Virus record (IMG/VR): IMGVR_UViG_3300034374_009547
Source of the DNA: a virus
Taxonomy: Duplodnaviria; Caudoviricetes
Length of the DNA: 64,000 bases
Reading direction: 5' to 3' (one strand)
Position numbers and translations under genes: made by a program. Shown here piece after piece: positions 1 to 64,000 of the stretch; the stretch's first letter is position 1, and each line of letters starts with the position of its first letter. The notes beneath the pieces are model-generated. The model was not told the DNA's origin. It saw nothing but the letters and a program-made list of their open reading frames with translations, and ran no database searches.

Positions 1-2
1 GA

Positions 3-1637
3 GCACCAGACGATGATGTAGAAGCAATTAGTAGTCTTATGGGTCAAATCAATAGTGCAGGTGATTGGGATAGAGTTGTTGCTAAGTTTAATGACGAGTA
101 CCAACAAAATTTAAATTTTAGACTTGCTGATGAATTAAACGATGAAGACTATGATAGATTTGTACGTAGAAACCTATTTAGAATTCGCAGAATTATGCCA
201 ACTATTTTACATTCAGCAATAAATTGGGGTAATGACCAAGAAAGTTTAGATGTATCCGTAGATAGTGAAACATATCAAGTTAAGAAAAAATTAGAATCTG
301 GTAAGGTAGTAGTTGTCGGTGGACGTAATAGAAACGTAAAAGATGCAATATTAGAAGATACTATTTTAAAAACAGCAATTACACAAACAGGCGGCAACAT
401 TCCAGACATGAATGTAGAAGTCACAAGTGAAAATTTACGTGATGCTGGATTTGTTGTTATAGCCGGTATAGAACAAGCAGCACCAGAAATGGTCGCATGG
501 TACACAGCACAAAATCCTTTTGACGAATCAAGAGCAGCACAATTAGGACCAAGACGACTTGCAGGCATTAGAGAAGAAATGGCTAGATTGCTTGCTAACG
601 GTATGTCAAATACATCAGCTATGTCATGGGTAGCAAACGAAGTTAACAGAGATAGAGAATGGTTAATTGGTGATGGCACTGATGAAAATCCAGGTGCAGC
701 AAATGTTCATTTTGATAGACGCTATTTAGAAGAAGGAGATCCAACTAGAAATGGTGAGTTTGGATCTAATGACGCAGATGAACATGAAATTACAGATGAA
801 GAACAAGAGCTAATTGATCGTTTAACTGGCACTGAAGAAGAACAGCAAGGTGTTATTGCAGAAATTGCAAATGAACCTAATCATATAGAAGTATGGTCAA
901 GTACATATAGAGGCTTTGAAAAAAGTGAACGTGAAACTTGGGATACTACAATCGGCGATGTTGATGAGTTTATAAAAATTGCAAAAGAAGGTGCAGATAG
1001 AAACGGATCCTTGCTTGAACAAGCAATTGGTAATTTTGGTTTGGTGTATGGTGCGCCAAATCTTATGGCACAAGCATTTGAAAAAAGTATGGAAAATAGC
1101 ATTCTTGCACTTATTCCTGGCGGTAGAGGACCAGGAGGTGATAACGAAACATTAGATATACTTGTGGCTGCTATTGATAACAAAACAGAATATGATTTAG
1201 TAAACGAATACTTCCGTCAAATTAGTGGTGTAACAGATGATTTGATTGATGAACTAGCAGGCGAAGAATTATTTAATTCAATGTATAATAACTTGGCAGA
1301 AAAAATTGGTGGAGAAAGTGCGGTTGACTTACGAACATCTGGTTTAACATCTAGTGTTGTACGAAGATTAGAACGTGCAGCAGAAGATCCATCACCAGAA
1401 AACTTAAATGCAATTTTGAGAGCTTTAAGCAGTAAAGAAATTTTAGATAAGGAAAGTATTACAGCAATTGTTGATGCATTAGATAACATTGTACAAGAAT
1501 TTGGTGCAACTTTTGATGATGAACAACGTGAAGAAATTGCATCAATTCAAGAACGCTTAGAAGAAATCAAAGATATAATTGATGACGAAGGCTGGTGGGA
1601 TTATATTTGGCGTAAAGCAGGAGGTTGGTTTGATTAA
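3..1637 (+). CDS. Large acidic hypothetical protein, 5'-truncated by the window edge
   Basis: The ORF 39..1637 frame stays open upstream to position 3 (gca cca gac gat gat gta...). D/E-rich, no motif recognised. Confidence 0.75.
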   Translation, partial: APDDDVEAISSLMGQINSAGDWDRVVAKFNDEYQQNLNFRLADELNDEDYDRFVRRNLFRIRRIMPTILHSAINWGNDQESLDVSVDSETYQVKKKLESGKVVVVGGRNRNVKDAILEDTILKTAITQTGGNIPDMNVEVTSENLRDAGFVVIAGIEQAAPEMVAWYTAQNPFDESRAAQLGPRRLAGIREEMARLLANGMSNTSAMSWVANEVNRDREWLIGDGTDENPGAANVHFDRRYLEEGDPTRNGEFGSNDADEHEITDEEQELIDRLTGTEEEQQGVIAEIANEPNHIEVWSSTYRGFEKSERETWDTTIGDVDEFIKIAKEGADRNGSLLEQAIGNFGLVYGAPNLMAQAFEKSMENSILALIPGGRGPGGDNETLDILVAAIDNKTEYDLVNEYFRQISGVTDDLIDELAGEELFNSMYNNLAEKIGGESAVDLRTSGLTSSVVRRLERAAEDPSPENLNAILRALSSKEILDKESITAIVDALDNIVQEFGATFDDEQREEIASIQERLEEIKDIIDDEGWWDYIWRKAGGWFD

Positions 1638-2281
1638 TGGCTTTTTTAGTCCATCCATTACCACCTATTTCAGTTTATGTACGAAAAGAATACTTGTATG
1701 ATTTAGAGAAGGGGCACGGTGAATATACTCCAGGAATCTGGATTAGTGTTAAAAGCACACAATACAAAGCATTGTATTTTGAAACACTATTAACAGACTA
1801 CGGAGCATTATATGACAAACTTCCTATATCGGCATTTGTTTGGAAAATACCGCACGGCGAGATTCTTCCGCTTGATGTGCTACAGCTTTGGGATTGTTTT
1901 GATTACGACATTACCGTTGTCCAAAAACCCATCTTGTCTAGATGTGAATTTTTTGGAAAGGACAAACGTATGCATGCCGGTGAGTATGAGTTCACCATCG
2001 ATAATTGTCACCGCGATCATTCCGTCCTTGACACCAACTTCTCAGAACACGATCCTGAGCACAAATCATTTAATGTTATTAGACTTGACAACGGTCAATT
2101 CGCTGCTCAGCCTAATAACAGGGTTATCTGGAGAGATAGCTCCTTAACACCTGAGAAACTATTAACACCAGATTTTAAAGTGTGTACACAAAACTATGCT
2201 GTAGAAACAGAACCAAAATGGAGTGTTGGTCATACTGACGAATGGCAGTATAAAACACTTGACGAAGAATCGAAAACATAG
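1637..2281 (+). CDS. Conserved phage hypothetical protein (214 aa)
   Basis: TAATG stop/start overlap. The N-terminus MAFLVHPLPP..KEYLYDLEKGHGE resembles proteins I recall from T4-like aquatic phages. Confidence 0.75.
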   Translation: MAFLVHPLPPISVYVRKEYLYDLEKGHGEYTPGIWISVKSTQYKALYFETLLTDYGALYDKLPISAFVWKIPHGEILPLDVLQLWDCFDYDITVVQKPILSRCEFFGKDKRMHAGEYEFTIDNCHRDHSVLDTNFSEHDPEHKSFNVIRLDNGQFAAQPNNRVIWRDSSLTPEKLLTPDFKVCTQNYAVETEPKWSVGHTDEWQYKTLDEESKT

Positions 2282-2287
2282 TATATT
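2259..2287 (+). promoter_or_regulatory. sigma70-type promoter
   Basis: TTGACG-17 nt-TATATT, upstream of AAGGAG RBS and ATG 2312. Confidence 0.65.
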
Positions 2288-2311
2288 AAAACAATAACCA
2301 AGGAGTATTAT

Positions 2312-2578
2312 ATGAGCGATCGTGTCTATGGCCCTGAAGAAAAGGCCAAACTAGAACGTTTAGTCAAAGAAGGCGTAACCGTTTTACAAGAAATTGAAGA
2401 TTTGCAAGGCGGATTAAAAGAAACAATTAAAGCAGTAGCAGAAGAATTAAATGTAAAACCAAGTTTAATTAACAAAGCAATAAAAGTTGCACAGAAACGT
2501 GATTGGTCACGTGTACAAGACGAGTTTGAAGACTTAGAAACTATCGTAGCTACAACTGGTTACGATAAAGATGCATAA
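2312..2578 (+). CDS. Small dsDNA-binding protein, T4 DsbA/GapR(DUF2312)-like
   Basis: 88-aa helical pattern (KLERLVKEG..EIEDL..LKETIKAVAEELNVKPSLINKAIK), AAGGAG RBS, directly before the polymerase. Confidence 0.55.
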   Translation: MSDRVYGPEEKAKLERLVKEGVTVLQEIEDLQGGLKETIKAVAEELNVKPSLINKAIKVAQKRDWSRVQDEFEDLETIVATTGYDKDA

Positions 2579-2587
2579 GGACTATAT

Positions 2588-5251
2588 ATGCCATACGTAG
2601 ACGCATTTTTTGACAGAGACGCAGACATTATTCGTGCAGTAGAACGCAAAGATGGTAAACGTCACTATCAAGAATATCAAGCAAAGTACACATTTTACTA
2701 TGAAGATCCAAGAGGCAAATACAAAAGTATTTTTGGTGATCAATTGCAACGAGTAGTATGCAAAAACACAAAAGATTTTAGAAAAGAACTTGCTATAAAC
2801 AAAGGCAAGAAAATGTTTGAGTCGGATGTAAACCCAATCTTTCAGTGTTTGAGTGAAAACTATCTTAACCAAGATGCACCTAAACTGAATGTTGCGTTTT
2901 TCGATATTGAGACAGACTTTGATCCAGAACGTGGCTTTGCGGATCCTAGTGATCCATTTATGCCAATTACTGCAATCACGGTACACTTACAATGGCTTGA
3001 TGCACTTGTAACTTTTGCACTTCCACCAAAGACACTTACTATAGAACAAGCACAGGCAGAAGTTGCAGATTTTGATAATACTTATTTGTATGCTAACGAA
3101 GGAGACATGCTAGAAGCATTTCTCGATGTTATTGAAGATGCAGATATTTTGTCTGGTTGGAACTCAGAAGGTTATGATATTCCTTATACGGTAAATCGTG
3201 TTAGTCGTATACTAAGTAAAGATGATACAAGACGCTTTTGTTTGTGGCAGCAATTGCCTAAACGTAGAGAATTTGAAAAGTTTGGTAAGACTGCTGAAAC
3301 ATTTGATACCATCGGAAGAGTCCACATGGATTATCTCGAATTGTATCGCAAGTATACATATGAAGAACGTCATACATATAGACTAGATGCTATCGGTGAG
3401 ATGGAAGTTGGTGAAAATAAAACGGTATATGAAGGCACACTTGATCAACTTTATAACAACGACTTCCGCAAGTTTATTGAATACAACAGGCAAGACGTTG
3501 CACTACTAGATAAAATTGACAAAAAACTACGTTTTATTGATCTTGCTAACGAAATTGCACACGATAATACGGTGCTTCTACAAACTACTATGGGTGCTGT
3601 GGCTGTAACAGAACAGGCTATTATTAACGAAGCACATAATAGAGGTATGCAAGTCCCTAATAGACGTGAACACGAAGGCAACACAGCAGCAGCAGGTGCA
3701 TATGTTGCATTTCCAAAAAAAGGTGTGCATGAGTGGATTGGTTCAATGGATTTGAATTCACTTTATCCAAGTATTATTCGTGCTATGAATATGGCTCCAG
3801 AAACTATTATTGGTCAAATACGTTTAGATTTAACAGATGAATTTTTACACAATGCAACAACACTAGAAAAGAAAAGTTTTGCAGGTGCTTGGGAAGGCAA
3901 GTTTGCTGTATTAGAATATGATGCAGTAATGGAACAGCGTAAAGATGTTGCACTTACACTAGATTTAGAAGACGGTACTAGTCATGTACTAAGTGGTGCA
4001 GAAATATATAAATTAATTTTTGATAGTCAACAGCCGTGGATGTTGAGTGCAAATGGTACTATATTTACTTGGGAAATCGAAGGTGTTGTTCCAGGTTTAT
4101 TAAAACGTTGGTATGCTGAACGTAAAGAACTACAAGCAAAAATGCGCAAAGCAATTGCAGCAGGAAATGATACAGAAATTGCGTTTTGGGATAAAAGACA
4201 GCTGGTTAAAAAGATTAACTTGAATAGTTTGTATGGTGCTATTCTTAATCCAGGTTGTAGATTTTTTGATAAACGTATCGGACAATCAACTACACTTACC
4301 GGCAGACAAATTGCAAAACACATGGCTAGTGAAGTCAATAAAATTATCACAGGCGAATATGATCATGTAGGCAAAGCAATTATATATGGTGATACAGACT
4401 CAGTTTACTTCAGTGCATATCCTGTACTCAAAGATGAAATTGCAGCAGGAGATATTCCTTGGGGCAAAGATAATGTTATTACATTGTATGATCAACTATG
4501 TGAACAAGCAAACACAACATTTCCAGACTTTATGCGTACAGCATTTCATTGTCCACGTCCACGCAGTGAAGTTATTGCAGCAGGTCGTGAAGTTGTTGCA
4601 GACACAGGGTTGTTTATTACTAAAAAACGCTATGCAGTGCGTGTGTATGACTTGGAAGGTAACCGCACTGATAAAGACGGCAAACTAGGTAAAGTTAAAG
4701 CAATGGGTTTAGACTTGAAACGTAGTGATACGCCAGTGTTTATGCAAGACTATTTAAAAACATTGCTAGACATGGTGTTGGATCTAAAGGATGAAAAAGA
4801 TCTACTAGATAGTATTACTGAATTTAGACGTGAATTTAAAGAACGCCCAGGATTTGAAAAAGGTTCGCCTAAACGTGCTAACAAGATTGGACACTATCAA
4901 CGACTTGAAGAAAAGCAAGGCAAAGCAAACATGCCTGGACACGTTAGAGCAAGTATCAACTGGAACACACTCAAGCGTATGAATGGTGACAAGTATTCGC
5001 AAGAGATTGTAGATGGTATGAAAGTTATTGTTTGCAAATTAAAGCAAAATCCGTTACAATATACTAGTGTTGCATATCCAACAGATGAATTGCGTTTGCC
5101 TGATTGGTTTAAAGAACTGCCGTTCGATGGGGATGCTATGGAAGAAGTTATTATTGACAACAAACTTGATAACTTGATTGGTGTACTCAACTACGATTTA
5201 GAAAGTACAAAACAAAATAATACATTTAATAGTTTATTTGAGTGGGGTTGA
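2588..5251 (+). CDS. polB: Family B DNA polymerase (T4 gp43-like) with 3'-5' exonuclease
   Basis: ExoI FFDIETD, ExoII GWNSEGYDIPY, ExoIII YNRQDV. Polymerase motifs DLNSLYPS, KINLNSLYG, YGDTDS, KKRYA. Confidence 0.97.
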   Translation: MPYVDAFFDRDADIIRAVERKDGKRHYQEYQAKYTFYYEDPRGKYKSIFGDQLQRVVCKNTKDFRKELAINKGKKMFESDVNPIFQCLSENYLNQDAPKLNVAFFDIETDFDPERGFADPSDPFMPITAITVHLQWLDALVTFALPPKTLTIEQAQAEVADFDNTYLYANEGDMLEAFLDVIEDADILSGWNSEGYDIPYTVNRVSRILSKDDTRRFCLWQQLPKRREFEKFGKTAETFDTIGRVHMDYLELYRKYTYEERHTYRLDAIGEMEVGENKTVYEGTLDQLYNNDFRKFIEYNRQDVALLDKIDKKLRFIDLANEIAHDNTVLLQTTMGAVAVTEQAIINEAHNRGMQVPNRREHEGNTAAAGAYVAFPKKGVHEWIGSMDLNSLYPSIIRAMNMAPETIIGQIRLDLTDEFLHNATTLEKKSFAGAWEGKFAVLEYDAVMEQRKDVALTLDLEDGTSHVLSGAEIYKLIFDSQQPWMLSANGTIFTWEIEGVVPGLLKRWYAERKELQAKMRKAIAAGNDTEIAFWDKRQLVKKINLNSLYGAILNPGCRFFDKRIGQSTTLTGRQIAKHMASEVNKIITGEYDHVGKAIIYGDTDSVYFSAYPVLKDEIAAGDIPWGKDNVITLYDQLCEQANTTFPDFMRTAFHCPRPRSEVIAAGREVVADTGLFITKKRYAVRVYDLEGNRTDKDGKLGKVKAMGLDLKRSDTPVFMQDYLKTLLDMVLDLKDEKDLLDSITEFRREFKERPGFEKGSPKRANKIGHYQRLEEKQGKANMPGHVRASINWNTLKRMNGDKYSQEIVDGMKVIVCKLKQNPLQYTSVAYPTDELRLPDWFKELPFDGDAMEEVIIDNKLDNLIGVLNYDLESTKQNNTFNSLFEWG

Positions 5252-5781
5252 TGTTTGAATTATTTAAAACAGAACACAAAGGTTTAGGAAGTGTTGTTGA
5301 AGTAAGTATTGATTATTCTGCACAACAAATTAAAAGGCAGTACAAAGAAAACGGAATAACTTGTAACGGAAATGAAACACAGGTAAAAAAACAAGATATA
5401 GATAATTTTTTTCAAAATGAAGTATATTGGCTTAATAAACTTCAAGGGGAATGGATACCAAAAACTCTAAATATAGATATGCATACACAAACAATAATAC
5501 AAGAATATACAGGACCAAACTTATTATACCAAAAAAACAACTTGCCTGAAAATATTGTTGAGCAAGTTATAGAAATGTATAAATTTTTTAAAGATAAAAA
5601 TGTTTTTAAAAGAAATGGAAGCATGAGTAATTTAACTTTAAAAGGAAATAAACTAATTGCTTTTGATTTTAAATGGGCAAAAAAAAGACCTGAAGGATTA
5701 GATATGGAAATTAAAAGTTATAATGATTGGCTTAGTAAAATAGACAAAAATTTAACAAACACTCTTAAGGAAATGTTATGA
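5251..5781 (+). CDS. Protein-kinase-like fold protein (possible pseudokinase)
   Basis: NEVYWL..L, IIQEY, KRNGSMSNL and IAFDFKWA fall in kinase subdomain order. ATG 5251 overlaps the polymerase TGA. Confidence 0.5.
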   Translation: MFELFKTEHKGLGSVVEVSIDYSAQQIKRQYKENGITCNGNETQVKKQDIDNFFQNEVYWLNKLQGEWIPKTLNIDMHTQTIIQEYTGPNLLYQKNNLPENIVEQVIEMYKFFKDKNVFKRNGSMSNLTLKGNKLIAFDFKWAKKRPEGLDMEIKSYNDWLSKIDKNLTNTLKEML

Positions 5782-6215
5782 AAGTAGGATTTACATGTAG
5801 TACATTTGATTTACTACACGCAGGACATATACAAATGTTACGTGAAGCAAAAGAACAATGTGATTATTTGTTAGTAGGATTACAAATTGACCCAAGTGTA
5901 GATAGAGCTGAAAAAAATGCACCAATACAAAGTATTGTAGAACGTTATACTCAACTAAAAGCAGTATCGTATGTAGACGAAATAGTTCCATATGCTACCG
6001 AAACTGACCTAAATGATATCTTGACAATGTATCATATAGATGTTAGAATATTAGGAGAAGAGTATCGTGAAAAGGATTTTACGGGCAAGGATATTTGCAA
6101 GAAGCGGGGTATCCAGCTATATTTCAACAAAAGAGATCACCGCTTCTCATCAAGCGATTTAAGAAAACGAGTATGCGAAAGGGAAAACAATGTGGACACT
6201 TTGGATCATAAGTAG
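5778..6215 (+). CDS. Cytidylyltransferase (glycerol-3-phosphate cytidylyltransferase/TagD-like)
   Basis: TFDLLHAGH (HxGH motif), ER..QL.AV.YVDEI, and C-terminal SSSDLR. Confidence 0.88.
   Translation: MKVGFTCSTFDLLHAGHIQMLREAKEQCDYLLVGLQIDPSVDRAEKNAPIQSIVERYTQLKAVSYVDEIVPYATETDLNDILTMYHIDVRILGEEYREKDFTGKDICKKRGIQLYFNKRDHRFSSSDLRKRVCERENNVDTLDHK
6021..6049 (+). promoter_or_regulatory. sigma70-type promoter internal to the cytidylyltransferase gene
   Basis: TTGACA-17 nt-TAGAAT with an extended -10 TG. Confidence 0.55.
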
Positions 6216-6354
6216 CGTGATTGACAGCGCAGAACCTAAACTCACTCAATATGAAACTTTTGAAACTGCTATGAGTTGTCATATTGAACAGGCTGTACTC
6301 GAAGCAGACTTTACACAAGAAGAAATAGCGTTCTGCGAGGACCCGAATGAATAA
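6190..6354 (+). CDS. Small hypothetical protein (54 aa), not in the ORF track
   Basis: MWTLWIISSVIDSAEPKLTQYETFETAMSCHIEQAVLEADFTQEEIAFCEDPNE*. It fills the gap and overlaps both neighbours. Confidence 0.6.
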   Translation: MWTLWIISSVIDSAEPKLTQYETFETAMSCHIEQAVLEADFTQEEIAFCEDPNE

Positions 6355-7060
6355 ATTTATTTTTGATGTGGACGGAACACTAACTCCGAGTAGACAAACT
6401 ATTGATCCAGAGTTTAAAGAGTTTTTCAAACACTTTATCCAAGATAACAAGGTTTGGCTTGTAACTGGTAGTGATTATGCTAAAACCGTAGAACAACTTG
6501 GAGAGGATATTTGTGAAAGTGTTGTAACCGTGTATAATTGTTCAGGAAACGATACATGGTTCAAAGGCAAACGTGTAAACAGCAAACCATTTGAAGCACC
6601 TAAAGAACTATATGATCTAATGAATGGCTGGTTGCAAGGTAGTCCATTTTCACTACGTACGGGTAATCATATTGAAGAACGCACAGGAACAATCAACTTT
6701 TCAATTGTAGGACGTAATTGTACGTTAGGAGAACGTAAATTATATATTAAGCATGATCTTGAAAATAGAGAACGTGAAAGTATTGCTTTTCAAATTAATA
6801 GTGAGTTTCCTAATATTACAGCAGCAGTTGGTGGCGAAACAGGTATTGACATATATCGCAAAGGTGGCGACAAAAGTCAAATACTAGAAGACTTTAATAA
6901 AAATGATAAGATTTATTTCTTTGGCGATCGTATGGAGCCAGGTGGCAATGATTGGCCATTAGCAGCAAAACTAAACAAACAAAGATGTTACAATGTAAAA
7001 GATTGGCGTGATACTATGGAACGGTTACAATACTTTCAAGAGGCGAAAATAGCAGCATGA
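6347..7060 (+). CDS. HAD-IIB phosphomannomutase (eukaryote-type PMM family)
   Basis: FDVDGTL (DxDGT), VTGSD, IEERTGTINFSIVGR, GGETGIDI, FFGDRMEPGGND. Confidence 0.85.
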   Translation: MNKFIFDVDGTLTPSRQTIDPEFKEFFKHFIQDNKVWLVTGSDYAKTVEQLGEDICESVVTVYNCSGNDTWFKGKRVNSKPFEAPKELYDLMNGWLQGSPFSLRTGNHIEERTGTINFSIVGRNCTLGERKLYIKHDLENRERESIAFQINSEFPNITAAVGGETGIDIYRKGGDKSQILEDFNKNDKIYFFGDRMEPGGNDWPLAAKLNKQRCYNVKDWRDTMERLQYFQEAKIAA

Positions 7061-7803
7061 TTATAGCAGGTCACGGATTTGTAGGTAAAGCATATGAATG
7101 GTTGTTTGCTAACTATAGAAGAAAAATAGAAATACATGATCCTGCAAAAGGGTTTACAGCTGACTTTGATAATACAAGTGCAGTAATTATTTGTGTACCA
7201 ACACCGCAAGCAGATGACGGCTCTTGTGATATGAGTGCAGTTTATGATGTAGTAGGCAAGTGTAGACCAGATACACCAATAATGATCAAAAGTACAATTA
7301 GTTTGCAAGGATGGTATGAACTTAAAGACCGCTTTCCAAATCATAAATTTTGTTTTAGCCCAGAGTTTTTAAGAGCAGCAAATCACATGATTGATATTAA
7401 AAATATGGATACCTTTATTATTAGTGGTGATACAGAATACTGGCGTGATCAAATTAGTTACAACTGGCCACATATGCGTATACGCACCGTAAAACCTGAA
7501 GAAGCTATAGCAATAAAATATTTTAGAAATGCTTTTTTAGCAACTAAAGTTAGTTTTTTCAATGAAATATATGACTTTTGTTCAGCATACGATATCAGCT
7601 TTGATCAAGTTCAAGGCGGTATTATAGCAGATAAAAGAATAGGAGAAAGTCATAGTTACGTATGGCCAGATGAAGGGGTAAGAGGTTGGGGAGGATATTG
7701 TTTTCCAAAAGACACCAGTGCTCTATTAAAAATGGCAGCAGAAAAAAATATTAATCTAAATACACTAGAAGCAGCAGTTGAATACAATAAAAAAATACGT
7801 TGA
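7057..7803 (+). CDS. UDP-glucose/GDP-mannose dehydrogenase family protein (short, apparently no C-terminal domain)
   Basis: GHGFVG, ICVPTP, IKST, SPEFLR, KYFRNAFLATKVSFFNE, catalytic GGYCFPKD. Confidence 0.88.
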   Translation: MIIAGHGFVGKAYEWLFANYRRKIEIHDPAKGFTADFDNTSAVIICVPTPQADDGSCDMSAVYDVVGKCRPDTPIMIKSTISLQGWYELKDRFPNHKFCFSPEFLRAANHMIDIKNMDTFIISGDTEYWRDQISYNWPHMRIRTVKPEEAIAIKYFRNAFLATKVSFFNEIYDFCSAYDISFDQVQGGIIADKRIGESHSYVWPDEGVRGWGGYCFPKDTSALLKMAAEKNINLNTLEAAVEYNKKIR

Positions 7804-7828
7804 CAATCAACAACTTAGGCAGTATAAT
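7800..7828 (+). promoter_or_regulatory. Consensus sigma70 promoter for the clamp-dpdA unit
   Basis: Perfect TTGACA-17 nt-TATAAT, followed by AGGAG RBS and ATG 7849. Confidence 0.85.
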
Positions 7829-7848
7829 AAGAAACATAGGAGAAACAT

Positions 7849-8580
7849 ATGAAAGACATTCTACAAGACATTGTAAGCCATACACATTCGTTAGGCATTA
7901 TTTCAACACTTAAAATTACAACAGAAAATGATATCACAACTATTGAAAGTATGGCAGACGATAGAAGTGTTATTATGACAGCAACAACACATTCACCAGT
8001 AGGCGAATTTGTAGGTACATTTGGTATGCCTGATTTAGGTAAACTAGCTTATCATTTAAAAAATCCAATGTACAGAGAAAATGCTAAAATTGAAGTAATA
8101 AGTGCAGAACGCAACGGTGAAGTTGTTCCAACACATATTCACTTTGAAAACGATACAGGTGACTTTAAAAACGATTATCGTTTTATGATTAAAGAAATTA
8201 TCGAAGAAAAAATTAAAAAGTTTAGTTTTAAAGTTAATACATATGATGTAGAAATCCAGCCAAGAATTGGTAAAATTGAACAAATGAAATACATGCAAGG
8301 CGGACACACAGAAGAAACGGTGTTCCAAGTTAAAACTGAAAATGATAACTTGGTATTTTATTTTGGTGATGATGTAACACACGCAGGTAACTTTGTATTT
8401 GAGCAAGGTATTACTGGAAAACTAACACATACATGGGCATGGCCTGTTTCACAAACTATTGCTATTTTGAACTTGGATGGTGATAAAACTATGAGCATCA
8501 CAGACCAAGGTGCTATGAAGATTAGTGTAGACAGCGGCATGGCAAAATACGATTACATTCTACCGGCTCAACAAAAATAA
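7849..8580 (+). CDS. Putative DNA sliding clamp (gp45/PCNA-like)
   Basis: 243 aa with an alternating beta/alpha pattern of clamp size, in replication-gene context. No catalytic motif seen. Confidence 0.6.
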   Translation: MKDILQDIVSHTHSLGIISTLKITTENDITTIESMADDRSVIMTATTHSPVGEFVGTFGMPDLGKLAYHLKNPMYRENAKIEVISAERNGEVVPTHIHFENDTGDFKNDYRFMIKEIIEEKIKKFSFKVNTYDVEIQPRIGKIEQMKYMQGGHTEETVFQVKTENDNLVFYFGDDVTHAGNFVFEQGITGKLTHTWAWPVSQTIAILNLDGDKTMSITDQGAMKISVDSGMAKYDYILPAQQK

Positions 8581-10136
8581 TGAAAACAAACCTAACTGAA
8601 ACACAAAAAGATTATGCAGTATTTTTACCTAGTATTAGCGGCTTTTATGGCACGTTTGTAGGTAAACAAAGATATGAAGATTATGTTGATCCTTCTCGTG
8701 TTCCAGCAGGTTTAGGCAATGTAGAAAGTCTTAATTTTTTAAATCCTAAAGACGGAGCATTCCATTACAAGTGGGCGCTCTATTCTGCTGGTCACGCAGA
8801 TTTAGATACGACTAAATTTGTTGATAAAGAAGATATGGTGCGTAACCGTGATAGAGATAATTCATGGTTGCTAGGCGACTCAGGTGGTTTCCAAATTGCT
8901 AAAGGGTTGTGGCCCGGTGACTGGACTAGCGAAACTTGTCCACATGCAAATAAAAAACGTGAGCTTGTTGTAAACTGGATGGAAGAATACATGGACTACG
9001 GAATGATGCTTGATATTCCTACATGGACCTTCCAAAGTGCAAAAGCAAGTAAAGCAACTAACATAAAAAGTTATGATGATGCTGTAAAAGCTACTCATAT
9101 TAATGCACGTTATTACATGAAACATAGACGTGGTAACTTTAAGGTATTAAACGTACTACAAGGCAGTAATCATACTAATGCCGATAGTTGGTATGAAGAA
9201 TTCAAAGGTTATTGTGATCCAAAACAATATCCAGATACACACTTTAATGGCTGGGCAATGGGTGGTCAAAACATGTGTGATGTTCATTTGATTTTACGCA
9301 GACTTGTACACATGATACACGATGGATTACTTGAACAAGGGCTGCATGATGTAATGCACTTCTTGGGCACAAGTAAACTAGAATGGGCTGTGTTACTTAC
9401 TGACATACAACGAGCTGTTCGCAAATATCATAATCCTAACTTTATGATTACATATGATTGTGCATCTCCTTTTCTTGCAACAGCAAACGGTCAAATTTAT
9501 CATAACATTAGATTAGATCACAAAGGCAAATGGAGTTATATTATGAGTCCAGGTGCTGACGCTTTGAAATATGCTAGTGATACTAGAAGTTTTATAGACG
9601 CAGTACTACAAGATGGCTTATTACCTACATTTGAAGAATCTCCTGTTAGTCAACACTGCAAAATGAATGATATTTGCATTTATGCTCCAGGCGATAAAAA
9701 CAAAGTTGGTACTATTAAAGTTGAAAAAGGTAAGCCAGAACTTGATAAACAAGGTAATCCTTTACTAGACGATAACGGAAATCCAATTATTATGCGTAAA
9801 GATAGCACAAGTTGGGATTCATTTAGTTATGCGCTACAAATGGGTCATAATGTTTGGATGCATATTGAAAGTACACAACGTGCAAACGAGCGTTATGATG
9901 CAGGAGAATATCCTTACATGATGGTATACGAACCAAGTATTAGACATGTGTTTAGAGATATTGTCAATGAAATCTTTGCACAAAAAGATCGTGAAAAAAG
10001 TCTTGCAGTTATTAACAAATATGGTGACGATAAATCGCTAAGTATTTGGACACACATTATTGGTACTAGATTGAAAGTTGGTAAGAAAACAATAACACCG
10101 GAAGCAAAAGCAGACGAATTATTTGATTGGGGTTGA
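8580..10136 (+). CDS. dpdA: tRNA-guanine transglycosylase-fold protein, putative DNA 7-deazaguanine transglycosylase (DpdA-like)
   Basis: TGT motifs in order: DSGGFQ, MMLDIP, GWAMGG, MHFLG, YDCASP. Co-located with queD, folE and queE. Confidence 0.8.
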   Translation: MKTNLTETQKDYAVFLPSISGFYGTFVGKQRYEDYVDPSRVPAGLGNVESLNFLNPKDGAFHYKWALYSAGHADLDTTKFVDKEDMVRNRDRDNSWLLGDSGGFQIAKGLWPGDWTSETCPHANKKRELVVNWMEEYMDYGMMLDIPTWTFQSAKASKATNIKSYDDAVKATHINARYYMKHRRGNFKVLNVLQGSNHTNADSWYEEFKGYCDPKQYPDTHFNGWAMGGQNMCDVHLILRRLVHMIHDGLLEQGLHDVMHFLGTSKLEWAVLLTDIQRAVRKYHNPNFMITYDCASPFLATANGQIYHNIRLDHKGKWSYIMSPGADALKYASDTRSFIDAVLQDGLLPTFEESPVSQHCKMNDICIYAPGDKNKVGTIKVEKGKPELDKQGNPLLDDNGNPIIMRKDSTSWDSFSYALQMGHNVWMHIESTQRANERYDAGEYPYMMVYEPSIRHVFRDIVNEIFAQKDREKSLAVINKYGDDKSLSIWTHIIGTRLKVGKKTITPEAKADELFDWG

Positions 10137-10137
10137 T

Positions 10138-10359
10138 ATGAGTAACTTTACAGATGAAAAAGATAAACTAAAAAGCTACTTAGAAGAATTAAAACGAAAA
10201 CACAAAAAATTACATGAACAAATTGATCAATATCACGGTATTGAAGTCACTCCAGAAATAAGAAAACTTAAAACACATAAACTTTTTATAAAAGATGAAA
10301 TGCATAGAATTCAAACAAAACTTGAAAACTTAGGACATTACAAAAATGGACGAGCATGA
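10138..10359 (+). CDS. DUF465/YdcH-like coiled-coil protein
   Basis: L..L...H..L..QI...E..KLK..KL.IKDE pattern. Likely start is ATG 10138. Confidence 0.55.
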   Translation: MSNFTDEKDKLKSYLEELKRKHKKLHEQIDQYHGIEVTPEIRKLKTHKLFIKDEMHRIQTKLENLGHYKNGRA

Positions 10360-10516
10360 AAAGAAAGTTAGATTAGAACATATTGATATGGCTTTAGAAG
10401 AACTTGATAAAATCATTGACACAATGAATAAAAAAGGCTATAGTAATGAAAAAATAAACGAGTTTAACAAACAACGTTGGAATCTTTGGAATGAAAGGTA
10501 TAGGCTTAAACAATGA
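10346..10516 (+). CDS. Small hypothetical protein (56 aa), not in the ORF track
   Basis: MDEHEKKVRLEHIDMALEELDKIIDTMNKKGYSNEKINEFNKQRWNLWNERYRLKQ*. ATGA overlap with the next gene. Confidence 0.6.
   Translation: MDEHEKKVRLEHIDMALEELDKIIDTMNKKGYSNEKINEFNKQRWNLWNERYRLKQ
10416..10444 (+). promoter_or_regulatory. sigma70-type promoter
   Basis: TTGACA-17 nt-TATAGT upstream of ORF 10513. Confidence 0.6.
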
Positions 10517-11019
10517 AACGAGATTATGATAGTGGTGTAACATCAGAAGGTGTAAACTTTTTTGTTGGTACTGAAGTAGAACACACACCGCAGTTTGGTA
10601 AGAAAACACTTTTTGTTGTAGGTGTACAAAACTTTGAAGAAATTGTAGAACACGCAGATAAAGCGGGTGTAGATCATATTTACTTGGGTGCTAATATGAG
10701 TTGGAGCAAGGACGAGTCTTGGGACGAAATGGTATTTCCATTGTTGAAAGACGGTTACTGGGTAACACTAGATTTTCCTGTGCAAGACATTGAATGGGTG
10801 CTAGAGTGCGGCTATACAGAATACAATCGCTTTATTCCAATGATTAGCGTAAAAATGCCTTACATTGATCTACTAGGTTACAATGCTTGTTTAAAAGTAG
10901 ATGACAAGGATTTTGATGCTACTAATCCAGGTGTATGGGTACATCGTGTACATGATTTAAAAGATAAATCAAAGTTTACAGATTGGTCTAAATACACCAC
11001 AGATGAAATTATCGCTTGA
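10513..11019 (+). CDS. Hypothetical protein between dpdA and queD
   Basis: 168-aa ORF with enzyme-like beta/alpha pattern (HIYLGAN, WVTLDF, DDKDF). Family not recognised. Confidence 0.75.
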   Translation: MKRDYDSGVTSEGVNFFVGTEVEHTPQFGKKTLFVVGVQNFEEIVEHADKAGVDHIYLGANMSWSKDESWDEMVFPLLKDGYWVTLDFPVQDIEWVLECGYTEYNRFIPMISVKMPYIDLLGYNACLKVDDKDFDATNPGVWVHRVHDLKDKSKFTDWSKYTTDEIIA

Positions 11020-11473
11020 CAATATGCAACAAGAACGTTATTATGAATATATGAAACGGCGCAACAGAGAAGAGGACGCTAAATTGAACGCATTAGAAAA
11101 TGCAAAACGCAGTATTTGGGTAACTTTTACAAAAGAAGGTATCCACAAGTATCCAGCAGCACTGGAAGATCCAGCACTGGCAACAGGTGATGAATATGAT
11201 GTAAGTTTCTTAGGTTATCCACATCGTCATATGTTCCATTTTAAAGTGCAAATTCAAGTTACACACAATGACCGTGACATTGAATTTATCCAGTTCAAAC
11301 GATGGCTGGAATCATTGTATGCAGGAGACATCTTGCAACTAGATTACAAGAGCTGTGAAATGATTGCAGACGACTTGTACACACAAATTAACAGCAAATA
11401 TCCCGGCCGGTTTGTTGTTATTGATGTCGCCGAAGATGGCGAAAACGGCTGTCAAATTGTATACCCAGCATAA
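11003..11473 (+). CDS. queD: QueD-like 6-carboxytetrahydropterin synthase (PTPS/T-fold)
   Basis: HRHMFH metal motif, IEFIQFK, SCEMIA, VAEDGENG. Start uncertain. Confidence 0.75.
   Translation: MKLSLDNMQQERYYEYMKRRNREEDAKLNALENAKRSIWVTFTKEGIHKYPAALEDPALATGDEYDVSFLGYPHRHMFHFKVQIQVTHNDRDIEFIQFKRWLESLYAGDILQLDYKSCEMIADDLYTQINSKYPGRFVVIDVAEDGENGCQIVYPA
11016..11044 (+). promoter_or_regulatory. sigma70-type promoter for queD
   Basis: TTGACA-17 nt-TATTAT. It implies the real queD start lies downstream of 11003. Confidence 0.6.
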
Positions 11474-11487
11474 AGGAAAAAGGTATA

Positions 11488-11676
11488 ATGACTATCTCTA
11501 ATCCGGTAGTAAATAAAATTTTTAACGATCTTGAGGAACTGCACGACTTCTGCAGAACTGAAGGTTATCCATTTAACCAAGCAGATTTGTATAAGAAAGA
11601 TGCTCGTGTATGGCAGGCATTTCAAAAATACAAAAATTGGGTCCGTGCTAGAAATCGCACCAAAGGACGCAAATAA
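11488..11676 (+). CDS. Small hypothetical protein
   Basis: 62 aa, AAGG RBS, TAATG coupling to the next gene. Confidence 0.7.
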   Translation: MTISNPVVNKIFNDLEELHDFCRTEGYPFNQADLYKKDARVWQAFQKYKNWVRARNRTKGRK

Positions 11677-12851
11677 TGCGTAAGCTGTTTTACATGGGCT
11701 TAGAGCCCTATGAAGGCAGGTACACATTACAACTTGAAGAATGGAGTAGGCGTGCGTTTCAACGCCGCTCCATTGATTGGGTTAATGTACCTGGTACAAC
11801 TATTGACAATACAAAAGCAATTCAAGTAGGCCAAGTGTTAGATGCACATGGCCGTTCCTACTTTGCAATGTCGCAAATGATGAACTTGGTGCAAATGATG
11901 CGTAACGGTGAAGTTACAGGCGAAGATGTAGTTTTCTTTGAAGATATGTTCCAGCCTGGTATGGAATCGCTTCCGTATATTATGGATCAGATTCCCACTG
12001 AGCAACGTCCACAGGTTTGGATTCGTTGTTTAGCACAAGCAGTTGATCCAGATGACTTTGTGCATGTTTGGGGCATGGGCAAGTGGATGAGTTTGTATGA
12101 AGAAATGTGCAACGAGTTTGTTACTGGCGTACTAGCAAGTAATGAAGAAATGGTTGCACACATGAAGATTGCAAACTGGAAGGCTCCTATCTACAATGTT
12201 TCAGGTCTTGCATTTGATAAAACAGAAGTTGCTCTACGTGTTGGCGAGATCAACACTTGGGAAAAGCGTGACAATCGTGTGGTATTTGCAGCACGTTTTG
12301 ATCAAGAAAAACAACCAGACTTTTATATGGATTTGATTGAAGAATGGTATGGTACACCAGGTACAGCAGACGTGGAGTTTTGCATTGTGCAAGGTGGCCC
12401 GCTACGCAGTAACAATCAAAAGTATATTGATCGTGCCCGCAAAATGGAAGAGCGTGGACAACTGGTAATTTATGAAAACTTGAAAAAGAATCATTACTAT
12501 GATATTGTAAATCGTAGTAAAGTTTTGTTCAATTGTGCTTTGCAGGATTGGACAAGCAATACGGTAAGCGAAGCAGATGCATTAGGATGCAATGTGTTGT
12601 TTCCAGCGTATCGCAGTTTTCCAGAAATCTTTGCTAATGATCATACACGCATGTATGTGCCTTGGAGTGTTGAAGATGCAATGAACAAGTTAACGCCATT
12701 ACTAAAAAGCGCACATAAAGACTTAGGTAAGATAAGCGATTGGACTAGTGCAACTATTGATCGTTATATTGATATTATGCAAGGTAACGGTGAACAATGG
12801 CGTAGAGATAGCAATCGTTATCGTGATTATGTTGCGGAGACAAAATATTGA
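11676..12851 (+). CDS. GT-B fold glycosyltransferase (GT4-like)
   Basis: FAARFDQEKQP and DWTSNTVSEADALGC (D/E-x7-E motif) in the C-terminal domain. Confidence 0.8.
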   Translation: MRKLFYMGLEPYEGRYTLQLEEWSRRAFQRRSIDWVNVPGTTIDNTKAIQVGQVLDAHGRSYFAMSQMMNLVQMMRNGEVTGEDVVFFEDMFQPGMESLPYIMDQIPTEQRPQVWIRCLAQAVDPDDFVHVWGMGKWMSLYEEMCNEFVTGVLASNEEMVAHMKIANWKAPIYNVSGLAFDKTEVALRVGEINTWEKRDNRVVFAARFDQEKQPDFYMDLIEEWYGTPGTADVEFCIVQGGPLRSNNQKYIDRARKMEERGQLVIYENLKKNHYYDIVNRSKVLFNCALQDWTSNTVSEADALGCNVLFPAYRSFPEIFANDHTRMYVPWSVEDAMNKLTPLLKSAHKDLGKISDWTSATIDRYIDIMQGNGEQWRRDSNRYRDYVAETKY

Positions 12852-13714
12852 GAGTATTGGTCACAGGTGCTACAGGTTATATTGGCAGTCATGTTTGTAA
12901 ACTACTAAAAGAGCATGGACATCACGTTACTGCTTGGGATATAAATATTCATGGTGAATACAATGACATCATGGCATATTGTGACCATTATTCTTCTTAT
13001 GATATAACTAAGTTTGTACATGGTGGCTTTGACGCCGTTGTACACTTAGCAGGACGCAGTGTAGTACCTGATAGTTTACGTGAACCTACAGAATATTATC
13101 GTGTAAACGTGATGGGTACTGCAAACTTGTTAGATCGTGTCGAAACACCACACATACTATTTGCAAGCACTAGTAGTGCTTGGGAAATGGCATCACCATA
13201 TGCACGTAGCAAAGTGGCAGCAGAAGATGTAATTAAGGAGAAAGCCAATGGATACACTATCTTTAGATTTTTTAACGTATCTGGTACTGACGGGCATAAT
13301 CGTCAACTGGGCGTTCCTACCCATCTTATTCGTGTTGCTGCTATGGTGGCTGCTGAAAAACTACCCAACATTAAGATCTTTGGTACGGACTATGATACTA
13401 GGGATGGTACTTGTATTCGTGATTATATTCATGTTGTTGATTTGGCTCGTGCCATTGTCAACGGAGTGGAACGAGGTCCAGCCAATACGGACTATGAGTG
13501 CCTTGGTAGCAACGTAGGTTATAGTGTACGAGAAGTAATCAGTACTATGGAGCAAGTTACTGGTAAAAAGTTAAATATCATTGAAGCAGAACGCAGAGAA
13601 GGCGATGCTGTTGCCAGTGTTGTAGACAACCTAAGTGATCTAGTTACACTGGAAAAAAGCATCGAAGATATGTGTTTGGATCAATACAAATTGGAAGTTG
13701 GTAAAAATGGATGA
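12848..13714 (+). CDS. galE: UDP-glucose 4-epimerase-like NAD-dependent epimerase
   Basis: GATGYIGS, VHLAG, YARSK (YxxxK), FRFFNV, DGTCIRDYIHVVDLA. TTG start. Confidence 0.9.
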   Translation: MRVLVTGATGYIGSHVCKLLKEHGHHVTAWDINIHGEYNDIMAYCDHYSSYDITKFVHGGFDAVVHLAGRSVVPDSLREPTEYYRVNVMGTANLLDRVETPHILFASTSSAWEMASPYARSKVAAEDVIKEKANGYTIFRFFNVSGTDGHNRQLGVPTHLIRVAAMVAAEKLPNIKIFGTDYDTRDGTCIRDYIHVVDLARAIVNGVERGPANTDYECLGSNVGYSVREVISTMEQVTGKKLNIIEAERREGDAVASVVDNLSDLVTLEKSIEDMCLDQYKLEVGKNG

Positions 13715-13937
13715 ATTAGTAGCACAAAGTAAAGTTATTATTGAACATTTAGATAATGGCGACTTGATGAGTTGTTATAGTGTTTTTGAAGCTAATATTA
13801 GAAATATTCTAGATGACTTAGATCAAGATACAAAACTGGTACAACTTTGGCAAACTCAAAGAGGATATGTCGATGATGAAGACTGGGCCTCAGTTATGGA
13901 AAATATTGAAAACATTCGAGCAGTTGTAAATGCGTGA
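13698..13937 (+). CDS. Hypothetical protein
   Basis: 79-aa ORF overlapping both neighbours. Start may be the downstream ATG. Confidence 0.6.
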   Translation: MVKMDELVAQSKVIIEHLDNGDLMSCYSVFEANIRNILDDLDQDTKLVQLWQTQRGYVDDEDWASVMENIENIRAVVNA

Positions 13938-14277
13938 TCACAACAACGATACTATTACAATTACAACTGATGATTTGGATAAATCAGGCGTAACAATTCA
14001 AGGTCATTATTATGGAAATACTATTGATATAGGCACTATATCAACAAGCACACTTGAATACAATGGAATTGATGATTTAGTTTCGCTTGATGATTTTTCG
14101 ATTACACTAAATGATCCTGTTGAGTTTGAAGATCGTATGCCCGATGTTGCCAAGATAGAAGACATGTGCAATGATTATCCAGCACTAGCAAAAGCATATG
14201 AAAATTTTAAAACTATGTATGCTATGGTGCATCAAGACTGGAAAGGTCGACAAGAGGATGACCCACTTCCATTTTAA
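13930..14277 (+). CDS. Hypothetical protein
   Basis: T/D-rich N-terminus and helical C-terminus (MCNDYPALAKAYENFK). Confidence 0.7.
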   Translation: MRDHNNDTITITTDDLDKSGVTIQGHYYGNTIDIGTISTSTLEYNGIDDLVSLDDFSITLNDPVEFEDRMPDVAKIEDMCNDYPALAKAYENFKTMYAMVHQDWKGRQEDDPLPF

Positions 14278-14758
14278 CATAGAACCTGTATGGAATATGG
14301 AACGCTATCGTGCGTTAGACTATAAACTAGACCATCATAAAGATACAAATTTAATACAAAAATATTTAGATGCAGGGCATAGTGCAGAGGCTATGACCCT
14401 GTATAACTATTTTGAACCAAATCCTATGCCACCAAGTATAGAATATATTTGCAGTTATTTTCCTACACTTAAAAACATTTCAATTGCAGTCAACCTATTT
14501 AAGCCAGGACAATATTTGCCTGTACATACAGATCTATATGGTGCATATAAAAAATATCATGGTTTGACAAACGAAACAATTTATAGATATATTGTTATGC
14601 TAGAAGATGGTGTAGAAGGACAAATGTCTGTAATTGGAAACAGAGTTTACACCATGTGGAAAGCAGGACAAATATACGGCTGGCAAGATGATGAAAAACA
14701 CACATTTTATAACTTGAGTACAAAGGATAGATATGCAGTCCAAATTACAGGCACATAA
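14258..14758 (+). CDS. 2OG-Fe(II) oxygenase-like protein
   Basis: PGQYLPVHTD (HxD) ... KHTFYN (distal His) ... RYAVQIT. Likely start ATG 14258 after AGAGG. Confidence 0.75.
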   Translation: MTHFHFNIEPVWNMERYRALDYKLDHHKDTNLIQKYLDAGHSAEAMTLYNYFEPNPMPPSIEYICSYFPTLKNISIAVNLFKPGQYLPVHTDLYGAYKKYHGLTNETIYRYIVMLEDGVEGQMSVIGNRVYTMWKAGQIYGWQDDEKHTFYNLSTKDRYAVQITGT

Positions 14759-16022
14759 CCGATACGACCAAGTTTTAGAAAAACTTTTCATTATATCAAT
14801 TAACAACAATACCAAGTTTGTAGATAAAGAATACAACTTATTACAAAGTATTGACCATGCTGTAGGTATACATCAAGTTTATACTCACGGATATTTAAAA
14901 ACTTTTAAAAAAAATTATATTGTAATACACGATATGGGAACTATAGACTATATTGAAAATTATTTTTTGAATAGTTATGAACGCAAATCATGTAACAATA
15001 AAGGTTTGTACATTTTTTTAACGGAACAAATATTACACACACATATTCCAGAACAAAAAATAATGTTAGATGGTGATAGCAATTTACCTAATATTTCTAT
15101 AGATTGGCAACAATCACAACACGATAAAATTTGGTCTCCTGAATTATCAAGTATTAATGAATTTGTAAAAAATAATCAATTAACAAATGTTTTTGTTTGT
15201 ATTAGTGCAGAAGATAAACATGGAATTTATGCGGGCAAATATAATTTTAACATACTTCGTAATGACGCTTATGTAAACGCAATAGCAACTTTTTTAGACA
15301 AAAATAAATCTCCAACCCAATTTTTTTCTAGTGATAAAATAGATACACATTTTTGGTGTGGTAATTGGGGATATAGACCGCACAGACACATTGTTACTGC
15401 TTTTGCTAGTAGCTTAGACACCTTGTATAGTTGGGGATATACAGATAGTAAACTTAATTTAGCAAATCATCTATGGTTTGATCCTAAAAAATTTAAGTAC
15501 AAAAAAGAATTACTACAATCGCTAAAACAATTACAACCAAACTCAATTGACATAGATACAGGGCAAACTGAAATCACAGGCACATTATTTGATGTAATGC
15601 TTAGACCCGAGTCTGAATACGAAGGTCCTGATTTAAAAAATTATTCAAGTAAAGAATTATTTTCAAATACATTTTGCAGTATTATTAACAGCAGTACATT
15701 TGGTGAACCATTTGCAGTATATGACGAAAAACCTTTAAATGCTATTATAAATTTTAGACCATTTATACTAGTTGGTCCAGCAGGCAGTTTAGAATTAATG
15801 AAAAAGGACGGTTTTAAAACATTTAGTGATTTTTGGAACGAAAGTTACGACAACGAATATAACCATCAAACAAGATTAGAAAAAATATTTGATTTGCTAT
15901 TAGAAATTGACTCTTGGAGTATTGAAAAATGTAAGCAAATGCACAAAGATATGTATAATATATTAATTCATAATTACAACAGAATAGGTAAAGATTTACA
16001 TGAAATGCGCAGCACTTTATAA
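14733..16022 (+). CDS. Putative glycosyltransferase-like protein
   Basis: C-terminal EKPLNAIINFRPFILVG..SLELMKKDGFKTFSDFWNESYD resembles a GT-B donor-binding end. Weak call. Confidence 0.45.
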   Translation: MQSKLQAHNRYDQVLEKLFIISINNNTKFVDKEYNLLQSIDHAVGIHQVYTHGYLKTFKKNYIVIHDMGTIDYIENYFLNSYERKSCNNKGLYIFLTEQILHTHIPEQKIMLDGDSNLPNISIDWQQSQHDKIWSPELSSINEFVKNNQLTNVFVCISAEDKHGIYAGKYNFNILRNDAYVNAIATFLDKNKSPTQFFSSDKIDTHFWCGNWGYRPHRHIVTAFASSLDTLYSWGYTDSKLNLANHLWFDPKKFKYKKELLQSLKQLQPNSIDIDTGQTEITGTLFDVMLRPESEYEGPDLKNYSSKELFSNTFCSIINSSTFGEPFAVYDEKPLNAIINFRPFILVGPAGSLELMKKDGFKTFSDFWNESYDNEYNHQTRLEKIFDLLLEIDSWSIEKCKQMHKDMYNILIHNYNRIGKDLHEMRSTL

Positions 16023-16926
16023 TCATACAAATATACGTGGTGGTAATCGTGTGTATCCTTGTTGTCGTTACAAGGAAAGTGTAATGCACTTTGATGGCAA
16101 TGTTGGTAAAATTATGCATAGTTATATGTATAATAAATTACGTGCAGATATGGAAGATGATTGGTTGCCGGGCTGTGGTAAATGCAAACACGAAGAAGAA
16201 CTAGGGGTAGAAAGTTTAAGACAACGGTTTAATTCTCGTTATCAAATGAGCAAACCTACACTGGATTATTTGGAAGTAGGGTTTGATAACATATGTGATT
16301 TAACTTGTGATGGTTGCTGGGAGGAATGGAGCAGCAGCTGGTGGGCTAAAAAGAATCCCGACCTGCCACACAAACAGGGAATTACCAGCACAGAAGAATT
16401 TACACATATACCCAACACTATAAATCGTGTGGTGTTTTTAGGTGGCGAACCACTTATGACAAATAGACACAGACGTTTTTTACAAACATTTGACAATTTA
16501 GAAAATCTATCTGTGGAATATTTTACAAATGGTATGCACAAATTACAAGAAGAAGATTACCAAGTTTTAAGCAAATGCAAACATGTACACTTTACAATCA
16601 GCATAGACGGTATAGGTGTTTTGAATGAACAGGTGCGTAGCGGTAGTGTTTGGAGCAGAGTGGTCAAAACATTAGATGAAATAGCAGATGTATTTGATTA
16701 TACAATACACAGCGTAGTGCATAAAAATAATTGGCACGGTTTACCAGAACTTGCAGAGTTTGCAAAAAAATATAAAAAATGGACAACAAATGTCTTGACA
16801 TTTCCTAAAGAACTGGATATAATAACACTAGAGCAGTGTGACAAAGCAAAACTAGAAAAAATATTGGATACATATGATATACCAAACAGGCAATATATTA
16901 AGGCACACTTACAAGGAGAAGCATGA
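16000..16926 (+). CDS. Radical SAM protein with N-terminal twitch-like module
   Basis: CDLTCDGC (CxxxCxxC), GGEP, N-terminal C...YPCC...CGKC. Confidence 0.88.
   Translation: MKCAALYNHTNIRGGNRVYPCCRYKESVMHFDGNVGKIMHSYMYNKLRADMEDDWLPGCGKCKHEEELGVESLRQRFNSRYQMSKPTLDYLEVGFDNICDLTCDGCWEEWSSSWWAKKNPDLPHKQGITSTEEFTHIPNTINRVVFLGGEPLMTNRHRRFLQTFDNLENLSVEYFTNGMHKLQEEDYQVLSKCKHVHFTISIDGIGVLNEQVRSGSVWSRVVKTLDEIADVFDYTIHSVVHKNNWHGLPELAEFAKKYKKWTTNVLTFPKELDIITLEQCDKAKLEKILDTYDIPNRQYIKAHLQGEA
16795..16823 (+). promoter_or_regulatory. Consensus sigma70 promoter inside the rSAM gene
   Basis: Perfect TTGACA-17 nt-TATAAT about 100 nt upstream of ORF 16923. Confidence 0.75.
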
Positions 16927-17537
16927 TGGACATGCGCAGTTATGAAAATTGGAGAGAACACGGTGCTGATGAAAGTAGTGTAGAAGAAGTAACTTGGAAT
17001 AATAACGATTTGCTTACACTACCTTGGGAAGCAACATATATGACAGACGAGATTCCAGAAGATAGTTCATGGGATACGTTTGCTACAAAAAATAAAAAAG
17101 CACTAGAAGCCATGTACAAACAATGGGGAGTACCTAAAGAAGGTAGTCTACATTATATGAGTATACGTCCAGAACTAACAAAAGGACTTGCTACACTTAT
17201 TGCTCCGTATGCACATATGAAGTTCAATTACAACTTCCTAAAACTAACACCAGGGTGTAGTTTAATGTGGCACTTTGATACATATGCTACATTTGTAAAG
17301 TTCAATAATATCGATGAAGCAGATGCACATCATGTTTGTAGGACCGTTGTGATGATGGATGACTGGGATAGAGGTCAAGTACTACAAGTAGGTGACGAAG
17401 TTTACACAGGCTGGAGTGCAGGAGATACATATACTTGGAAGGGTGATACTTGGCACGGTATGGCTAATTTTGGTCCTACTAATATTGTTATTGCTCAAAT
17501 AACATTCCTGGATGAAGATGACAAATATTCCCAATGA
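16923..17537 (+). CDS. 2OG-Fe(II) oxygenase-like protein
   Basis: LTPGCSLMWHFD (HxD) ... WHGMAN. Confidence 0.72.
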   Translation: MMDMRSYENWREHGADESSVEEVTWNNNDLLTLPWEATYMTDEIPEDSSWDTFATKNKKALEAMYKQWGVPKEGSLHYMSIRPELTKGLATLIAPYAHMKFNYNFLKLTPGCSLMWHFDTYATFVKFNNIDEADAHHVCRTVVMMDDWDRGQVLQVGDEVYTGWSAGDTYTWKGDTWHGMANFGPTNIVIAQITFLDEDDKYSQ

Positions 17538-18420
17538 TAAGCGTGATATGGATTTTGGCAGTGCTTTTGCTATACAAGATCCAGAAACAATGCGTTTATT
17601 AAGAAAACATTATAACTTTATTGATCTCAATAATGACAGCATTATTGATGAATTTCTGCATGAATACGATACTTGGATTAAATCAGGTACACTAAATGTG
17701 TTTACTGGATTAGAAGATTTTGGTTACAAATGTTATAGTAATGGTACTACAGAAGCATTTGATAAATTTTATATGCGCAATGCTAAACGTAGATTCCGAT
17801 GCTATAAAGGCGAATATATGTATCATAGATTAGCGTGGAGAGACAAGTTTGTTTGGGCATATATTGAAGACGAACCGCTTCACAATGCAGATGCAGTAGT
17901 TATTAGTTTACCATTTGCGGATACAGGTGACAAACACGACAAGTATCACGATCTAATGCGTGAATGTAGTGAACTAGGAATACCAGTATTAGTAGATTGT
18001 GCATATTACGGTGCTTGTAGGCATATACACATAGACTTAGCGTATCCTTGTATTACAGACGTTACGTTTAGTTTGAGCAAAACATTTCCAGTTGCTTACG
18101 CCCGTATAGGTATGCGATATACTAAAGTAGATGACGACGATACAATGTTTGTGTATCACAAAATAAACTACAATAACAAAATAGGTGCATTACTTGGTTT
18201 AGAATATTTTGACAACTTTTCACCCGATTACATACCAAACAAATATATTGACAAACAAGCAGATTTCTGTAATACTATAGGAGTTAGTATTAGTAAAACC
18301 GTGCTATTTGGTATTGATTACAATAATAAGTTTCCGCAATACAACAGAGGCGGACGTACAAATAGACTGAGTTTTCATAAACAATATATTAAAGGATTAG
18401 ATATTGCCGGTACAAAGTAA
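17512..18420 (+). CDS. Fold-type I PLP-dependent enzyme (aminotransferase/decarboxylase-like)
   Basis: NGTTEAF, LVDCAYYG (PLP Asp), SLSKTF (Schiff-base Lys), RIG. Start may be ATG a few codons in. Confidence 0.75.
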   Translation: MKMTNIPNDKRDMDFGSAFAIQDPETMRLLRKHYNFIDLNNDSIIDEFLHEYDTWIKSGTLNVFTGLEDFGYKCYSNGTTEAFDKFYMRNAKRRFRCYKGEYMYHRLAWRDKFVWAYIEDEPLHNADAVVISLPFADTGDKHDKYHDLMRECSELGIPVLVDCAYYGACRHIHIDLAYPCITDVTFSLSKTFPVAYARIGMRYTKVDDDDTMFVYHKINYNNKIGALLGLEYFDNFSPDYIPNKYIDKQADFCNTIGVSISKTVLFGIDYNNKFPQYNRGGRTNRLSFHKQYIKGLDIAGTK

Positions 18421-19462
18421 TAACGATTGGGATCCATTAGAAGAGATTATTATCGGCACAGCAGACAATTGTGTGCATCCTACTATGAATATTAGTACAC
18501 ATAGTTTTATATATGGTGGTGAACAATATGAAGATATCAAACACTTTAACGGGCAACCTATTGAACAATGGATTGTCGATGAAGCAAACGAAGATTTAGA
18601 TGGGTTAGAAAAGTGCTTAAAAGATTTAGGTGTTAAAACTAGACGTCCAAAAAGCATCGATCATAACCAAAAGTTTAGCACACCAGAATGGACTACTACA
18701 GGATGGTATACTTTCTGTCCAAGAGATTTGTTGTTGCCTTTAGACAATATGATTGTAGAATGTCCTAGCCCAATGCGAGCAAGATATTTTGAAACTAGAG
18801 CATACTATGACCATTTATATGAATGGATGAAAGAAGGTACACAATGGATTTGTGCGCCTAAACCTATTTTAACTGATGATAACTATCAATTGGAGGACCG
18901 TAGTGAAGCAACCCTTGTTAACAAAGAAATTATTTTTGATGCTCCTAATATCGTTCGTCTTGGTAGGGATCTTCTCTGCCAAGTTAGCAATAGTGGCAAC
19001 CAACTTGGTTTTGAATGGTTACGTACTATTTTAGAGCCAAAAGGCTATCGTATCCACGTAGCAGAAAAATATTATAGTTTTGCACACTTTGATAGCACCG
19101 TATTGCCACTGCGGCCTGGACTAGTGTTGTTTAATGCAGGACGCCTAAGCGAGGATTGGTATCCACCTATTTTTAAAGACTGGGACAAGATTTGGGTAGG
19201 TGAAGAAGATCTACACGTTCCGCCAGCAAACACAGGTGTTGCTCCTTGCTCACCTTATATTGGATTAAACTTTTTGAGTGTTAATCCAGAACTTGTTATT
19301 GTTGATGAAAAGCAAGAAGCACTTAGACGTATACTAGGCAAACATGGTATTGATACAATAGGCCTTCCAATGCGTCAAGCACGTAGCATGAGCGGAGGGT
19401 TTCATTGTGCTACACTAGACACTAAGCGCAAAGGCAGTTTGGAGGATTATTTTGCAACATAG
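18404..19462 (+). CDS. Amidinotransferase (glycine/inosamine-phosphate amidinotransferase family)
   Basis: WDPLEEIIIG, CPRD, FDAPN, HFDST, GGFHC (catalytic Cys). TTG start. Confidence 0.9.
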   Translation: MPVQSNNDWDPLEEIIIGTADNCVHPTMNISTHSFIYGGEQYEDIKHFNGQPIEQWIVDEANEDLDGLEKCLKDLGVKTRRPKSIDHNQKFSTPEWTTTGWYTFCPRDLLLPLDNMIVECPSPMRARYFETRAYYDHLYEWMKEGTQWICAPKPILTDDNYQLEDRSEATLVNKEIIFDAPNIVRLGRDLLCQVSNSGNQLGFEWLRTILEPKGYRIHVAEKYYSFAHFDSTVLPLRPGLVLFNAGRLSEDWYPPIFKDWDKIWVGEEDLHVPPANTGVAPCSPYIGLNFLSVNPELVIVDEKQEALRRILGKHGIDTIGLPMRQARSMSGGFHCATLDTKRKGSLEDYFAT

Positions 19463-19673
19463 TATAGAACAATGGATTGAACGTATAAATGCAATGAAAG
19501 ATATGTGTATTCAAGCACATAGATTGCGTAATCAATACAGCGAACAAGTTGAAGAAACATACAACTATGCACAAGTAAAAGATATACTAGAGCAAGTGCA
19601 ATCAATGGCCGCCGGTATTGCAAATGAAAAAATAACCGAAATTAAAACAGAAATGGATGAATGGAAAAAATGA
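19452..19673 (+). CDS. Hypothetical protein
   Basis: 73-aa helical ORF, TTG start after GGAGGA. Confidence 0.6.
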   Translation: MQHSIEQWIERINAMKDMCIQAHRLRNQYSEQVEETYNYAQVKDILEQVQSMAAGIANEKITEIKTEMDEWKK

Positions 19674-20224
19674 AACGCAAACATTATACTTGGGACGATG
19701 TACATAAATGTGCTCACAAACTAGCACTGGAAATGTACAAAACTGGATTCAAACCAGATTATATTGTAGGACTCAACAGAGGCGGTCTGCCTATCAGTGT
19801 TGTGTTAAGCCATTTATTAGACTGCGACCATTATGCGCTAGATGTACGGTTACGTGATAACAAAGGAGAAACTGGACCTGAATCTAACTGCTGGATGGCA
19901 GAAGATGCGTTTGGGTATGTATCTCAAATTGATAGAGATGATGTTTGGAGTAAATCTACTAGCGATACTGCTAAGAAAAAGAAAATTTTAATTGTAGATG
20001 ATATCAACGATACTGGTGCTACATTTAAATGGATTAAAGAAGATTGGCAAGCAGGTTGTTTACCAGATAGTCCAAACTGGGATACCATTTGGAATCAAAA
20101 TGTTCGCTTTGCTGTAATGTGTGAAAAAACACATACCGAGTTTGATGGGGTTGACTATGTATGGCAAACCATAGATACAGGTGAAGAAGATACATGGATT
20201 GTGTTTCCATGGGAATATGATTAA
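19661..20224 (+). CDS. Type I purine phosphoribosyltransferase (Gpt/Hpt-like)
   Basis: VGLNRGGLP, PRPP-binding loop ILIVDDINDTGAT, WIVFPWE. Confidence 0.88.
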   Translation: MEKMKRKHYTWDDVHKCAHKLALEMYKTGFKPDYIVGLNRGGLPISVVLSHLLDCDHYALDVRLRDNKGETGPESNCWMAEDAFGYVSQIDRDDVWSKSTSDTAKKKKILIVDDINDTGATFKWIKEDWQAGCLPDSPNWDTIWNQNVRFAVMCEKTHTEFDGVDYVWQTIDTGEEDTWIVFPWEYD

Positions 20225-20233
20225 GGAGATAAC

Positions 20234-20362
20234 ATGAGTTGTACATGTGGAAGATCGCCAACAGGACGTTGTGTAGGTTGGCATAGTTTAACAGAGGAGC
20301 AATACCTTGAGAAAAAAGCCGAATATGAAAAAAGACAAGCACTAAAGGAGAAAAAGGAATGA
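20234..20362 (+). CDS. 42-aa CDGSH-like Fe-S/zinc-finger miniprotein, not in the ORF track
   Basis: MSCTCGRSPTGRCVGWHSLTEEQYLEKKAEYEKRQALKEKKE*. AAGGAG RBS, ATGA overlap downstream. Confidence 0.7.
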   Translation: MSCTCGRSPTGRCVGWHSLTEEQYLEKKAEYEKRQALKEKKE

Positions 20363-20562
20363 AAGAACAACTAGTAAAAGCAGCACGTATGCACGCCGAA
20401 GGTGAGCTCGAAAGAGCAAAAACAAATATTATGGTTTACATGAACCAAAGTGTAGGTATTGGCGAACACAGCGATATCGTCGAAGCAATTCAAGAAGAAC
20501 TTGATAAAATGGCAGCGGCAGAAGATCGTATCGAAATGCTGAGAAAATATTTTGAGGGTTAA
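20359..20562 (+). CDS. Small conserved phage hypothetical protein
   Basis: 67 aa with VGIGEHSDIVEAI. AAGGAG RBS. Confidence 0.7.
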   Translation: MKEQLVKAARMHAEGELERAKTNIMVYMNQSVGIGEHSDIVEAIQEELDKMAAAEDRIEMLRKYFEG

Positions 20563-20579
20563 AAACCATAGTTAACCTA

Positions 20580-20608
20580 TTGACAAATAATCTAAATAAT
20601 GTTACTAT
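20580..20608 (+). promoter_or_regulatory. sigma70-type promoter for folE-queE
   Basis: TTGACA-17 nt-TACTAT. Confidence 0.75.
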
Positions 20609-20613
20609 AAACA

Positions 20614-20640
20614 ATAGACATCCTCGTCTATAACTCGGAG
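20614..20640 (+). promoter_or_regulatory. 5' leader hairpin of folE (candidate cis-regulatory RNA)
   Basis: ATAGAC-ATCCTC-GTCTAT 6-bp stem at the predicted transcript start, followed by GGAG RBS. Confidence 0.4.
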
Positions 20641-20646
20641 AATAAA

Positions 20647-21378
20647 ATGACAGAAGAAGTAAAAGGACTTAATACTGACAATGTTGAGCCTGTAAAGATT
20701 AGTCAAGTAGTACGTGAAAGACTACAAAAAAACGGTGTTCGTTTTTATGCAAATGACAATATTAGTGAACATATTAGTGAATTTGAATTACAAGAGATTC
20801 AAAACGAATTAAAATACAAGTTCCAAGATGTACTAGATACACTTATTATTGATACAGAAAACGATCCAAACAGCATGGATACTGCAAATCGTTTGGCGAA
20901 GATGTATATTCATGAATTGATGCGTGGAAGGTATTATCCGCAGCCTAATGCAACTGCATTTCCTAATCATACAGATGATGCGTATGATGGTATGCTTGTT
21001 GTGCGTAGCGAACTTAAAAGTGTTTGTTCGCATCACCATCAACCAGTTACAGGTGTAGCATATATTGGTATTCTTGCTGCTGATAAACTTATTGGATTAA
21101 GCAAGTATACACGTATTGCACAATGGTGTGCTAGACGTGGCACACTACAAGAAGAACTTGCAATGGATATCTGTAAAGAAATAATGAAAGTTACAGGTGC
21201 TAAAGATTGTGGTGTTTATATTCAAGCAACACACGGTTGCTGTGAAAATAGAGGCATTATGGCACATAGTAGTTTAACACAAACAAGTGTACTAAAAGGT
21301 GCGTTTAAAACTGATCCTGGTACAAAGAAAGAATTTTTTGATAACATTAAATTACAACAGGAGTTTGCACCGCGATGA
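20647..21378 (+). CDS. folE: GTP cyclohydrolase I
   Basis: SVCSHHHQP, GLSKYTRI, QEEL, HGCCENRG. Confidence 0.95.
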   Translation: MTEEVKGLNTDNVEPVKISQVVRERLQKNGVRFYANDNISEHISEFELQEIQNELKYKFQDVLDTLIIDTENDPNSMDTANRLAKMYIHELMRGRYYPQPNATAFPNHTDDAYDGMLVVRSELKSVCSHHHQPVTGVAYIGILAADKLIGLSKYTRIAQWCARRGTLQEELAMDICKEIMKVTGAKDCGVYIQATHGCCENRGIMAHSSLTQTSVLKGAFKTDPGTKKEFFDNIKLQQEFAPR

Positions 21379-22271
21379 AACTAAGATATAGTGAAGCATT
21401 TTATAGTGTGCAAGGCGAAGGCAAATTTGTAGGAGTACCTAGTGTATTCCTACGCACCTTTGGTTGTAACTTTCGTTGTATGAATTTTGGTGTGGATAAA
21501 AGTGTTGGCAGTCGTTGGGAGCAACACGCAAAAGGTCAACGCTACAACGCAGAAGTAAAACAACTGCTAGATGACGGTGTTCATGAAACTACAAAAGAGT
21601 TTAATGATTTGCCTATTGTGCATACAGGCTGCGATACATATGCAAGTATCTATCCAGAATTTAAACACTTCAATATGCTTAAAAGCGTAGATGAAGTTGT
21701 AGAACACTTGTTGAGTTTGTTGCCGGAAGGCAAATGGACTATGGATAATGGACAAGATGTTCATCTTATCCTTACAGGCGGCGAGCCATTACTTGCTTGG
21801 CAACGGTTGTATGTCGAGCTGTTTGAACACCCAGGTATGCAGGATCTAAAAAATGTCACAATCGAAACCAACACTACACAGCATCTACACGATGACTTCT
21901 ACAACTATCTCAATGGTCACGAAAGAATTCAGCTCACTTTTAGCTGTTCTCCCAAACTATCCGTATCGGGCGAGTCTTGGGATGATGCTATTAAGCCTGA
22001 TGTTGCTCGTGAGTATTCCCTTGTTGATGGCAGCAATATGTATTTTAAGTTTGTTGTTGCTGATCAGAGTGATGTTGACGAAGTTGGTAGAGCAGTTGAT
22101 ACCTATCGTAAAGCGGGCGTGGATGTTCCTGTATATCTCATGCCGCTTGGGGGTAGGTCGGAAGAATACACTCTCAACGTACAAGAGGTGGCGAACCTCT
22201 GTATGGAACGAGGGTGGAGGTTCTCGCCAAGACTCCACATTAGCCTATTCGGAAATGCCTGGGGCACTTAA
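21375..22271 (+). CDS. queE: 7-carboxy-7-deazaguanine synthase (radical SAM)
   Basis: EAFYSVQGEG..VG.PSVFLRTFGCNFRC...GCDT, TGGEP, IETN, SPKL, YLMP, RLH. Confidence 0.92.
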   Translation: MKLRYSEAFYSVQGEGKFVGVPSVFLRTFGCNFRCMNFGVDKSVGSRWEQHAKGQRYNAEVKQLLDDGVHETTKEFNDLPIVHTGCDTYASIYPEFKHFNMLKSVDEVVEHLLSLLPEGKWTMDNGQDVHLILTGGEPLLAWQRLYVELFEHPGMQDLKNVTIETNTTQHLHDDFYNYLNGHERIQLTFSCSPKLSVSGESWDDAIKPDVAREYSLVDGSNMYFKFVVADQSDVDEVGRAVDTYRKAGVDVPVYLMPLGGRSEEYTLNVQEVANLCMERGWRFSPRLHISLFGNAWGT

Positions 22272-22340
22272 AGAAAACCTAGATAGTATTCCAAAAGGCA
22301 TAAAAAGCGAAGAAGAATACGAACGCATAAGGAAACAACT

Positions 22341-22934
22341 TTGAGATTAATTACATTTGGTTGCAGTCTTACTTTAGGAAGCGGTTTAGAGGATGTAGGC
22401 ATTCGACCTGAGCATCCTAGTAAATTTGCGTGGCCAAATGTACTTTCTACTTTATTAGGATGCACTTTAGAAAATAAAGCTGCTGCTGGTGCTAGTAACA
22501 AACAAATACAAAAGTTAGTTCAAGAATACAATTTTGTAAGTAACGATGTAGTGGTAATTTTATGGAGTCATAAAGACAGATGGTGTGTTTTTGACGGTGA
22601 TTTTACAAATCAAATTAATGCATGGGATAGTGACATAAAAAGTAAAATGTTTTTTAAATTTTTGCACAATGACACAGATATGTCTATGGATCTACATAAC
22701 AGAATACATTATGTAAATATGTATCTAAACAATAAAAAAATTAAAAACTTTCATTTATATGCAGATATTATGTATAAAAATACATATAAATGGTTTGATG
22801 TTGATATGCTCCATACAAACATGGCAGAACTAAGACATGCAAATCCACCAGCAAAATATGACCATCATCCGGGTATTGAAGCACATAGTATATTTGCTAA
22901 TCAAGTGTATAAAGAAATAAAGGAAAAAATATGA
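22341..22934 (+). CDS. SGNH/GDSL-like hydrolase-fold protein
   Basis: FGCSLT (block I), NKAAAGASN (block II), DHHP (block V). TTG start. Confidence 0.65.
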   Translation: MRLITFGCSLTLGSGLEDVGIRPEHPSKFAWPNVLSTLLGCTLENKAAAGASNKQIQKLVQEYNFVSNDVVVILWSHKDRWCVFDGDFTNQINAWDSDIKSKMFFKFLHNDTDMSMDLHNRIHYVNMYLNNKKIKNFHLYADIMYKNTYKWFDVDMLHTNMAELRHANPPAKYDHHPGIEAHSIFANQVYKEIKEKI

Positions 22935-23314
22935 AACAATGGTTAAAACGTGTAACTGGCATTGAAGCACGAGAAAAAGAACTAGAAGCCAAAGAACTAG
23001 CAGTACTAGATAAAACTGATCCTAAGGCTGCTGCTACAAAACGCAAAGAGCCTTGGGTAAATGTGCTAGACATGCAAGTAAATGAAGAAAATATTCGCAA
23101 CGGTTTTTTTGAGTTAGATTGGAACAAATACTTTATCCAAGAACTACTAGCAGCAGGATATGGTAGTGAAGGTGACGAAGAAGAACAAATTGTCGACCGT
23201 TGGTTCAAAGATATTATTTTTAACATGTTGCAAGAAGAAGGACTTGACACAAGTCGCGGAGCCGGTTATATTAATGTAGTACCAATAGACAAAGGCAAAA
23301 GCGAGGTATCATGA
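22931..23314 (+). CDS. Conserved phage hypothetical protein
   Basis: 127 aa with EPWVNVL..GFFELDWN. AAGGA RBS. Confidence 0.72.
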   Translation: MKQWLKRVTGIEAREKELEAKELAVLDKTDPKAAATKRKEPWVNVLDMQVNEENIRNGFFELDWNKYFIQELLAAGYGSEGDEEEQIVDRWFKDIIFNMLQEEGLDTSRGAGYINVVPIDKGKSEVS

Positions 23315-23505
23315 AAGTTGCAAAAAATATGATTCTGATAAAGGGCAATCATAGTATGGCGTTTAGTGTAAGACGCCGCAAGGAGTTGGTTGAAATTGAC
23401 TTTTACAAAGACACTTACAAATATCTTACACAAAAATTATCTCTTGACGAAGGCTCTGTTGTATACTATAATGCTATTGAACTAGGCTACAAAGAGGCAT
23501 TCTAA
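23311..23505 (+). CDS. Small hypothetical protein
   Basis: 64 aa, GAGG RBS, coupled to both neighbours. Confidence 0.55.
   Translation: MKVAKNMILIKGNHSMAFSVRRRKELVEIDFYKDTYKYLTQKLSLDEGSVVYYNAIELGYKEAF
23444..23472 (+). promoter_or_regulatory. sigma70-type promoter for the flap nuclease
   Basis: TTGACG-17 nt-TATAAT. Confidence 0.7.
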
Positions 23506-24482
23506 TGACATACATTCTTATTGACACTGCTAACACATTTTTCCGTGCTCGACACGTTGTACGTGGAGACATTGATACTAAAGTTGGCATGGCAATGCAC
23601 ATCACCCTTAACAGCATTAAGAAAGCATGGCAGGACTTCAACGGTTCGCACGTTGTTTTCTGCTTAGAAGGACGCAGTTGGCGTAAGGACTTTTATGAGC
23701 CTTACAAGCGCAATCGCAAAGAAGCACGTGATGCACTTACTCCACGTGAAGCAGAAGAAGATAAAGTGTTTTGGGAAATCTTTGATGAGTTTAAAGAGTT
23801 TGTTACAGACAAGACTAACTGCACCGTTTTGCATAATCCTGTACTAGAAGCAGATGATTTGATTGCAGGTTGGATACAAAATCATCCTAACGATGACCAT
23901 GTTATTATTAGTACAGATGGCGACTTTGCACAATTAATTGCACCCAATGTACGTCAATACAACGGTGTTAGTAATACTACTATTACACATGAAGGTTACT
24001 TTGATGACAAAGGTTCACCTGTATTAGATAAGAAAACTAAAGAACCTAAAGAAGCACCTAATCCAGCATTTATGTTGTTTGAGAAGTGTATGCGTGGTGA
24101 CACTAGTGACAATGTGTTTAGTGCATATCCTGGTGTTCGTAAAAAAGGCACAAAGAACAAAGTAGGATTGCAAGAAGCATTTGCAGATAAACAAACAAAA
24201 GGTTATAACTGGAACAATATGATGCTACAGCGTTGGGTAGATCACAAAGGTGTAGAACATCGTGTGCTGGATGATTATACACGCAATGTTACCTTGTGTG
24301 ACTTGACTGCACAGCCCGAACACATTAGACAAGAAATAAATAACACTATCCAATCAGCAGATAGCAAGAATGTATCACAAGTTGGTATGAGACTAATGAA
24401 GTTTTGTGCCCGTTGGGATCTTCAGCGTATTGCAGATAATGCTGCACAATATGCAGAACCATTACAAGCGAGGTATGAATGA
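23505..24482 (+). CDS. rnh: 5'-3' exonuclease/flap endonuclease (T4 RNase H-like)
   Basis: ILIDTAN, YKRNR, EADDLIA, STDGDFAQL, GDTSDNV. Confidence 0.9.
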   Translation: MTYILIDTANTFFRARHVVRGDIDTKVGMAMHITLNSIKKAWQDFNGSHVVFCLEGRSWRKDFYEPYKRNRKEARDALTPREAEEDKVFWEIFDEFKEFVTDKTNCTVLHNPVLEADDLIAGWIQNHPNDDHVIISTDGDFAQLIAPNVRQYNGVSNTTITHEGYFDDKGSPVLDKKTKEPKEAPNPAFMLFEKCMRGDTSDNVFSAYPGVRKKGTKNKVGLQEAFADKQTKGYNWNNMMLQRWVDHKGVEHRVLDDYTRNVTLCDLTAQPEHIRQEINNTIQSADSKNVSQVGMRLMKFCARWDLQRIADNAAQYAEPLQARYE

Positions 24483-24952
24483 CAATAAAAGCAAAACCAG
24501 TTTTAGCAAATAAATTTTGGATTGTTGAAGAAGAAGGTGTGCGAATTGGTACACTTAGTAAAGAGGACGACGGCTTTGTTATTTCTAGCAAAGGTAAAGT
24601 AGATGTTTACAAATCAGAACACCAATTAAAAAAACAATTTGGTAAAAATTTCCTAATTGCTAACATTACAAATACCAACTCAAAACAAGAAAAAGAAGTT
24701 CACGGGTATCCTACTAGAAGTATTCCATATAATAGTATGTTTGACATTCAAAGAAAACTACCTCTTTTTACTAAAAGTGAAAAATCTAAGTCGGTATATT
24801 GTGCCGGTTATTATCTAGTAAAGTTTAATGTAAACTGGCTGAAAAGTTTTTGTCCTAAATTAATTACTATCGAACGTAATGACTTTATGGGTCCTTTTAA
24901 AACTGAATTAGAAATGAAAGTAGCATTAGCTAATGCCAACCGATCCAATTAA
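24479..24952 (+). CDS. Hypothetical protein
   Basis: 157-aa ORF, ATGA overlap. Confidence 0.72.
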   Translation: MTIKAKPVLANKFWIVEEEGVRIGTLSKEDDGFVISSKGKVDVYKSEHQLKKQFGKNFLIANITNTNSKQEKEVHGYPTRSIPYNSMFDIQRKLPLFTKSEKSKSVYCAGYYLVKFNVNWLKSFCPKLITIERNDFMGPFKTELEMKVALANANRSN

Positions 24953-25178
24953 TACTAGCAGTATTCAGCAATTTTTTCAGCAGGTCAAGCAAGCAGAAGC
25001 AAGCAGAGCTAGAGAAGTTAAGTTAGATATTGTACAAGCTAAAAATCTTGCCTTTACTTTAGGAGAGGTAATGGCAAGATTAAATGGTGATTTAGAAAAA
25101 ATTATATCAGAACAAATAGAAAAACTTAATCAAGATCAAATAATAGAAATTAGTATGGACTCTGGGGAGTGGAAATAA
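24933..25178 (+). CDS. Hypothetical protein
   Basis: 81-aa helical ORF. Confidence 0.65.
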   Translation: MPTDPINTSSIQQFFQQVKQAEASRAREVKLDIVQAKNLAFTLGEVMARLNGDLEKIISEQIEKLNQDQIIEISMDSGEWK

Positions 25179-25200
25179 ACTCCCTGTTAACTAAAAAGAG

Positions 25201-25240
25201 ATAAATATATGCGTAGTTTATATTAAAGGATACGCATATG
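25201..25240 (+). promoter_or_regulatory. Putative late promoter (ATAAATA) plus start-codon-sequestering hairpin
   Basis: ATAAATA at 25201-25207. Inverted repeat ATATGCGTA (25207-25215)/TACGCATAT (25231-25239) encloses the AAGGA RBS and covers ATG 25238. Confidence 0.6.
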
Positions 25241-25519
25241 AGCAGACCAAAGCCTACTATTAAATTAGAATATACTAACCCTGCAACTTACAAATGTGAG
25301 CAAGTTTTAGATGCTGAAGCAATTTGGGCAGTTTTCTACCAAGATAAACCTTTTAATCTAAAAAGCTCAAATTCTTTAACAAACTATCCTGGTCCTAAGT
25401 ATAAGAAAACAAGTTTTTCTAATCCTGGACATGCACATAATCTTGCAAAAAAACTTAATAGCATGTTTAAAACAGAAGATTTTAGTGTTTATAAACTAAC
25501 TTCTGGTGAAAAAATCTAA
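25238..25519 (+). CDS. Conserved phage hypothetical protein
   Basis: 93 aa with GPKYKKTSFSNPGHA. AAGGA RBS. Confidence 0.78.
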   Translation: MSRPKPTIKLEYTNPATYKCEQVLDAEAIWAVFYQDKPFNLKSSNSLTNYPGPKYKKTSFSNPGHAHNLAKKLNSMFKTEDFSVYKLTSGEKI

Positions 25520-25905
25520 TGTCAAACAAACTAGTTTTTACAAAGTTGTTTTTACGTGAATTAGGACAAAGCACTAACGAACAAAATGTAAAAGCAATGA
25601 TGCCTTTATGGTGGTATAATACTAGAGACAAAAAAGTGGGTGGACTTAGACTTACACAAGAAGGCTTTGATGTAGTGCAAAAAATAGGATTAGCAACTTA
25701 TGATATACCATATCCTAGAGAAATGCCATTAACTACACAAGTAATTATTTTTTTAGATCAATTTATTGATTGTCCATATTACCTAACAAATAGAAGTATT
25801 ACGGTTACAAACGAACGTAAAGCAGTTGAACTTGGTTTGTTTAGTGGAGATTTGCGCAAATATGGATTAACAAAAGCAATGTCAAGATCAAAGGTTGACA
25901 AATAA
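25519..25905 (+). CDS. Hypothetical protein
   Basis: 128-aa ORF, TAATG coupling. Confidence 0.72.
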   Translation: MSNKLVFTKLFLRELGQSTNEQNVKAMMPLWWYNTRDKKVGGLRLTQEGFDVVQKIGLATYDIPYPREMPLTTQVIIFLDQFIDCPYYLTNRSITVTNERKAVELGLFSGDLRKYGLTKAMSRSKVDK

Positions 25906-25923
25906 ATTATTTCACGTTAATAT
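25895..25923 (+). promoter_or_regulatory. sigma70-type early promoter
   Basis: AAGG-TTGACA-17 nt-TAATAT. Confidence 0.7.
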
Positions 25924-25954
25924 AATTTTATAGGGTAACAAAAAGGGCATCACT

Positions 25955-26488
25955 ATGCAAATCGATTATATAACTACAATGACTAAAGTAGGTCAACTTG
26001 TACGTAGAGAAGGGCATGATAAAAAACTTGCTTTAATTCCTGATGCAAACATTTCAAAAGAACTTCTTAAAGACAATCGAGGCAGAGTATACGCTATTGT
26101 AGTTGATGGGGAAATACACAAGCTAGGTGGATCACAAGCAAAAGGTGGTATTAAATCAACGTTTGATGCCTATTGTGGTGGTTATGCATTTGGTATGAGT
26201 GCAAGAACATATGCTGTATGGAATTATCTCACACAAAAAATAAATCAAGGTAAGTGTGTTGAAATTTATTGTGTATGGGCAGACGTTGTTACGGTTCCAG
26301 TACCCACAATGACAGGTACAGAAATGCAAACTATTCCTGTTGATTTTCATGCAATTGAGAAAAACTTTGTTGATGAGTATGTCGCAAAAGAAGGAAAGTA
26401 CCCTGAATTAAATATGCAAGAATCTGGTCGTAAATGGGAAGATACAGGCTTATTAGAAGGCTGGCCCGGTATGGGAAAAAAGTTTTAA
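25955..26488 (+). CDS. GIY-YIG-family endonuclease (T4 EndoII/Hpy188I-like)
   Basis: GRVYAIVVDGEIHKLGGS (degenerate GIY...YIG hairpin), later AIEK (metal Glu) and PELN. Confidence 0.55.
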   Translation: MQIDYITTMTKVGQLVRREGHDKKLALIPDANISKELLKDNRGRVYAIVVDGEIHKLGGSQAKGGIKSTFDAYCGGYAFGMSARTYAVWNYLTQKINQGKCVEIYCVWADVVTVPVPTMTGTEMQTIPVDFHAIEKNFVDEYVAKEGKYPELNMQESGRKWEDTGLLEGWPGMGKKF

Positions 26489-26495
26489 AAAAAGG

Positions 26496-26524
26496 TTGAC
26501 AATCGATAAAACATATATTATATT
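26496..26524 (+). promoter_or_regulatory. sigma70-type early promoter
   Basis: AAAAAAGG-TTGACA-17 nt-TATATT, with an A-tract upstream. Confidence 0.75.
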
Positions 26525-26560
26525 ATATATATAGGGCAACAAGACAAAGAGGGTTACAAA

Positions 26561-26947
26561 ATGTCTTACACTTATGAAGATAACATTATTTCAGATCTAC
26601 ACAAAGATGCATATGGGTTCCGTCCTACACAGCGTTTCTTTGACGACTGGGCAGAGTACACACCTGCTGAGAAGCAAGAGTGCTGGGACATGCTTTGCGA
26701 GGAGATGGATCGCTCTATGAAAGAGCAAGCGGCTGCTGAAGCTGCTGCACTGGTAGAGTTCCGCAAGCAAGTTGCAGCAACTATGAAGTTCTGCGATTGT
26801 AACTGGAAAAAGGCAGTAGAGTTTCTTGCAGACGCAGAAGACGACGATATTGATTGTGATCAGTATTTTGACTACTTTCTTTGGAAACAAGGCATCGGTT
26901 ACAGCGACCGTGCTAAAATCCGTAAACTTTATAAAGAGGTTGACTAA
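26561..26947 (+). CDS. Hypothetical early protein
   Basis: 128 aa with SDLHKDAYGFRP. GAGGG RBS and its own promoter. Confidence 0.75.
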   Translation: MSYTYEDNIISDLHKDAYGFRPTQRFFDDWAEYTPAEKQECWDMLCEEMDRSMKEQAAAEAAALVEFRKQVAATMKFCDCNWKKAVEFLADAEDDDIDCDQYFDYFLWKQGIGYSDRAKIRKLYKEVD

Positions 26948-26968
26948 CTTACAAATTGTTGCTAATAT
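26940..26968 (+). promoter_or_regulatory. sigma70-type early promoter
   Basis: GAGG-TTGACT-17 nt-TAATAT. Confidence 0.65.
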
Positions 26969-27002
26969 AAGATATAGCACTGATTAGAAAAGGAATACAA
27001 AA

Positions 27003-28085
27003 ATGGAAGTAACACGTACTCTAAGTCCAAACAAAGCGAAAATTGCAATTAAACATGCAATGAGTAAAAAACGTCCAATCTTTTTATGGGGTCCTCCTGG
27101 TATTGGTAAGTCTGATATTATTGCTCAAATTACAGATAGTTTGCCTAACTCACATTTGATCGATATTCGACTATCTCTTTGGGAGCCAACTGATATTAAA
27201 GGCATTCCATATTTTGATGCTAACCTGGGTAAAATGGTTTGGGGGTCTCCTAGTGAACTGCCAGACGAAGAATTTGCTGCACAATACGACAATATTGTTG
27301 TTTTCTTTGACGAAATGAACTCAGCTGCTCCTGCTGTACAAGCGGCAGCATATCAGTTAATTTTGAATCGTCGTGTAGGACAATATAAACTGCCAGACAA
27401 TGTTATCATTGTTGCTGCGGGTAACCGCGAATCAGACAAAGGCGTTACATATCGTATGCCTGCTCCGTTAGCAAACCGTTTTGTACACATTGAAATGGAA
27501 GTTAGCTTCGATGATTGGTTCCAATGGGCTGTTGATAACAATCAGCATAAAGACGTTGTTGGCTACATTACTTTTGCTAAAAAAGACTTGTATGATTTTG
27601 ATCCTCGTTCTCCAAGCCGTTCATTTGCAACTCCACGTAGTTGGGCATTTGTAAGTGAATTGCTAGATGATGAATTAGACGAATCAACTACAACAGATCT
27701 TGTTTCAGGTTCAGTTGGCGAAGGTACAGGTGTCAAGTTTATGGCTCACCGTAAAATTGCATCTAGCATGCCTAACCCAACAGATATTCTATCTGGTAAA
27801 GTAAAAGAGTTGAAAACTAAAGAAATCAGTGCTATGTATTCCTTAACCGTTTCACTCTGCTACGAACTTAAAGAATCATCAGATAGAAATGATTCCAAAT
27901 TTGACAAAAAAGTAAATAATTTCCTTCGTTTTGCGATGGATAATTTTGACACTGAACTTGTTGTAATGGGAATCAAACTTGCACTAACACAATATGCATT
28001 ACCTATTGATCCAGACGAAGTAGAATGCTTCGACGAATTCCATGATAGATATGGAAAGTATATCAAGGCTGCACAGGCTGCATAA
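27003..28085 (+). CDS. MoxR-like AAA+ ATPase
   Basis: Walker A GPPGIGKS, Walker B VFFDE, AAGNR, PLANRF, TPRSW. Confidence 0.88.
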   Translation: MEVTRTLSPNKAKIAIKHAMSKKRPIFLWGPPGIGKSDIIAQITDSLPNSHLIDIRLSLWEPTDIKGIPYFDANLGKMVWGSPSELPDEEFAAQYDNIVVFFDEMNSAAPAVQAAAYQLILNRRVGQYKLPDNVIIVAAGNRESDKGVTYRMPAPLANRFVHIEMEVSFDDWFQWAVDNNQHKDVVGYITFAKKDLYDFDPRSPSRSFATPRSWAFVSELLDDELDESTTTDLVSGSVGEGTGVKFMAHRKIASSMPNPTDILSGKVKELKTKEISAMYSLTVSLCYELKESSDRNDSKFDKKVNNFLRFAMDNFDTELVVMGIKLALTQYALPIDPDEVECFDEFHDRYGKYIKAAQAA

Positions 28086-28092
28086 GGTGCAT

Positions 28093-28123
28093 AATGGGCA
28101 GTTTCGACTGCCCATTTTTTTTT
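28093..28123 (+). terminator. Rho-independent terminator
   Basis: AATGGGCAGT-TTCG-ACTGCCCATT (10-bp stem, UUCG loop) followed by a T run. Confidence 0.9.
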
Positions 28124-28130
28124 GAAAAGG

Positions 28131-28158
28131 TTGACATATTGTTTAAATATGTTATATT
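28131..28158 (+). promoter_or_regulatory. sigma70-type early promoter
   Basis: AAAAGG-TTGACA-16 nt-TATATT with extended -10 TG. Confidence 0.7.
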
Positions 28159-28185
28159 AATACTGAAACAACAAATGAGGATAAC

Positions 28186-29448
28186 ATGTCTGTAAAACAA
28201 ACGTCTAGTAAGCCAAAGAAAAATTGGCAACCTAATCCAGATATTACAGAAAATGAACTTGCTACAATGCGTGAAGAAGTACTTGATCGTATTATCATTG
28301 CACGAGTAGGTTTGTTACTTCGTCATCCGTTTTTTGGTAATATGGCAACTCGTTTGCGTATTATTGCAGCAGATGAATGGTGTCCTACTGCCGCAGTAGA
28401 CGGACGCAATCTTTATTTTAACACTCAGTTCTTTAATGCAATGGACAATAAAGAAATTGAGTTTGTTATTGCACATGAAATTCTGCATTGTGTTTACGGA
28501 CACTTAGACCGTCGTGAAGACAGAGATCCGCATTTGTATAATATTTCAGCTGATTATAAAGTCAACAATCTGCTAGTACGTGATCGCATTGGAACAAAAC
28601 CCAAACTTGTTGATTGTTTTCAAGACTTTCAATATGATGCAGATACATCAGAAGAAATTTATGATAAATTGTACGAGAAATATGACGAACAACAGCTAGA
28701 AGCACTAGGCGAATTGTTGGATGAACATATTGATTGGGAAGATAAAGGAGAGGACGACGGAAAAGGTCCTTCTAAATATAGTAAAGACGAACTTCGTAAA
28801 ATTAGAGACGAAATAAAAGATAGTATGCTTCAAGCAGCTCAATCTGCAGGTGCTGGCAATGTTCCAGGCGAAATTCAGCGCATGATTAAAGAGCTAACAG
28901 AACCTAAAATGAATTGGCGTGAGCTTATACGTTCACAAATTCAAAGCACTATCCGTAACGATTTTACATTCCAACGTCCTAACCGCAAAAGCTGGCATAC
29001 TGGTGCTATTCTGCCAGGTATGAACTTTCAAGAAACTATTGATATTTGTATTAGTTTAGATATGAGTGGTTCAATTGGCGATCCACAAGCACAAGACTTT
29101 TTAGGAGAAGTCAAAGGTATTATGGACGAGTTCAAAGACTACAAAATTAAAATCTGGTGTTTTGATACTAAAGTTTACAATGAACAAGACTTTAGTGCAG
29201 ATGGTGGTGATGAACTAACAGATTATGAAATTTTAGGCGGCGGTGGTACCGACTTTATGGTTAATTGGGAATATATGAAAGAAAATGACATCCAGCCTAA
29301 AAAGTTCATTATGTTTACAGACGGCTATGCTTGGGATAGTTGGGGTGACCCAGATTATTGCGATACTATTTTTATTATTCATAGTAACCACAATAAAAAT
29401 TTAGAAGGACCTTTTGGTATCACTGCACATTATGAGGAAGCTGCGTGA
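28186..29448 (+). CDS. Metallopeptidase-like + vWA domain protein (DUF2201-like), MoxR partner
   Basis: AHEILH (HExxH), MIDAS DMSGS, GGGGTDF, FTDG. Confidence 0.85.
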   Translation: MSVKQTSSKPKKNWQPNPDITENELATMREEVLDRIIIARVGLLLRHPFFGNMATRLRIIAADEWCPTAAVDGRNLYFNTQFFNAMDNKEIEFVIAHEILHCVYGHLDRREDRDPHLYNISADYKVNNLLVRDRIGTKPKLVDCFQDFQYDADTSEEIYDKLYEKYDEQQLEALGELLDEHIDWEDKGEDDGKGPSKYSKDELRKIRDEIKDSMLQAAQSAGAGNVPGEIQRMIKELTEPKMNWRELIRSQIQSTIRNDFTFQRPNRKSWHTGAILPGMNFQETIDICISLDMSGSIGDPQAQDFLGEVKGIMDEFKDYKIKIWCFDTKVYNEQDFSADGGDELTDYEILGGGGTDFMVNWEYMKENDIQPKKFIMFTDGYAWDSWGDPDYCDTIFIIHSNHNKNLEGPFGITAHYEEAA

Positions 29449-29714
29449 AACTAAATGTTCTAGACATACTTGAAAAAAGGCGGGTAGATTTTTGTCCGCC
29501 TCATTTTTCAACTCATAGTATTAAAAGAGTTTACAACTTAGAAAAAGTTATTTGTCAGTGGATTAATGACCATTTAAGTGGTAGATACTACTTAGGCAAA
29601 AATATAAAACTAGATGGTAACAATGGAATTGAAGGCATCTACACAATAGGATTTGAGAATCCTAAAGAATTAAGTTTCTTTATGTTGGCTTGTCCACATT
29701 TGAAATATAATTAA
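29445..29714 (+). CDS. Hypothetical protein
   Basis: 89 aa, GTG start after GAGGA. Confidence 0.68.
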   Translation: MKLNVLDILEKRRVDFCPPHFSTHSIKRVYNLEKVICQWINDHLSGRYYLGKNIKLDGNNGIEGIYTIGFENPKELSFFMLACPHLKYN

Positions 29715-29753
29715 AAAAATCAGTATATATATAATATAGGAGTTAATTAAAAT

Positions 29754-30017
29754 ATGGCTGAACAAACACAATCTAATCCAAACGAACTAAACATTCAAGA
29801 TTTGGTTTTGGCAAGAGCAGTAATTGAGCTTGCTACTGAACGCGGCACATTTAAAGCAAATGAACTTGCAAGTGTTGGAGCATTATATAATAAACTTGAT
29901 GCTTTCTTAAAAGAAGTTGAAGCACAAGCAAAAGCAGCACAAGAAGGTGCAGCAGCAGCGGCGGCACAACCGCCAGAAACCCCAGAGCCAGCTACAGAGG
30001 CTGCAGAAGGAGCATAA
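29754..30017 (+). CDS. Hypothetical protein
   Basis: 87 aa, AGGAG RBS, Ala/Pro-rich tail. Confidence 0.75.
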   Translation: MAEQTQSNPNELNIQDLVLARAVIELATERGTFKANELASVGALYNKLDAFLKEVEAQAKAAQEGAAAAAAQPPETPEPATEAAEGA

Positions 30018-30018
30018 A

Positions 30019-30648
30019 ATGGCATTAAAACATGTAGGTAGGGTAAAAAATAACCGCCGAAAAGTTGTAGTAGCATATAGAGTAGTTCCAGGTGATCCTG
30101 ATCACTGCCTAGTTGTACAAACTGAAAATTTATCTGCAGACGAGCACGATGCTCTTATTCGTGTAGTGGAATCAGCAGCAGGACAAGAGGCATATGAATT
30201 TGGCGAAGCAATGTCAAGATCATACTTGCCTGATGGCCGCAATATGTTAGCAGGATTTCATACAACTGGTAAATTAAACAAATTACCAACAAACGTTATC
30301 GAAATGGTACCTAATAATAATACTATTATTAGTCTTGACGAACTTAACAAGACTATTGCAGAACAAAAAGGTGTAACCGTTGCCGATTTAGCACTTAAAG
30401 GACCAACAGGAGAAACTACTCAACCTCCTGAAAATGTTACCGAAGCACCTGTTAATCCGCAAGAACTTTATACTGAACCAACTTCCACAACAGATGGAGT
30501 TTTGACAAATGAAGAACTAGCAGCACAATACAGATCGCAAGCAGATGCTTTATTTAAAGAAGCAAAAGCGTTGAGAGAACAAGCTGAATCTCTTGTTCCC
30601 ACAAAAAAGAAGGTAACAAAAAAGAGTGTCGAATCAGCTGAAACCTGA
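30019..30648 (+). CDS. Hypothetical protein
   Basis: Likely start ATG 30019 after AAGGAG (MALKHVGRVK...), not 29917. Confidence 0.75.
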   Translation: MALKHVGRVKNNRRKVVVAYRVVPGDPDHCLVVQTENLSADEHDALIRVVESAAGQEAYEFGEAMSRSYLPDGRNMLAGFHTTGKLNKLPTNVIEMVPNNNTIISLDELNKTIAEQKGVTVADLALKGPTGETTQPPENVTEAPVNPQELYTEPTSTTDGVLTNEELAAQYRSQADALFKEAKALREQAESLVPTKKKVTKKSVESAET

Positions 30649-30931
30649 ACAAACCGACGAATATTGGGAGGAAATATTTAACTCCGTAACTATGGATTAC
30701 CTCCCTTTAGAATATATTAAATGTATTATTGTTAAATTTGAAGATGGCAAGATTTGGGAAATTGATATTAAGCAATCTAAAAAAGAGTCGGTAGATATTG
30801 AAAAGACATTGGACGATTTTTTTCAAGAATTTGAACAAAAAATAACCGATGTAGATTTTAGACTTAACACTGAAGCACTAAAAAAAGACATTGGTCGTCG
30901 AACAAAACGTTTTTTAAAATTAAATAAATGA
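30626..30931 (+). CDS. Hypothetical protein
   Basis: 101-aa ORF, GTG start. Confidence 0.68.
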   Translation: MSNQLKPEQTDEYWEEIFNSVTMDYLPLEYIKCIIVKFEDGKIWEIDIKQSKKESVDIEKTLDDFFQEFEQKITDVDFRLNTEALKKDIGRRTKRFLKLNK

Positions 30932-31497
30932 TGTTAAAAACTTTAGATATAGATATTGATTACGGCTTAATTACCCAAGAATACAAAAAGCTAGAAGTTG
31001 ATAGACTTCTAAATGAAGCTAATCATTTAAAACAAATAGCAATACAATGTAGAAAAGAAACTTCCGCAACAGATCAATTGTATGAAAGTTGCGGAAGTTT
31101 ATTTTTTGATTGGACCAAATACGATGGCAACGGTGAAGTACCGTTAAGAGAAGACAGAATCGACGAAACGGATATTACTGAAACTTGTGACTATTTTGTT
31201 GGTTCATACTTTGAAGATATAATTGAAAAAATAAAATTAAAATACGGTTATCAATTATATAGAGGACGTTTTTTAAAAAGTTTACATAAAACTTGTCTAA
31301 CATATCACACAGATCCAAGTCCAAGATTACATATTCCAATATACACCAATGAAAATTGCATGATGATTGTTAATGACAATGTAATAAGACTACCTTTTGG
31401 AAATACTTATGTAGTAGATACAACACTTCCACATACAGCATTAAACGCTAGTAAATATACTCGTGTACACTTGGTATTCTGTCTCGACAAGTTTTAA
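30928..31497 (+). CDS. Aspartyl/asparaginyl beta-hydroxylase-like 2OG-Fe(II) oxygenase
   Basis: YHTD (HxD), RLHIPI, DTTLPHTALN, RVHLV. Confidence 0.78.
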   Translation: MMLKTLDIDIDYGLITQEYKKLEVDRLLNEANHLKQIAIQCRKETSATDQLYESCGSLFFDWTKYDGNGEVPLREDRIDETDITETCDYFVGSYFEDIIEKIKLKYGYQLYRGRFLKSLHKTCLTYHTDPSPRLHIPIYTNENCMMIVNDNVIRLPFGNTYVVDTTLPHTALNASKYTRVHLVFCLDKF

Positions 31498-31514
31498 TGT
31501 TTTATCATAAAGTG

Positions 31515-31521
31515 ATAAATA
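31515..31521 (+). promoter_or_regulatory. Putative late promoter
   Basis: ATAAATA (T4 late consensus is TATAAATA) upstream of AGGAG and a structural gene. Confidence 0.45.
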
Positions 31522-31548
31522 TATAAAACATTACCTAGGAGAGAATAA

Positions 31549-33348
31549 ATGGCATTGCGATTAAGACGCGGAACCAATTTACAAAGACTTGATTTCACCC
31601 CAGAGCAAGGTGAACTTATTTACGTTACAGATTATGATACAGCAAGCGTTTCACCCTTATGGATTGGTGACGGTACTACCGTAGGTGGTGTTGAAGTATC
31701 ATCAAGCGGGGGCGGTGGAATAACAGATGTTTCAAGCGACACAACTCCAGAACTAGGTGGTAATTTATCTTTAGCAGGCTTTGAAATTAATGGTACAGGT
31801 GATATTGATATTACAGGTGATATCACAGCAGTAGGTAATGTTTATGCTAATAACATAGTCGGCGACTTAACAGGCGCTGTAACAGGCAATGTGTCAGGTA
31901 ATGTAACAGGTAACTTAACAGGTAATGCAGCAGGTAACCATACTGGTTTTTTCACAGGTGAAATAAATGCCACAGGTGCTTTTGATGGAGATATAACAGG
32001 TAGTGTTTTTGCAGACGATTCAACTCTATTGATTGACGGCGTAGGACAATTAGTAAAAGGTGCATTTTTAAATAACGCCATTGATTTACAAGAAGGCGCA
32101 TTTAAAATTAATTATCCAACAACAGGTAGTGATCCTTATGTAGACATACAAGTTATAGGTAATAATAACAAACGTGTCGATACAACATTTGTAAGAAAAT
32201 TAGTTGGCGGAAATATAGGCGACAGCGATTTACTTTATCAAGAAGTTATAGTACGTGATGATGATATTGGTTTCCAAAGAGAATGGACCACTTTTGTTAA
32301 TTCAAATGCATACATCATAAACAAAGGTAATACTTATTCACCAGCAAATTCAGTAGCAATTTTAGATGGACAAGTAGGTATCGGTACTTTTGCTCCTAAT
32401 GCTGAACTAGAAGTAAATGGTTCAATTATTGCAACATCAGGTATATTAGGTGATTTAAAAGGTAGTGTTGCAGCAGACGATAGCACAATACTTGTAGATT
32501 CTGTAAGTGGTTCAATAAACATTGCAAATACAAACATAGGTGCTTTTAATGTAACTTCTCCACAAGCAGGTCAAGTTTTAAAATGGAACGGTAGTGAATG
32601 GACTAACGCTGCTGATAATTCAGGCGGCGGCGGTGCTGGCGGTAGTGCATTTACAAATATTGGAATTGGTGCAGATGATAGTGTACTTAGACTAATTGAA
32701 GAAGGTGAAAGTTTCTTAATTTTAGGTGGTGCAGGTATTTCAACTGCTAGTGACACAGAAGGCAACATTACTATCACAGGATTTGATGGTGCATTTAGTT
32801 CATTAACTGGCAAACCAACAACTATAGCAGGTTATGGAATTACAGATGCATTTGATGGTGCGTTTGGTAGTTTAACAGGAACACCTACTACTCTTGCAGG
32901 TTATGGAATAACAGATGCAGCAACCTCAGCTCAAGGTGCTTTAGCAGATACTGCTATACAACCTGCAGATTTAGGGTCACTTACATTTACAGCAAGCGTA
33001 CTTGATACTTCAGATTCTAGTGAAATTACATTTACACCAGCAGTAAGATTTAGTAGCGACATTAACGTAGAAAACGATTTAGTAGTAACTAATAAAATTA
33101 TTGCAAATACAATAGAAGTAGAAAATATTATTACCAATGCAAGCGGTACACCTGAGATAGCATCTGACACGGATATCATTCTTGCAGCAGGAACAAGAGT
33201 TGAAGTATCGTCAAGTCCTTTGAAAATGGCTAGTTACACAACAAGCGACAGAGGAAACATTTCAGCAGAAAATGGCGATGTAATTTACAACACAACAGCA
33301 GGTAAATTTCAAGGATATGCAAACGGCGTTTGGGTAGACTTACACTAA
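31549..33348 (+). CDS. Tail fibre/virion structural protein
   Basis: N-terminal MALRLRRGT..GELIYVTD, GN(V/L)TG repeats, two GSV(F/A)ADDST motifs, PTT(I/L)AGYGITDA fibre repeats. Confidence 0.75.
   Translation: MALRLRRGTNLQRLDFTPEQGELIYVTDYDTASVSPLWIGDGTTVGGVEVSSSGGGGITDVSSDTTPELGGNLSLAGFEINGTGDIDITGDITAVGNVYANNIVGDLTGAVTGNVSGNVTGNLTGNAAGNHTGFFTGEINATGAFDGDITGSVFADDSTLLIDGVGQLVKGAFLNNAIDLQEGAFKINYPTTGSDPYVDIQVIGNNNKRVDTTFVRKLVGGNIGDSDLLYQEVIVRDDDIGFQREWTTFVNSNAYIINKGNTYSPANSVAILDGQVGIGTFAPNAELEVNGSIIATSGILGDLKGSVAADDSTILVDSVSGSINIANTNIGAFNVTSPQAGQVLKWNGSEWTNAADNSGGGGAGGSAFTNIGIGADDSVLRLIEEGESFLILGGAGISTASDTEGNITITGFDGAFSSLTGKPTTIAGYGITDAFDGAFGSLTGTPTTLAGYGITDAATSAQGALADTAIQPADLGSLTFTASVLDTSDSSEITFTPAVRFSSDINVENDLVVTNKIIANTIEVENIITNASGTPEIASDTDIILAAGTRVEVSSSPLKMASYTTSDRGNISAENGDVIYNTTAGKFQGYANGVWVDLH
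32782..32919 (+). repeat. Two in-frame 69-nt tandem repeats (23-aa tail-fibre repeat)
   Basis: FDGAFSSLTGKPTTIAGYGITDA / FDGAFGSLTGTPTTLAGYGITDA, with units starting at 32782 and 32851. Confidence 0.9.
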
Positions 33349-33358
33349 GGGGGCATAA

Positions 33359-36358
33359 ATGACCGAATCACATTACTCGTTAGGTACTTATACAGCAGAG
33401 CAGTATACCGCACTACACAACGAGCTTACAAGCTCTACGGACATAGCAAATGTACCAGATAGGGTTTGCAGTTGCTCAGACGAAAAAGAACATAGTCCAA
33501 CAAGAGGATGTTTTCTTTTAACAGAAGATGAAGCAACAGCACTTAAAAACGATCCTAGGGTATTGTTTATAAACATAGATTACTTATCATATCCTGAAAC
33601 ATACGCACCGCCGCCAGACGAACTACATGCATCAGTAAGTCCATCACTATTAAACAGATGGGGCGGAAATGTAAAAGTTTACAAAGAATTTGAAGATAGT
33701 AACACTCTACCATCAACTCCAACTTCGGCAGATTGGAACAGAACTGGTTATCAAATACTAAGAGGAATGTATGAAGTAGATCCTTGGATAAATGATGGCG
33801 TTGCAGATGATACCGTAAAGTTTGAAAATATTACACAATTAGGCGACGGTATAGATGTCGATGTTATTGTTGCAGATGACGGAGCAGGATGGATAGGTCA
33901 TCCAGAGTTTCAAAACAATTGTGAGGCACCTAAACCAGATGGATACACAGGTGGCAATCTCTTGCCTGGTGAAGGTACATGCGATGTTTTAGATTTAGTT
34001 CTTGATGCGCCTTATTATTTAGATCCGGATTACTTTAATGCAGATCCTGATAATAGACTCACTACACGCTGGGACGGAACAATAGTACCTGTAGAAACTC
34101 ATTCACGTAACTGGTGGTCTAGTTCACTTTATAGGAGCAGTGCCTTTAAAGCAAAACATCCAGGTGCTGGTTATACAAGTAGTATAACAACTAGTTACAC
34201 AAGAAGTAATTGTAATGGTAGTAACACAGCACAGAGCGCTGTAGGACAGCACTGCACGCCCTGTATGGCGCTTACATACGGTAGAACACAAGGTTGGGCA
34301 TACAATGCTAACAAATGGGTTTTAAACTTGTATGGTACATATGGCTCAGATATCGAGCGTGGATTTGACATTCAAAAAATATTTCATAATACAAAACCTG
34401 TGAATAGAAAATATGGTACGCAGGATCCAACGGTGAGCTCAAATAGTTGGGGTTATCGTGCAAGCAAAGGTGATAACCCAGGATGGTATCATTTTAGAGA
34501 AGATTCACCTGTAACATATGCAGGAACAGGTGCAGAACCTACATTTATCTCGCACATGGGATCACAAGGGGATAGCGGTCGCTGGAAAAGTGAAATGAAA
34601 ACCAACTCACTTACAACTGCATTAGACGAACTTATCGACAGCGGAGTAATATTTGTGTGTGCTGCTGGTAATAGTAACCAAAAACAAACCAACTGGGGGC
34701 ATCCTGATTTTGACAACTATATCAGTGCCAACAGCGATGACACTATCGAAGAAAGCAGTTATTTTGAATTTAGCGTAGAAACCACTGGTACAACCAATAG
34801 ACGTGGATTTCCGCAACAAGGTGGCAAACATGATTTAAGTGACGGTCTCGGTAGCGATTTCTTTAAGCGTGAACTTACGGTTAATGGTGTACGTATTGTA
34901 GGAGCCGGTAGCGTTGGTGGGCAGGTAGCAGTGCCAGATGCGTGGTTAGAAAAAGTTGGACGTATGTTTGAACTTTTCTTAGACAAAAATGCCGCAGGTA
35001 TTAACGAAGAATACCAAAGAAACTTAATCAAAACACTAAGTGGCGACACAGGAACTTATCACGCAGGCTTACCAACACTTCAAAGAGTAGCAAGAGGCGC
35101 CGGTGGAGACTATAGCACAAACTTCTTAACAGATGATGGTATTACTTTTTGGAATCTATCACCACTATTTGATAGCCATGTAGCAAACGATATGGTTTGG
35201 TATTTGAATTCAACCGGTGATGGGTATGGCGATGGTGACAACGATGCACAAGAAGTTATTGAACACGTATTCCACACACTACACATGCACGGGTTACCTG
35301 CAGATGATATAAAACTATATCAGTTCTTGGCCCCTGATTGGCAGTCAGGTGATTTGTATGCGGCAATGGAAGAAGCCTATGATGCAGGCAAGTGGGATAG
35401 TTCGGGATATGGCGGAAATGCTTGGAAGACTGATGCAGATGCATTTGAAGTAGCAGCAAAAGAATATTTGTATCTGCTAAACTTTTGTATGTTTGAATAC
35501 ACAGAATTATGGGACGGCGGAAGTCTTGCTCCTGAATGGACAGACGATATGCGTACCCAAGCAGGCATTCAAGCAAATAATCCATTGGGTTATGCTTTCC
35601 ATAATACTTGGATTGCTCCGGTTATTAGTAAGCCATCGCTTGCTACTATTAGAAGCATATTCCAAGATGGCAACACACCAGAACAAGACGATCCAAGTCT
35701 AGCAGGTGTATCAGGATATGTTGTAAGTAACGGAAGTACGCAGGACCCTGAATACAACAATGGACCGCTTATTAGCAATGGAGAAGTTGCATATAAAACA
35801 ATCAACATTGGTGCACTAAATGATCAACATGCTACAGGTCCTAAAGAAAGAAAAGTTGGCTATAGTGATAGAGGAAATGCCATAGACGTATATGCACCTG
35901 CTGATGGTACACTAGCAGCAAATAGAAGTTATACTCCAGAAGGTAGATACCCTGACACGTATCCTGGATTCACAGCAAACAGCGGATCAGGTGCAGGTGT
36001 TCCTGAAGAAACTGGATTTAGTGGTACTAGTGCTGCATGTCCTGTCGCAGCTGGTTTTATTTCTACACTTGTAGGTTTAAATAGAAACTGGGGTTGGCGT
36101 GAAGTCAAAGATTATTTTGAAAGTTTGAACGAACAAAGTGATGCTAATTTTTACAAAGGTAGCGTGTCGACTAGTGCAACTGATGCTAACTGGCTAGACT
36201 ATGATGGTTTAGAAGGTGGAAGAGCAACCGTTATGTACCAAGATGCTAATTTGATTAATCAAACTACATTTCCTAAACGTCAAAGTAAAATTTCAAACGG
36301 GTTGCAAACAAGTGGAATAACTATAAACTATATTAACAAGTTTGATAGAGGACGTTAA
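33359..36358 (+). CDS. Subtilisin-like (S8) serine peptidase with an inserted zincin-like domain
   Basis: Propeptide-like EATALKNDPRV, Asp VIVADDG, His HCTPCMA, oxyanion AAGNSN, Ser GTSAACP. Insert carries EHVFHTLH. Confidence 0.8.
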   Translation: MTESHYSLGTYTAEQYTALHNELTSSTDIANVPDRVCSCSDEKEHSPTRGCFLLTEDEATALKNDPRVLFINIDYLSYPETYAPPPDELHASVSPSLLNRWGGNVKVYKEFEDSNTLPSTPTSADWNRTGYQILRGMYEVDPWINDGVADDTVKFENITQLGDGIDVDVIVADDGAGWIGHPEFQNNCEAPKPDGYTGGNLLPGEGTCDVLDLVLDAPYYLDPDYFNADPDNRLTTRWDGTIVPVETHSRNWWSSSLYRSSAFKAKHPGAGYTSSITTSYTRSNCNGSNTAQSAVGQHCTPCMALTYGRTQGWAYNANKWVLNLYGTYGSDIERGFDIQKIFHNTKPVNRKYGTQDPTVSSNSWGYRASKGDNPGWYHFREDSPVTYAGTGAEPTFISHMGSQGDSGRWKSEMKTNSLTTALDELIDSGVIFVCAAGNSNQKQTNWGHPDFDNYISANSDDTIEESSYFEFSVETTGTTNRRGFPQQGGKHDLSDGLGSDFFKRELTVNGVRIVGAGSVGGQVAVPDAWLEKVGRMFELFLDKNAAGINEEYQRNLIKTLSGDTGTYHAGLPTLQRVARGAGGDYSTNFLTDDGITFWNLSPLFDSHVANDMVWYLNSTGDGYGDGDNDAQEVIEHVFHTLHMHGLPADDIKLYQFLAPDWQSGDLYAAMEEAYDAGKWDSSGYGGNAWKTDADAFEVAAKEYLYLLNFCMFEYTELWDGGSLAPEWTDDMRTQAGIQANNPLGYAFHNTWIAPVISKPSLATIRSIFQDGNTPEQDDPSLAGVSGYVVSNGSTQDPEYNNGPLISNGEVAYKTINIGALNDQHATGPKERKVGYSDRGNAIDVYAPADGTLAANRSYTPEGRYPDTYPGFTANSGSGAGVPEETGFSGTSAACPVAAGFISTLVGLNRNWGWREVKDYFESLNEQSDANFYKGSVSTSATDANWLDYDGLEGGRATVMYQDANLINQTTFPKRQSKISNGLQTSGITINYINKFDRGR

Positions 36359-37236
36359 AAAGGAATAGGTTTAAGATTATAATTGTCTTCTAACAAAGCA
36401 TAATTTAAACCTACTCTATTTACATACCCTTCTCTTGAATATTTTTTACCAAATGTTTTGTTTGTAAAGCTGTATCCTAAAAATACCGTATCACTTGGTT
36501 CAAAATCTATTTCATTGCATATCTTTATTTGTTTACTTCTGTATTTGTTATACACATAGTCTGCTGAAAAATTTTTAAGCAAGTTTGTATGCATTCCTAA
36601 ACTTACATGATTTACATAATAGTATTCATTAATTAATTTCATTGCAATATTTTGTTCATTGGTAAAACATATTCCTGTTCTACAAAATCCAGTAACAAAT
36701 GTTTTGCTTAAACTAAACGCAACAAATTTAATACAAGGTTGATGTACATTTATATTTACATTAGCACAAGTTCCAAAAAAGGCCATATCTAAAAAGACAG
36801 GAATATCACACAAATTACAATAATCGATTATGTCATCAAAATGTTCGTGTTTGTTTCCATGGGCAGAAAATGGATAACTTATAATCAATTTATTTTGTTT
36901 AGATAACTCTTTTAAGTTATCGATTGATTTTATTCCTAAAGTATGATGATAAGGATATTCACCTCTAAATACACATGTTTCTAAATGTTTATAGCTTTTT
37001 TCAAAATCGCTAAATGCACTTGTAACTCCATCAGTGACATATGCACTAAAATTATTTAATCCAGTTACACAATTATTTTTGCTTGTTATAATCCAGTTTT
37101 TATATGTTACAATAAAAGTTTCAATATTATGCCATTTTGCAACTAAATCATATTCAAAATTTGGATCTTTTATTCCTTCAGCTCTATACGTTATCATATT
37201 TTCTTTTGGGAATTTTACTATCTGCTGAACTAACAC
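36355..37236 (-). CDS. Fold-type I PLP-dependent enzyme, paralog of 17512..18420
   Basis: GVTSAF, RGEYPYH, FLDMAFFG, SLSKTF, RTG. Start uncertain. Confidence 0.75.
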   Translation of the reverse strand: MLVQQIVKFPKENMITYRAEGIKDPNFEYDLVAKWHNIETFIVTYKNWIITSKNNCVTGLNNFSAYVTDGVTSAFSDFEKSYKHLETCVFRGEYPYHHTLGIKSIDNLKELSKQNKLIISYPFSAHGNKHEHFDDIIDYCNLCDIPVFLDMAFFGTCANVNINVHQPCIKFVAFSLSKTFVTGFCRTGICFTNEQNIAMKLINEYYYVNHVSLGMHTNLLKNFSADYVYNKYRSKQIKICNEIDFEPSDTVFLGYSFTNKTFGKKYSREGYVNRVGLNYALLEDNYNLKPIPF

Positions 37237-38305
37237 AACTTTCAGTCATACAAGGCATCGGTTTATCAAACAATTTAAATCCTGTTTCTATATTGCCAAG
37301 TGGAACGTCATGACAGCTATAACTACGCTTAATACTACCGTCTGGTTCTCTAATAATAATTCCTTGATATCCTGCATTGCAATTCCACCCTTTAAATTTA
37401 TTAAAGTTAAACGCATTAAAACGTTCTGCTTGATCCATATACCATGCTTTACCAGTACTATCTCTAAATTCAACTTGCATATGCCAAGGTACACTTGCAT
37501 CATGCTTGTACATAATGTCAGTAGGTATTTCAAACTTTGGTTTTGGCCTATCTACAAATTTTCTTTTTGATTCTGTGTAGGCTCTTTGTGGCATACCGTT
37601 CCAGAGTCTTTTAAGCATTTCGTCACTATACCCATCCACAACACGGGAGGCCGTTGGATCGGACTGGGGCTTAAGAGTAACATTAATTCCTTGTTCATGG
37701 AAGAATAAGGCGTTTTCCCAATCTCGCTCAAACCATTCAGGAACCATAACCATATTAATTGTAACTTGTACATCGTGTTCTTGACACAGGATTAGTTTAT
37801 CTGCAAAATCCTGCATTTTCTCCTTTGTGTCTAAATGCTCTGTATGAAGACTTGCTGTAATACTTGCTCTATGAAACGGCTTAACACGTTCTACATAATC
37901 CTCAAACCACTTCATTGGGCGTGAGCAGTTTGATGTCATATGGACAGAAGTATAATTAGTATTATCGACATCATCAGCCAAGTGACCAAGTATGTCCAAG
38001 TACCCTGGATGAAAGGTAGGCTCGCCCCCAGACAAACTAAAATGAAAGCTATTAAATCCGTTATCACGTGCTTGCCTCTTTATTTCATCAATTGTTTTAA
38101 GACAGAGTTCAGTCGGTCTGTGGTCTTTTCGGTCACTCCTGGCATAAGGCCAACAATAACTGCAACGATAATTGCAAAATCTACCTAGTAACCAAGATAC
38201 CGTAAAGATATCTCTGTAGAGCAGCGTTCGTTGTCCCACTTGGACAATGTCGTTAAAAGGTATTTTAGTAAAGTCATAGTTTGACCATTTTAAATCTTCT
38301 GTCAT
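37184..38305 (-). CDS. Radical SAM protein with C-terminal SPASM/twitch-like Cys module
   Basis: CNYRCSYC, SGGEPT, C-terminal CNAG..SC..CMTESC. Confidence 0.9.
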   Translation of the reverse strand: MTEDLKWSNYDFTKIPFNDIVQVGQRTLLYRDIFTVSWLLGRFCNYRCSYCWPYARSDRKDHRPTELCLKTIDEIKRQARDNGFNSFHFSLSGGEPTFHPGYLDILGHLADDVDNTNYTSVHMTSNCSRPMKWFEDYVERVKPFHRASITASLHTEHLDTKEKMQDFADKLILCQEHDVQVTINMVMVPEWFERDWENALFFHEQGINVTLKPQSDPTASRVVDGYSDEMLKRLWNGMPQRAYTESKRKFVDRPKPKFEIPTDIMYKHDASVPWHMQVEFRDSTGKAWYMDQAERFNAFNFNKFKGWNCNAGYQGIIIREPDGSIKRSYSCHDVPLGNIETGFKLFDKPMPCMTESCVSSADSKIPKRKYDNV

Positions 38306-38311
38306 ATTAGT

Positions 38312-38340
38312 ATTATATACTCATTTATTGTTTTTGTCAA
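38312..38340 (-). promoter_or_regulatory. Consensus sigma70 promoter, predicted leaderless transcript
   Basis: TTGACA (38340-38335)-17 nt-TATAAT (38317-38312), then 6 nt to ATG 38305. No RBS. Confidence 0.8.
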
Positions 38341-38999
38341 TTATGATATTTTATAAATTTTCCTACTTCCGGTCTAGGCTGATTTGAATGCACACCACGT
38401 TTGTATACAATACCATCAACCGGGCATCTCCAATATCCTTCGGCTTCAGGATTATGATCAAAATTTGGTTTTGTTCCAATACCCAAGCAAACCCATGTTT
38501 GATGATTGTCATAACCAATTTTTTTAGCAAAATAACTAGGGTCAGGAATACAACCACAAAATCCTGCTTGGTATCCTAAATCATATGCAGCATGTACTAG
38601 GTGCATTGCAGCCATTCCTACTTCCATATGTGATTGTGCAACATTGTCTATCATAACTCCAATAGGCCAATCTGTTTCAGGAACTGGTAAGTCTGTAATA
38701 GGTGTAGTAGGAACGGTAAAAGTTATAAGCAATGGTGCTGCCATTTGGGGTTGTTTGTTAAATGGTTTATGATTAGAACTATCTTGATCAATCCAAGTAC
38801 AATATTCATACATCCATAATCTTAAATCTTTATTGCTCCAATTGAAAACATCTATAAAGTATGGATATCTTCCTTGCTTACTAGGCAATGTTGCACATAA
38901 ATCATTCATTAGTTTTTCAACATGTTCTTCGGGTATAACTTCATTCATATTAAAATTGTTAAAGCTGTGCCGTGAATAAATTAATTCATTCCAGTCCAT
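38337..38999 (-). CDS. Nitroreductase-family flavoprotein
   Basis: SRHSFNNF (R.S.R.F-type FMN motif), PSKQG, EVGMAAMHL..AAYDLG..AGFCG. Confidence 0.75.
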   Translation of the reverse strand: MDWNELIYSRHSFNNFNMNEVIPEEHVEKLMNDLCATLPSKQGRYPYFIDVFNWSNKDLRLWMYEYCTWIDQDSSNHKPFNKQPQMAAPLLITFTVPTTPITDLPVPETDWPIGVMIDNVAQSHMEVGMAAMHLVHAAYDLGYQAGFCGCIPDPSYFAKKIGYDNHQTWVCLGIGTKPNFDHNPEAEGYWRCPVDGIVYKRGVHSNQPRPEVGKFIKYHN

Positions 39000-40203
39000 T
39001 TAATACTTCTCCTAACCAAGGAAATTCAACAAAATAATCTTTTTGCTTCATTCCTCCTTGTAAAATATACCAATCTTTAGCTTTTTGTAATTGGTCTAAT
39101 TTCCTGTTTGTTCCTAGCATTGCTGCAACATTTTTACATAAATTTATATGATGTATGTTATGCTTTATGTTCAAACTTTCTAAGTAATCTATTGTCTTGT
39201 TGATTTCTGTTTTATATTTTAGCGGCAAAATACGAGGACTCATTGCAGCAGGTTCATTAACATAATTATGTCCTAGTTCCCATTTATCATTACCTCTATT
39301 TTTAATTGAAATATCTGTAATAGTTTTTATCATATTATAATGATAAGGCACACTTAATGCACTTATAGTAGGAAGCCAGCTAACACTTGTTACAGAACTA
39401 TCTTGCAAAATAGTTTCTGCATTTTTCCAAAATCTTTCCCATATCAATCCTTCACGTATTGTACTTCCTTCGTTACCCATGGCATCTATACTAGGACAAA
39501 TACGTAGATTTTTTAATCCACTATCTTTCCACATATCTAAAAAGTTTTCTAAAACCTTTGGTTTTACATTTAGGTTTGTTGTTAAACTTATTCCACCAAA
39601 TTTAGCATTTGAATTTTTATGTGCATCGATGATATTTTTAAAAACATCTGTAAACATAGGATCAAGTAAAGGTTCTCCACCAATAAAATTATAATCTAAC
39701 CATTGTTCAGATTTTCTAATATATTTGTACAAGTTGTCTAAGATTTTTGTTTTCCAAATATCTTCATCTGTATTATTGTTTTTTAATCCATCAATATCTG
39801 ACCACATACTACTTACATAACCATTACAATACATACATGTCATATTGCAAGTATTACTAAGCATTATTTCAATATGTCTTCCAGTATCATAATTAGGATT
39901 TTGCAGTTTTATTAAATCACTTTGTGTAAAATTATAATTTTTCCATGTATTCCAAACGCTCCACAAACTATCAGGATGATTTAAAGCACATTCTTTACAT
40001 CCATCAGGAAAATTATTTTGTTTTACAAAAAACTTTTTTTCTTTTTGTTCTTTTTTTCTATGTAAAAAAACTTGAGTGCCTTTTTCATCAATTTCATCTA
40101 TGGTTACTTTTTGATTAGTTTTTTTACAACAATTGACTATAGACTGCTGTGGCACACGAATGTTAATATCTGTCCACATTTTACTACAAACCATATGTTT
40201 CAT
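38986..40203 (-). CDS. Radical SAM protein, N-terminal twitch-like module
   Basis: CNMTCMYC, GGEP, N-terminal C..NCC..CKEC. Confidence 0.88.
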   Translation of the reverse strand: MKHMVCSKMWTDINIRVPQQSIVNCCKKTNQKVTIDEIDEKGTQVFLHRKKEQKEKKFFVKQNNFPDGCKECALNHPDSLWSVWNTWKNYNFTQSDLIKLQNPNYDTGRHIEIMLSNTCNMTCMYCNGYVSSMWSDIDGLKNNNTDEDIWKTKILDNLYKYIRKSEQWLDYNFIGGEPLLDPMFTDVFKNIIDAHKNSNAKFGGISLTTNLNVKPKVLENFLDMWKDSGLKNLRICPSIDAMGNEGSTIREGLIWERFWKNAETILQDSSVTSVSWLPTISALSVPYHYNMIKTITDISIKNRGNDKWELGHNYVNEPAAMSPRILPLKYKTEINKTIDYLESLNIKHNIHHINLCKNVAAMLGTNRKLDQLQKAKDWYILQGGMKQKDYFVEFPWLGEVLNGLE

Positions 40204-40910
40204 TTATAGGATCCTATAACGAGTTCATCTGCATCTGGCGGACCATACTCTTTTAAATTTATATCAAATTCACGTATATCATCAAAATGTTCTAAAATAC
40301 GTTTGGCAAATTGTATGTTATTTTTTTGATTCATATGACATGCTCTTAAATCAGCAAAATCGTCTTTCATAACATTTACCTTAAAAATTTCATGATCTAT
40401 ATCTGCTATCCGTGTCATAGAAGCTTTAATAGGTTCGTTTGCTGTTCTTGTCATAGCAGGAATACACAACTCAACATTTGGCATATTCCTAATTTCTTCA
40501 ACCAACAATTTCCAGTACAAGTTTTGTTCACGTTCGTCACAAATATATTGATAATAAAATTTCAATCCTGGTGCCATCTTTTTTGCTAGTATTGATTTTG
40601 GATCCCAATCTGATCTGTTTTCTCTGCGCATTATATAATGATATCCATAACAATGTTCAATATTGTAGTCAGTTAATTTTGGTAACCATAAACGATTAGG
40701 ATTAGTATAAATTACTATCAATTTATCGTACGCAGCTTCGTGTTGTCTAATTTGGTTGTATGTCCAATACAAACTGCTACCTGCAAATCCATGGTTGCCA
40801 ATATACCAATCTGGACGCATTTCTTGTAAATGCTCTGTCCAACGTTTTTGTTTCGCTTCCAAATCGCCAGTATGTCCTGCAAAGCTATCTCCAAAAACAC
40901 CGATCTTCAT
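40200..40910 (-). CDS. SGNH/GDSL-like protein
   Basis: IGVFGDSF, NHGFAGSS, CHMN. Likely start ATG 40910 (ATGA overlap). Confidence 0.65.
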   Translation of the reverse strand: MKIGVFGDSFAGHTGDLEAKQKRWTEHLQEMRPDWYIGNHGFAGSSLYWTYNQIRQHEAAYDKLIVIYTNPNRLWLPKLTDYNIEHCYGYHYIMRRENRSDWDPKSILAKKMAPGLKFYYQYICDEREQNLYWKLLVEEIRNMPNVELCIPAMTRTANEPIKASMTRIADIDHEIFKVNVMKDDFADLRACHMNQKNNIQFAKRILEHFDDIREFDINLKEYGPPDADELVIGSYK

Positions 40911-41626
40911 GTAATCAACTCTCCTGGTATAAACCAATAATCTACAGGACCGTGTGTCCTAGTAATAGCACTTTTAAATTGTACACTATAGTAATTATTC
41001 TCACGGAGCAAAGGAACCACTATATTCTGAGGACATTCAATTTGTATTATAGGTTTATATTTACTTACCGTCCATTCTGCTCCTAAAATAATCTTAGCAT
41101 CTGCACCTTCTGCATCAACTTTTATAAAGTCTATGTTTTTTATATTTTTTATTCTAACAAATTTGTCTATTGTGTTGGTTTGTACATTTAAGACTTTTGG
41201 TTCAAAATCTTCTTTCCATCTAAATCTGTCTAGGGTGTTACCTCCCATTTTTTCTGGATTTTTAGCTCTATATTCTTCAGGAACAACATAAAATTCTGTA
41301 AGTTTTCTGTGAGAGTATAAGGGTTGTTGTACTAAGGTAAAATTTTCGTATCCTTGTTGTACACACCATTTTTTAATTTCATTAATTGTGAAATCAGGTT
41401 CAAAACCATAAACATAATCATGCCACGAACATACACCCATAGACGTCGGATAATGTAAACCAACATTTATATATGTTCCTAGTTTTTTATAATGTTTTGC
41501 AATTGCATAACCTATATGATAGTTATCGTATTGCTTTTTTCCTAGTATAAATTCATCTCTTGTAATATTTCTAACTAGTTCTATATGGTTAAGGTGAATA
41601 ACTGGCAAACTCGGGAATAATTTCAA
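40907..41626 (-). CDS. FkbM-family SAM-dependent methyltransferase
   Basis: YINVG, YGFEP, TIDKF, IDFIKVDAEG, KPIIQIE. TTG start. Confidence 0.72.
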   Translation of the reverse strand: MKLFPSLPVIHLNHIELVRNITRDEFILGKKQYDNYHIGYAIAKHYKKLGTYINVGLHYPTSMGVCSWHDYVYGFEPDFTINEIKKWCVQQGYENFTLVQQPLYSHRKLTEFYVVPEEYRAKNPEKMGGNTLDRFRWKEDFEPKVLNVQTNTIDKFVRIKNIKNIDFIKVDAEGADAKIILGAEWTVSKYKPIIQIECPQNIVVPLLRENNYYSVQFKSAITRTHGPVDYWFIPGELIT

Positions 41627-42752
41627 TTAAATTTTCTTTCCTACTAATATCTAAATTTTTTGTATAATCAACAAACTTATTATATTTATTTGACCAATCT
41701 TCTGCATACATATAATCAATTATACCTTGCACTTTAGGTAACCAAGTATATGGTTCTAAACGTTTTGCTGCAAGATCTTTTAATTCTTTTGGTAGAACTC
41801 TAATGTTAAGTTCTTCAGGATGATTAAGAATATTAAAGTAAATCTTGTAGTCATAAGGCAATGCCCATTCTATAAAGTCATTTAGTTTTAATATATTGTA
41901 CATTTGTACCGTACAATGAATTTCTACAAATGCATTTTCAAGTTTAGTTATTGCCTCAAAGTTTTCTACAATTTTATCCCAGTTGCTTGGATATCTAATA
42001 TATCTATCTAACTCACCTGTAGCATCAATACTGCAATTTAGCTGTACACGTTTGAAATGACTCCATTTTTGCATCAATTCTGCAGGCACATTTGTAAGAT
42101 TAGTATTGTATTTTAATTTAATTTTTTTTGCTTTACCGCTATCAATATAATAATCTAATAATCTATGTTGTTCTTTGATAATAGTTGGCTCGCCACCAGT
42201 TAAATATATTTCCTCTACCGTATCTGCAATTTTAAAAAGATTATCCCATACCGTTTCGTGTTCTGGCCAATCCATATTTTTTAATCTATTGTATTCACTT
42301 TCTTCTAGTGCATCACTTACTAAATGCCATTCTTTTACCCATTGATTACTTGCATACGGATTGCACATACGGCATTTTAAGTTACATAGATTACCTAAAC
42401 GTATATCAACATAACGTATTGTAAAAGGTGCTTCAACTGGATAATCTCTATCTTGAGCCCATTTTTCATTCCAGTTTTGTCTAGTACTTGTTATACCAGC
42501 ATCTTCTTCTCTAAAGCAACGTGTACACATTTCAGGACGTTCGCCGTTGAGCATTTCTTGTCTAATTTTTTTGTAGGTTTCGCTATTCCATGCTTCTTCT
42601 ATATTGTCTTTGTTGACACGGTAAGCATTGCCATCATCTTTCATAATAAAATTCTTACCCGGTGTACTATTACAGCATACTCTCATAATGCCACTTGCAC
42701 TTGTAGCTAAACTCATCCATGGTAATACGCAAAATGTTTTAGATTGAGTCAT
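41589..42752 (-). CDS. Radical SAM protein, N-terminal twitch-like module
   Basis: CNLKCRMC, TGGEPT, N-terminal CVLPW..RVCC..CTRC. Confidence 0.92.
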   Translation of the reverse strand: MTQSKTFCVLPWMSLATSASGIMRVCCNSTPGKNFIMKDDGNAYRVNKDNIEEAWNSETYKKIRQEMLNGERPEMCTRCFREEDAGITSTRQNWNEKWAQDRDYPVEAPFTIRYVDIRLGNLCNLKCRMCNPYASNQWVKEWHLVSDALEESEYNRLKNMDWPEHETVWDNLFKIADTVEEIYLTGGEPTIIKEQHRLLDYYIDSGKAKKIKLKYNTNLTNVPAELMQKWSHFKRVQLNCSIDATGELDRYIRYPSNWDKIVENFEAITKLENAFVEIHCTVQMYNILKLNDFIEWALPYDYKIYFNILNHPEELNIRVLPKELKDLAAKRLEPYTWLPKVQGIIDYMYAEDWSNKYNKFVDYTKNLDISRKENLIEIIPEFASYSP

Positions 42753-43836
42753 AAATTTCTATTCCCTTTTCATCTAATAAATGAGGCAAAACTTGTTTTA
42801 AAGATTGATTTCTTATTTTATCTAATCTAGCAGTACTAACTATAAAGTTATTATACATTTTGAGATCAGTAGGTTGCTGCAACAAAGTTTTTATACCGTG
42901 TAATTTTGTAGGATCATTGTTGTATATATCTTCAATTTTTTCAATATCTGATATAATCGACTTTTTACTTTTTTCTGGCATCAAATTACATACCAAATAT
43001 TTTGGATTATCTAATATTATCCAATTAATTCTATGGTTAACAATTTTAGTAAATTCGTACATATTGTGTATGGTTAAATTTTGAACAACATAGTTATAAC
43101 TAAAACTTGTAAAGTTTAATTCTTCAATTTGTTTGATTCTTTCCAAACATTGTTTCCAACTAAATGTATTATCACCTCTCACATATTCGTATGTATTGCC
43201 TACTCCGTCTATACTTAGCTGGTAATCAATTTCAATATGCGAGGATAAATCAATAAACCATTGAGGAAGTTTGGTACCATTAGAAATAACTACAAGTTTC
43301 ACAGGAATGTTTAACTTGCTTATTTTTTCTAAAAAGTATTGTGCATTGGGATTAATTAAGGGCTCGCCGCCTTTGAGTTCAACTACAATACGTTTTTGAT
43401 TTTTTATATAATTTAAAATTTTATCAATTTCTTCTTTGGTAATTTGCCATTGAACCTGTTTCTTTCTTCCTAACTTTATTGCGTCTGCAAACCAGCTAGT
43501 GCTTAAATGTTCATTACACATCCTGCATTTTAAATTACAAAAATTACCTAAACTTATGTCTAATAAAAAATCACCATACTCAAATCTATAGTCATAACTT
43601 TGTCTACGACTTAGCAAATTATTTTCTTCAGCAAATTTACAACTACTGCATCCGTCAGGCCAATATCCGTTTTGTAATAATTTTTTTGTTTTTTTCCATT
43701 GTTTGCTAGAAAAAATATTGTCCACACTTTTATAATCCATAAGCATATCAAAAGTGTCTCTAAACTTACAACAAGGTCTTACATAACCATTAGGATCAAT
43801 AGAAATACTATGATGTAAACTATAACAATCATTCAT
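42739..43836 (-). CDS. Radical SAM protein, N-terminal twitch-like module
   Basis: CNLKCRMC, KGGEP, N-terminal C..RPCC..CSSC. Confidence 0.92.
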   Translation of the reverse strand: MNDCYSLHHSISIDPNGYVRPCCKFRDTFDMLMDYKSVDNIFSSKQWKKTKKLLQNGYWPDGCSSCKFAEENNLLSRRQSYDYRFEYGDFLLDISLGNFCNLKCRMCNEHLSTSWFADAIKLGRKKQVQWQITKEEIDKILNYIKNQKRIVVELKGGEPLINPNAQYFLEKISKLNIPVKLVVISNGTKLPQWFIDLSSHIEIDYQLSIDGVGNTYEYVRGDNTFSWKQCLERIKQIEELNFTSFSYNYVVQNLTIHNMYEFTKIVNHRINWIILDNPKYLVCNLMPEKSKKSIISDIEKIEDIYNNDPTKLHGIKTLLQQPTDLKMYNNFIVSTARLDKIRNQSLKQVLPHLLDEKGIEIYDSI

Positions 43837-45013
43837 AGTACTTGTATACCTTTTGCTTTGTAAAATCTTGGTCTCTATAAGGATCTCTTATTTTTGTGTA
43901 AAGTAAAAATTTGTTTTTTTGTTGTAACTCGTCTTCAGGTTTTTGTTTAATTTTATTTTTTATATCGTTTATGAATGTTTTTTCGTTATTATTTAAAACT
44001 TTAATTTTTTGTATTTCATTTAATGCATCATTTTTTAAACTTATTGGCGCATTTTTCACATCTAAGTATAACGGATTATCCAAAGGTATACAATTAATTT
44101 TACTTTTTAAATTACGTGTTAAATGTAACATATTTTTTATTTCTAACATGTTGTAAATTTGTAAAGTAAAAGTTAAATTACATACTATGTTTTGATAACC
44201 TGAATTATGAGAAATTTTCAATCTATTATAAGTATCTTTCCAATCTGTAGGATATCTAATGTACTCATAAGTTTCTTTTGTACCATCAATACTAAAACTT
44301 AAAATACATAATTTAAACTTGCTTAATAAATCAATCCATTCTTGTGTAATCAAAGTACCATTTGTTATCAATTGTATTGTAATTTCTTTTGCTCTATCTG
44401 TTTTAATACAATAATCTATAACTTCCTTCACTCCTGGAACCATCATAGGTTCGCCGCCAGTAAACTTTAATTCTAATAATCCTTTGTCTATGTAATGTTT
44501 TACTCTTGCAACAAAAACAGGATCTAAATACCATTTATCTTGTTTATAATTAAGTTCATTATCTTGCTTACTTGCTAAATTAATACCTGTTTCGTTATAT
44601 ATTTTAACATTTTCTGCATGTACTTTGCTGCTGCTGTAACTATTACACATCCTACAACTTAAATTGCAGTAATTACCTAGTTTTAAATCTAATTCTAAAG
44701 GTGTTTCAACGGTAGTATGCAAATTATCAATATAATCTTGCCAACGTCCACTTTTTTTGTATTTGTGTATTAACCCTTGCCGTAAACTTTGTATACCTAA
44801 ATCTTCTTTATTCCAACAAGATTGACATATTTCTGGTCTTTCATCGTTGAGCATTTGCTGCTTGACTTCTGATCGCAAGCCATGCCAGTGATTTTTAAAA
44901 TTAGTTAGATACCAATCCTCATTCTGAGTTACTGCATTACAACATAATCTATTTGATCCTCGTGTGTTAATACACAAATGATGCCATACAGCAGGACAAA
45001 TAGTTTTAGACAT
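43829..45013 (-). CDS. Radical SAM protein, N-terminal twitch-like module
   Basis: CNLSCRMC, TGGEP, N-terminal CPAVW..RLCC..CQSC. Confidence 0.92.
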   Translation of the reverse strand: MSKTICPAVWHHLCINTRGSNRLCCNAVTQNEDWYLTNFKNHWHGLRSEVKQQMLNDERPEICQSCWNKEDLGIQSLRQGLIHKYKKSGRWQDYIDNLHTTVETPLELDLKLGNYCNLSCRMCNSYSSSKVHAENVKIYNETGINLASKQDNELNYKQDKWYLDPVFVARVKHYIDKGLLELKFTGGEPMMVPGVKEVIDYCIKTDRAKEITIQLITNGTLITQEWIDLLSKFKLCILSFSIDGTKETYEYIRYPTDWKDTYNRLKISHNSGYQNIVCNLTFTLQIYNMLEIKNMLHLTRNLKSKINCIPLDNPLYLDVKNAPISLKNDALNEIQKIKVLNNNEKTFINDIKNKIKQKPEDELQQKNKFLLYTKIRDPYRDQDFTKQKVYKYYE

Positions 45014-45887
45014 TTACCTCTCTTAGAAACGTTAGCAATAAGCCCATTTTGTTACTCCAATGGTTGTCTGTAAATCCTTTATTAGTAGCGTGTAATTGTA
45101 CTGCATCAAAAACAATAGGACAACCAGGCTTCCATTCACAAGTAGTTTCAGGTGCAAGTCCTGTTAAACGTCTATAAGGCGTATAATATAAGTATTTTTC
45201 GTGATGTTCTTTATCATACGGAGTTAGGTTATCATCTCTGTTTTGCTTGGTTCCGTCTAGTAAATGGAAATCAATATCTCCATGATTTTCAACAATAGGA
45301 TAGGTAGTAGCTATTTTTTGTTCCGGTTTTTTACCATGATGATAAACGTGTGCAAAATCAACATGTCTTTGTTTAAAGAATACACCATGACTTTCTACAC
45401 CTACAGGATTTGTCCAAAGTGGTATAATTATATTTCTCCAAGGAACCCATTTACGTCCTTCTGCTAATAAAGGAGTACGTTCTAAACTATTTTGCCAATC
45501 ACTTTCACGTGTGCTGTCGTTATGCAAACCATATTGATCAGGAGTAATAAAAAAGTTACCGCCAACAACAGGTGAATTTTCTGCTCCTGGAATCATTTCA
45601 TCAATTTTATCTTTGAACTTACGATATACACCTTCTAAATTACCACTTATAAAAATAGTACCGTTAGGATTATGACGAACACATCCGCAATTTGCAAATG
45701 CATAACCATACATCCATTTTAATTCTTCTTCAGTAAATTGATTATCAAAAACACCAACAGGTTGAAAATTTTGAGCCATATCTGCAATAACTTTTTCATT
45801 GCTTAAATCCATCAGATGGTGTTCGTATTCTAACCTGTACTTTTTATATTCTTGTAATTCTTCAATTTGATCCATGTTTACTAACAT
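45006..45887 (-). CDS. 2OG-Fe(II) oxygenase-like protein
   Basis: YGLHNDS (HxD), IIIPL, VFDAVQLHAT (distal His). Confidence 0.6.
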   Translation of the reverse strand: MLVNMDQIEELQEYKKYRLEYEHHLMDLSNEKVIADMAQNFQPVGVFDNQFTEEELKWMYGYAFANCGCVRHNPNGTIFISGNLEGVYRKFKDKIDEMIPGAENSPVVGGNFFITPDQYGLHNDSTRESDWQNSLERTPLLAEGRKWVPWRNIIIPLWTNPVGVESHGVFFKQRHVDFAHVYHHGKKPEQKIATTYPIVENHGDIDFHLLDGTKQNRDDNLTPYDKEHHEKYLYYTPYRRLTGLAPETTCEWKPGCPIVFDAVQLHATNKGFTDNHWSNKMGLLLTFLREVNV

Positions 45888-46645
45888 AGTGTCTCCTTTA
45901 AATATTCTGCAAATGCATCGTGAGCATATTCTTTAAAATGATATTGCGGATATAGATCGTAATATTTTGTTTCTTTTATTATACTATACTTTGCAAAATC
46001 TTGCAATCTTTTTTTGTTAGAAGCAATTTTTGTTAGCTCTTGCCCTGTTACTTTACTATTCATTTTATCTGCAATATTAATTAAATGTACTTTAGGAAAT
46101 ACACTTTTTATATAAAAATATATTCCTGCATTAAAAGCACACCAACTAAAGTCTGTTGGGCCATGCATGTGTGCAAGTTTTATAAATTGCTTTACATCTG
46201 CACTTTTTCCTGCAACATAGTTGAGATTTCTATTACCATCAAATCGTGTTTCATCAAACATAAATCTATGTGCAAATGTATACGATACTAATACAATGTC
46301 AGTATCCCAATTTATTTTATCTGCATATTGATATAACATGTAAAGTGTTCTATCAGCACCGCTTCCTCTAATGCCATGATTTTCTAAATCAAAGTCTAAT
46401 TTATTTGCCAACCTACCCACAAAACTTAATTCACGTTCCTTTTGGGCAATGTCAGTATTTGCTCTTAAGTTTTCTAATATATTATGCCATTCGTCTTGTA
46501 ATTTTTCTCTTGAATTAGTATCCAAATGCATGATATCTGTATGCCCAACACGTTCCTTCATCCATGCATCTGTATCCATATGCTCACTTACACCTAATTC
46601 GGCTCCTTGAACATGACTACATCCAAATCCCCATACCTTAGGCAT
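45881..46645 (-). CDS. SGNH/GDSL-like protein
   Basis: WGFGCSH, NHGIRGSG, YHF..YAH. Likely start ATG 46645. Confidence 0.62.
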   Translation of the reverse strand: MPKVWGFGCSHVQGAELGVSEHMDTDAWMKERVGHTDIMHLDTNSREKLQDEWHNILENLRANTDIAQKERELSFVGRLANKLDFDLENHGIRGSGADRTLYMLYQYADKINWDTDIVLVSYTFAHRFMFDETRFDGNRNLNYVAGKSADVKQFIKLAHMHGPTDFSWCAFNAGIYFYIKSVFPKVHLINIADKMNSKVTGQELTKIASNKKRLQDFAKYSIIKETKYYDLYPQYHFKEYAHDAFAEYLKETLC

Positions 46646-47261
46646 AATGCTTCTCCCAAATTTTTTTTGGTACAAAGTAAAATTTAAAAAAATTAGATGG
46701 TGTTTCAACTTTTTGATATTCAAGTTCTGTAAATACTTCATCCATTGCTGTTTCGTAATGATGAACTTGAATTATAGGAGTATGTTTTTTAATAATTTCT
46801 TTAGCACCTTGTAATACAAAAATATCATTCCATTCTGTATCTATTTTTATATAATCAATTTTAAAATCATATTCAACAAATTCGTTGTCTAACGTGTTGC
46901 ATTCAACTTCATATGTCGTAAAACTATGATTGTCTGGAATGTTATCTAATAAACTTGAACAACCTGCATTTTCCAAGTCCTCATTAAATTTTGCAGTACC
47001 TACAAAATTGCTAATTGCTTTGTTTTCTAAGAAAATATTATTTAAATAATACGTCTGTGTTTCAGTTTGTTTTTGTTTTTCTAAAATTTTATTGAATAGC
47101 GTTTTATTGGGCTCATATGCATACACCATTTCGCACACATCGTTATAACGTTGAGCATAACTATAATCATATAACCCTACATCAATAATAGTATGAGGAT
47201 CTATACCAAATTTATAAAATAAGTAAGTTGAATAATGGTGATGCATCCAATGTCTACGCAT
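46638..47261 (-). CDS. FkbM-family SAM-dependent methyltransferase
   Basis: IIDVG, VYAYEPN, NKAIS, TLDN, IDYIKIDTE. Confidence 0.8.
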   Translation of the reverse strand: MRRHWMHHHYSTYLFYKFGIDPHTIIDVGLYDYSYAQRYNDVCEMVYAYEPNKTLFNKILEKQKQTETQTYYLNNIFLENKAISNFVGTAKFNEDLENAGCSSLLDNIPDNHSFTTYEVECNTLDNEFVEYDFKIDYIKIDTEWNDIFVLQGAKEIIKKHTPIIQVHHYETAMDEVFTELEYQKVETPSNFFKFYFVPKKIWEKHYA

Positions 47262-48450
47262 AATATTTTTCCTTTAAATAATCAAAGTCTTCATAGTAAT
47301 CAAACAAGCAAGTTTTGTTAATTTTGTCTTGAATGCGCATCCATGCAACAAATTGATCACTATAATCAATATCAGCAGGTTGTTGCAGCCAATCTATTAC
47401 CTTTTGTAAGTTAGCGCCGTTTTGATTTTCAACCCATTCTTGGTAATAGATGTTATCAAACTTATAGTGATCATAGTGCAAATCAATTTTTGATAATTTA
47501 TTTACAAGCTGCTGTTTTTGCCATTCGGGTAAATTTTTAATATTCATCATTTTAGGATATTGTACAAAACTTACATGAAATCTACTGCCTAAATCAGTAA
47601 ACTCTTGCATAATTTTTGGAATGTTAAAAACGTTTAGTACATTTACGGTGCAAGTAGCATGTAAATCAAGTGTTCTATTTTCTATTCTGTCTTGCATAGC
47701 CGATTCTATAGCAAACCAATTATTTTTTAATTTATTGTAATCACCATTTGTTCTTACATAACTAAAAGTTTTTTCGTCTGCATCTACACTAACTCTACAT
47801 GTAACTTTTTTAAATTTTTTCCAGTAATCGATCACATCATCAATAATATGTAAATTAGTATTATATTCAAGCCATATATTATGTTCATGTCCACGTAAAC
47901 TTTGTAACAAATCTTTATGCTTAGGGTGCATCAGAGGTTCGCCGCCAGTTATCTTTATACGTTTTAGTGTAGGAGCAATTGTTTTAAATTCTTCTATAAT
48001 ATTATCTGGCAATTCTGTAATACTCAATTTTGTACTACTATCATCAAATTTTTTCATTTCTTCAAGCAAATTTTTATTTTGTTTAATTTGCTTCATCCAT
48101 TGACTGCTATATTTAGGAGAACAATGTCTGCATTGTAAATTACACAAATTTCCAAAACGTATTTCTACTTCTTGTATATTTGGATTATCATAATCAACTG
48201 AATATTCTTTTAAGGCTGTTTGTCTAGTGCTTAATACACCATTTTTTTCCGTTTCCCAACAACTACGACATCCTGCTGGTTGTTTATTGTTTCGATGTTG
48301 TTCTCTAAATTTTTGCCAAGCAGAATTATGCCATATTTCAAGCAAACCTTTTTGTGTGTAATCTCCATGGACTTCTAAACAACGCCAACAACTTGTAACA
48401 CTTGTATCTGGCTTGATGTTCATATGCACAAACGGTAATGGACATGTCAT
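47254..48450 (-). CDS. Radical SAM protein, N-terminal twitch-like module
   Basis: CNLQCRHC, TGGEP, N-terminal CPLPF..SCWRC..CRSC. Confidence 0.92.
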   Translation of the reverse strand: MTCPLPFVHMNIKPDTSVTSCWRCLEVHGDYTQKGLLEIWHNSAWQKFREQHRNNKQPAGCRSCWETEKNGVLSTRQTALKEYSVDYDNPNIQEVEIRFGNLCNLQCRHCSPKYSSQWMKQIKQNKNLLEEMKKFDDSSTKLSITELPDNIIEEFKTIAPTLKRIKITGGEPLMHPKHKDLLQSLRGHEHNIWLEYNTNLHIIDDVIDYWKKFKKVTCRVSVDADEKTFSYVRTNGDYNKLKNNWFAIESAMQDRIENRTLDLHATCTVNVLNVFNIPKIMQEFTDLGSRFHVSFVQYPKMMNIKNLPEWQKQQLVNKLSKIDLHYDHYKFDNIYYQEWVENQNGANLQKVIDWLQQPADIDYSDQFVAWMRIQDKINKTCLFDYYEDFDYLKEKYYA

Positions 48451-48482
48451 ATAAATACTTATAATATGCGTAGTTTATTGTT
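48450..48482. promoter_or_regulatory. Divergent control region with exact T4 late-promoter consensus and a shared 15-mer
   Basis: TATAAATA at 48450-48457. ATATGCGTAGTTTAT at 48464-48478 is identical to 25207-25221. Confidence 0.55.
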
Positions 48483-49181
48483 ATGAAAATTGGTATCATC
48501 GGAACTAGTCACAGCGAAGGCAATATTCAATATACAGGTAGCGTAAAAAGAACATTACCTTTTGAACAGCATTTAAAAAATGCAATGCCTCAACACGAGT
48601 TTATAAATTTGGCAAAAGCAGGTAGAGGTAGTGAAAGATATTTAGATTGTATTGTAACTGCAAAAGAAAAATATAATGTAGATGCTATACTAATAGAGTA
48701 CGCAGCAGATAGATCAAGTAATCATTATTGGTATAACGAATCTGCAATTGATAAACTAAAAGATGCAAAAACAATTGCTAGTGAACTGATTGAAGATACT
48801 CATTGTTATATACGTAGCCTACAAGGTATTAAAGAAGATAACGAAGGAATATTAAAAGATATTCCTCAAAAGAAATTTGAAATATTTAAAGAAGTAAATT
48901 CAATAATTTTTAGAGAAAGCAAATATGTTATTACTATGGGGATAAAAAATGTTTATCAATCACTACAACTTTGTAAACTATTAGATATAAAATTTATACC
49001 ATGGGAGTACACCTACACAGAAATTCCAATAAAAAGAGAATATGTAAAAACAATGTTGCAGTATATAAAAGAAAATAATTTACAAGCCGAATTATGTGAT
49101 GGTTATCATAGTAATGACAAAGTATATAATCTAGCAGCACACAACTTTTTTAAGCCGTTGGTAGAACAATGTATAAAATAG
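48483..49181 (+). CDS. SGNH/GDSL-like protein
   Basis: IGIIGTSH, NLAKAGRGSERY, DGYH. Confidence 0.65.
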   Translation: MKIGIIGTSHSEGNIQYTGSVKRTLPFEQHLKNAMPQHEFINLAKAGRGSERYLDCIVTAKEKYNVDAILIEYAADRSSNHYWYNESAIDKLKDAKTIASELIEDTHCYIRSLQGIKEDNEGILKDIPQKKFEIFKEVNSIIFRESKYVITMGIKNVYQSLQLCKLLDIKFIPWEYTYTEIPIKREYVKTMLQYIKENNLQAELCDGYHSNDKVYNLAAHNFFKPLVEQCIK

Positions 49182-49843
49182 GAATAGTCGGTGGTAGTTT
49201 TGCTCAAGGCAAGCAAGAAATAAACAATACAGCAAAATTTACAAAACCATTTGAATGGCATTTGAAAAAAGCAATGCCAAATTATGAATTTATAAATCTT
49301 AGTAGTAGCGGTACTGGCAGTGAAAGATATCTTAGTTGTATTTTAGAACTACATAATAATCATAATATTGATTTGTTGTTGTTAGATATACAAACAGATA
49401 AAAGTAATACACAATATCCTCGAGGCGAGAAATATATGCATAACAAGGATTATAAAGATTACATATATAATCATACAAAATATTCTACATTTTTACGCAC
49501 AAAATGTGATAGTAGTGTACTAGTAGATGTTCCAGATAACAAAATAAAAATTTGGAAAGATGTTGGGTATTTTATAGATTATGAAAGCAAATTTCATGAA
49601 TACAAAGGTAATCTAAATATTATACAAAGTGTTGAATTGTGCAACGTATTAAATTTGCCCTATGCAATTTGGGGAACAAGTGTTTGGGATAATACTTACA
49701 AATATTATCCTATGCATGATTATATTGAAGATAATAATTTACAAACATGCGATGGGCATCATCCAGACGATGCTGCTATGGAACATATGGCACAAAACTA
49801 TTTTAAGGATTTAATAAATGAAAATATTAATAGTAGGAGATAG
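49169..49843 (+). CDS. SGNH/GDSL-like protein, tandem paralog of 48483..49181
   Basis: IGIVGGSF, NLSSSGTGSERY, DGHHP. Confidence 0.65.
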   Translation: MYKIGIVGGSFAQGKQEINNTAKFTKPFEWHLKKAMPNYEFINLSSSGTGSERYLSCILELHNNHNIDLLLLDIQTDKSNTQYPRGEKYMHNKDYKDYIYNHTKYSTFLRTKCDSSVLVDVPDNKIKIWKDVGYFIDYESKFHEYKGNLNIIQSVELCNVLNLPYAIWGTSVWDNTYKYYPMHDYIEDNNLQTCDGHHPDDAAMEHMAQNYFKDLINENINSRR

Positions 49844-50372
49844 TTTTAGTGCAGACTGGACTATAAAACACAAAGGCAGAGGATGGCCTAATTTATTAGC
49901 AAGCAAATATAATGTTACAAACTTATCACAAGCAGGTGTAAGTGAATACAAAATTTACAAACAAATAAAAAGTGTAGATACAGATTCCTATGATAAAATT
50001 ATAATATCACACACTAATCCTTTTAGGATATACACAAAAGTAAATCCATTTACTAGAAAAGATCCTCTTAGATATAATAGTGACATTGTGTTAAATGATT
50101 TATATTCAAAACATAATTTTAGTGCGTTTATAATTAAGAAATTTTTAAAATATCATTTTGACGAAACTTATTATTTAGATATGTATCAATGTTGGTTTGA
50201 AAAACTTAAATCTTTTAATAATTGTGTACACATAAAACATTTAAATATACCTATTGATGTAGATATAGACTTTCATAAGTATTGGCTAAGTAATCGAGGA
50301 TTTATAAATCATTACAATAGTCTTGGTAATCAACATATTTTTGAAATACTGGATGAACATTTAAAAGGTTAG
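49818..50372 (+). CDS. SGNH/GDSL-like protein
   Basis: ILIVGDSF, NLSQAGVSE, NHYNSLGN. Confidence 0.68.
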   Translation: MKILIVGDSFSADWTIKHKGRGWPNLLASKYNVTNLSQAGVSEYKIYKQIKSVDTDSYDKIIISHTNPFRIYTKVNPFTRKDPLRYNSDIVLNDLYSKHNFSAFIIKKFLKYHFDETYYLDMYQCWFEKLKSFNNCVHIKHLNIPIDVDIDFHKYWLSNRGFINHYNSLGNQHIFEILDEHLKG

Positions 50373-51375
50373 TTTTTCTACTTTTATCTAAAATTTTATT
50401 TACTTTAAAAAATTCTTCTAAATTTGTGTATTCATTTGTACATTCAATTTTAATTAATTTTGAAAGCCTATCGTTTGAAATTTGTTTTAAAATTTGCTCT
50501 GCCTCGTATTTACTCCATTGACCTGTGCGTAAATATTTAGGTAAATTAACCGTGTCAAAATGCACATTCCAATTTGGAAAATTATTTTTTATAAAATTTA
50601 ATATTTCTGGCATTCTGTGTAAATTTAATGCATTTAATACAACATGAAATGTCAATATAAAATTATATTCATTTAATTTATTACAGGTGTTTATAACTTG
50701 TTCAAAGTTTCCACCTGTTCTAAAATATTCAAATCCTTCAAATACATCATCTAAACTTACACTTACTATAACATTTTTTGCACGTTTCCAAATATCTAAT
50801 ATTTCTTTTTTTGGCAGCACACTTCCATTTGTTGTATATTCAAATGTAACTTGTTCAACATTTTTTATTCTTAACAATAATTCATCGTGAGATTTATTAA
50901 GTAATGGTTCACCACCTAAAAATTTGTAGTATTTTATATCATCTATGTTATTAATCTTTTCAATATCAAATACAACTAATTTTTTATTAGGCAAAGGTCT
51001 ACCTAACAATTTATCGTCTTCATACCATTTACTACTACTAAAACTATTACAATGTCTACAAGAATAATTACAATGGTTACTAAATGCAAGTTCTATACTT
51101 TGTAATTTTGATTTCCATTTGCCTTTAGACGAAAATTGTTGCCGCATACTTTCTACATTGGCATCTTCATCATGCCAACACTTCCTGCAACCGTCAATCT
51201 TTATACCATCCTGTAACTGAGATCGTATTTCTCCTATCCAAGGTCCATTAAAAATATTATGTAAATTATCATCTGCAATATTAGGACCTTCAGTTTTTTT
51301 GTAACGAGTACAAGGTAATACTCTGCCAGAAGTAGTAACAGCAACGTGATTTTCACTTAGCCAACAGCGTGTCAT
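50302..51375 (-). CDS. Radical SAM protein, N-terminal twitch-like module
   Basis: CNYSCRHC, LGGEPLL, N-terminal CWL..LPCT..CRKC. Confidence 0.92.
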   Translation of the reverse strand: MTRCWLSENHVAVTTSGRVLPCTRYKKTEGPNIADDNLHNIFNGPWIGEIRSQLQDGIKIDGCRKCWHDEDANVESMRQQFSSKGKWKSKLQSIELAFSNHCNYSCRHCNSFSSSKWYEDDKLLGRPLPNKKLVVFDIEKINNIDDIKYYKFLGGEPLLNKSHDELLLRIKNVEQVTFEYTTNGSVLPKKEILDIWKRAKNVIVSVSLDDVFEGFEYFRTGGNFEQVINTCNKLNEYNFILTFHVVLNALNLHRMPEILNFIKNNFPNWNVHFDTVNLPKYLRTGQWSKYEAEQILKQISNDRLSKLIKIECTNEYTNLEEFFKVNKILDKSRKTNLLNVHPVFQKYVDYQDYCNDL

Positions 51376-52517
51376 AGATATCTCTCAAAATAAGGATGAA
51401 CATCAAGTAAATGTGTATTTCTACTTTTGTCTAGTAATTGGTTTGTTTCAAGTAATCTTGTAAAGTTGCATTTATCACTAGTACAAGACGCTTTTAATAA
51501 TTTTACAATTTTACTTATGTTACGTTTTTTATGATCATTTAACAAACTATCTAACGGTATGCTTTTATCTATTTCTTGAAGTTTATATATTTGGTGTCCA
51601 GCATGTTGATGACTCCACTGCGAAATATCTAAGTATGCAGGATGTATAATTTTATCAAATGTAAAATGCCAATTAGGAAAATTGTCTAACATAAACTGCA
51701 CAATTTCATCTAGGTTATACAAATTTAATACATTAATACAACAATGTATATTACACCACATGTAATGGTGCTGTTGACGTAGTTCTTCAAACTTATGCAT
51801 AGTATCTTGTATTGTGTTAAAGTTGCTATCTGTTCTAAAATAATCGCTTCTATCAAATATGTCATCAAGGCTTACAATTATGTGTAAACTTTTTGCACGT
51901 TTCCATAATTCTACAATTTCGTCGTCTGGCCATATACTACCGTTTGTAACATATTCTAAATTTATATTTTCAATGTCTATACTTTGTAATAATTTTTTAT
52001 GTTGTTTACTAAGCAGAGGTTCGCCTCCAAGCATTTTTATGTGTTCTAAGTTTACAAGTTTATCTAATTCTAAACTTTCTACATCTGGTTCAAGCAGTAA
52101 TCGTTCTGGTACAGGATTACCCAGCATTATATCATCTTCTTTCCAACGACTACTATTAAAAGTATTGCAATGTCTACATTTGTAATTGCAATGATTACTA
52201 AATGCAATTTCTAAACTATGTATTTTTTCATATGTTGAATAATTTTCTAATAAAGAAAAGTCACGTTCTTTATTATACTGAACACGCATACTTAAAATGT
52301 TGTTTTCTTCCTGCATCCAACATTTACTACAACGTTTGTGTTTATTACCATTACGTAAACTATTTCTTAGTTCTTCAAGTTCTTCATTTTGGAATATATT
52401 TTTTATTTTATCATCAAAATTAACATTCCATTTGTTCTGCTTGAATCTACAGCAAGGTAAAACTTTGCCTACAGGAGTAATTGCTAAGTGTGTTTCGCTT
52501 AACCAACATCTACTCAA
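51372..52517 (-). CDS. Radical SAM protein, tandem paralog of 50302..51375
   Basis: CNYKCRHC, LGGEPLL, N-terminal CWL..LPCC..CSKC. Confidence 0.92.
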   Translation of the reverse strand: MSRCWLSETHLAITPVGKVLPCCRFKQNKWNVNFDDKIKNIFQNEELEELRNSLRNGNKHKRCSKCWMQEENNILSMRVQYNKERDFSLLENYSTYEKIHSLEIAFSNHCNYKCRHCNTFNSSRWKEDDIMLGNPVPERLLLEPDVESLELDKLVNLEHIKMLGGEPLLSKQHKKLLQSIDIENINLEYVTNGSIWPDDEIVELWKRAKSLHIIVSLDDIFDRSDYFRTDSNFNTIQDTMHKFEELRQQHHYMWCNIHCCINVLNLYNLDEIVQFMLDNFPNWHFTFDKIIHPAYLDISQWSHQHAGHQIYKLQEIDKSIPLDSLLNDHKKRNISKIVKLLKASCTSDKCNFTRLLETNQLLDKSRNTHLLDVHPYFERYL

Positions 52518-53502
52518 TTTTGTTATATCCTTGACAACTTACACATCGAACAATTTCTTTATCTTTCCATTTTTTTGGTAATATATCTGTATAATATGTA
52601 TTATTAAGAATTTCTTGTAATTTATTTTTGTTAATAGAATTAAATTTCCATAAATCTGTAAGTCTTTCTTTGCGTTCCATATTACCAAAGATATCTAATG
52701 TAAAGTAACAGCAAGGATATATTCTTCCATACATGTCTATTTGTACTCTATTATCTTGTGCCCACGGACAAACACTTTTGCTTTTTATAAAATCTACTTG
52801 TACGTCAGGTTGAAAGTTAAAACGATCTGACAAATCTTTAACAACATTTTTTTCTGGTGCAGTTATAGTTTGTGCAGGAAAATCTTTATATAGTTTCATT
52901 TCAATTGTTTTTGAAATACTACGATTTAATTTAAATTCTTTAAAACCATATTCTTTTGCTAGTTTTGCTGCCTGCTCTACTTGATCTATATTATGATCAA
53001 AAACAATGTAACGCCATACAGCATACCCGCCGGCATCAATAAAACTTTTTGCATTGCTAATTACATTATTAAAATTTACACCTCTGCGATATTGCGGTGC
53101 AGTATCCTCTAAACCATCTACTCCAAAAGTTATATTGTGCAAAGCAAACTTGTTTAAAACTTTGCTAAGTTGTTTATAAAATTCTGGAGTTCTCGCACCG
53201 CCATTAGTGTGTATACTTACAAACATTTTATCTTTAACTTGTGCTAAGTGTTCTAAAAATTCTAGCAATAATGGATGCATTGTTGCATCACCGTAATTTC
53301 CATTAAAAATAATTTGTTTAATATTTCTTAAATTATCTTCTGTAGCTAGTTTAAACCATGTAGCTGGTTGCATATGATGTAGTTCCAACCGTGGATGATT
53401 TTCGCCACCTTGAACATTTCTACTGCATTCGCCGCAAAAGCTGTTGCAATAGCTAGTAACATCAATAGCCAAAGATGTTGTTGTTTCAAAAGAAAAACTC
53501 AT
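52510..53502 (-). CDS. Radical SAM protein with C-terminal twitch module
   Basis: CNSFCGEC, GNYGD, C-terminal CPW..YPCC..CVSC. Confidence 0.88.
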   Translation of the reverse strand: MSFSFETTTSLAIDVTSYCNSFCGECSRNVQGGENHPRLELHHMQPATWFKLATEDNLRNIKQIIFNGNYGDATMHPLLLEFLEHLAQVKDKMFVSIHTNGGARTPEFYKQLSKVLNKFALHNITFGVDGLEDTAPQYRRGVNFNNVISNAKSFIDAGGYAVWRYIVFDHNIDQVEQAAKLAKEYGFKEFKLNRSISKTIEMKLYKDFPAQTITAPEKNVVKDLSDRFNFQPDVQVDFIKSKSVCPWAQDNRVQIDMYGRIYPCCYFTLDIFGNMERKERLTDLWKFNSINKNKLQEILNNTYYTDILPKKWKDKEIVRCVSCQGYNKIE

Positions 53503-54815
53503 AGATATTTTCCAAGACTTGGCACTACTTCTATTATACTTTCGTTTCTAATTTTGTCAAGTGAGTAGGTATAATTTAAAAATTCATCCCATTGTTCATT
53601 ATACGACTCGCTATTCATATAATTACAAACACCATTTTTAACACTCTCTGCAGCAATAACATATTTCCTATCATAATTTTTTTCTGCAACCCAAAGAACA
53701 AAATCTTCAAATTTTTGTGTTATTTCTTGTTTGTATTCGTCTGGTAATACTCTTATGTTCAAATGGGGAGGGTTGTGTGCTACATGATATGTAATAATAG
53801 GCTTAATAGCACTACTATTAATTTTTACAAAATTACTTTTTTCTAATTTCCATTTCATAAAATCAATCATATGTTCTACATTATATGCAGTAACGGTAAA
53901 CGCTATCCATGCTTTAATATTTTTTGGAAGTTCGTCAATGGTTTTTAAATTTTTTAAAACTTTTGTCCATTTTACTGGATGCCTTTGATATTCTAATACA
54001 GAACCCATGCCGTCGATACTAACACCTAATCTAACTTCCTTAAATTGTGTCCATAGTTTTACAACTCTAGGTGGCAAGGTTGTTCCATTAGTATTATATT
54101 CTAACATAATTTTTTCTGCGTAGCCGCTATCAATACATTTTTGTAAAAATTCGTAATGACGCTCAATCAACATTGGTTCGCCACCTGCAAAATAAACATG
54201 CTCCATGTATTCAATGTTGTTTTCTAGTTGTGTCCAAAACATTTCGCTACTTGGCCAATCAAAATCAGCAGCGCAAAGTTTGCCATTTACTTCTTCTATA
54301 GTAATTTCGCCGCTAGTATCTCTAAAAGTATTTTTTCCAGTTAATTTAAGCCAATCTTCAAACCATGCATTACTATCACTAGGTCCGCACATTCTACATT
54401 TCAAATTACAAAAGTTGCCAAAACGTAAATCATAGTAACGTGTAGGAGATTTATTTACATCAATACTTCCATCTGGTTTTGTACTTTTAAGTGCGTCTAC
54501 GATACTAAATTTCCACTGAACACGTTCGTATTGTCTTCTACTTGTAAGTTTATTTTCTTCTTCTTGCCTACATCTGCCACACTCATCGCTCCATTTACTG
54601 CTTAACATGTTCTTGCGTATGTCTTTCATTAATTGAGCATTACGTGCTTCGCTTAGGTCGTCTACGCCGGCATTGTAAGCTGTGCCGTCTTCTTTCCGTA
54701 CAACACCTCTATTTTTTGTTACATTTGCTTGACAACAAACACGTATATCACCGTTGCTGCGCACAGCTTGAAATATCCAAGGTATAGGGCAAAATGTTTT
54801 TTCACCTTTTATCAT
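53499..54815 (-). CDS. Radical SAM protein, N-terminal twitch-like module
   Basis: CNLKCRMC, AGGEP, N-terminal CPIPW..RVCC..CGRC. Confidence 0.92.
   Translation of the reverse strand: MIKGEKTFCPIPWIFQAVRSNGDIRVCCQANVTKNRGVVRKEDGTAYNAGVDDLSEARNAQLMKDIRKNMLSSKWSDECGRCRQEEENKLTSRRQYERVQWKFSIVDALKSTKPDGSIDVNKSPTRYYDLRFGNFCNLKCRMCGPSDSNAWFEDWLKLTGKNTFRDTSGEITIEEVNGKLCAADFDWPSSEMFWTQLENNIEYMEHVYFAGGEPMLIERHYEFLQKCIDSGYAEKIMLEYNTNGTTLPPRVVKLWTQFKEVRLGVSIDGMGSVLEYQRHPVKWTKVLKNLKTIDELPKNIKAWIAFTVTAYNVEHMIDFMKWKLEKSNFVKINSSAIKPIITYHVAHNPPHLNIRVLPDEYKQEITQKFEDFVLWVAEKNYDRKYVIAAESVKNGVCNYMNSESYNEQWDEFLNYTYSLDKIRNESIIEVVPSLGKYL
53533..53560 (-). promoter_or_regulatory. Possible internal sigma70 promoter
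   Basis: TTGACA (53560-53555)-16 nt-TATAAT (53538-53533), upstream of ATG 53502. May be coincidental to the LDK codons. Confidence 0.4.
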
Positions 54816-55963
54816 TAAAATATCTCCGGTACAATATACGGTTCAATCATATTCCATAGTTCTGTATTGTGTGTAAGCCAATGTTCTTTTCTTATCTTAT
54901 TAAATTCAGCATCATTGCGCACAAACATGCCAAAATCACCGGGCTGTTCCAATTCATTTAACAACTTTTTCCATATACTTAAATTTCTATATTCATACTT
55001 TTGTTGTTGCATAGTAATTATATCATAAATTTTTGGTTTTACTTTATCTGGTAAATTTTTTACAGCCATCCAAGTAGGACCGTCTAGCATGTCTATTTTT
55101 AAATCTGCTTCTACACTATCTGCATAATCAATTAATTTATCAAGCACATTAACATTATAAAAACTACACACACTATCTATGCCAAATGGCTTATCAATTT
55201 TACTTACTAAGTTTTCTTTATACCAAAGAAGATTAGAATTTACATTTTTCCATACACTATCTTTACGTAAAAATTCATTTAATGAACCATATGCATCAAT
55301 ACTTAAATGTAAACTTACATTTTCACATTGTAGTAACAAATCTAAAAGTTCTTTATTAGGAACTAAACTACCATTTGTAACTAATAAAATACCTAATTTA
55401 GGAAGATTACATTTCTTAAGTATTTTTATAAATTGTTCTTGCTCCATCAAAGGCTCGCCGCCGATTAGTTTTATGAAACGTAAATCGGTTAAATCATAAT
55501 TTTCAATAATACTATTTTTTGCTACAACACCTCTTGGTATTTGATATCCTAATTTTTTAGCATCACTATACCAATGTGTGCTGAGATCAGGACCGCACAT
55601 TCTACATTTGTTGTTGCATTTGTTACTAAATGCTAAATCTATGTTTGTAAGTTTTTCCGTATTACCACGTTCAGGAGGAAATGGTAATCCAAATTCCCAA
55701 CTTTGATTCATACGTGTACGCATACTGCTACCACTTAATTCTTCATCTTTGTAACAGCCTACACATCCATCTACATAAGCGTCTTCACGCATTTGTTGTC
55801 TTATATATTTTAGGTAAGGATGATTAAATGGATCTGGATGACTAATGTTTAAATCTTTAGGAACAACTTCTTGCCTAAAATAACAACACGGAAATATTTG
55901 TCCATCAGGACGTATTGCCATATGATGAAATGGCAAATCACATCCATGTTTACGAAGCGTCAT
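54815..55963 (-). CDS. Radical SAM protein, N-terminal twitch-like module
   Basis: CNNKCRMC, IGGEP, N-terminal CDLPF..FPCC..CVGC. Likely start ATG 55963. Confidence 0.92.
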   Translation of the reverse strand: MTLRKHGCDLPFHHMAIRPDGQIFPCCYFRQEVVPKDLNISHPDPFNHPYLKYIRQQMREDAYVDGCVGCYKDEELSGSSMRTRMNQSWEFGLPFPPERGNTEKLTNIDLAFSNKCNNKCRMCGPDLSTHWYSDAKKLGYQIPRGVVAKNSIIENYDLTDLRFIKLIGGEPLMEQEQFIKILKKCNLPKLGILLVTNGSLVPNKELLDLLLQCENVSLHLSIDAYGSLNEFLRKDSVWKNVNSNLLWYKENLVSKIDKPFGIDSVCSFYNVNVLDKLIDYADSVEADLKIDMLDGPTWMAVKNLPDKVKPKIYDIITMQQQKYEYRNLSIWKKLLNELEQPGDFGMFVRNDAEFNKIRKEHWLTHNTELWNMIEPYIVPEIF

Positions 55964-56510
55964 ACCAAATCTCCGGTTGCATAGGATCAATACTAAGTTC
56001 ATTTATATTCAAATGTTTAGGTTGATCAACTATCCATTTAATGTATTCAGCAGCAACATCAATATCCATACACTTTCTGTCAGGGTGCTTTTCTTGATTA
56101 TTACTAAGTGTACCAAAACTAATGTAAGTTACTTTTGGACCACTTGCCCAAACACCAGTTAACCCTAATGTATTTGAATAATCACGCAACGCTTTCTTTT
56201 CCGCATTGTACAACCACGCTCCGCCTTTTTTTACACGATCAGTTGTACTACCAATATTAATAATATGACAATTATGTTTTTCTAAAATGCATTTTTTGTA
56301 AACAATATCTAATAAACTTGTTTGTGTAAATCTAAATAATGCACTACAATTAACAAAAACATCATGACGTAACACAGCTTCAGCACAACGTTCCATGTCA
56401 AGTTTTTTACCAAAGTCGTAACCTGTATCTCTACTAATAAATTCAGCGTCTGGATATAGTTTAGCAAGTGCTCCTGCTACTCCTACGTCTTTATTACCTG
56501 TTATAATCAT
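55950..56510 (-). CDS. Short-chain dehydrogenase/reductase (SDR)
   Basis: IITG...VAG, FVNCS, IINIGS, YNAEK (YxxxK). Confidence 0.8.
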   Translation of the reverse strand: MIITGNKDVGVAGALAKLYPDAEFISRDTGYDFGKKLDMERCAEAVLRHDVFVNCSALFRFTQTSLLDIVYKKCILEKHNCHIINIGSTTDRVKKGGAWLYNAEKKALRDYSNTLGLTGVWASGPKVTYISFGTLSNNQEKHPDRKCMDIDVAAEYIKWIVDQPKHLNINELSIDPMQPEIWYDAS

Positions 56511-57648
56511 TCATTACCCCTAACTCAATATGATTGCCTAGTACATCAAAAAATCTATCTTGTTGCATACTTTTTGGCGCACACAATCCGCAGCCACAAG
56601 TTTGTTTAGGACAAACAATTGTAGGCAATGAGTTGCTTTCCATTTGTTTTTTTAAGTCAGCAATTAATTTTTTTCCTTCACTGATACGTCCTATAGATCC
56701 ACGCTTACCGTCAAAACGTGCTTGACATGTTTGATGATGATATATTTGATCTGTTTGTTGTTCTAAATGCAAAAAGAACCAGTTCACACTGCAATTCCAA
56801 CCTTTGAATTCTCTAAAGTCTACAAAGTTGCTTTTGCGTGACTCACTGCCGTTGTGTAACAACATGTCTCTACTGCCACAACAGGGTCTTCCAATGCTGT
56901 TGCCCAATTTTTTTGCATTTTTTACCACATCACCAGCAGCACTATTAGCATATGTTGCATCATTTTTTTGTTTCCAGTAGTTTTTCATCCATGCTAATTG
57001 TTCTTCGCTATACTTATGTGCAAATGTAGGTTTACTATCTGGCTCTTCACCTATTACTCTTGGTACAAAATCAACATTATGCTTCTGTAAAAACTCAACA
57101 AGTTCAACACATTCATCAAAATATTCAGCATGAAACATAACATTTACACTACAAGTAAAGTCGAGCATATCTCCTTGATAATGAAATTGTAAAATTCTAT
57201 CTTTAACTTGTTCTTTGAGCTTATCATCGCTTTCTGCATGATAACTTACCGTTGCATGACCAAAATTGTTCATTACAGCATAACCCATTTTTTCACTCAT
57301 AGCACCATTTGTTGTCAGTGCAAATCCAGCTTCCCATTTATCTGAGTATTTCTTTTCGTATGTATCTCGTAAATATTGCGCAAATGGTATAAAATTAGGA
57401 TTAACCGTTGGTTCGCCTCCTGTAAATCCAAAATTTGCTTCTTTAAAATTCCTATACGTCATATACAAGTCAACATATTCAAACAAAAAGTCAACATTGT
57501 TTTTTAATTCTTCTAAAGTTGCATGTTTGCTAAAATTATCGTGTCTATGCGCTGGACAATATGTGCAATCATAATTGCATCTACGTCCAGTATCCCATGT
57601 AACTTGAAAAACTTTGCCTGTTAACAGGTCAATTGTATCAAAACTCAT
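56494..57648 (-). CDS. Radical SAM protein with C-terminal Cys-rich module
   Basis: CNYDCTYC, TGGEPT, C-terminal CSV..TC..CPKQTCGCGLC. Confidence 0.9.
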   Translation of the reverse strand: MSFDTIDLLTGKVFQVTWDTGRRCNYDCTYCPAHRHDNFSKHATLEELKNNVDFLFEYVDLYMTYRNFKEANFGFTGGEPTVNPNFIPFAQYLRDTYEKKYSDKWEAGFALTTNGAMSEKMGYAVMNNFGHATVSYHAESDDKLKEQVKDRILQFHYQGDMLDFTCSVNVMFHAEYFDECVELVEFLQKHNVDFVPRVIGEEPDSKPTFAHKYSEEQLAWMKNYWKQKNDATYANSAAGDVVKNAKKLGNSIGRPCCGSRDMLLHNGSESRKSNFVDFREFKGWNCSVNWFFLHLEQQTDQIYHHQTCQARFDGKRGSIGRISEGKKLIADLKKQMESNSLPTIVCPKQTCGCGLCAPKSMQQDRFFDVLGNHIELGVMNDYNR

Positions 57649-58462
57649 TTATTTCCTTAATTGTTTCTACAACTTTTCTTTCTGCCCATGCTCTTTCCTC
57701 GCACCACCAACATTGTGTACAAATAGGAATAGTCATTCCTTCTTTATAATCCTTAAAATGGCTACATGCCTCTTTAACATTGTCATGATGATTGATATCT
57801 CCTTCACAACTTCTTGTAAGTCTGTATAAATCACCAATATTAAAAATGTAGTATTGAGCAACTATCCAATCTTTTTTTACAAATCTAAAAGGATGCACAA
57901 ATATACTTTCGGCCTTTTTACTTTGCATCCATAAATCAGTAATGTTTCCGTCTTCGGCATCTTTATCTCTATTTGTCATACGATCTTCACGTAAATCATC
58001 AGGATTTTTACTAGTAGCATTGTATACAGCATCTAAGTTATACTGCCATGCAGCAAACTTATTGTAACTTCCTACAATAATTTGATCACCACTACGTCCG
58101 TCAACAATTGGTCCTATAACTCCATGCTCTAATTCGGGTGGAATATAACATAAATGTCTTTCTTGTATAATATTAGGAAATCTATTTGCTAACCATGTGT
58201 AAACTTGATGTGCTATGTATCCTTGCCAAGGTCTAGTTTCCCAACAACGTTGATATGTAATAATATCAATTTTTGTATCAAGTTCGTTAGTATCAATAAT
58301 TGTGCATAACAAAAAGGTAAGCAATGCACTATCAGCACCACCACTTAGATTGACGCCAATTTTATTCCAATTTTTATCAAAAGGAATAATTAAATTTGAA
58401 AATTCAGATAATAAAATATCTTTAGGCACATTTTGATACATGCTATTGTTAACTTTAAACAT
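57638..58462 (-). CDS. QueC-like PP-loop ATP pyrophosphatase
   Basis: LSGGADS, TRSC..CTQCWWC..ER (QueC-type Zn site). Confidence 0.72.
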   Translation of the reverse strand: MFKVNNSMYQNVPKDILLSEFSNLIIPFDKNWNKIGVNLSGGADSALLTFLLCTIIDTNELDTKIDIITYQRCWETRPWQGYIAHQVYTWLANRFPNIIQERHLCYIPPELEHGVIGPIVDGRSGDQIIVGSYNKFAAWQYNLDAVYNATSKNPDDLREDRMTNRDKDAEDGNITDLWMQSKKAESIFVHPFRFVKKDWIVAQYYIFNIGDLYRLTRSCEGDINHHDNVKEACSHFKDYKEGMTIPICTQCWWCEERAWAERKVVETIKEINEF

Positions 58463-59783
58463 TTGCTACAATATCTCCATTTAAAAATTTATAATTTTCA
58501 AAATAATTATTAAAATCTTGTTTCCATATCACGTCAGTTTTTTCTATATACTTACAAAAACTTTTCCAATGACTACGTTTAGCCGAATAATTGAGAATAT
58601 ACTTACGTATATCTTCTAATGCACGAATAGCACTTAATATATCTTGCCATACGTGTATATTTAAAACATCATCCCAATAATATGATTCTAACTTTTTAGT
58701 ATTTTCTAAATCTAATTCTCTCTGCTTTTGCAAATCAAAAATTGAATTACGTGTATTTTCAATGTCATTTAGAACTTTACTTCTAAATTTTAGCATCATA
58801 ACAGCAGGATTAAGATAGAAGGGTGTGTATATAATACTTGCATCTATAAAATTACAATTTAAATCCAAGAAATTTAAAAAAGCATCTTTTATTTCCATTA
58901 ATTGATATGTACCTGTAGTACACACAACATTCATTTCTGTGTGTCCTTGATTGACTTCTCTAAATTTATCAATATTGCGTTTTAATACGTCCCAATCACC
59001 GTCTCTAAAATACGAATAGATACGTGGCCCTGCATCAATACTCATCATAATATGTGCATATCCAAACTTTCTCAAAGCATCACTTAATTTTACAGGATCA
59101 AAATCAGCATTAAAGTTACTATGAAAAATAATTTTAATATTTTTTGCATTAGGGTGTTGAGCTAATCTTTCTAATGTTGGAAAAAATTGTTTTTGATACA
59201 ATACTTCGCCGCCTGCAAAATCAACACGTTCTAAATTAGGAAAATTAGCATTCAAGTCATCGACAATTTCTAACGCTCTAGGCAAAGATAGTTGCATAGT
59301 CAGATCATCATTTGTATCTTGTCTATGCATCTTACCGGCTAATTGTAATAAATCATATTTTTCAACTTCTTCGTCAGGTGTATATCTTTTGAGTTTACTT
59401 AACCAGCCACTGCTAAACACTTGACTGCAATGCAAACAAGCCATATTACAACTATGACTGAAACGTATTTCTACGGTTTTTAAACCTTCAAAACTACTTT
59501 CTCCAGTTTCTTTGTTATAAAAAGAAGTGTCAGCATCTAACTGCTGTCTCATACTTTTACCAGCATTTACATGTTCAACATGCTCACACATATCACAGCC
59601 TTTACTCCATTTTCCTGACATCATTTCAAGTCTGTGTTTTTTAAAATACTCGTTATTAAATATTTCAGACGGTAAATAGGCTTCATCCATAATTTGCATT
59701 TTTTCATGCTGTTGTGGACAACTTGTTACAAATCCATTTTTATAATTTAAACCACCTAATGTGTAATAGCAATCGAGACTCAT
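58455..59783 (-). CDS. Radical SAM protein, N-terminal twitch-like module
   Basis: CNMACLHC, AGGE, N-terminal CYY..SCP..CDMC. Confidence 0.9.
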   Translation of the reverse strand: MSLDCYYTLGGLNYKNGFVTSCPQQHEKMQIMDEAYLPSEIFNNEYFKKHRLEMMSGKWSKGCDMCEHVEHVNAGKSMRQQLDADTSFYNKETGESSFEGLKTVEIRFSHSCNMACLHCSQVFSSGWLSKLKRYTPDEEVEKYDLLQLAGKMHRQDTNDDLTMQLSLPRALEIVDDLNANFPNLERVDFAGGEVLYQKQFFPTLERLAQHPNAKNIKIIFHSNFNADFDPVKLSDALRKFGYAHIMMSIDAGPRIYSYFRDGDWDVLKRNIDKFREVNQGHTEMNVVCTTGTYQLMEIKDAFLNFLDLNCNFIDASIIYTPFYLNPAVMMLKFRSKVLNDIENTRNSIFDLQKQRELDLENTKKLESYYWDDVLNIHVWQDILSAIRALEDIRKYILNYSAKRSHWKSFCKYIEKTDVIWKQDFNNYFENYKFLNGDIVANV

Positions 59784-60634
59784 AAATTCTCCAATAAAAA
59801 TCCTTCACTATTGTCAATACCCCACTGACGCTCTTGACAAAAGAAACAATCTCCACAAACAGGCGGCATTAAGCCATTCTTAATCCACATGTTACCTAGT
59901 TTTACAACATCTGCTTCGCAACTTCTTGTAAGACTTAATAAGTCATCTAAATCGTAATTTTTGTATTGAGCCATTGTAAAACTTTTTCTTACAAGGCCAA
60001 ACGGATTACAATTATTTAAAGACAATACCCATTCAAGGTTGTCTTTTATTAATTCTTCGTCTCTAAACTTGGGCTGATCTTCAGTGTTTAAAGGTGGATT
60101 CATTGTAGTTCCTGTATACATAAAATCTATTTTGTGTTTTTTCATTAAAAAATGCTCATACTCATTAACACAAATAGTATCACACTTTGAATACTTAGGA
60201 TATATTTTTTCTAAAAAAGGTTTGTTAAGTTGTGAAACATAAACATCTTCTAACTCCGTCGGAACAAATCCCCAATGATGTTCTTCAATTATATCTCCAA
60301 ACTTTTCTTTTAAATAACTTGCTACTTCTTGTGCATTGCGTTCTAACCATGGCTTTGAATTCCAAAATCTTACTGCACTAAAAAAATGTACTTTGGTAGC
60401 AATCTTATTTGTTTTTATATAATCTAACAACATGTATGCTAATATAGCACTATCAGCACCACCACTTAAACTAATAAGTATTTTATCAAAACTGCTATCA
60501 AAATGGATAGGTAATCCGTTGATATAAATCAAGTCAGGATATTTTCTCCTGTACAAAAGTTCATATTTTGCAATTTCTTTTTTATTTTTGTAAAGATTAT
60601 CTAAGTGCTTTAAATAATTTTTATCGTCCATCAA
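59780..60634 (-). CDS. QueC-like PP-loop ATP pyrophosphatase (second paralog)
   Basis: LSGGADS, TRSC..CGDCFFC..ER. Confidence 0.72.
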   Translation of the reverse strand: MMDDKNYLKHLDNLYKNKKEIAKYELLYRRKYPDLIYINGLPIHFDSSFDKILISLSGGADSAILAYMLLDYIKTNKIATKVHFFSAVRFWNSKPWLERNAQEVASYLKEKFGDIIEEHHWGFVPTELEDVYVSQLNKPFLEKIYPKYSKCDTICVNEYEHFLMKKHKIDFMYTGTTMNPPLNTEDQPKFRDEELIKDNLEWVLSLNNCNPFGLVRKSFTMAQYKNYDLDDLLSLTRSCEADVVKLGNMWIKNGLMPPVCGDCFFCQERQWGIDNSEGFLLENL

Positions 60635-62021
60635 ATATGTCCTTCATTTCAGGAAATACTTCTGCAAAACTATTACCACGCTGAGCATCACATCTTTGTA
60701 AAAATTCTTGCATCTCTGGTAAACGTCTACTCCAGTCTTCACTTTCCATAAATGATAACATACCTTCTAAACGTTTTAAGCCGTAAGGTGCGTTATCGAA
60801 CATTTCTTTTGTGACTTTACCTTTGTGCCAACTGGGCACACCAAGTTCCCAGTTTTCCTCCCACCAAGGATAAAACTCCTCATACTTTTTACGCACTTCT
60901 GCTTTAAACCATTCTGGTAACACTTTTACATTAAGGTGTGGCGGATGATACACAAAGTGATAGTTAATACCTCCTGCGCCAAATGGCCACATGTTTATTT
61001 TGTTAAACTTTTGTGTTAACTTCCATTTGATAAAATCAGGCAAATAATAGATGTTTAATGCTTGTACTGCACAAGCAACCGTAACTTCTACATTATTGCT
61101 TGTTTCTTTATCTAAAATATGAAACACTTCTTCTGTGCGTTTCCATTCACTTGGATAACGTATATAGCTGTTCATTTCATGTATACTATCTACCGAATAG
61201 TGAAAACGCACAAGTTTGAATTCTCTCCATAGATCAAATAAATCTTCTCTCCATTCGACTCCATTTGAGTTATAACGTAGTTCAAGGTCTTTTGCAATAC
61301 CTTGTCGAATTGCTTCTTCAAGTATTTCATAATGCTCCTCAATAATAAGACTTTCGCCACCTGCAAAATATATCTGTTGCATATTTGGCATTTGTTCGTA
61401 AAACTGCTTCCAAAACACATCATTTTGTTTGTGCCAGTTGTAACTACTGCCATTTGTACTTCCTTTATCTTGCCATTGCATAGTTTCTTTAAGAGATTCA
61501 TTTTGAACAGCAGGAAAAATCTTTTTATAATCTTTAATCCAGCCACTACTATCATGCGGACTACACATAACACAAGCAAGTTGACATTTTGTTCCAAAAC
61601 GTAAATCAATGTATGCTAGTTGAGGAGGTACTTCTCCATCTTCTGTTGTATTTGCAATTAAGTCATTTACATTAACACGCTGACTCCAGTATGCTGTTTC
61701 CCACATACGTTTTGAATTGTGTCCTGCTGCTTCTTCTTTATAACACTTTAAACAACTAGGAGGCTTTTCGCCATTCATCATTTGCTTGCGCACATTCTTC
61801 ATATAATCACTATTCCAAGCAGTCTGGAAATCAGTAACATTCAAATTGTTGGGTTTACCATCATCTGTTTTTAAGATGCCAACTTGTCCACCATGTTCTT
61901 TGTCATTTGTTGGACCAACACTTGATGCATTGGCTGTGCAACATACTCTCATGCTGCCATCTGGTCTTGTGCTTAGATGCACCCATGGTAGGATGCAGAA
62001 TGTATCGGAAACTTTGCTCAT
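60621..62021 (-). CDS. Radical SAM protein, N-terminal twitch-like module
   Basis: CQLACVMC, AGGES, N-terminal CILPW..RVCC..CLKC. Confidence 0.92.
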   Translation of the reverse strand: MSKVSDTFCILPWVHLSTRPDGSMRVCCTANASSVGPTNDKEHGGQVGILKTDDGKPNNLNVTDFQTAWNSDYMKNVRKQMMNGEKPPSCLKCYKEEAAGHNSKRMWETAYWSQRVNVNDLIANTTEDGEVPPQLAYIDLRFGTKCQLACVMCSPHDSSGWIKDYKKIFPAVQNESLKETMQWQDKGSTNGSSYNWHKQNDVFWKQFYEQMPNMQQIYFAGGESLIIEEHYEILEEAIRQGIAKDLELRYNSNGVEWREDLFDLWREFKLVRFHYSVDSIHEMNSYIRYPSEWKRTEEVFHILDKETSNNVEVTVACAVQALNIYYLPDFIKWKLTQKFNKINMWPFGAGGINYHFVYHPPHLNVKVLPEWFKAEVRKKYEEFYPWWEENWELGVPSWHKGKVTKEMFDNAPYGLKRLEGMLSFMESEDWSRRLPEMQEFLQRCDAQRGNSFAEVFPEMKDIFDGR

Positions 62022-62032
62022 ATTGTACTTAC

Positions 62033-63307
62033 CTAATTATCTGCGTATTTAATTAATGTTTGAAAACATGCGTCTTTCCAACTCGATGTTTTACCATATT
62101 CGTCAGGAAATCCAGCAAATCCTTGTTTAGGAGCTGGTGTTTTTTTATACATGAATTTATAATAGTCTTTTAACGTTTGCTTGTCTGCTTCTGCTAAGTA
62201 TTGCTTGCTATTCATAAACCTTCTATCTAGAAATGGTGCTCTTGATTCAATAGTAAAACATCCTAATGCTAAATTTGCACCCATACATGCAGCTGGAATA
62301 AAATACTTTTGATCACTTAACTTATTATTAACTAAAAAGTTAGATTTGTCAATCTCAAAATAATCAGAATAAGGAGTTCTTTGTTTTAAACTATACCCAG
62401 GATAACCGCCAAATATTTCATCCGCACCTTCACCTGTGTAAAGTATGTTAATTTTTCCTTGTAATTTTTTACCTAAAATATAGTACCCTATCCAACTCCA
62501 TGTATATGGAAACAAATATGTTGCTTCAATAAATTCATCTGTATAATTACACCATTCTTCTTCTGTGATATTATATGCAAAATCTAAGTCATTACTAACA
62601 AAATCTTTTCCAATATGATTGAGTGCCACTTGAAATTCACCAAACCATTTACTTACTAAACCGCTATCAACTCCACCGCTGTTTATACTTGCACTTTTAA
62701 GTTTACTAGAATAATCAATTATCATGTTATGGAACGTTGTATACACAGGCACATCTTCATAACATGGTTCAACACTATAAGGTTCTACACTATAAATATC
62801 TTGCCACGGTGTTTCATTAAAAATATAATGTTTAGATTGTTTCCATAAATGTAAAGCATTTTTATTAATACATGTATTTGTAGTTTTTACTATACTTTTA
62901 ATTGTATTAGATATAACAAAATGTCCGTCTTTGTTATATACAAATAAAGGTATTTGTCCAGTTTTATCTCTACCATACTTTATTTCTTTAGTTTTTTTAT
63001 TATAAAATACATAGGCATACATTCCGTTATAATGAGATATAGAATTACCATTTACTAAATCATGGAAAAACATTTCTGTATCGCAGGTAAACTTTCTATT
63101 GTAATTGTAAATTTCACCTGTGTACAAAAATAAAAAATTATCATTTTCATATAAATCAAAATTTATATCATTTACACAAGGTAGCACACTTTGAATAGCA
63201 AAATAATCTTTGTCTATAAAAACCCTATCATCTATTCCACGTTGCAAAACATCTTTAAAATCATAATCAAATTTTGGATGCTGGTTACTAAAATAAAATC
63301 CGCACAT
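62033..63307 (-). CDS. asnB: Asparagine synthetase B-like glutamine-dependent amidotransferase (compact)
   Basis: N-terminal MCG (Ntn Cys2), GEIYN, GRDKTG, SGGVDS, GEGADEIFGGY, ESRAPFLD. Confidence 0.88.
   Translation of the reverse strand: MCGFYFSNQHPKFDYDFKDVLQRGIDDRVFIDKDYFAIQSVLPCVNDINFDLYENDNFLFLYTGEIYNYNRKFTCDTEMFFHDLVNGNSISHYNGMYAYVFYNKKTKEIKYGRDKTGQIPLFVYNKDGHFVISNTIKSIVKTTNTCINKNALHLWKQSKHYIFNETPWQDIYSVEPYSVEPCYEDVPVYTTFHNMIIDYSSKLKSASINSGGVDSGLVSKWFGEFQVALNHIGKDFVSNDLDFAYNITEEEWCNYTDEFIEATYLFPYTWSWIGYYILGKKLQGKINILYTGEGADEIFGGYPGYSLKQRTPYSDYFEIDKSNFLVNNKLSDQKYFIPAACMGANLALGCFTIESRAPFLDRRFMNSKQYLAEADKQTLKDYYKFMYKKTPAPKQGFAGFPDEYGKTSSWKDACFQTLIKYADN
62042..62051 (-). promoter_or_regulatory. 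Putative late-promoter motif variant
   Basis: TAAATACGCA on the - strand, 20-30 nt upstream of ATG 62021. Related to the TGCGTA motif at 25210 and 48467. Confidence 0.35.
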
Positions 63308-63999
63308 TACAAATTGTTACTACCCCATTCAAACATTTCAAACATTATTTTATTTTCAACTTCTTTACTATTAGGAATAGTAATTTCAAATTTTTGAAAT
63401 TGATATTTGACGTTTAAAGGTATGCTAACTTTTTCTCCATCTAAATCTTGTGTGTGTTTTTGTAACCTTTCTAAAAATAAATCGATCCTAAAGCGGTCTT
63501 CTGGTACATCACTATTCCATCTTAAATATCCGTTAGGATCCCATCTATTAAAGTTACCATGTTTTACCATACATTGTAGTCCATGATGTTTTTCTTTTCC
63601 AACAAAAAATGCATATAATTTTTTATCTGCATATATGTCCTGTATGTCTTGTAAACTTTTTATTGTTTTTAAAACTTTGCCATTATCATTAAAAAATTGT
63701 GGAACTACTCTAATTACACAACAAGGCTTGTTAAGCCAAATTAATGAGTTCATAAGTGTGTTACCAGGATGAACTCTACTAGGCCAAATGTATACTGGAT
63801 AAACATTTACAGAATTCTTATACAAATCACAGCATAATTCAATTATTTGGGTTGCACGCCGTTGACATTCGTCAGCTACAAAACATTTAAATAATTTCAT
63901 GTCTGTATAACCTAAATACTTGTGTGGCGGATCGAGCCATTCTTTTCCTTTTACATACTTGTGCTGATCATACCATTCATGTGTTTTATAATATACAAA
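63307..63999 (-). CDS. Hypothetical protein, 5'-truncated by the window edge
   Basis: The frame of ORF 63307..63900 stays open to 63999 (FVYYKTHEWYDQHKYVKGKEWLDPPHKYLGYTD-MKLF...). Confidence 0.7.
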   Translation of the reverse strand, partial: FVYYKTHEWYDQHKYVKGKEWLDPPHKYLGYTDMKLFKCFVADECQRRATQIIELCCDLYKNSVNVYPVYIWPSRVHPGNTLMNSLIWLNKPCCVIRVVPQFFNDNGKVLKTIKSLQDIQDIYADKKLYAFFVGKEKHHGLQCMVKHGNFNRWDPNGYLRWNSDVPEDRFRIDLFLERLQKHTQDLDGEKVSIPLNVKYQFQKFEITIPNSKEVENKIMFEMFEWGSNNL

Positions 64000-64000
64000 T

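Follow-up and report, generated by a model that had tools for sequence, protein, structure and literature searches.

The window, a stretch of 64,000 nucleotides of viral DNA (IMG/VR record IMGVR_UViG_3300034374_009547), belongs to a large aquatic T4-like phage, a jumbo phage with a genome of about 350 kb. The nearest relatives of its family B DNA polymerase (phrog_262) are those of the jumbo phages Phosso and Atu_ph07 (47–51%), which confirms the phage origin assumed in an earlier note on this DNA. From position 36,355 to its end, the window holds 27,645 bases of an enzyme island, with radical SAM genes accounting for 16,587 of these (60%). Neighbouring genes either overlap by 1–104 bases or are separated by gaps of 11, 31 or 32 bp. 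The earlier description of a gap-free array thus stands, and with a largest gap of 32 bp this part has no room for an intergenic precursor gene. The 3′ part of a gene without assigned function (63307–63999, minus strand; 274 aa in full) crosses the window end, and two public contigs of the same sequence (L124 and L127) provide the complete gene and the next 18 kb. This continuation encodes six further radical SAM genes, an AMP-binding ligase, a second nitroreductase-like gene, a protein with a weak FeeM-like N-acyl synthase match, and a conserved 74-aa ORF that has neither cysteine nor a repetitive core. The whole island comprises about 20 radical SAM genes over about 45 kb; the window block is its larger portion, and soluble enzymes are encoded throughout. 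No membrane-like segment was found in the island ORFs, save one borderline stretch in the PP-loop region of the protein encoded at 59780, and this absence disfavours a host-surface polymer assembled directly by the island, one of the targets suggested previously. The island was also said to adjoin tail-fibre and subtilase genes. A flanking gene does encode a subtilase domain (PF00082), whereas nothing in Pfam, PHROGs or the PDB sequences matched the putative tail fibre (31549–33348).

All 14 radical SAM ORFs listed in the earlier note are present on the minus strand, each with one intact CxxxCxxC motif (genes are named here by their lower coordinate and lie on the minus strand unless stated). 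Each matches PF04055, 13 of them above the Pfam gathering score and 38986 at 26.7 against 29.5. Ten also pass the 170-bit cut-off of NCBIfam NF033640 (N-terminal twitch radical SAM, N_Twi), a family in which a characterised member was looked for and none found: 41589–42752 (404.8 bits; a conserved core gene with relatives 71–73% identical), 42739–43836 (204.2), 43829–45013 (282.4), 47254–48450 (278.3), 50302–51375 (230.7), 51372–52517 (228.6), 53499–54815 (387.2), 54815–56002 (232.1), 58455–59783 (194.8) and 60621–62021 (423.6). The last of these is the island's most conserved gene, with relatives encoded on 201 IMG/VR stretches, the best 80 of the 201 being 82–96% identical. In 42739 and 47254, a SPASM match (residues 4–67 and 3–65, respectively) lies N-terminal, ahead of the core in the former. 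An eleventh, divergent member on a long tree branch (38986–40203) scores 168.2 bits and keeps all the invariant cysteines and GGE. All eleven, the borderline one included, share C8, C26, C76, C79, CxxxCxxC and GGE without exception, and these are also invariant across a 75-sequence family alignment.

The remaining three radical SAM genes represent two further types. One is shared by 37184–38305 (PF04055, E 9e-16; CNYRCSYC at residue 44, GGEP at 93), a core gene with relatives 85–91% identical, and 56494–57648 (PF04055, E 5e-9; Cys-rich C-terminus), which are 22% identical over 346 aa. The other is 52510–53502, with the usual C-terminal SPASM domain (PF04055 at residues 15–181, PF13186 at 245–323) and paralogs past the window (L127:13248, 14652 and 16806); its top NCBIfam match, a tungsten-cofactor maturase family at 70 bits, is far below the cut-off.

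The paralogs are old, with pairwise identities of 22–40%, and all cluster-binding and SAM-binding residues are kept. The sole recent duplication within the island is that of 50302 and 51372 (40.6% identical). Across the nine island genes with orthologs in the sampled loci, dN/dS is 0.05–0.17 (e.g., 0.055 for 60621, 0.056 for 37184, 0.08 for 56494 and 0.17 for 53499), pointing to purifying selection wherever it was measurable. In the family tree the island paralogs are scattered among bacterial and phage orthogroups, 53499 being sister to a Bdellovibrio/Halobacteriovorax clade, and gene content is mosaic between close relatives around a conserved core. This pattern does not fit a single, well-characterised pathway acquired en bloc, the origin that the earlier note had set against its tailoring proposal.

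Among the interleaved accessory genes, Pfam bore out two FkbM-family methyltransferases (40907–41626, PF05050, E 2.8e-15; 46638–47261, E 6.3e-13), a nitroreductase-family flavoprotein (38337–38999; PF00881, 28.8 bits, cut-off 23.5), with a paralog past the window (L127:11257–12195), and an AsnB-like glutamine amidotransferase (62033–63307; PF13537, E 2.5e-10; PF00733, E 7.6e-10). The N-terminal MCG of the latter corresponds to the class II amidotransferase nucleophile, and a DNA-level ortholog was found in none of 80 related loci. Other assignments held in part. The two genes called QueC-like (57638–58462 and 59780–60634) encode paralogous PP-loop ATPases, 33% identical, with SGGADS at residues 40 and 57, respectively. 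The former has a QueC/NAD-synthase-like amidotransferase fold, a C-terminal CxxCxxC and QueC-like Atlas neighbours, but profile matches are weak (TilS_N and ATP_bind_3 for the former, PP-loop/NAD synthase for the latter). The proposed PLP enzyme (36355–37236) is a short aminotransferase class I/II-like protein of 293 aa with Atlas neighbours (0.98–0.99) carrying Aminotran_1_2, although its own PF00155 match is weak (E 0.019); as the island's last gene, its end overlaps that of the convergent subtilase gene by 4 bp. The putative 2OG oxygenase (45006–45887; 64–70% identical in some relatives) is a possible DUF6445/2OG-Fe(II) oxygenase-like enzyme by its Atlas lead (0.93–0.95 to DUF6445/2OG-FeII_Oxy_3 clusters) and an HxD motif (HND at residue 122), but has no Pfam match. 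The SDR gene (55950–56510) encodes a short Rossmann/SDR-like protein of 186 aa with relatives up to 92% identical and dN/dS of 0.05, although its PF00106 match is weak (E 0.0018).

The five genes reported as SGNH all encode an N-terminal G-x-S motif, but their sole Pfam match is a weak one of 49818 to GDSL_2 (E 0.029). Two are SGNH-like by motif alone: 40200–40937 (GDS at residue 16; no significant profile match; 34% identical to 49818 over 76 aa) and 45881–46741 (GCS at residue 40; no profile match). The other three (48483–49181, 49169–49843 and 49818–50372) form a plus-strand cassette (48483–50372) within the minus-strand array and have G-x-S at residues 7–8; the first two proteins are paralogs (36% identical) with DGYH/DGHH near the C-terminus. 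The sequence TATAAATA occurs at 48450–48457, within the 32-bp gap upstream of the cassette.

The tailoring factory envisaged in the earlier note draws indirect support from beyond the window. In the window part of the island, profile searches picked out neither a glycosyltransferase or nucleotidyltransferase nor any nucleotide-sugar enzyme, which speaks against this reading. On a cultured Bdellovibrio chromosome, a 40-kb cluster contains six N_Twi and three 52510-like genes, together with one 37184-like (58%), one 60621-like (59%), two 36355-like (26–29% identity, E 1e-37 to 1e-27) and one 55950-like gene. Between them lie four GT2 genes, UDP-Glc/GDP-Man dehydrogenases, two epimerase/dehydratases, DegT, GNAT and a polysaccharide lyase. 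Overlaps with a GT2 gene are seen for the Bdellovibrio orthologs of both 37184 and 60621, and one with a UDPG-dehydrogenase gene for a further Bdellovibrio N_Twi gene. Among 113 neighbour proteins from 11 other bacterial genomes, GT2 (4) and GT1 (3) are commonest, followed by DegT, PMT_2 and GDSL (2 each), although many such "bacterial" loci are metagenome-assembled contigs and might be phage DNA that was binned wrongly (up to 86% identity). Within a sister phage island lie genes for an epimerase/dehydratase (E 8e-44) and for a DegT-type aminotransferase. Furthermore, an island gene just past the window (L127:3510–4433), 68–77% conserved in four sister phage contigs, encodes a VDGDN (DxD) motif and is predicted to fold as a GT-A transferase. 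Its model aligns over about 135 residues to GT-A glycosyltransferases, viral ones included, and same-fold nucleotidyltransferases (Z 8–9.9), and all of its top 50 Foldseek matches are glycosyltransferases; the match is moderate (TM about 0.3, Z below 10), and the fold is common to the nucleotidyltransferases MobA and IspD. The bacterial support suggests a sugar substrate through guilt by association. The best explanation, to which we give an even chance, is that the island carries out cytoplasmic, strain-variable sugar or glycan tailoring in the infected cell.

The same sugar-gene linkage would also suit remodelling of the host surface, whereby altered host nucleotide-sugars are displayed by host machinery as a changed O-antigen or capsule that blocks superinfection. 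Searches of four or five sister contigs for GT2 and NTP_transferase gave no match, a result that counts against sugar tailoring by the island itself, and the lack of NTP_transferase in five contigs suggests reliance on host nucleotide-sugars. We nevertheless consider this very unlikely: the island has no flippase, polymerase, lipid-carrier transferase or other membrane protein, some 20 distinct radical enzymes exceed the needs of known seroconversion modules, and about 13% of the genome would be a costly form of exclusion for a lytic T4-like phage.

Structural comparison raises a further alternative to sugar tailoring. The AF2 model of 41589 (pLDDT 96.4) aligns through its core to anSME, SkfB, viperin and BlsE (Z 12.9–13.9), with the N-terminal 110 residues outside the alignment. 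The closest solved cores include peptide or protein modifiers (anSME, SkfB, CteB and SuiB) and also BlsE, a sugar-nucleoside enzyme. The analogy with BtrN drawn earlier is limited to the twitch module (E 2.9e-5), and this is N-terminal in N_Twi and C-terminal in BtrN. These matches, which include the epimerase EpeE, could indicate RiPP-like modification without sugar, i.e., epimerised, cross-linked or oxidised residues of the fibre, the subtilase, another phage protein or a peptide from elsewhere, and both the adjoining subtilase gene and the conserved 74-aa ORF would accord with it. However, a precursor gene cannot fit in the window part, the 74-aa protein lacks the cysteines and repetitive core, and no leader-binding (RRE) domain was seen, since the N-terminal 100 residues are covered by SPASM-type profile matches alone. 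FkbM, AsnB, SGNH-like and aminotransferase-like partners and the bacterial coupling to GT2 and UDPG-dehydrogenase are typical of glycan loci, which leaves this reading improbable.

Hypermodification of DNA or nucleotides is likewise an unlikely function. Here, the array would tailor a group, possibly a sugar, on phage DNA or its precursors together with the window's 7-deazaguanine genes, and its variation would reflect a restriction arms race. A fifteenth N_Twi gene (16000–16926) lies in a putative 7-deazaguanine DNA-modification block with a QueE-like gene (21375–22271; 30–38% to phage QueE), and a 69% homolog of 11676–12851, in the same region, adjoins FolE, QueD and QueE in a cultured cyanophage. 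In the island itself, radical SAM genes alternate with those for two QueC-like PP-loop enzymes, the enzymes are all soluble, and DNA glycosylation is known in T4-like phages. Yet the PP-loop proteins fall below every QueC profile threshold, no TGT/DpdA-like, kinase or base-exchange gene occurs within the island, and the Bdellovibrio families sit in a polysaccharide-type locus (GT2, UDP-sugar dehydrogenase) and not among DNA-modification genes.

For sugar tailoring, the substrate and individual reactions that we infer would begin with the N_Twi CxxxCxxC cluster, which would cleave SAM to a 5′-deoxyadenosyl radical that abstracts hydrogen at one particular sugar carbon per enzyme. The electron may be handled by the four-Cys auxiliary cluster, a role known from BtrN-type dehydrogenases and radical epimerases. 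The interleaved enzymes would then complete the oxidised or rearranged positions: the aminotransferase-like protein may convert keto to amino groups, the AsnB-like and PP-loop enzymes carboxylates to amides or amidines, and the FkbM enzymes may O-methylate, with further steps by the SGNH-like, 2OG-like and reductase-like proteins. Attachment of the sugar would fall to GT-A-type transferases encoded at the operon head.

BtrN-like twitch modules alongside aminotransferase-like and amidotransferase genes, an island of soluble enzymes only, and the AMP-binding ligase and weak FeeM-like match in the continuation would also be compatible with a natural-product cluster making a diffusible aminoglycoside-, nucleoside- or cofactor-like molecule, directed against competitors or grazers or used in host reprogramming. 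The probability of this is low, given that there is no exporter, resistance gene or scaffold-forming enzyme (cyclase, NRPS or PKS), that gene content differs among close relatives to a greater extent than a single metabolite would usually show, and that the GT-A-like gene and the adjacency to structural genes favour a macromolecular acceptor. If the product is instead a tailored sugar, its likeliest carrier is, tentatively, a virion protein, for instance one of the fibres nearby. With every paralog old and clearly different from the rest, and with gene sets that vary between close relatives, the decoration made is probably specific to the strain, in the manner of a serotype. Metatranscriptome contigs at least 99% identical, from 4 runs in 4 studies and with DNA carry-over possible, cover 18–22 of 30 bins of 44001–64000.

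The replicon is a phage. Its PHROGs matches in the window include a family B DNA polymerase (phrog_262, E 4e-197), a phage ATPase and an HNH enzyme, and the polymerase is most similar to those of the jumbo phages Phosso, Atu_ph07 and Vibrio phage 2.275.O (45-51% identity). A search for near-identical DNA gave no match between the island (36355-63999) and GenBank phages, none of which is close at the DNA level, and a protein search with the radical SAM ORF 60621 (island ORFs are named by their lower coordinate) matched only three isolated phages, all weakly. The lineage is common in aquatic metagenomes; relatives of 60621 are encoded by 201 IMG/VR stretches, the best 80 of the 201 being 82-96% identical, and the exact protein is present in 57 blocks of public assemblies. 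CheckV analysis of sister contigs implied a genome of ~350 kb (256,558 bases corresponding to 72% completeness).

ORF calling identified 29 ORFs in the island, comprising 26 on the minus strand and a three-gene cassette on the plus strand, with radical SAM genes occupying 16,587 of the 27,645 bases (60% of the sequence). The 14 minus-strand radical SAM ORFs listed in the earlier note were all present, each with one CxxxCxxC motif and a match to PF04055. Its description of the array as gap-free, with no space for an intergenic peptide gene, is also correct because adjacent genes either overlap by 1-104 bases or are separated by gaps of 11, 31 or 32 bp. Likewise, the flanking gene that had been called a subtilase does encode a subtilase domain, within a protein of 999 aa. 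This gene (33359-36358, plus strand) adjoins the island in convergent orientation and ends 4 bp within the last island gene; its Peptidase_S8 match is confined to residues 785-919, and residues 4-487 match phrog_9158. The neighbouring 599-aa product (31549-33348), proposed earlier as a tail fibre, gave no match in Pfam, PHROGs or PDB sequences and is a putative fibre.

The radical SAM ORFs fall into three types. PF04055 (Pfam gathering score 29.5 bits) is exceeded by 13 of the 14 (35-68 bits), with 38986 just below at 26.7 bits. Eleven belong to N_Twi, the N-terminal-twitch radical SAM family catalogued as NF033640 in NCBIfam (398 model positions; whole-protein cut-off 170 bits). Ten of these (41589, 42739, 43829, 47254, 50302, 51372, 53499, 54815, 58455 and 60621) share the domain order of the catalogue family and pass its cut-off over the full model with 195-424 bits, while the borderline member, 38986, matches over its full length and stops just short (168.2 bits). 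The second type is represented by 52510, a conventional radical SAM protein whose SPASM domain is C-terminal, and the third consists of 37184 and 56494; these three proteins are below the NF033640 cut-off (42 and 56 bits, with no score listed for 56494). What sets the island apart from the catalogue family is the presence of 11 paralogs in the window part of the island and the phage setting. No characterised NF033640 member was found in the open-access literature or among solved structures.

The N_Twi proteins are composed of a four-Cys twitch module, the CxxxCxxC core and a helical C-terminal domain, in that order. The auxiliary-cluster module precedes the core in all 11 paralogs, and a Pfam SPASM-type match is located ahead of the core, at residues 3-94, in eight. 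Residues C8, C26, C76, C79, C123/C127/C130 and G186-G187-E188 (41589 numbering) are invariant in the 11 paralogs and in a 75-sequence family alignment, and the GGE(P) motif is also present in 37184, 52510 and 56494. Fe-S assembly genes were considered as further support and set aside as not telling, an A-type carrier being encoded in just one of five sister contigs.

BtrN, a 2-deoxy-scyllo-inosamine dehydrogenase, is the founding twitch radical SAM enzyme; dehydrogenases of its type oxidise a secondary alcohol of a cyclitol or sugar. BtrN and N_Twi are alike in having a single auxiliary cluster with four Cys, and positions 4-73 of the paralog profile align to residues 167-237 of the BtrN twitch (E 2.9e-5). 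However, the twitch of a BtrN-type dehydrogenase is C-terminal and follows the core, whereas that of N_Twi is N-terminal and the order is reversed; no BtrN-specific similarity was seen in the N_Twi core. The AlphaFold model of 41589 is confident (pLDDT 96.4), and its core (residues 111-352) superposes on anSME, SkfB, BlsE, EpeE, MoaA and viperin (Z 11.9-13.9), with 11-19% sequence identity to solved SPASM/twitch enzymes. Among solved chains, none spans the N-terminal 110 residues in the N_Twi arrangement (Foldseek TM ≤0.42 by query length). NF033640 is a large family with a permuted auxiliary-cluster position, comprising 8,283 clusters at 50% identity (E 1e-30 or better), tandem fusions included. 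Many of the representative proteins inspected (P0122-P0148) are tandem fusions of ~800 aa with two complete N_Twi units each, and a few are larger.

Among the accessory genes proposed in the earlier note, two FkbM proteins (PF05050, cut-off 22.7 bits; 40907 at 57.3 bits and 46638 at 49.6 bits), a nitroreductase-family protein and an AsnB-like amidotransferase were confirmed by profile. The AsnB-like protein starts with MCG, which supplies an N-terminal Cys nucleophile, and combines a class II GATase domain with an Asn_synthase PP-loop domain (PF13537, E 2.5e-10, and PF00733, E 7.6e-10). The remaining proposals are leads without a confirming profile, namely a PLP enzyme (36355, a short aminotransferase-like protein), a possible 2OG oxygenase (45006), a short SDR-like protein (55950), two QueC-like proteins and five SGNH-like ORFs. 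The two QueC-like proteins (57638 and 59780) each contain SGGADS and CxxCxxC and have QueC-like Atlas neighbours; no QueC profile match was obtained for either, even at E up to 5, and only ATP_bind_3, TilS_N and NAD synthase matched, weakly. All five SGNH-like ORFs have G-x-S near the N-terminus, and 48483, 49169 and 40200 have D-x-x-H near the C-terminus; 49818 has a weak GDSL_2 match (E 0.029, 15 bits vs a cut-off of 32.9) and the others none. Sequence searches of the PDB with 57638, 36355 and the genes at 31549, 8580 and 11676 returned nothing useful. The presence of an aminotransferase-like gene beside the N_Twi genes is reminiscent of the way BtrN works together with an aminotransferase.

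A genome scan placed most of the bacterial relatives of N_Twi in Bdellovibrionota, where several paralogs often lie clustered. The scan was seeded with the three closest paralogs, an alignment of all 11 being too divergent, so the bacterial loci are biased towards one subfamily. Identities between the island and loci on contigs of metagenome-assembled genomes (MAGs) reach 86%; because many loci are on such contigs and may be misbinned phage DNA, the analysis relied on long contigs and a cultured strain. One 108-kb contig (G010 contig C3; L131, L132) from a MAG labelled Gammaproteobacteria MED685 holds most of the 11 N_Twi matches of that MAG, and its proteins are 59-86% identical to window genes (37184 at 86%). 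The contig is probably phage DNA of this lineage that was misbinned. Of 150 other Bdellovibrionota genomes, 30 had NF033640 matches above the cut-off, some with 11 or more copies, vs two of 200 Pseudomonadota genomes and none of 14 control genomes. This ~20-fold higher frequency in predatory Bdellovibrionota than in Pseudomonadota hints at a role at the predator-prey surface, and the group offers cultured organisms in which N_Twi function could be tested.

A 40-kb cluster of island gene families is present on a 2.2-Mb contig of a cultured Bdellovibrio isolate (G006). It includes six N_Twi genes, three 52510-like, two 36355-like and one 55950-like, with orthologs of 37184 and 60621 at 58% and 59% identity, respectively. 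The 25 other genes of the cluster include four GT2 glycosyltransferases, UDP-glucose and GDP-mannose dehydrogenases, two NAD-dependent epimerase/dehydratases, a DegT aminotransferase, a GNAT protein and a polysaccharide lyase. Both the 60621 ortholog and the 37184 ortholog overlap a GT2 gene, and a dehydrogenase gene is overlapped by a further N_Twi gene. Among 113 neighbours in 11 further bacterial genomes, GT2 (4) and GT1 (3) are the commonest, followed by DegT, PMT_2 and GDSL. Two proteins with a Peptidase_S74 fibre-chaperone domain are encoded within 7 kb of N_Twi members in the bacterial loci.

Sugar genes were also found in the phages. The island of one sister phage (G001) contains an epimerase/dehydratase (E 8e-44) and a DegT-type gene, and another (G004) carries a GT1/epimerase pair elsewhere in the genome, outside the island. 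GT2 was absent from the four sister contigs searched and NTP_transferase from the five searched, and the single GT8 detected in the sister contigs is far from the island. Near the operon head, just past the window end, a public contig of the same sequence (L127) encodes a 307-aa protein (L127:3510-4433) that is kept at 68-77% in four sister contigs. It has no Pfam match, and thousands of unannotated homologs exist in metagenomes. The VDGDN motif is invariant, with D65-G-D67 present in 20 homologs. The top 50 Foldseek matches of its model (pLDDT 85.5) are all GT-A glycosyltransferases, and aligned proteins include PBCV-1 A64R, mimivirus R699, STIV A197 and the chlorovirus hyaluronan synthase. 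VIA re-alignment gave Z 8-9.9 over 130-140 residues, with the nucleotidyltransferases MobA and IspD scoring alike. As modelled, the protein possesses the Rossmann-like fold and DxD metal-binding motif that define GT-A enzymes.

The most economical reading, to which roughly an even chance is assigned, is that the island is a cytoplasmic, strain-variable sugar-tailoring system. Each radical SAM paralog would activate one particular sugar C-H bond. Completing the modification would fall to the enzymes encoded in between, which handle amino, amido, methyl and acyl groups, and the sugar would then be transferred by enzymes of GT-A type. The earlier note had proposed a tailoring factory; that idea is partly and indirectly supported by the same families lying among sugar genes in Bdellovibrio and by the sugar genes in sister islands, and the BtrN analogy is limited by the domain order. 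No membrane-like segment was detected in any island ORF, and no flippase, polymerase or lipid-carrier transferase is encoded in the island. A virion protein is favoured as the carrier because membrane proteins are absent and the island lies beside structural genes. If the enzymes act on sugars, the island would represent a natural library of ~20 distinct radical carbohydrate-tailoring reactions and, as a variable 'serotype' locus carried by a phage, would resemble giant-virus glycan clusters. Modification of protein by the radical SAM enzymes with no sugar involved is unlikely. The only profile matches over the N-terminal regions are of SPASM type, with no leader-binding (RRE) domain seen, and no RiPP precursor gene fits within the window part of the island, where the largest gap is 32 bp; a precursor may be encoded elsewhere. 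A diffusible metabolite as the island product is likewise improbable.

DNA hypermodification involving a putative deazaguanine block stays a real alternative to sugar tailoring of a virion protein, because an N_Twi gene and the homolog of a block gene tie to deazaguanine genes. The block (8580-22271, plus strand) contains a fifteenth N_Twi gene (16000-16926, plus strand; 308 aa, CDLTCDGC at residue 99), which is 20 kb away from the island and scores E 7e-50 against the profile of the island paralogs. The same block holds a QueE-like gene (21375-22271) that is 30-38% identical to phage QueE genes. Homologs of 8580-10136 are found only in PA5oct-like, Phosso and Vibrio jumbo phages, and that of phage Callisto is ~3 kb from queE. 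In the cultured Synechococcus phage BUCT-ZZ01, a hypothetical protein shares 69% identity with 11676-12851 and is encoded three genes away from FolE, QueD, a PRTase and QueE; this phage, which has part of the deazaguanine block, has no N_Twi gene. A more specific version, in which the N_Twi enzymes are a new class that functionalises sugar C-H bonds and a changeable set of ~20 of them hypermodifies a sugar on phage DNA through the 7-deazaguanine pathway of the same window, as strain-specific armour, is decidedly unlikely. If it were true, these phages would carry strain-specific glycosylated deazapurine bases protecting them from restriction.

The island extends 18 kb beyond the window end on public contigs that carry the identical 60621 protein. 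Besides six more radical SAM genes (three N_Twi and three 52510-like), this continuation encodes an AMP-binding ligase and another nitroreductase-like protein, so the whole island is ~45 kb with ~20 radical SAM genes, and the N_Twi count rises from 11 in the window part to 14. About an eighth of the genome of this lineage is given over to island enzymes. Between two island genes ~6 kb past the window end, a 74-aa ORF without Cys or a repetitive core was observed (L127:11031-11255), and ORFs of 74-78 aa are present at the matching position in four sister phage islands.

Pairwise identity among the paralogs is 22-40%. When placed with members from sister phages and bacteria in a maximum-likelihood tree, the window copies are scattered (13 label changes in 14 rows, no better than shuffled) and the sole local duplication is 50302 with 51372. 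Recent tandem amplification was therefore rejected, given these identities and the unclustered paralogs. The orthogroups of 60621, 53499 and the gene at L127:4433 unite phage and bacterial genes. Values of dN/dS are 0.05-0.17 for the nine island genes that have orthologs among the relatives sampled; the island genes are not decaying copies. En-bloc gain of a single well-characterised pathway, which the earlier note had raised against its own proposal, was also rejected, as there is no equivalog-level NCBIfam match and the content is mosaic.

Each of five long sister contigs contains 9-17 NF033640 matches. Across four of them, a conserved core was identified (60621 at 83-90%, 37184 at 85-91%, 41589 at ~72% and several operon-head genes), outside which gene-by-gene comparison revealed differing gene sets. 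At the DNA level, the AsnB-like gene, 50302, 51372, 52510 and 54815 have no ortholog in any of 80 loci sharing 60621. This gene content has the pattern of a hypervariable locus.

Strain-variable sets of sugar enzymes adjoining structural genes are a feature that the island shares with chlorovirus and mimivirus glycan genes, mycobacteriophage virion glycosylation and bacterial O-antigen and capsule loci. Such clusters are composed of nucleotide-sugar dehydratases, aminotransferases and glycosyltransferases and are not known to rely on radical SAM enzymes, whereas the island is 60% radical SAM by sequence and classical sugar genes are scarce. Compared with known virus-encoded sugar-tailoring clusters, it is unusual because the radical SAM family from which it is built is uncharacterised and domain-permuted, and because the paralogs are so many. 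Multiple radical SAM genes have been recorded in phages before. The marine T4-like environmental genome TARA_ERS488813_N000010 (183 kb) has 12, mentioned in 2017 only as a number of Fe-S proteins, with no family, context or function given (PMC5332604), and the T4-like Campylobacter phage CP220 group has several (PMC3322345). Kinship with the CP220 set was rejected, as the seven radical SAM matches of CP220 score ≤31 bits against NF033640. The cultured Ralstonia jumbo phage RsoM2USA encodes two true NF033640 members, annotated as hypothetical.

Four metatranscriptome runs, drawn from four studies, contain contigs at least 99% identical to the window that span 18-22 of the 30 bins of 44001-64000; they are compatible with transcription of the island, and DNA carry-over may also explain them. 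Scans for promoters (110 promoter-like sites vs 118 expected) and terminators (11 terminator-like sites vs 7 expected) were at chance, so the operon structure rests on gene overlaps only. The T4 late-promoter core, TATAAATA, is depleted in the window (3 copies vs ~12 expected). One copy, at 48450-48457, falls precisely inside the 32-bp divergent gap, and the plus-strand cassette starts 26 bp downstream of it.
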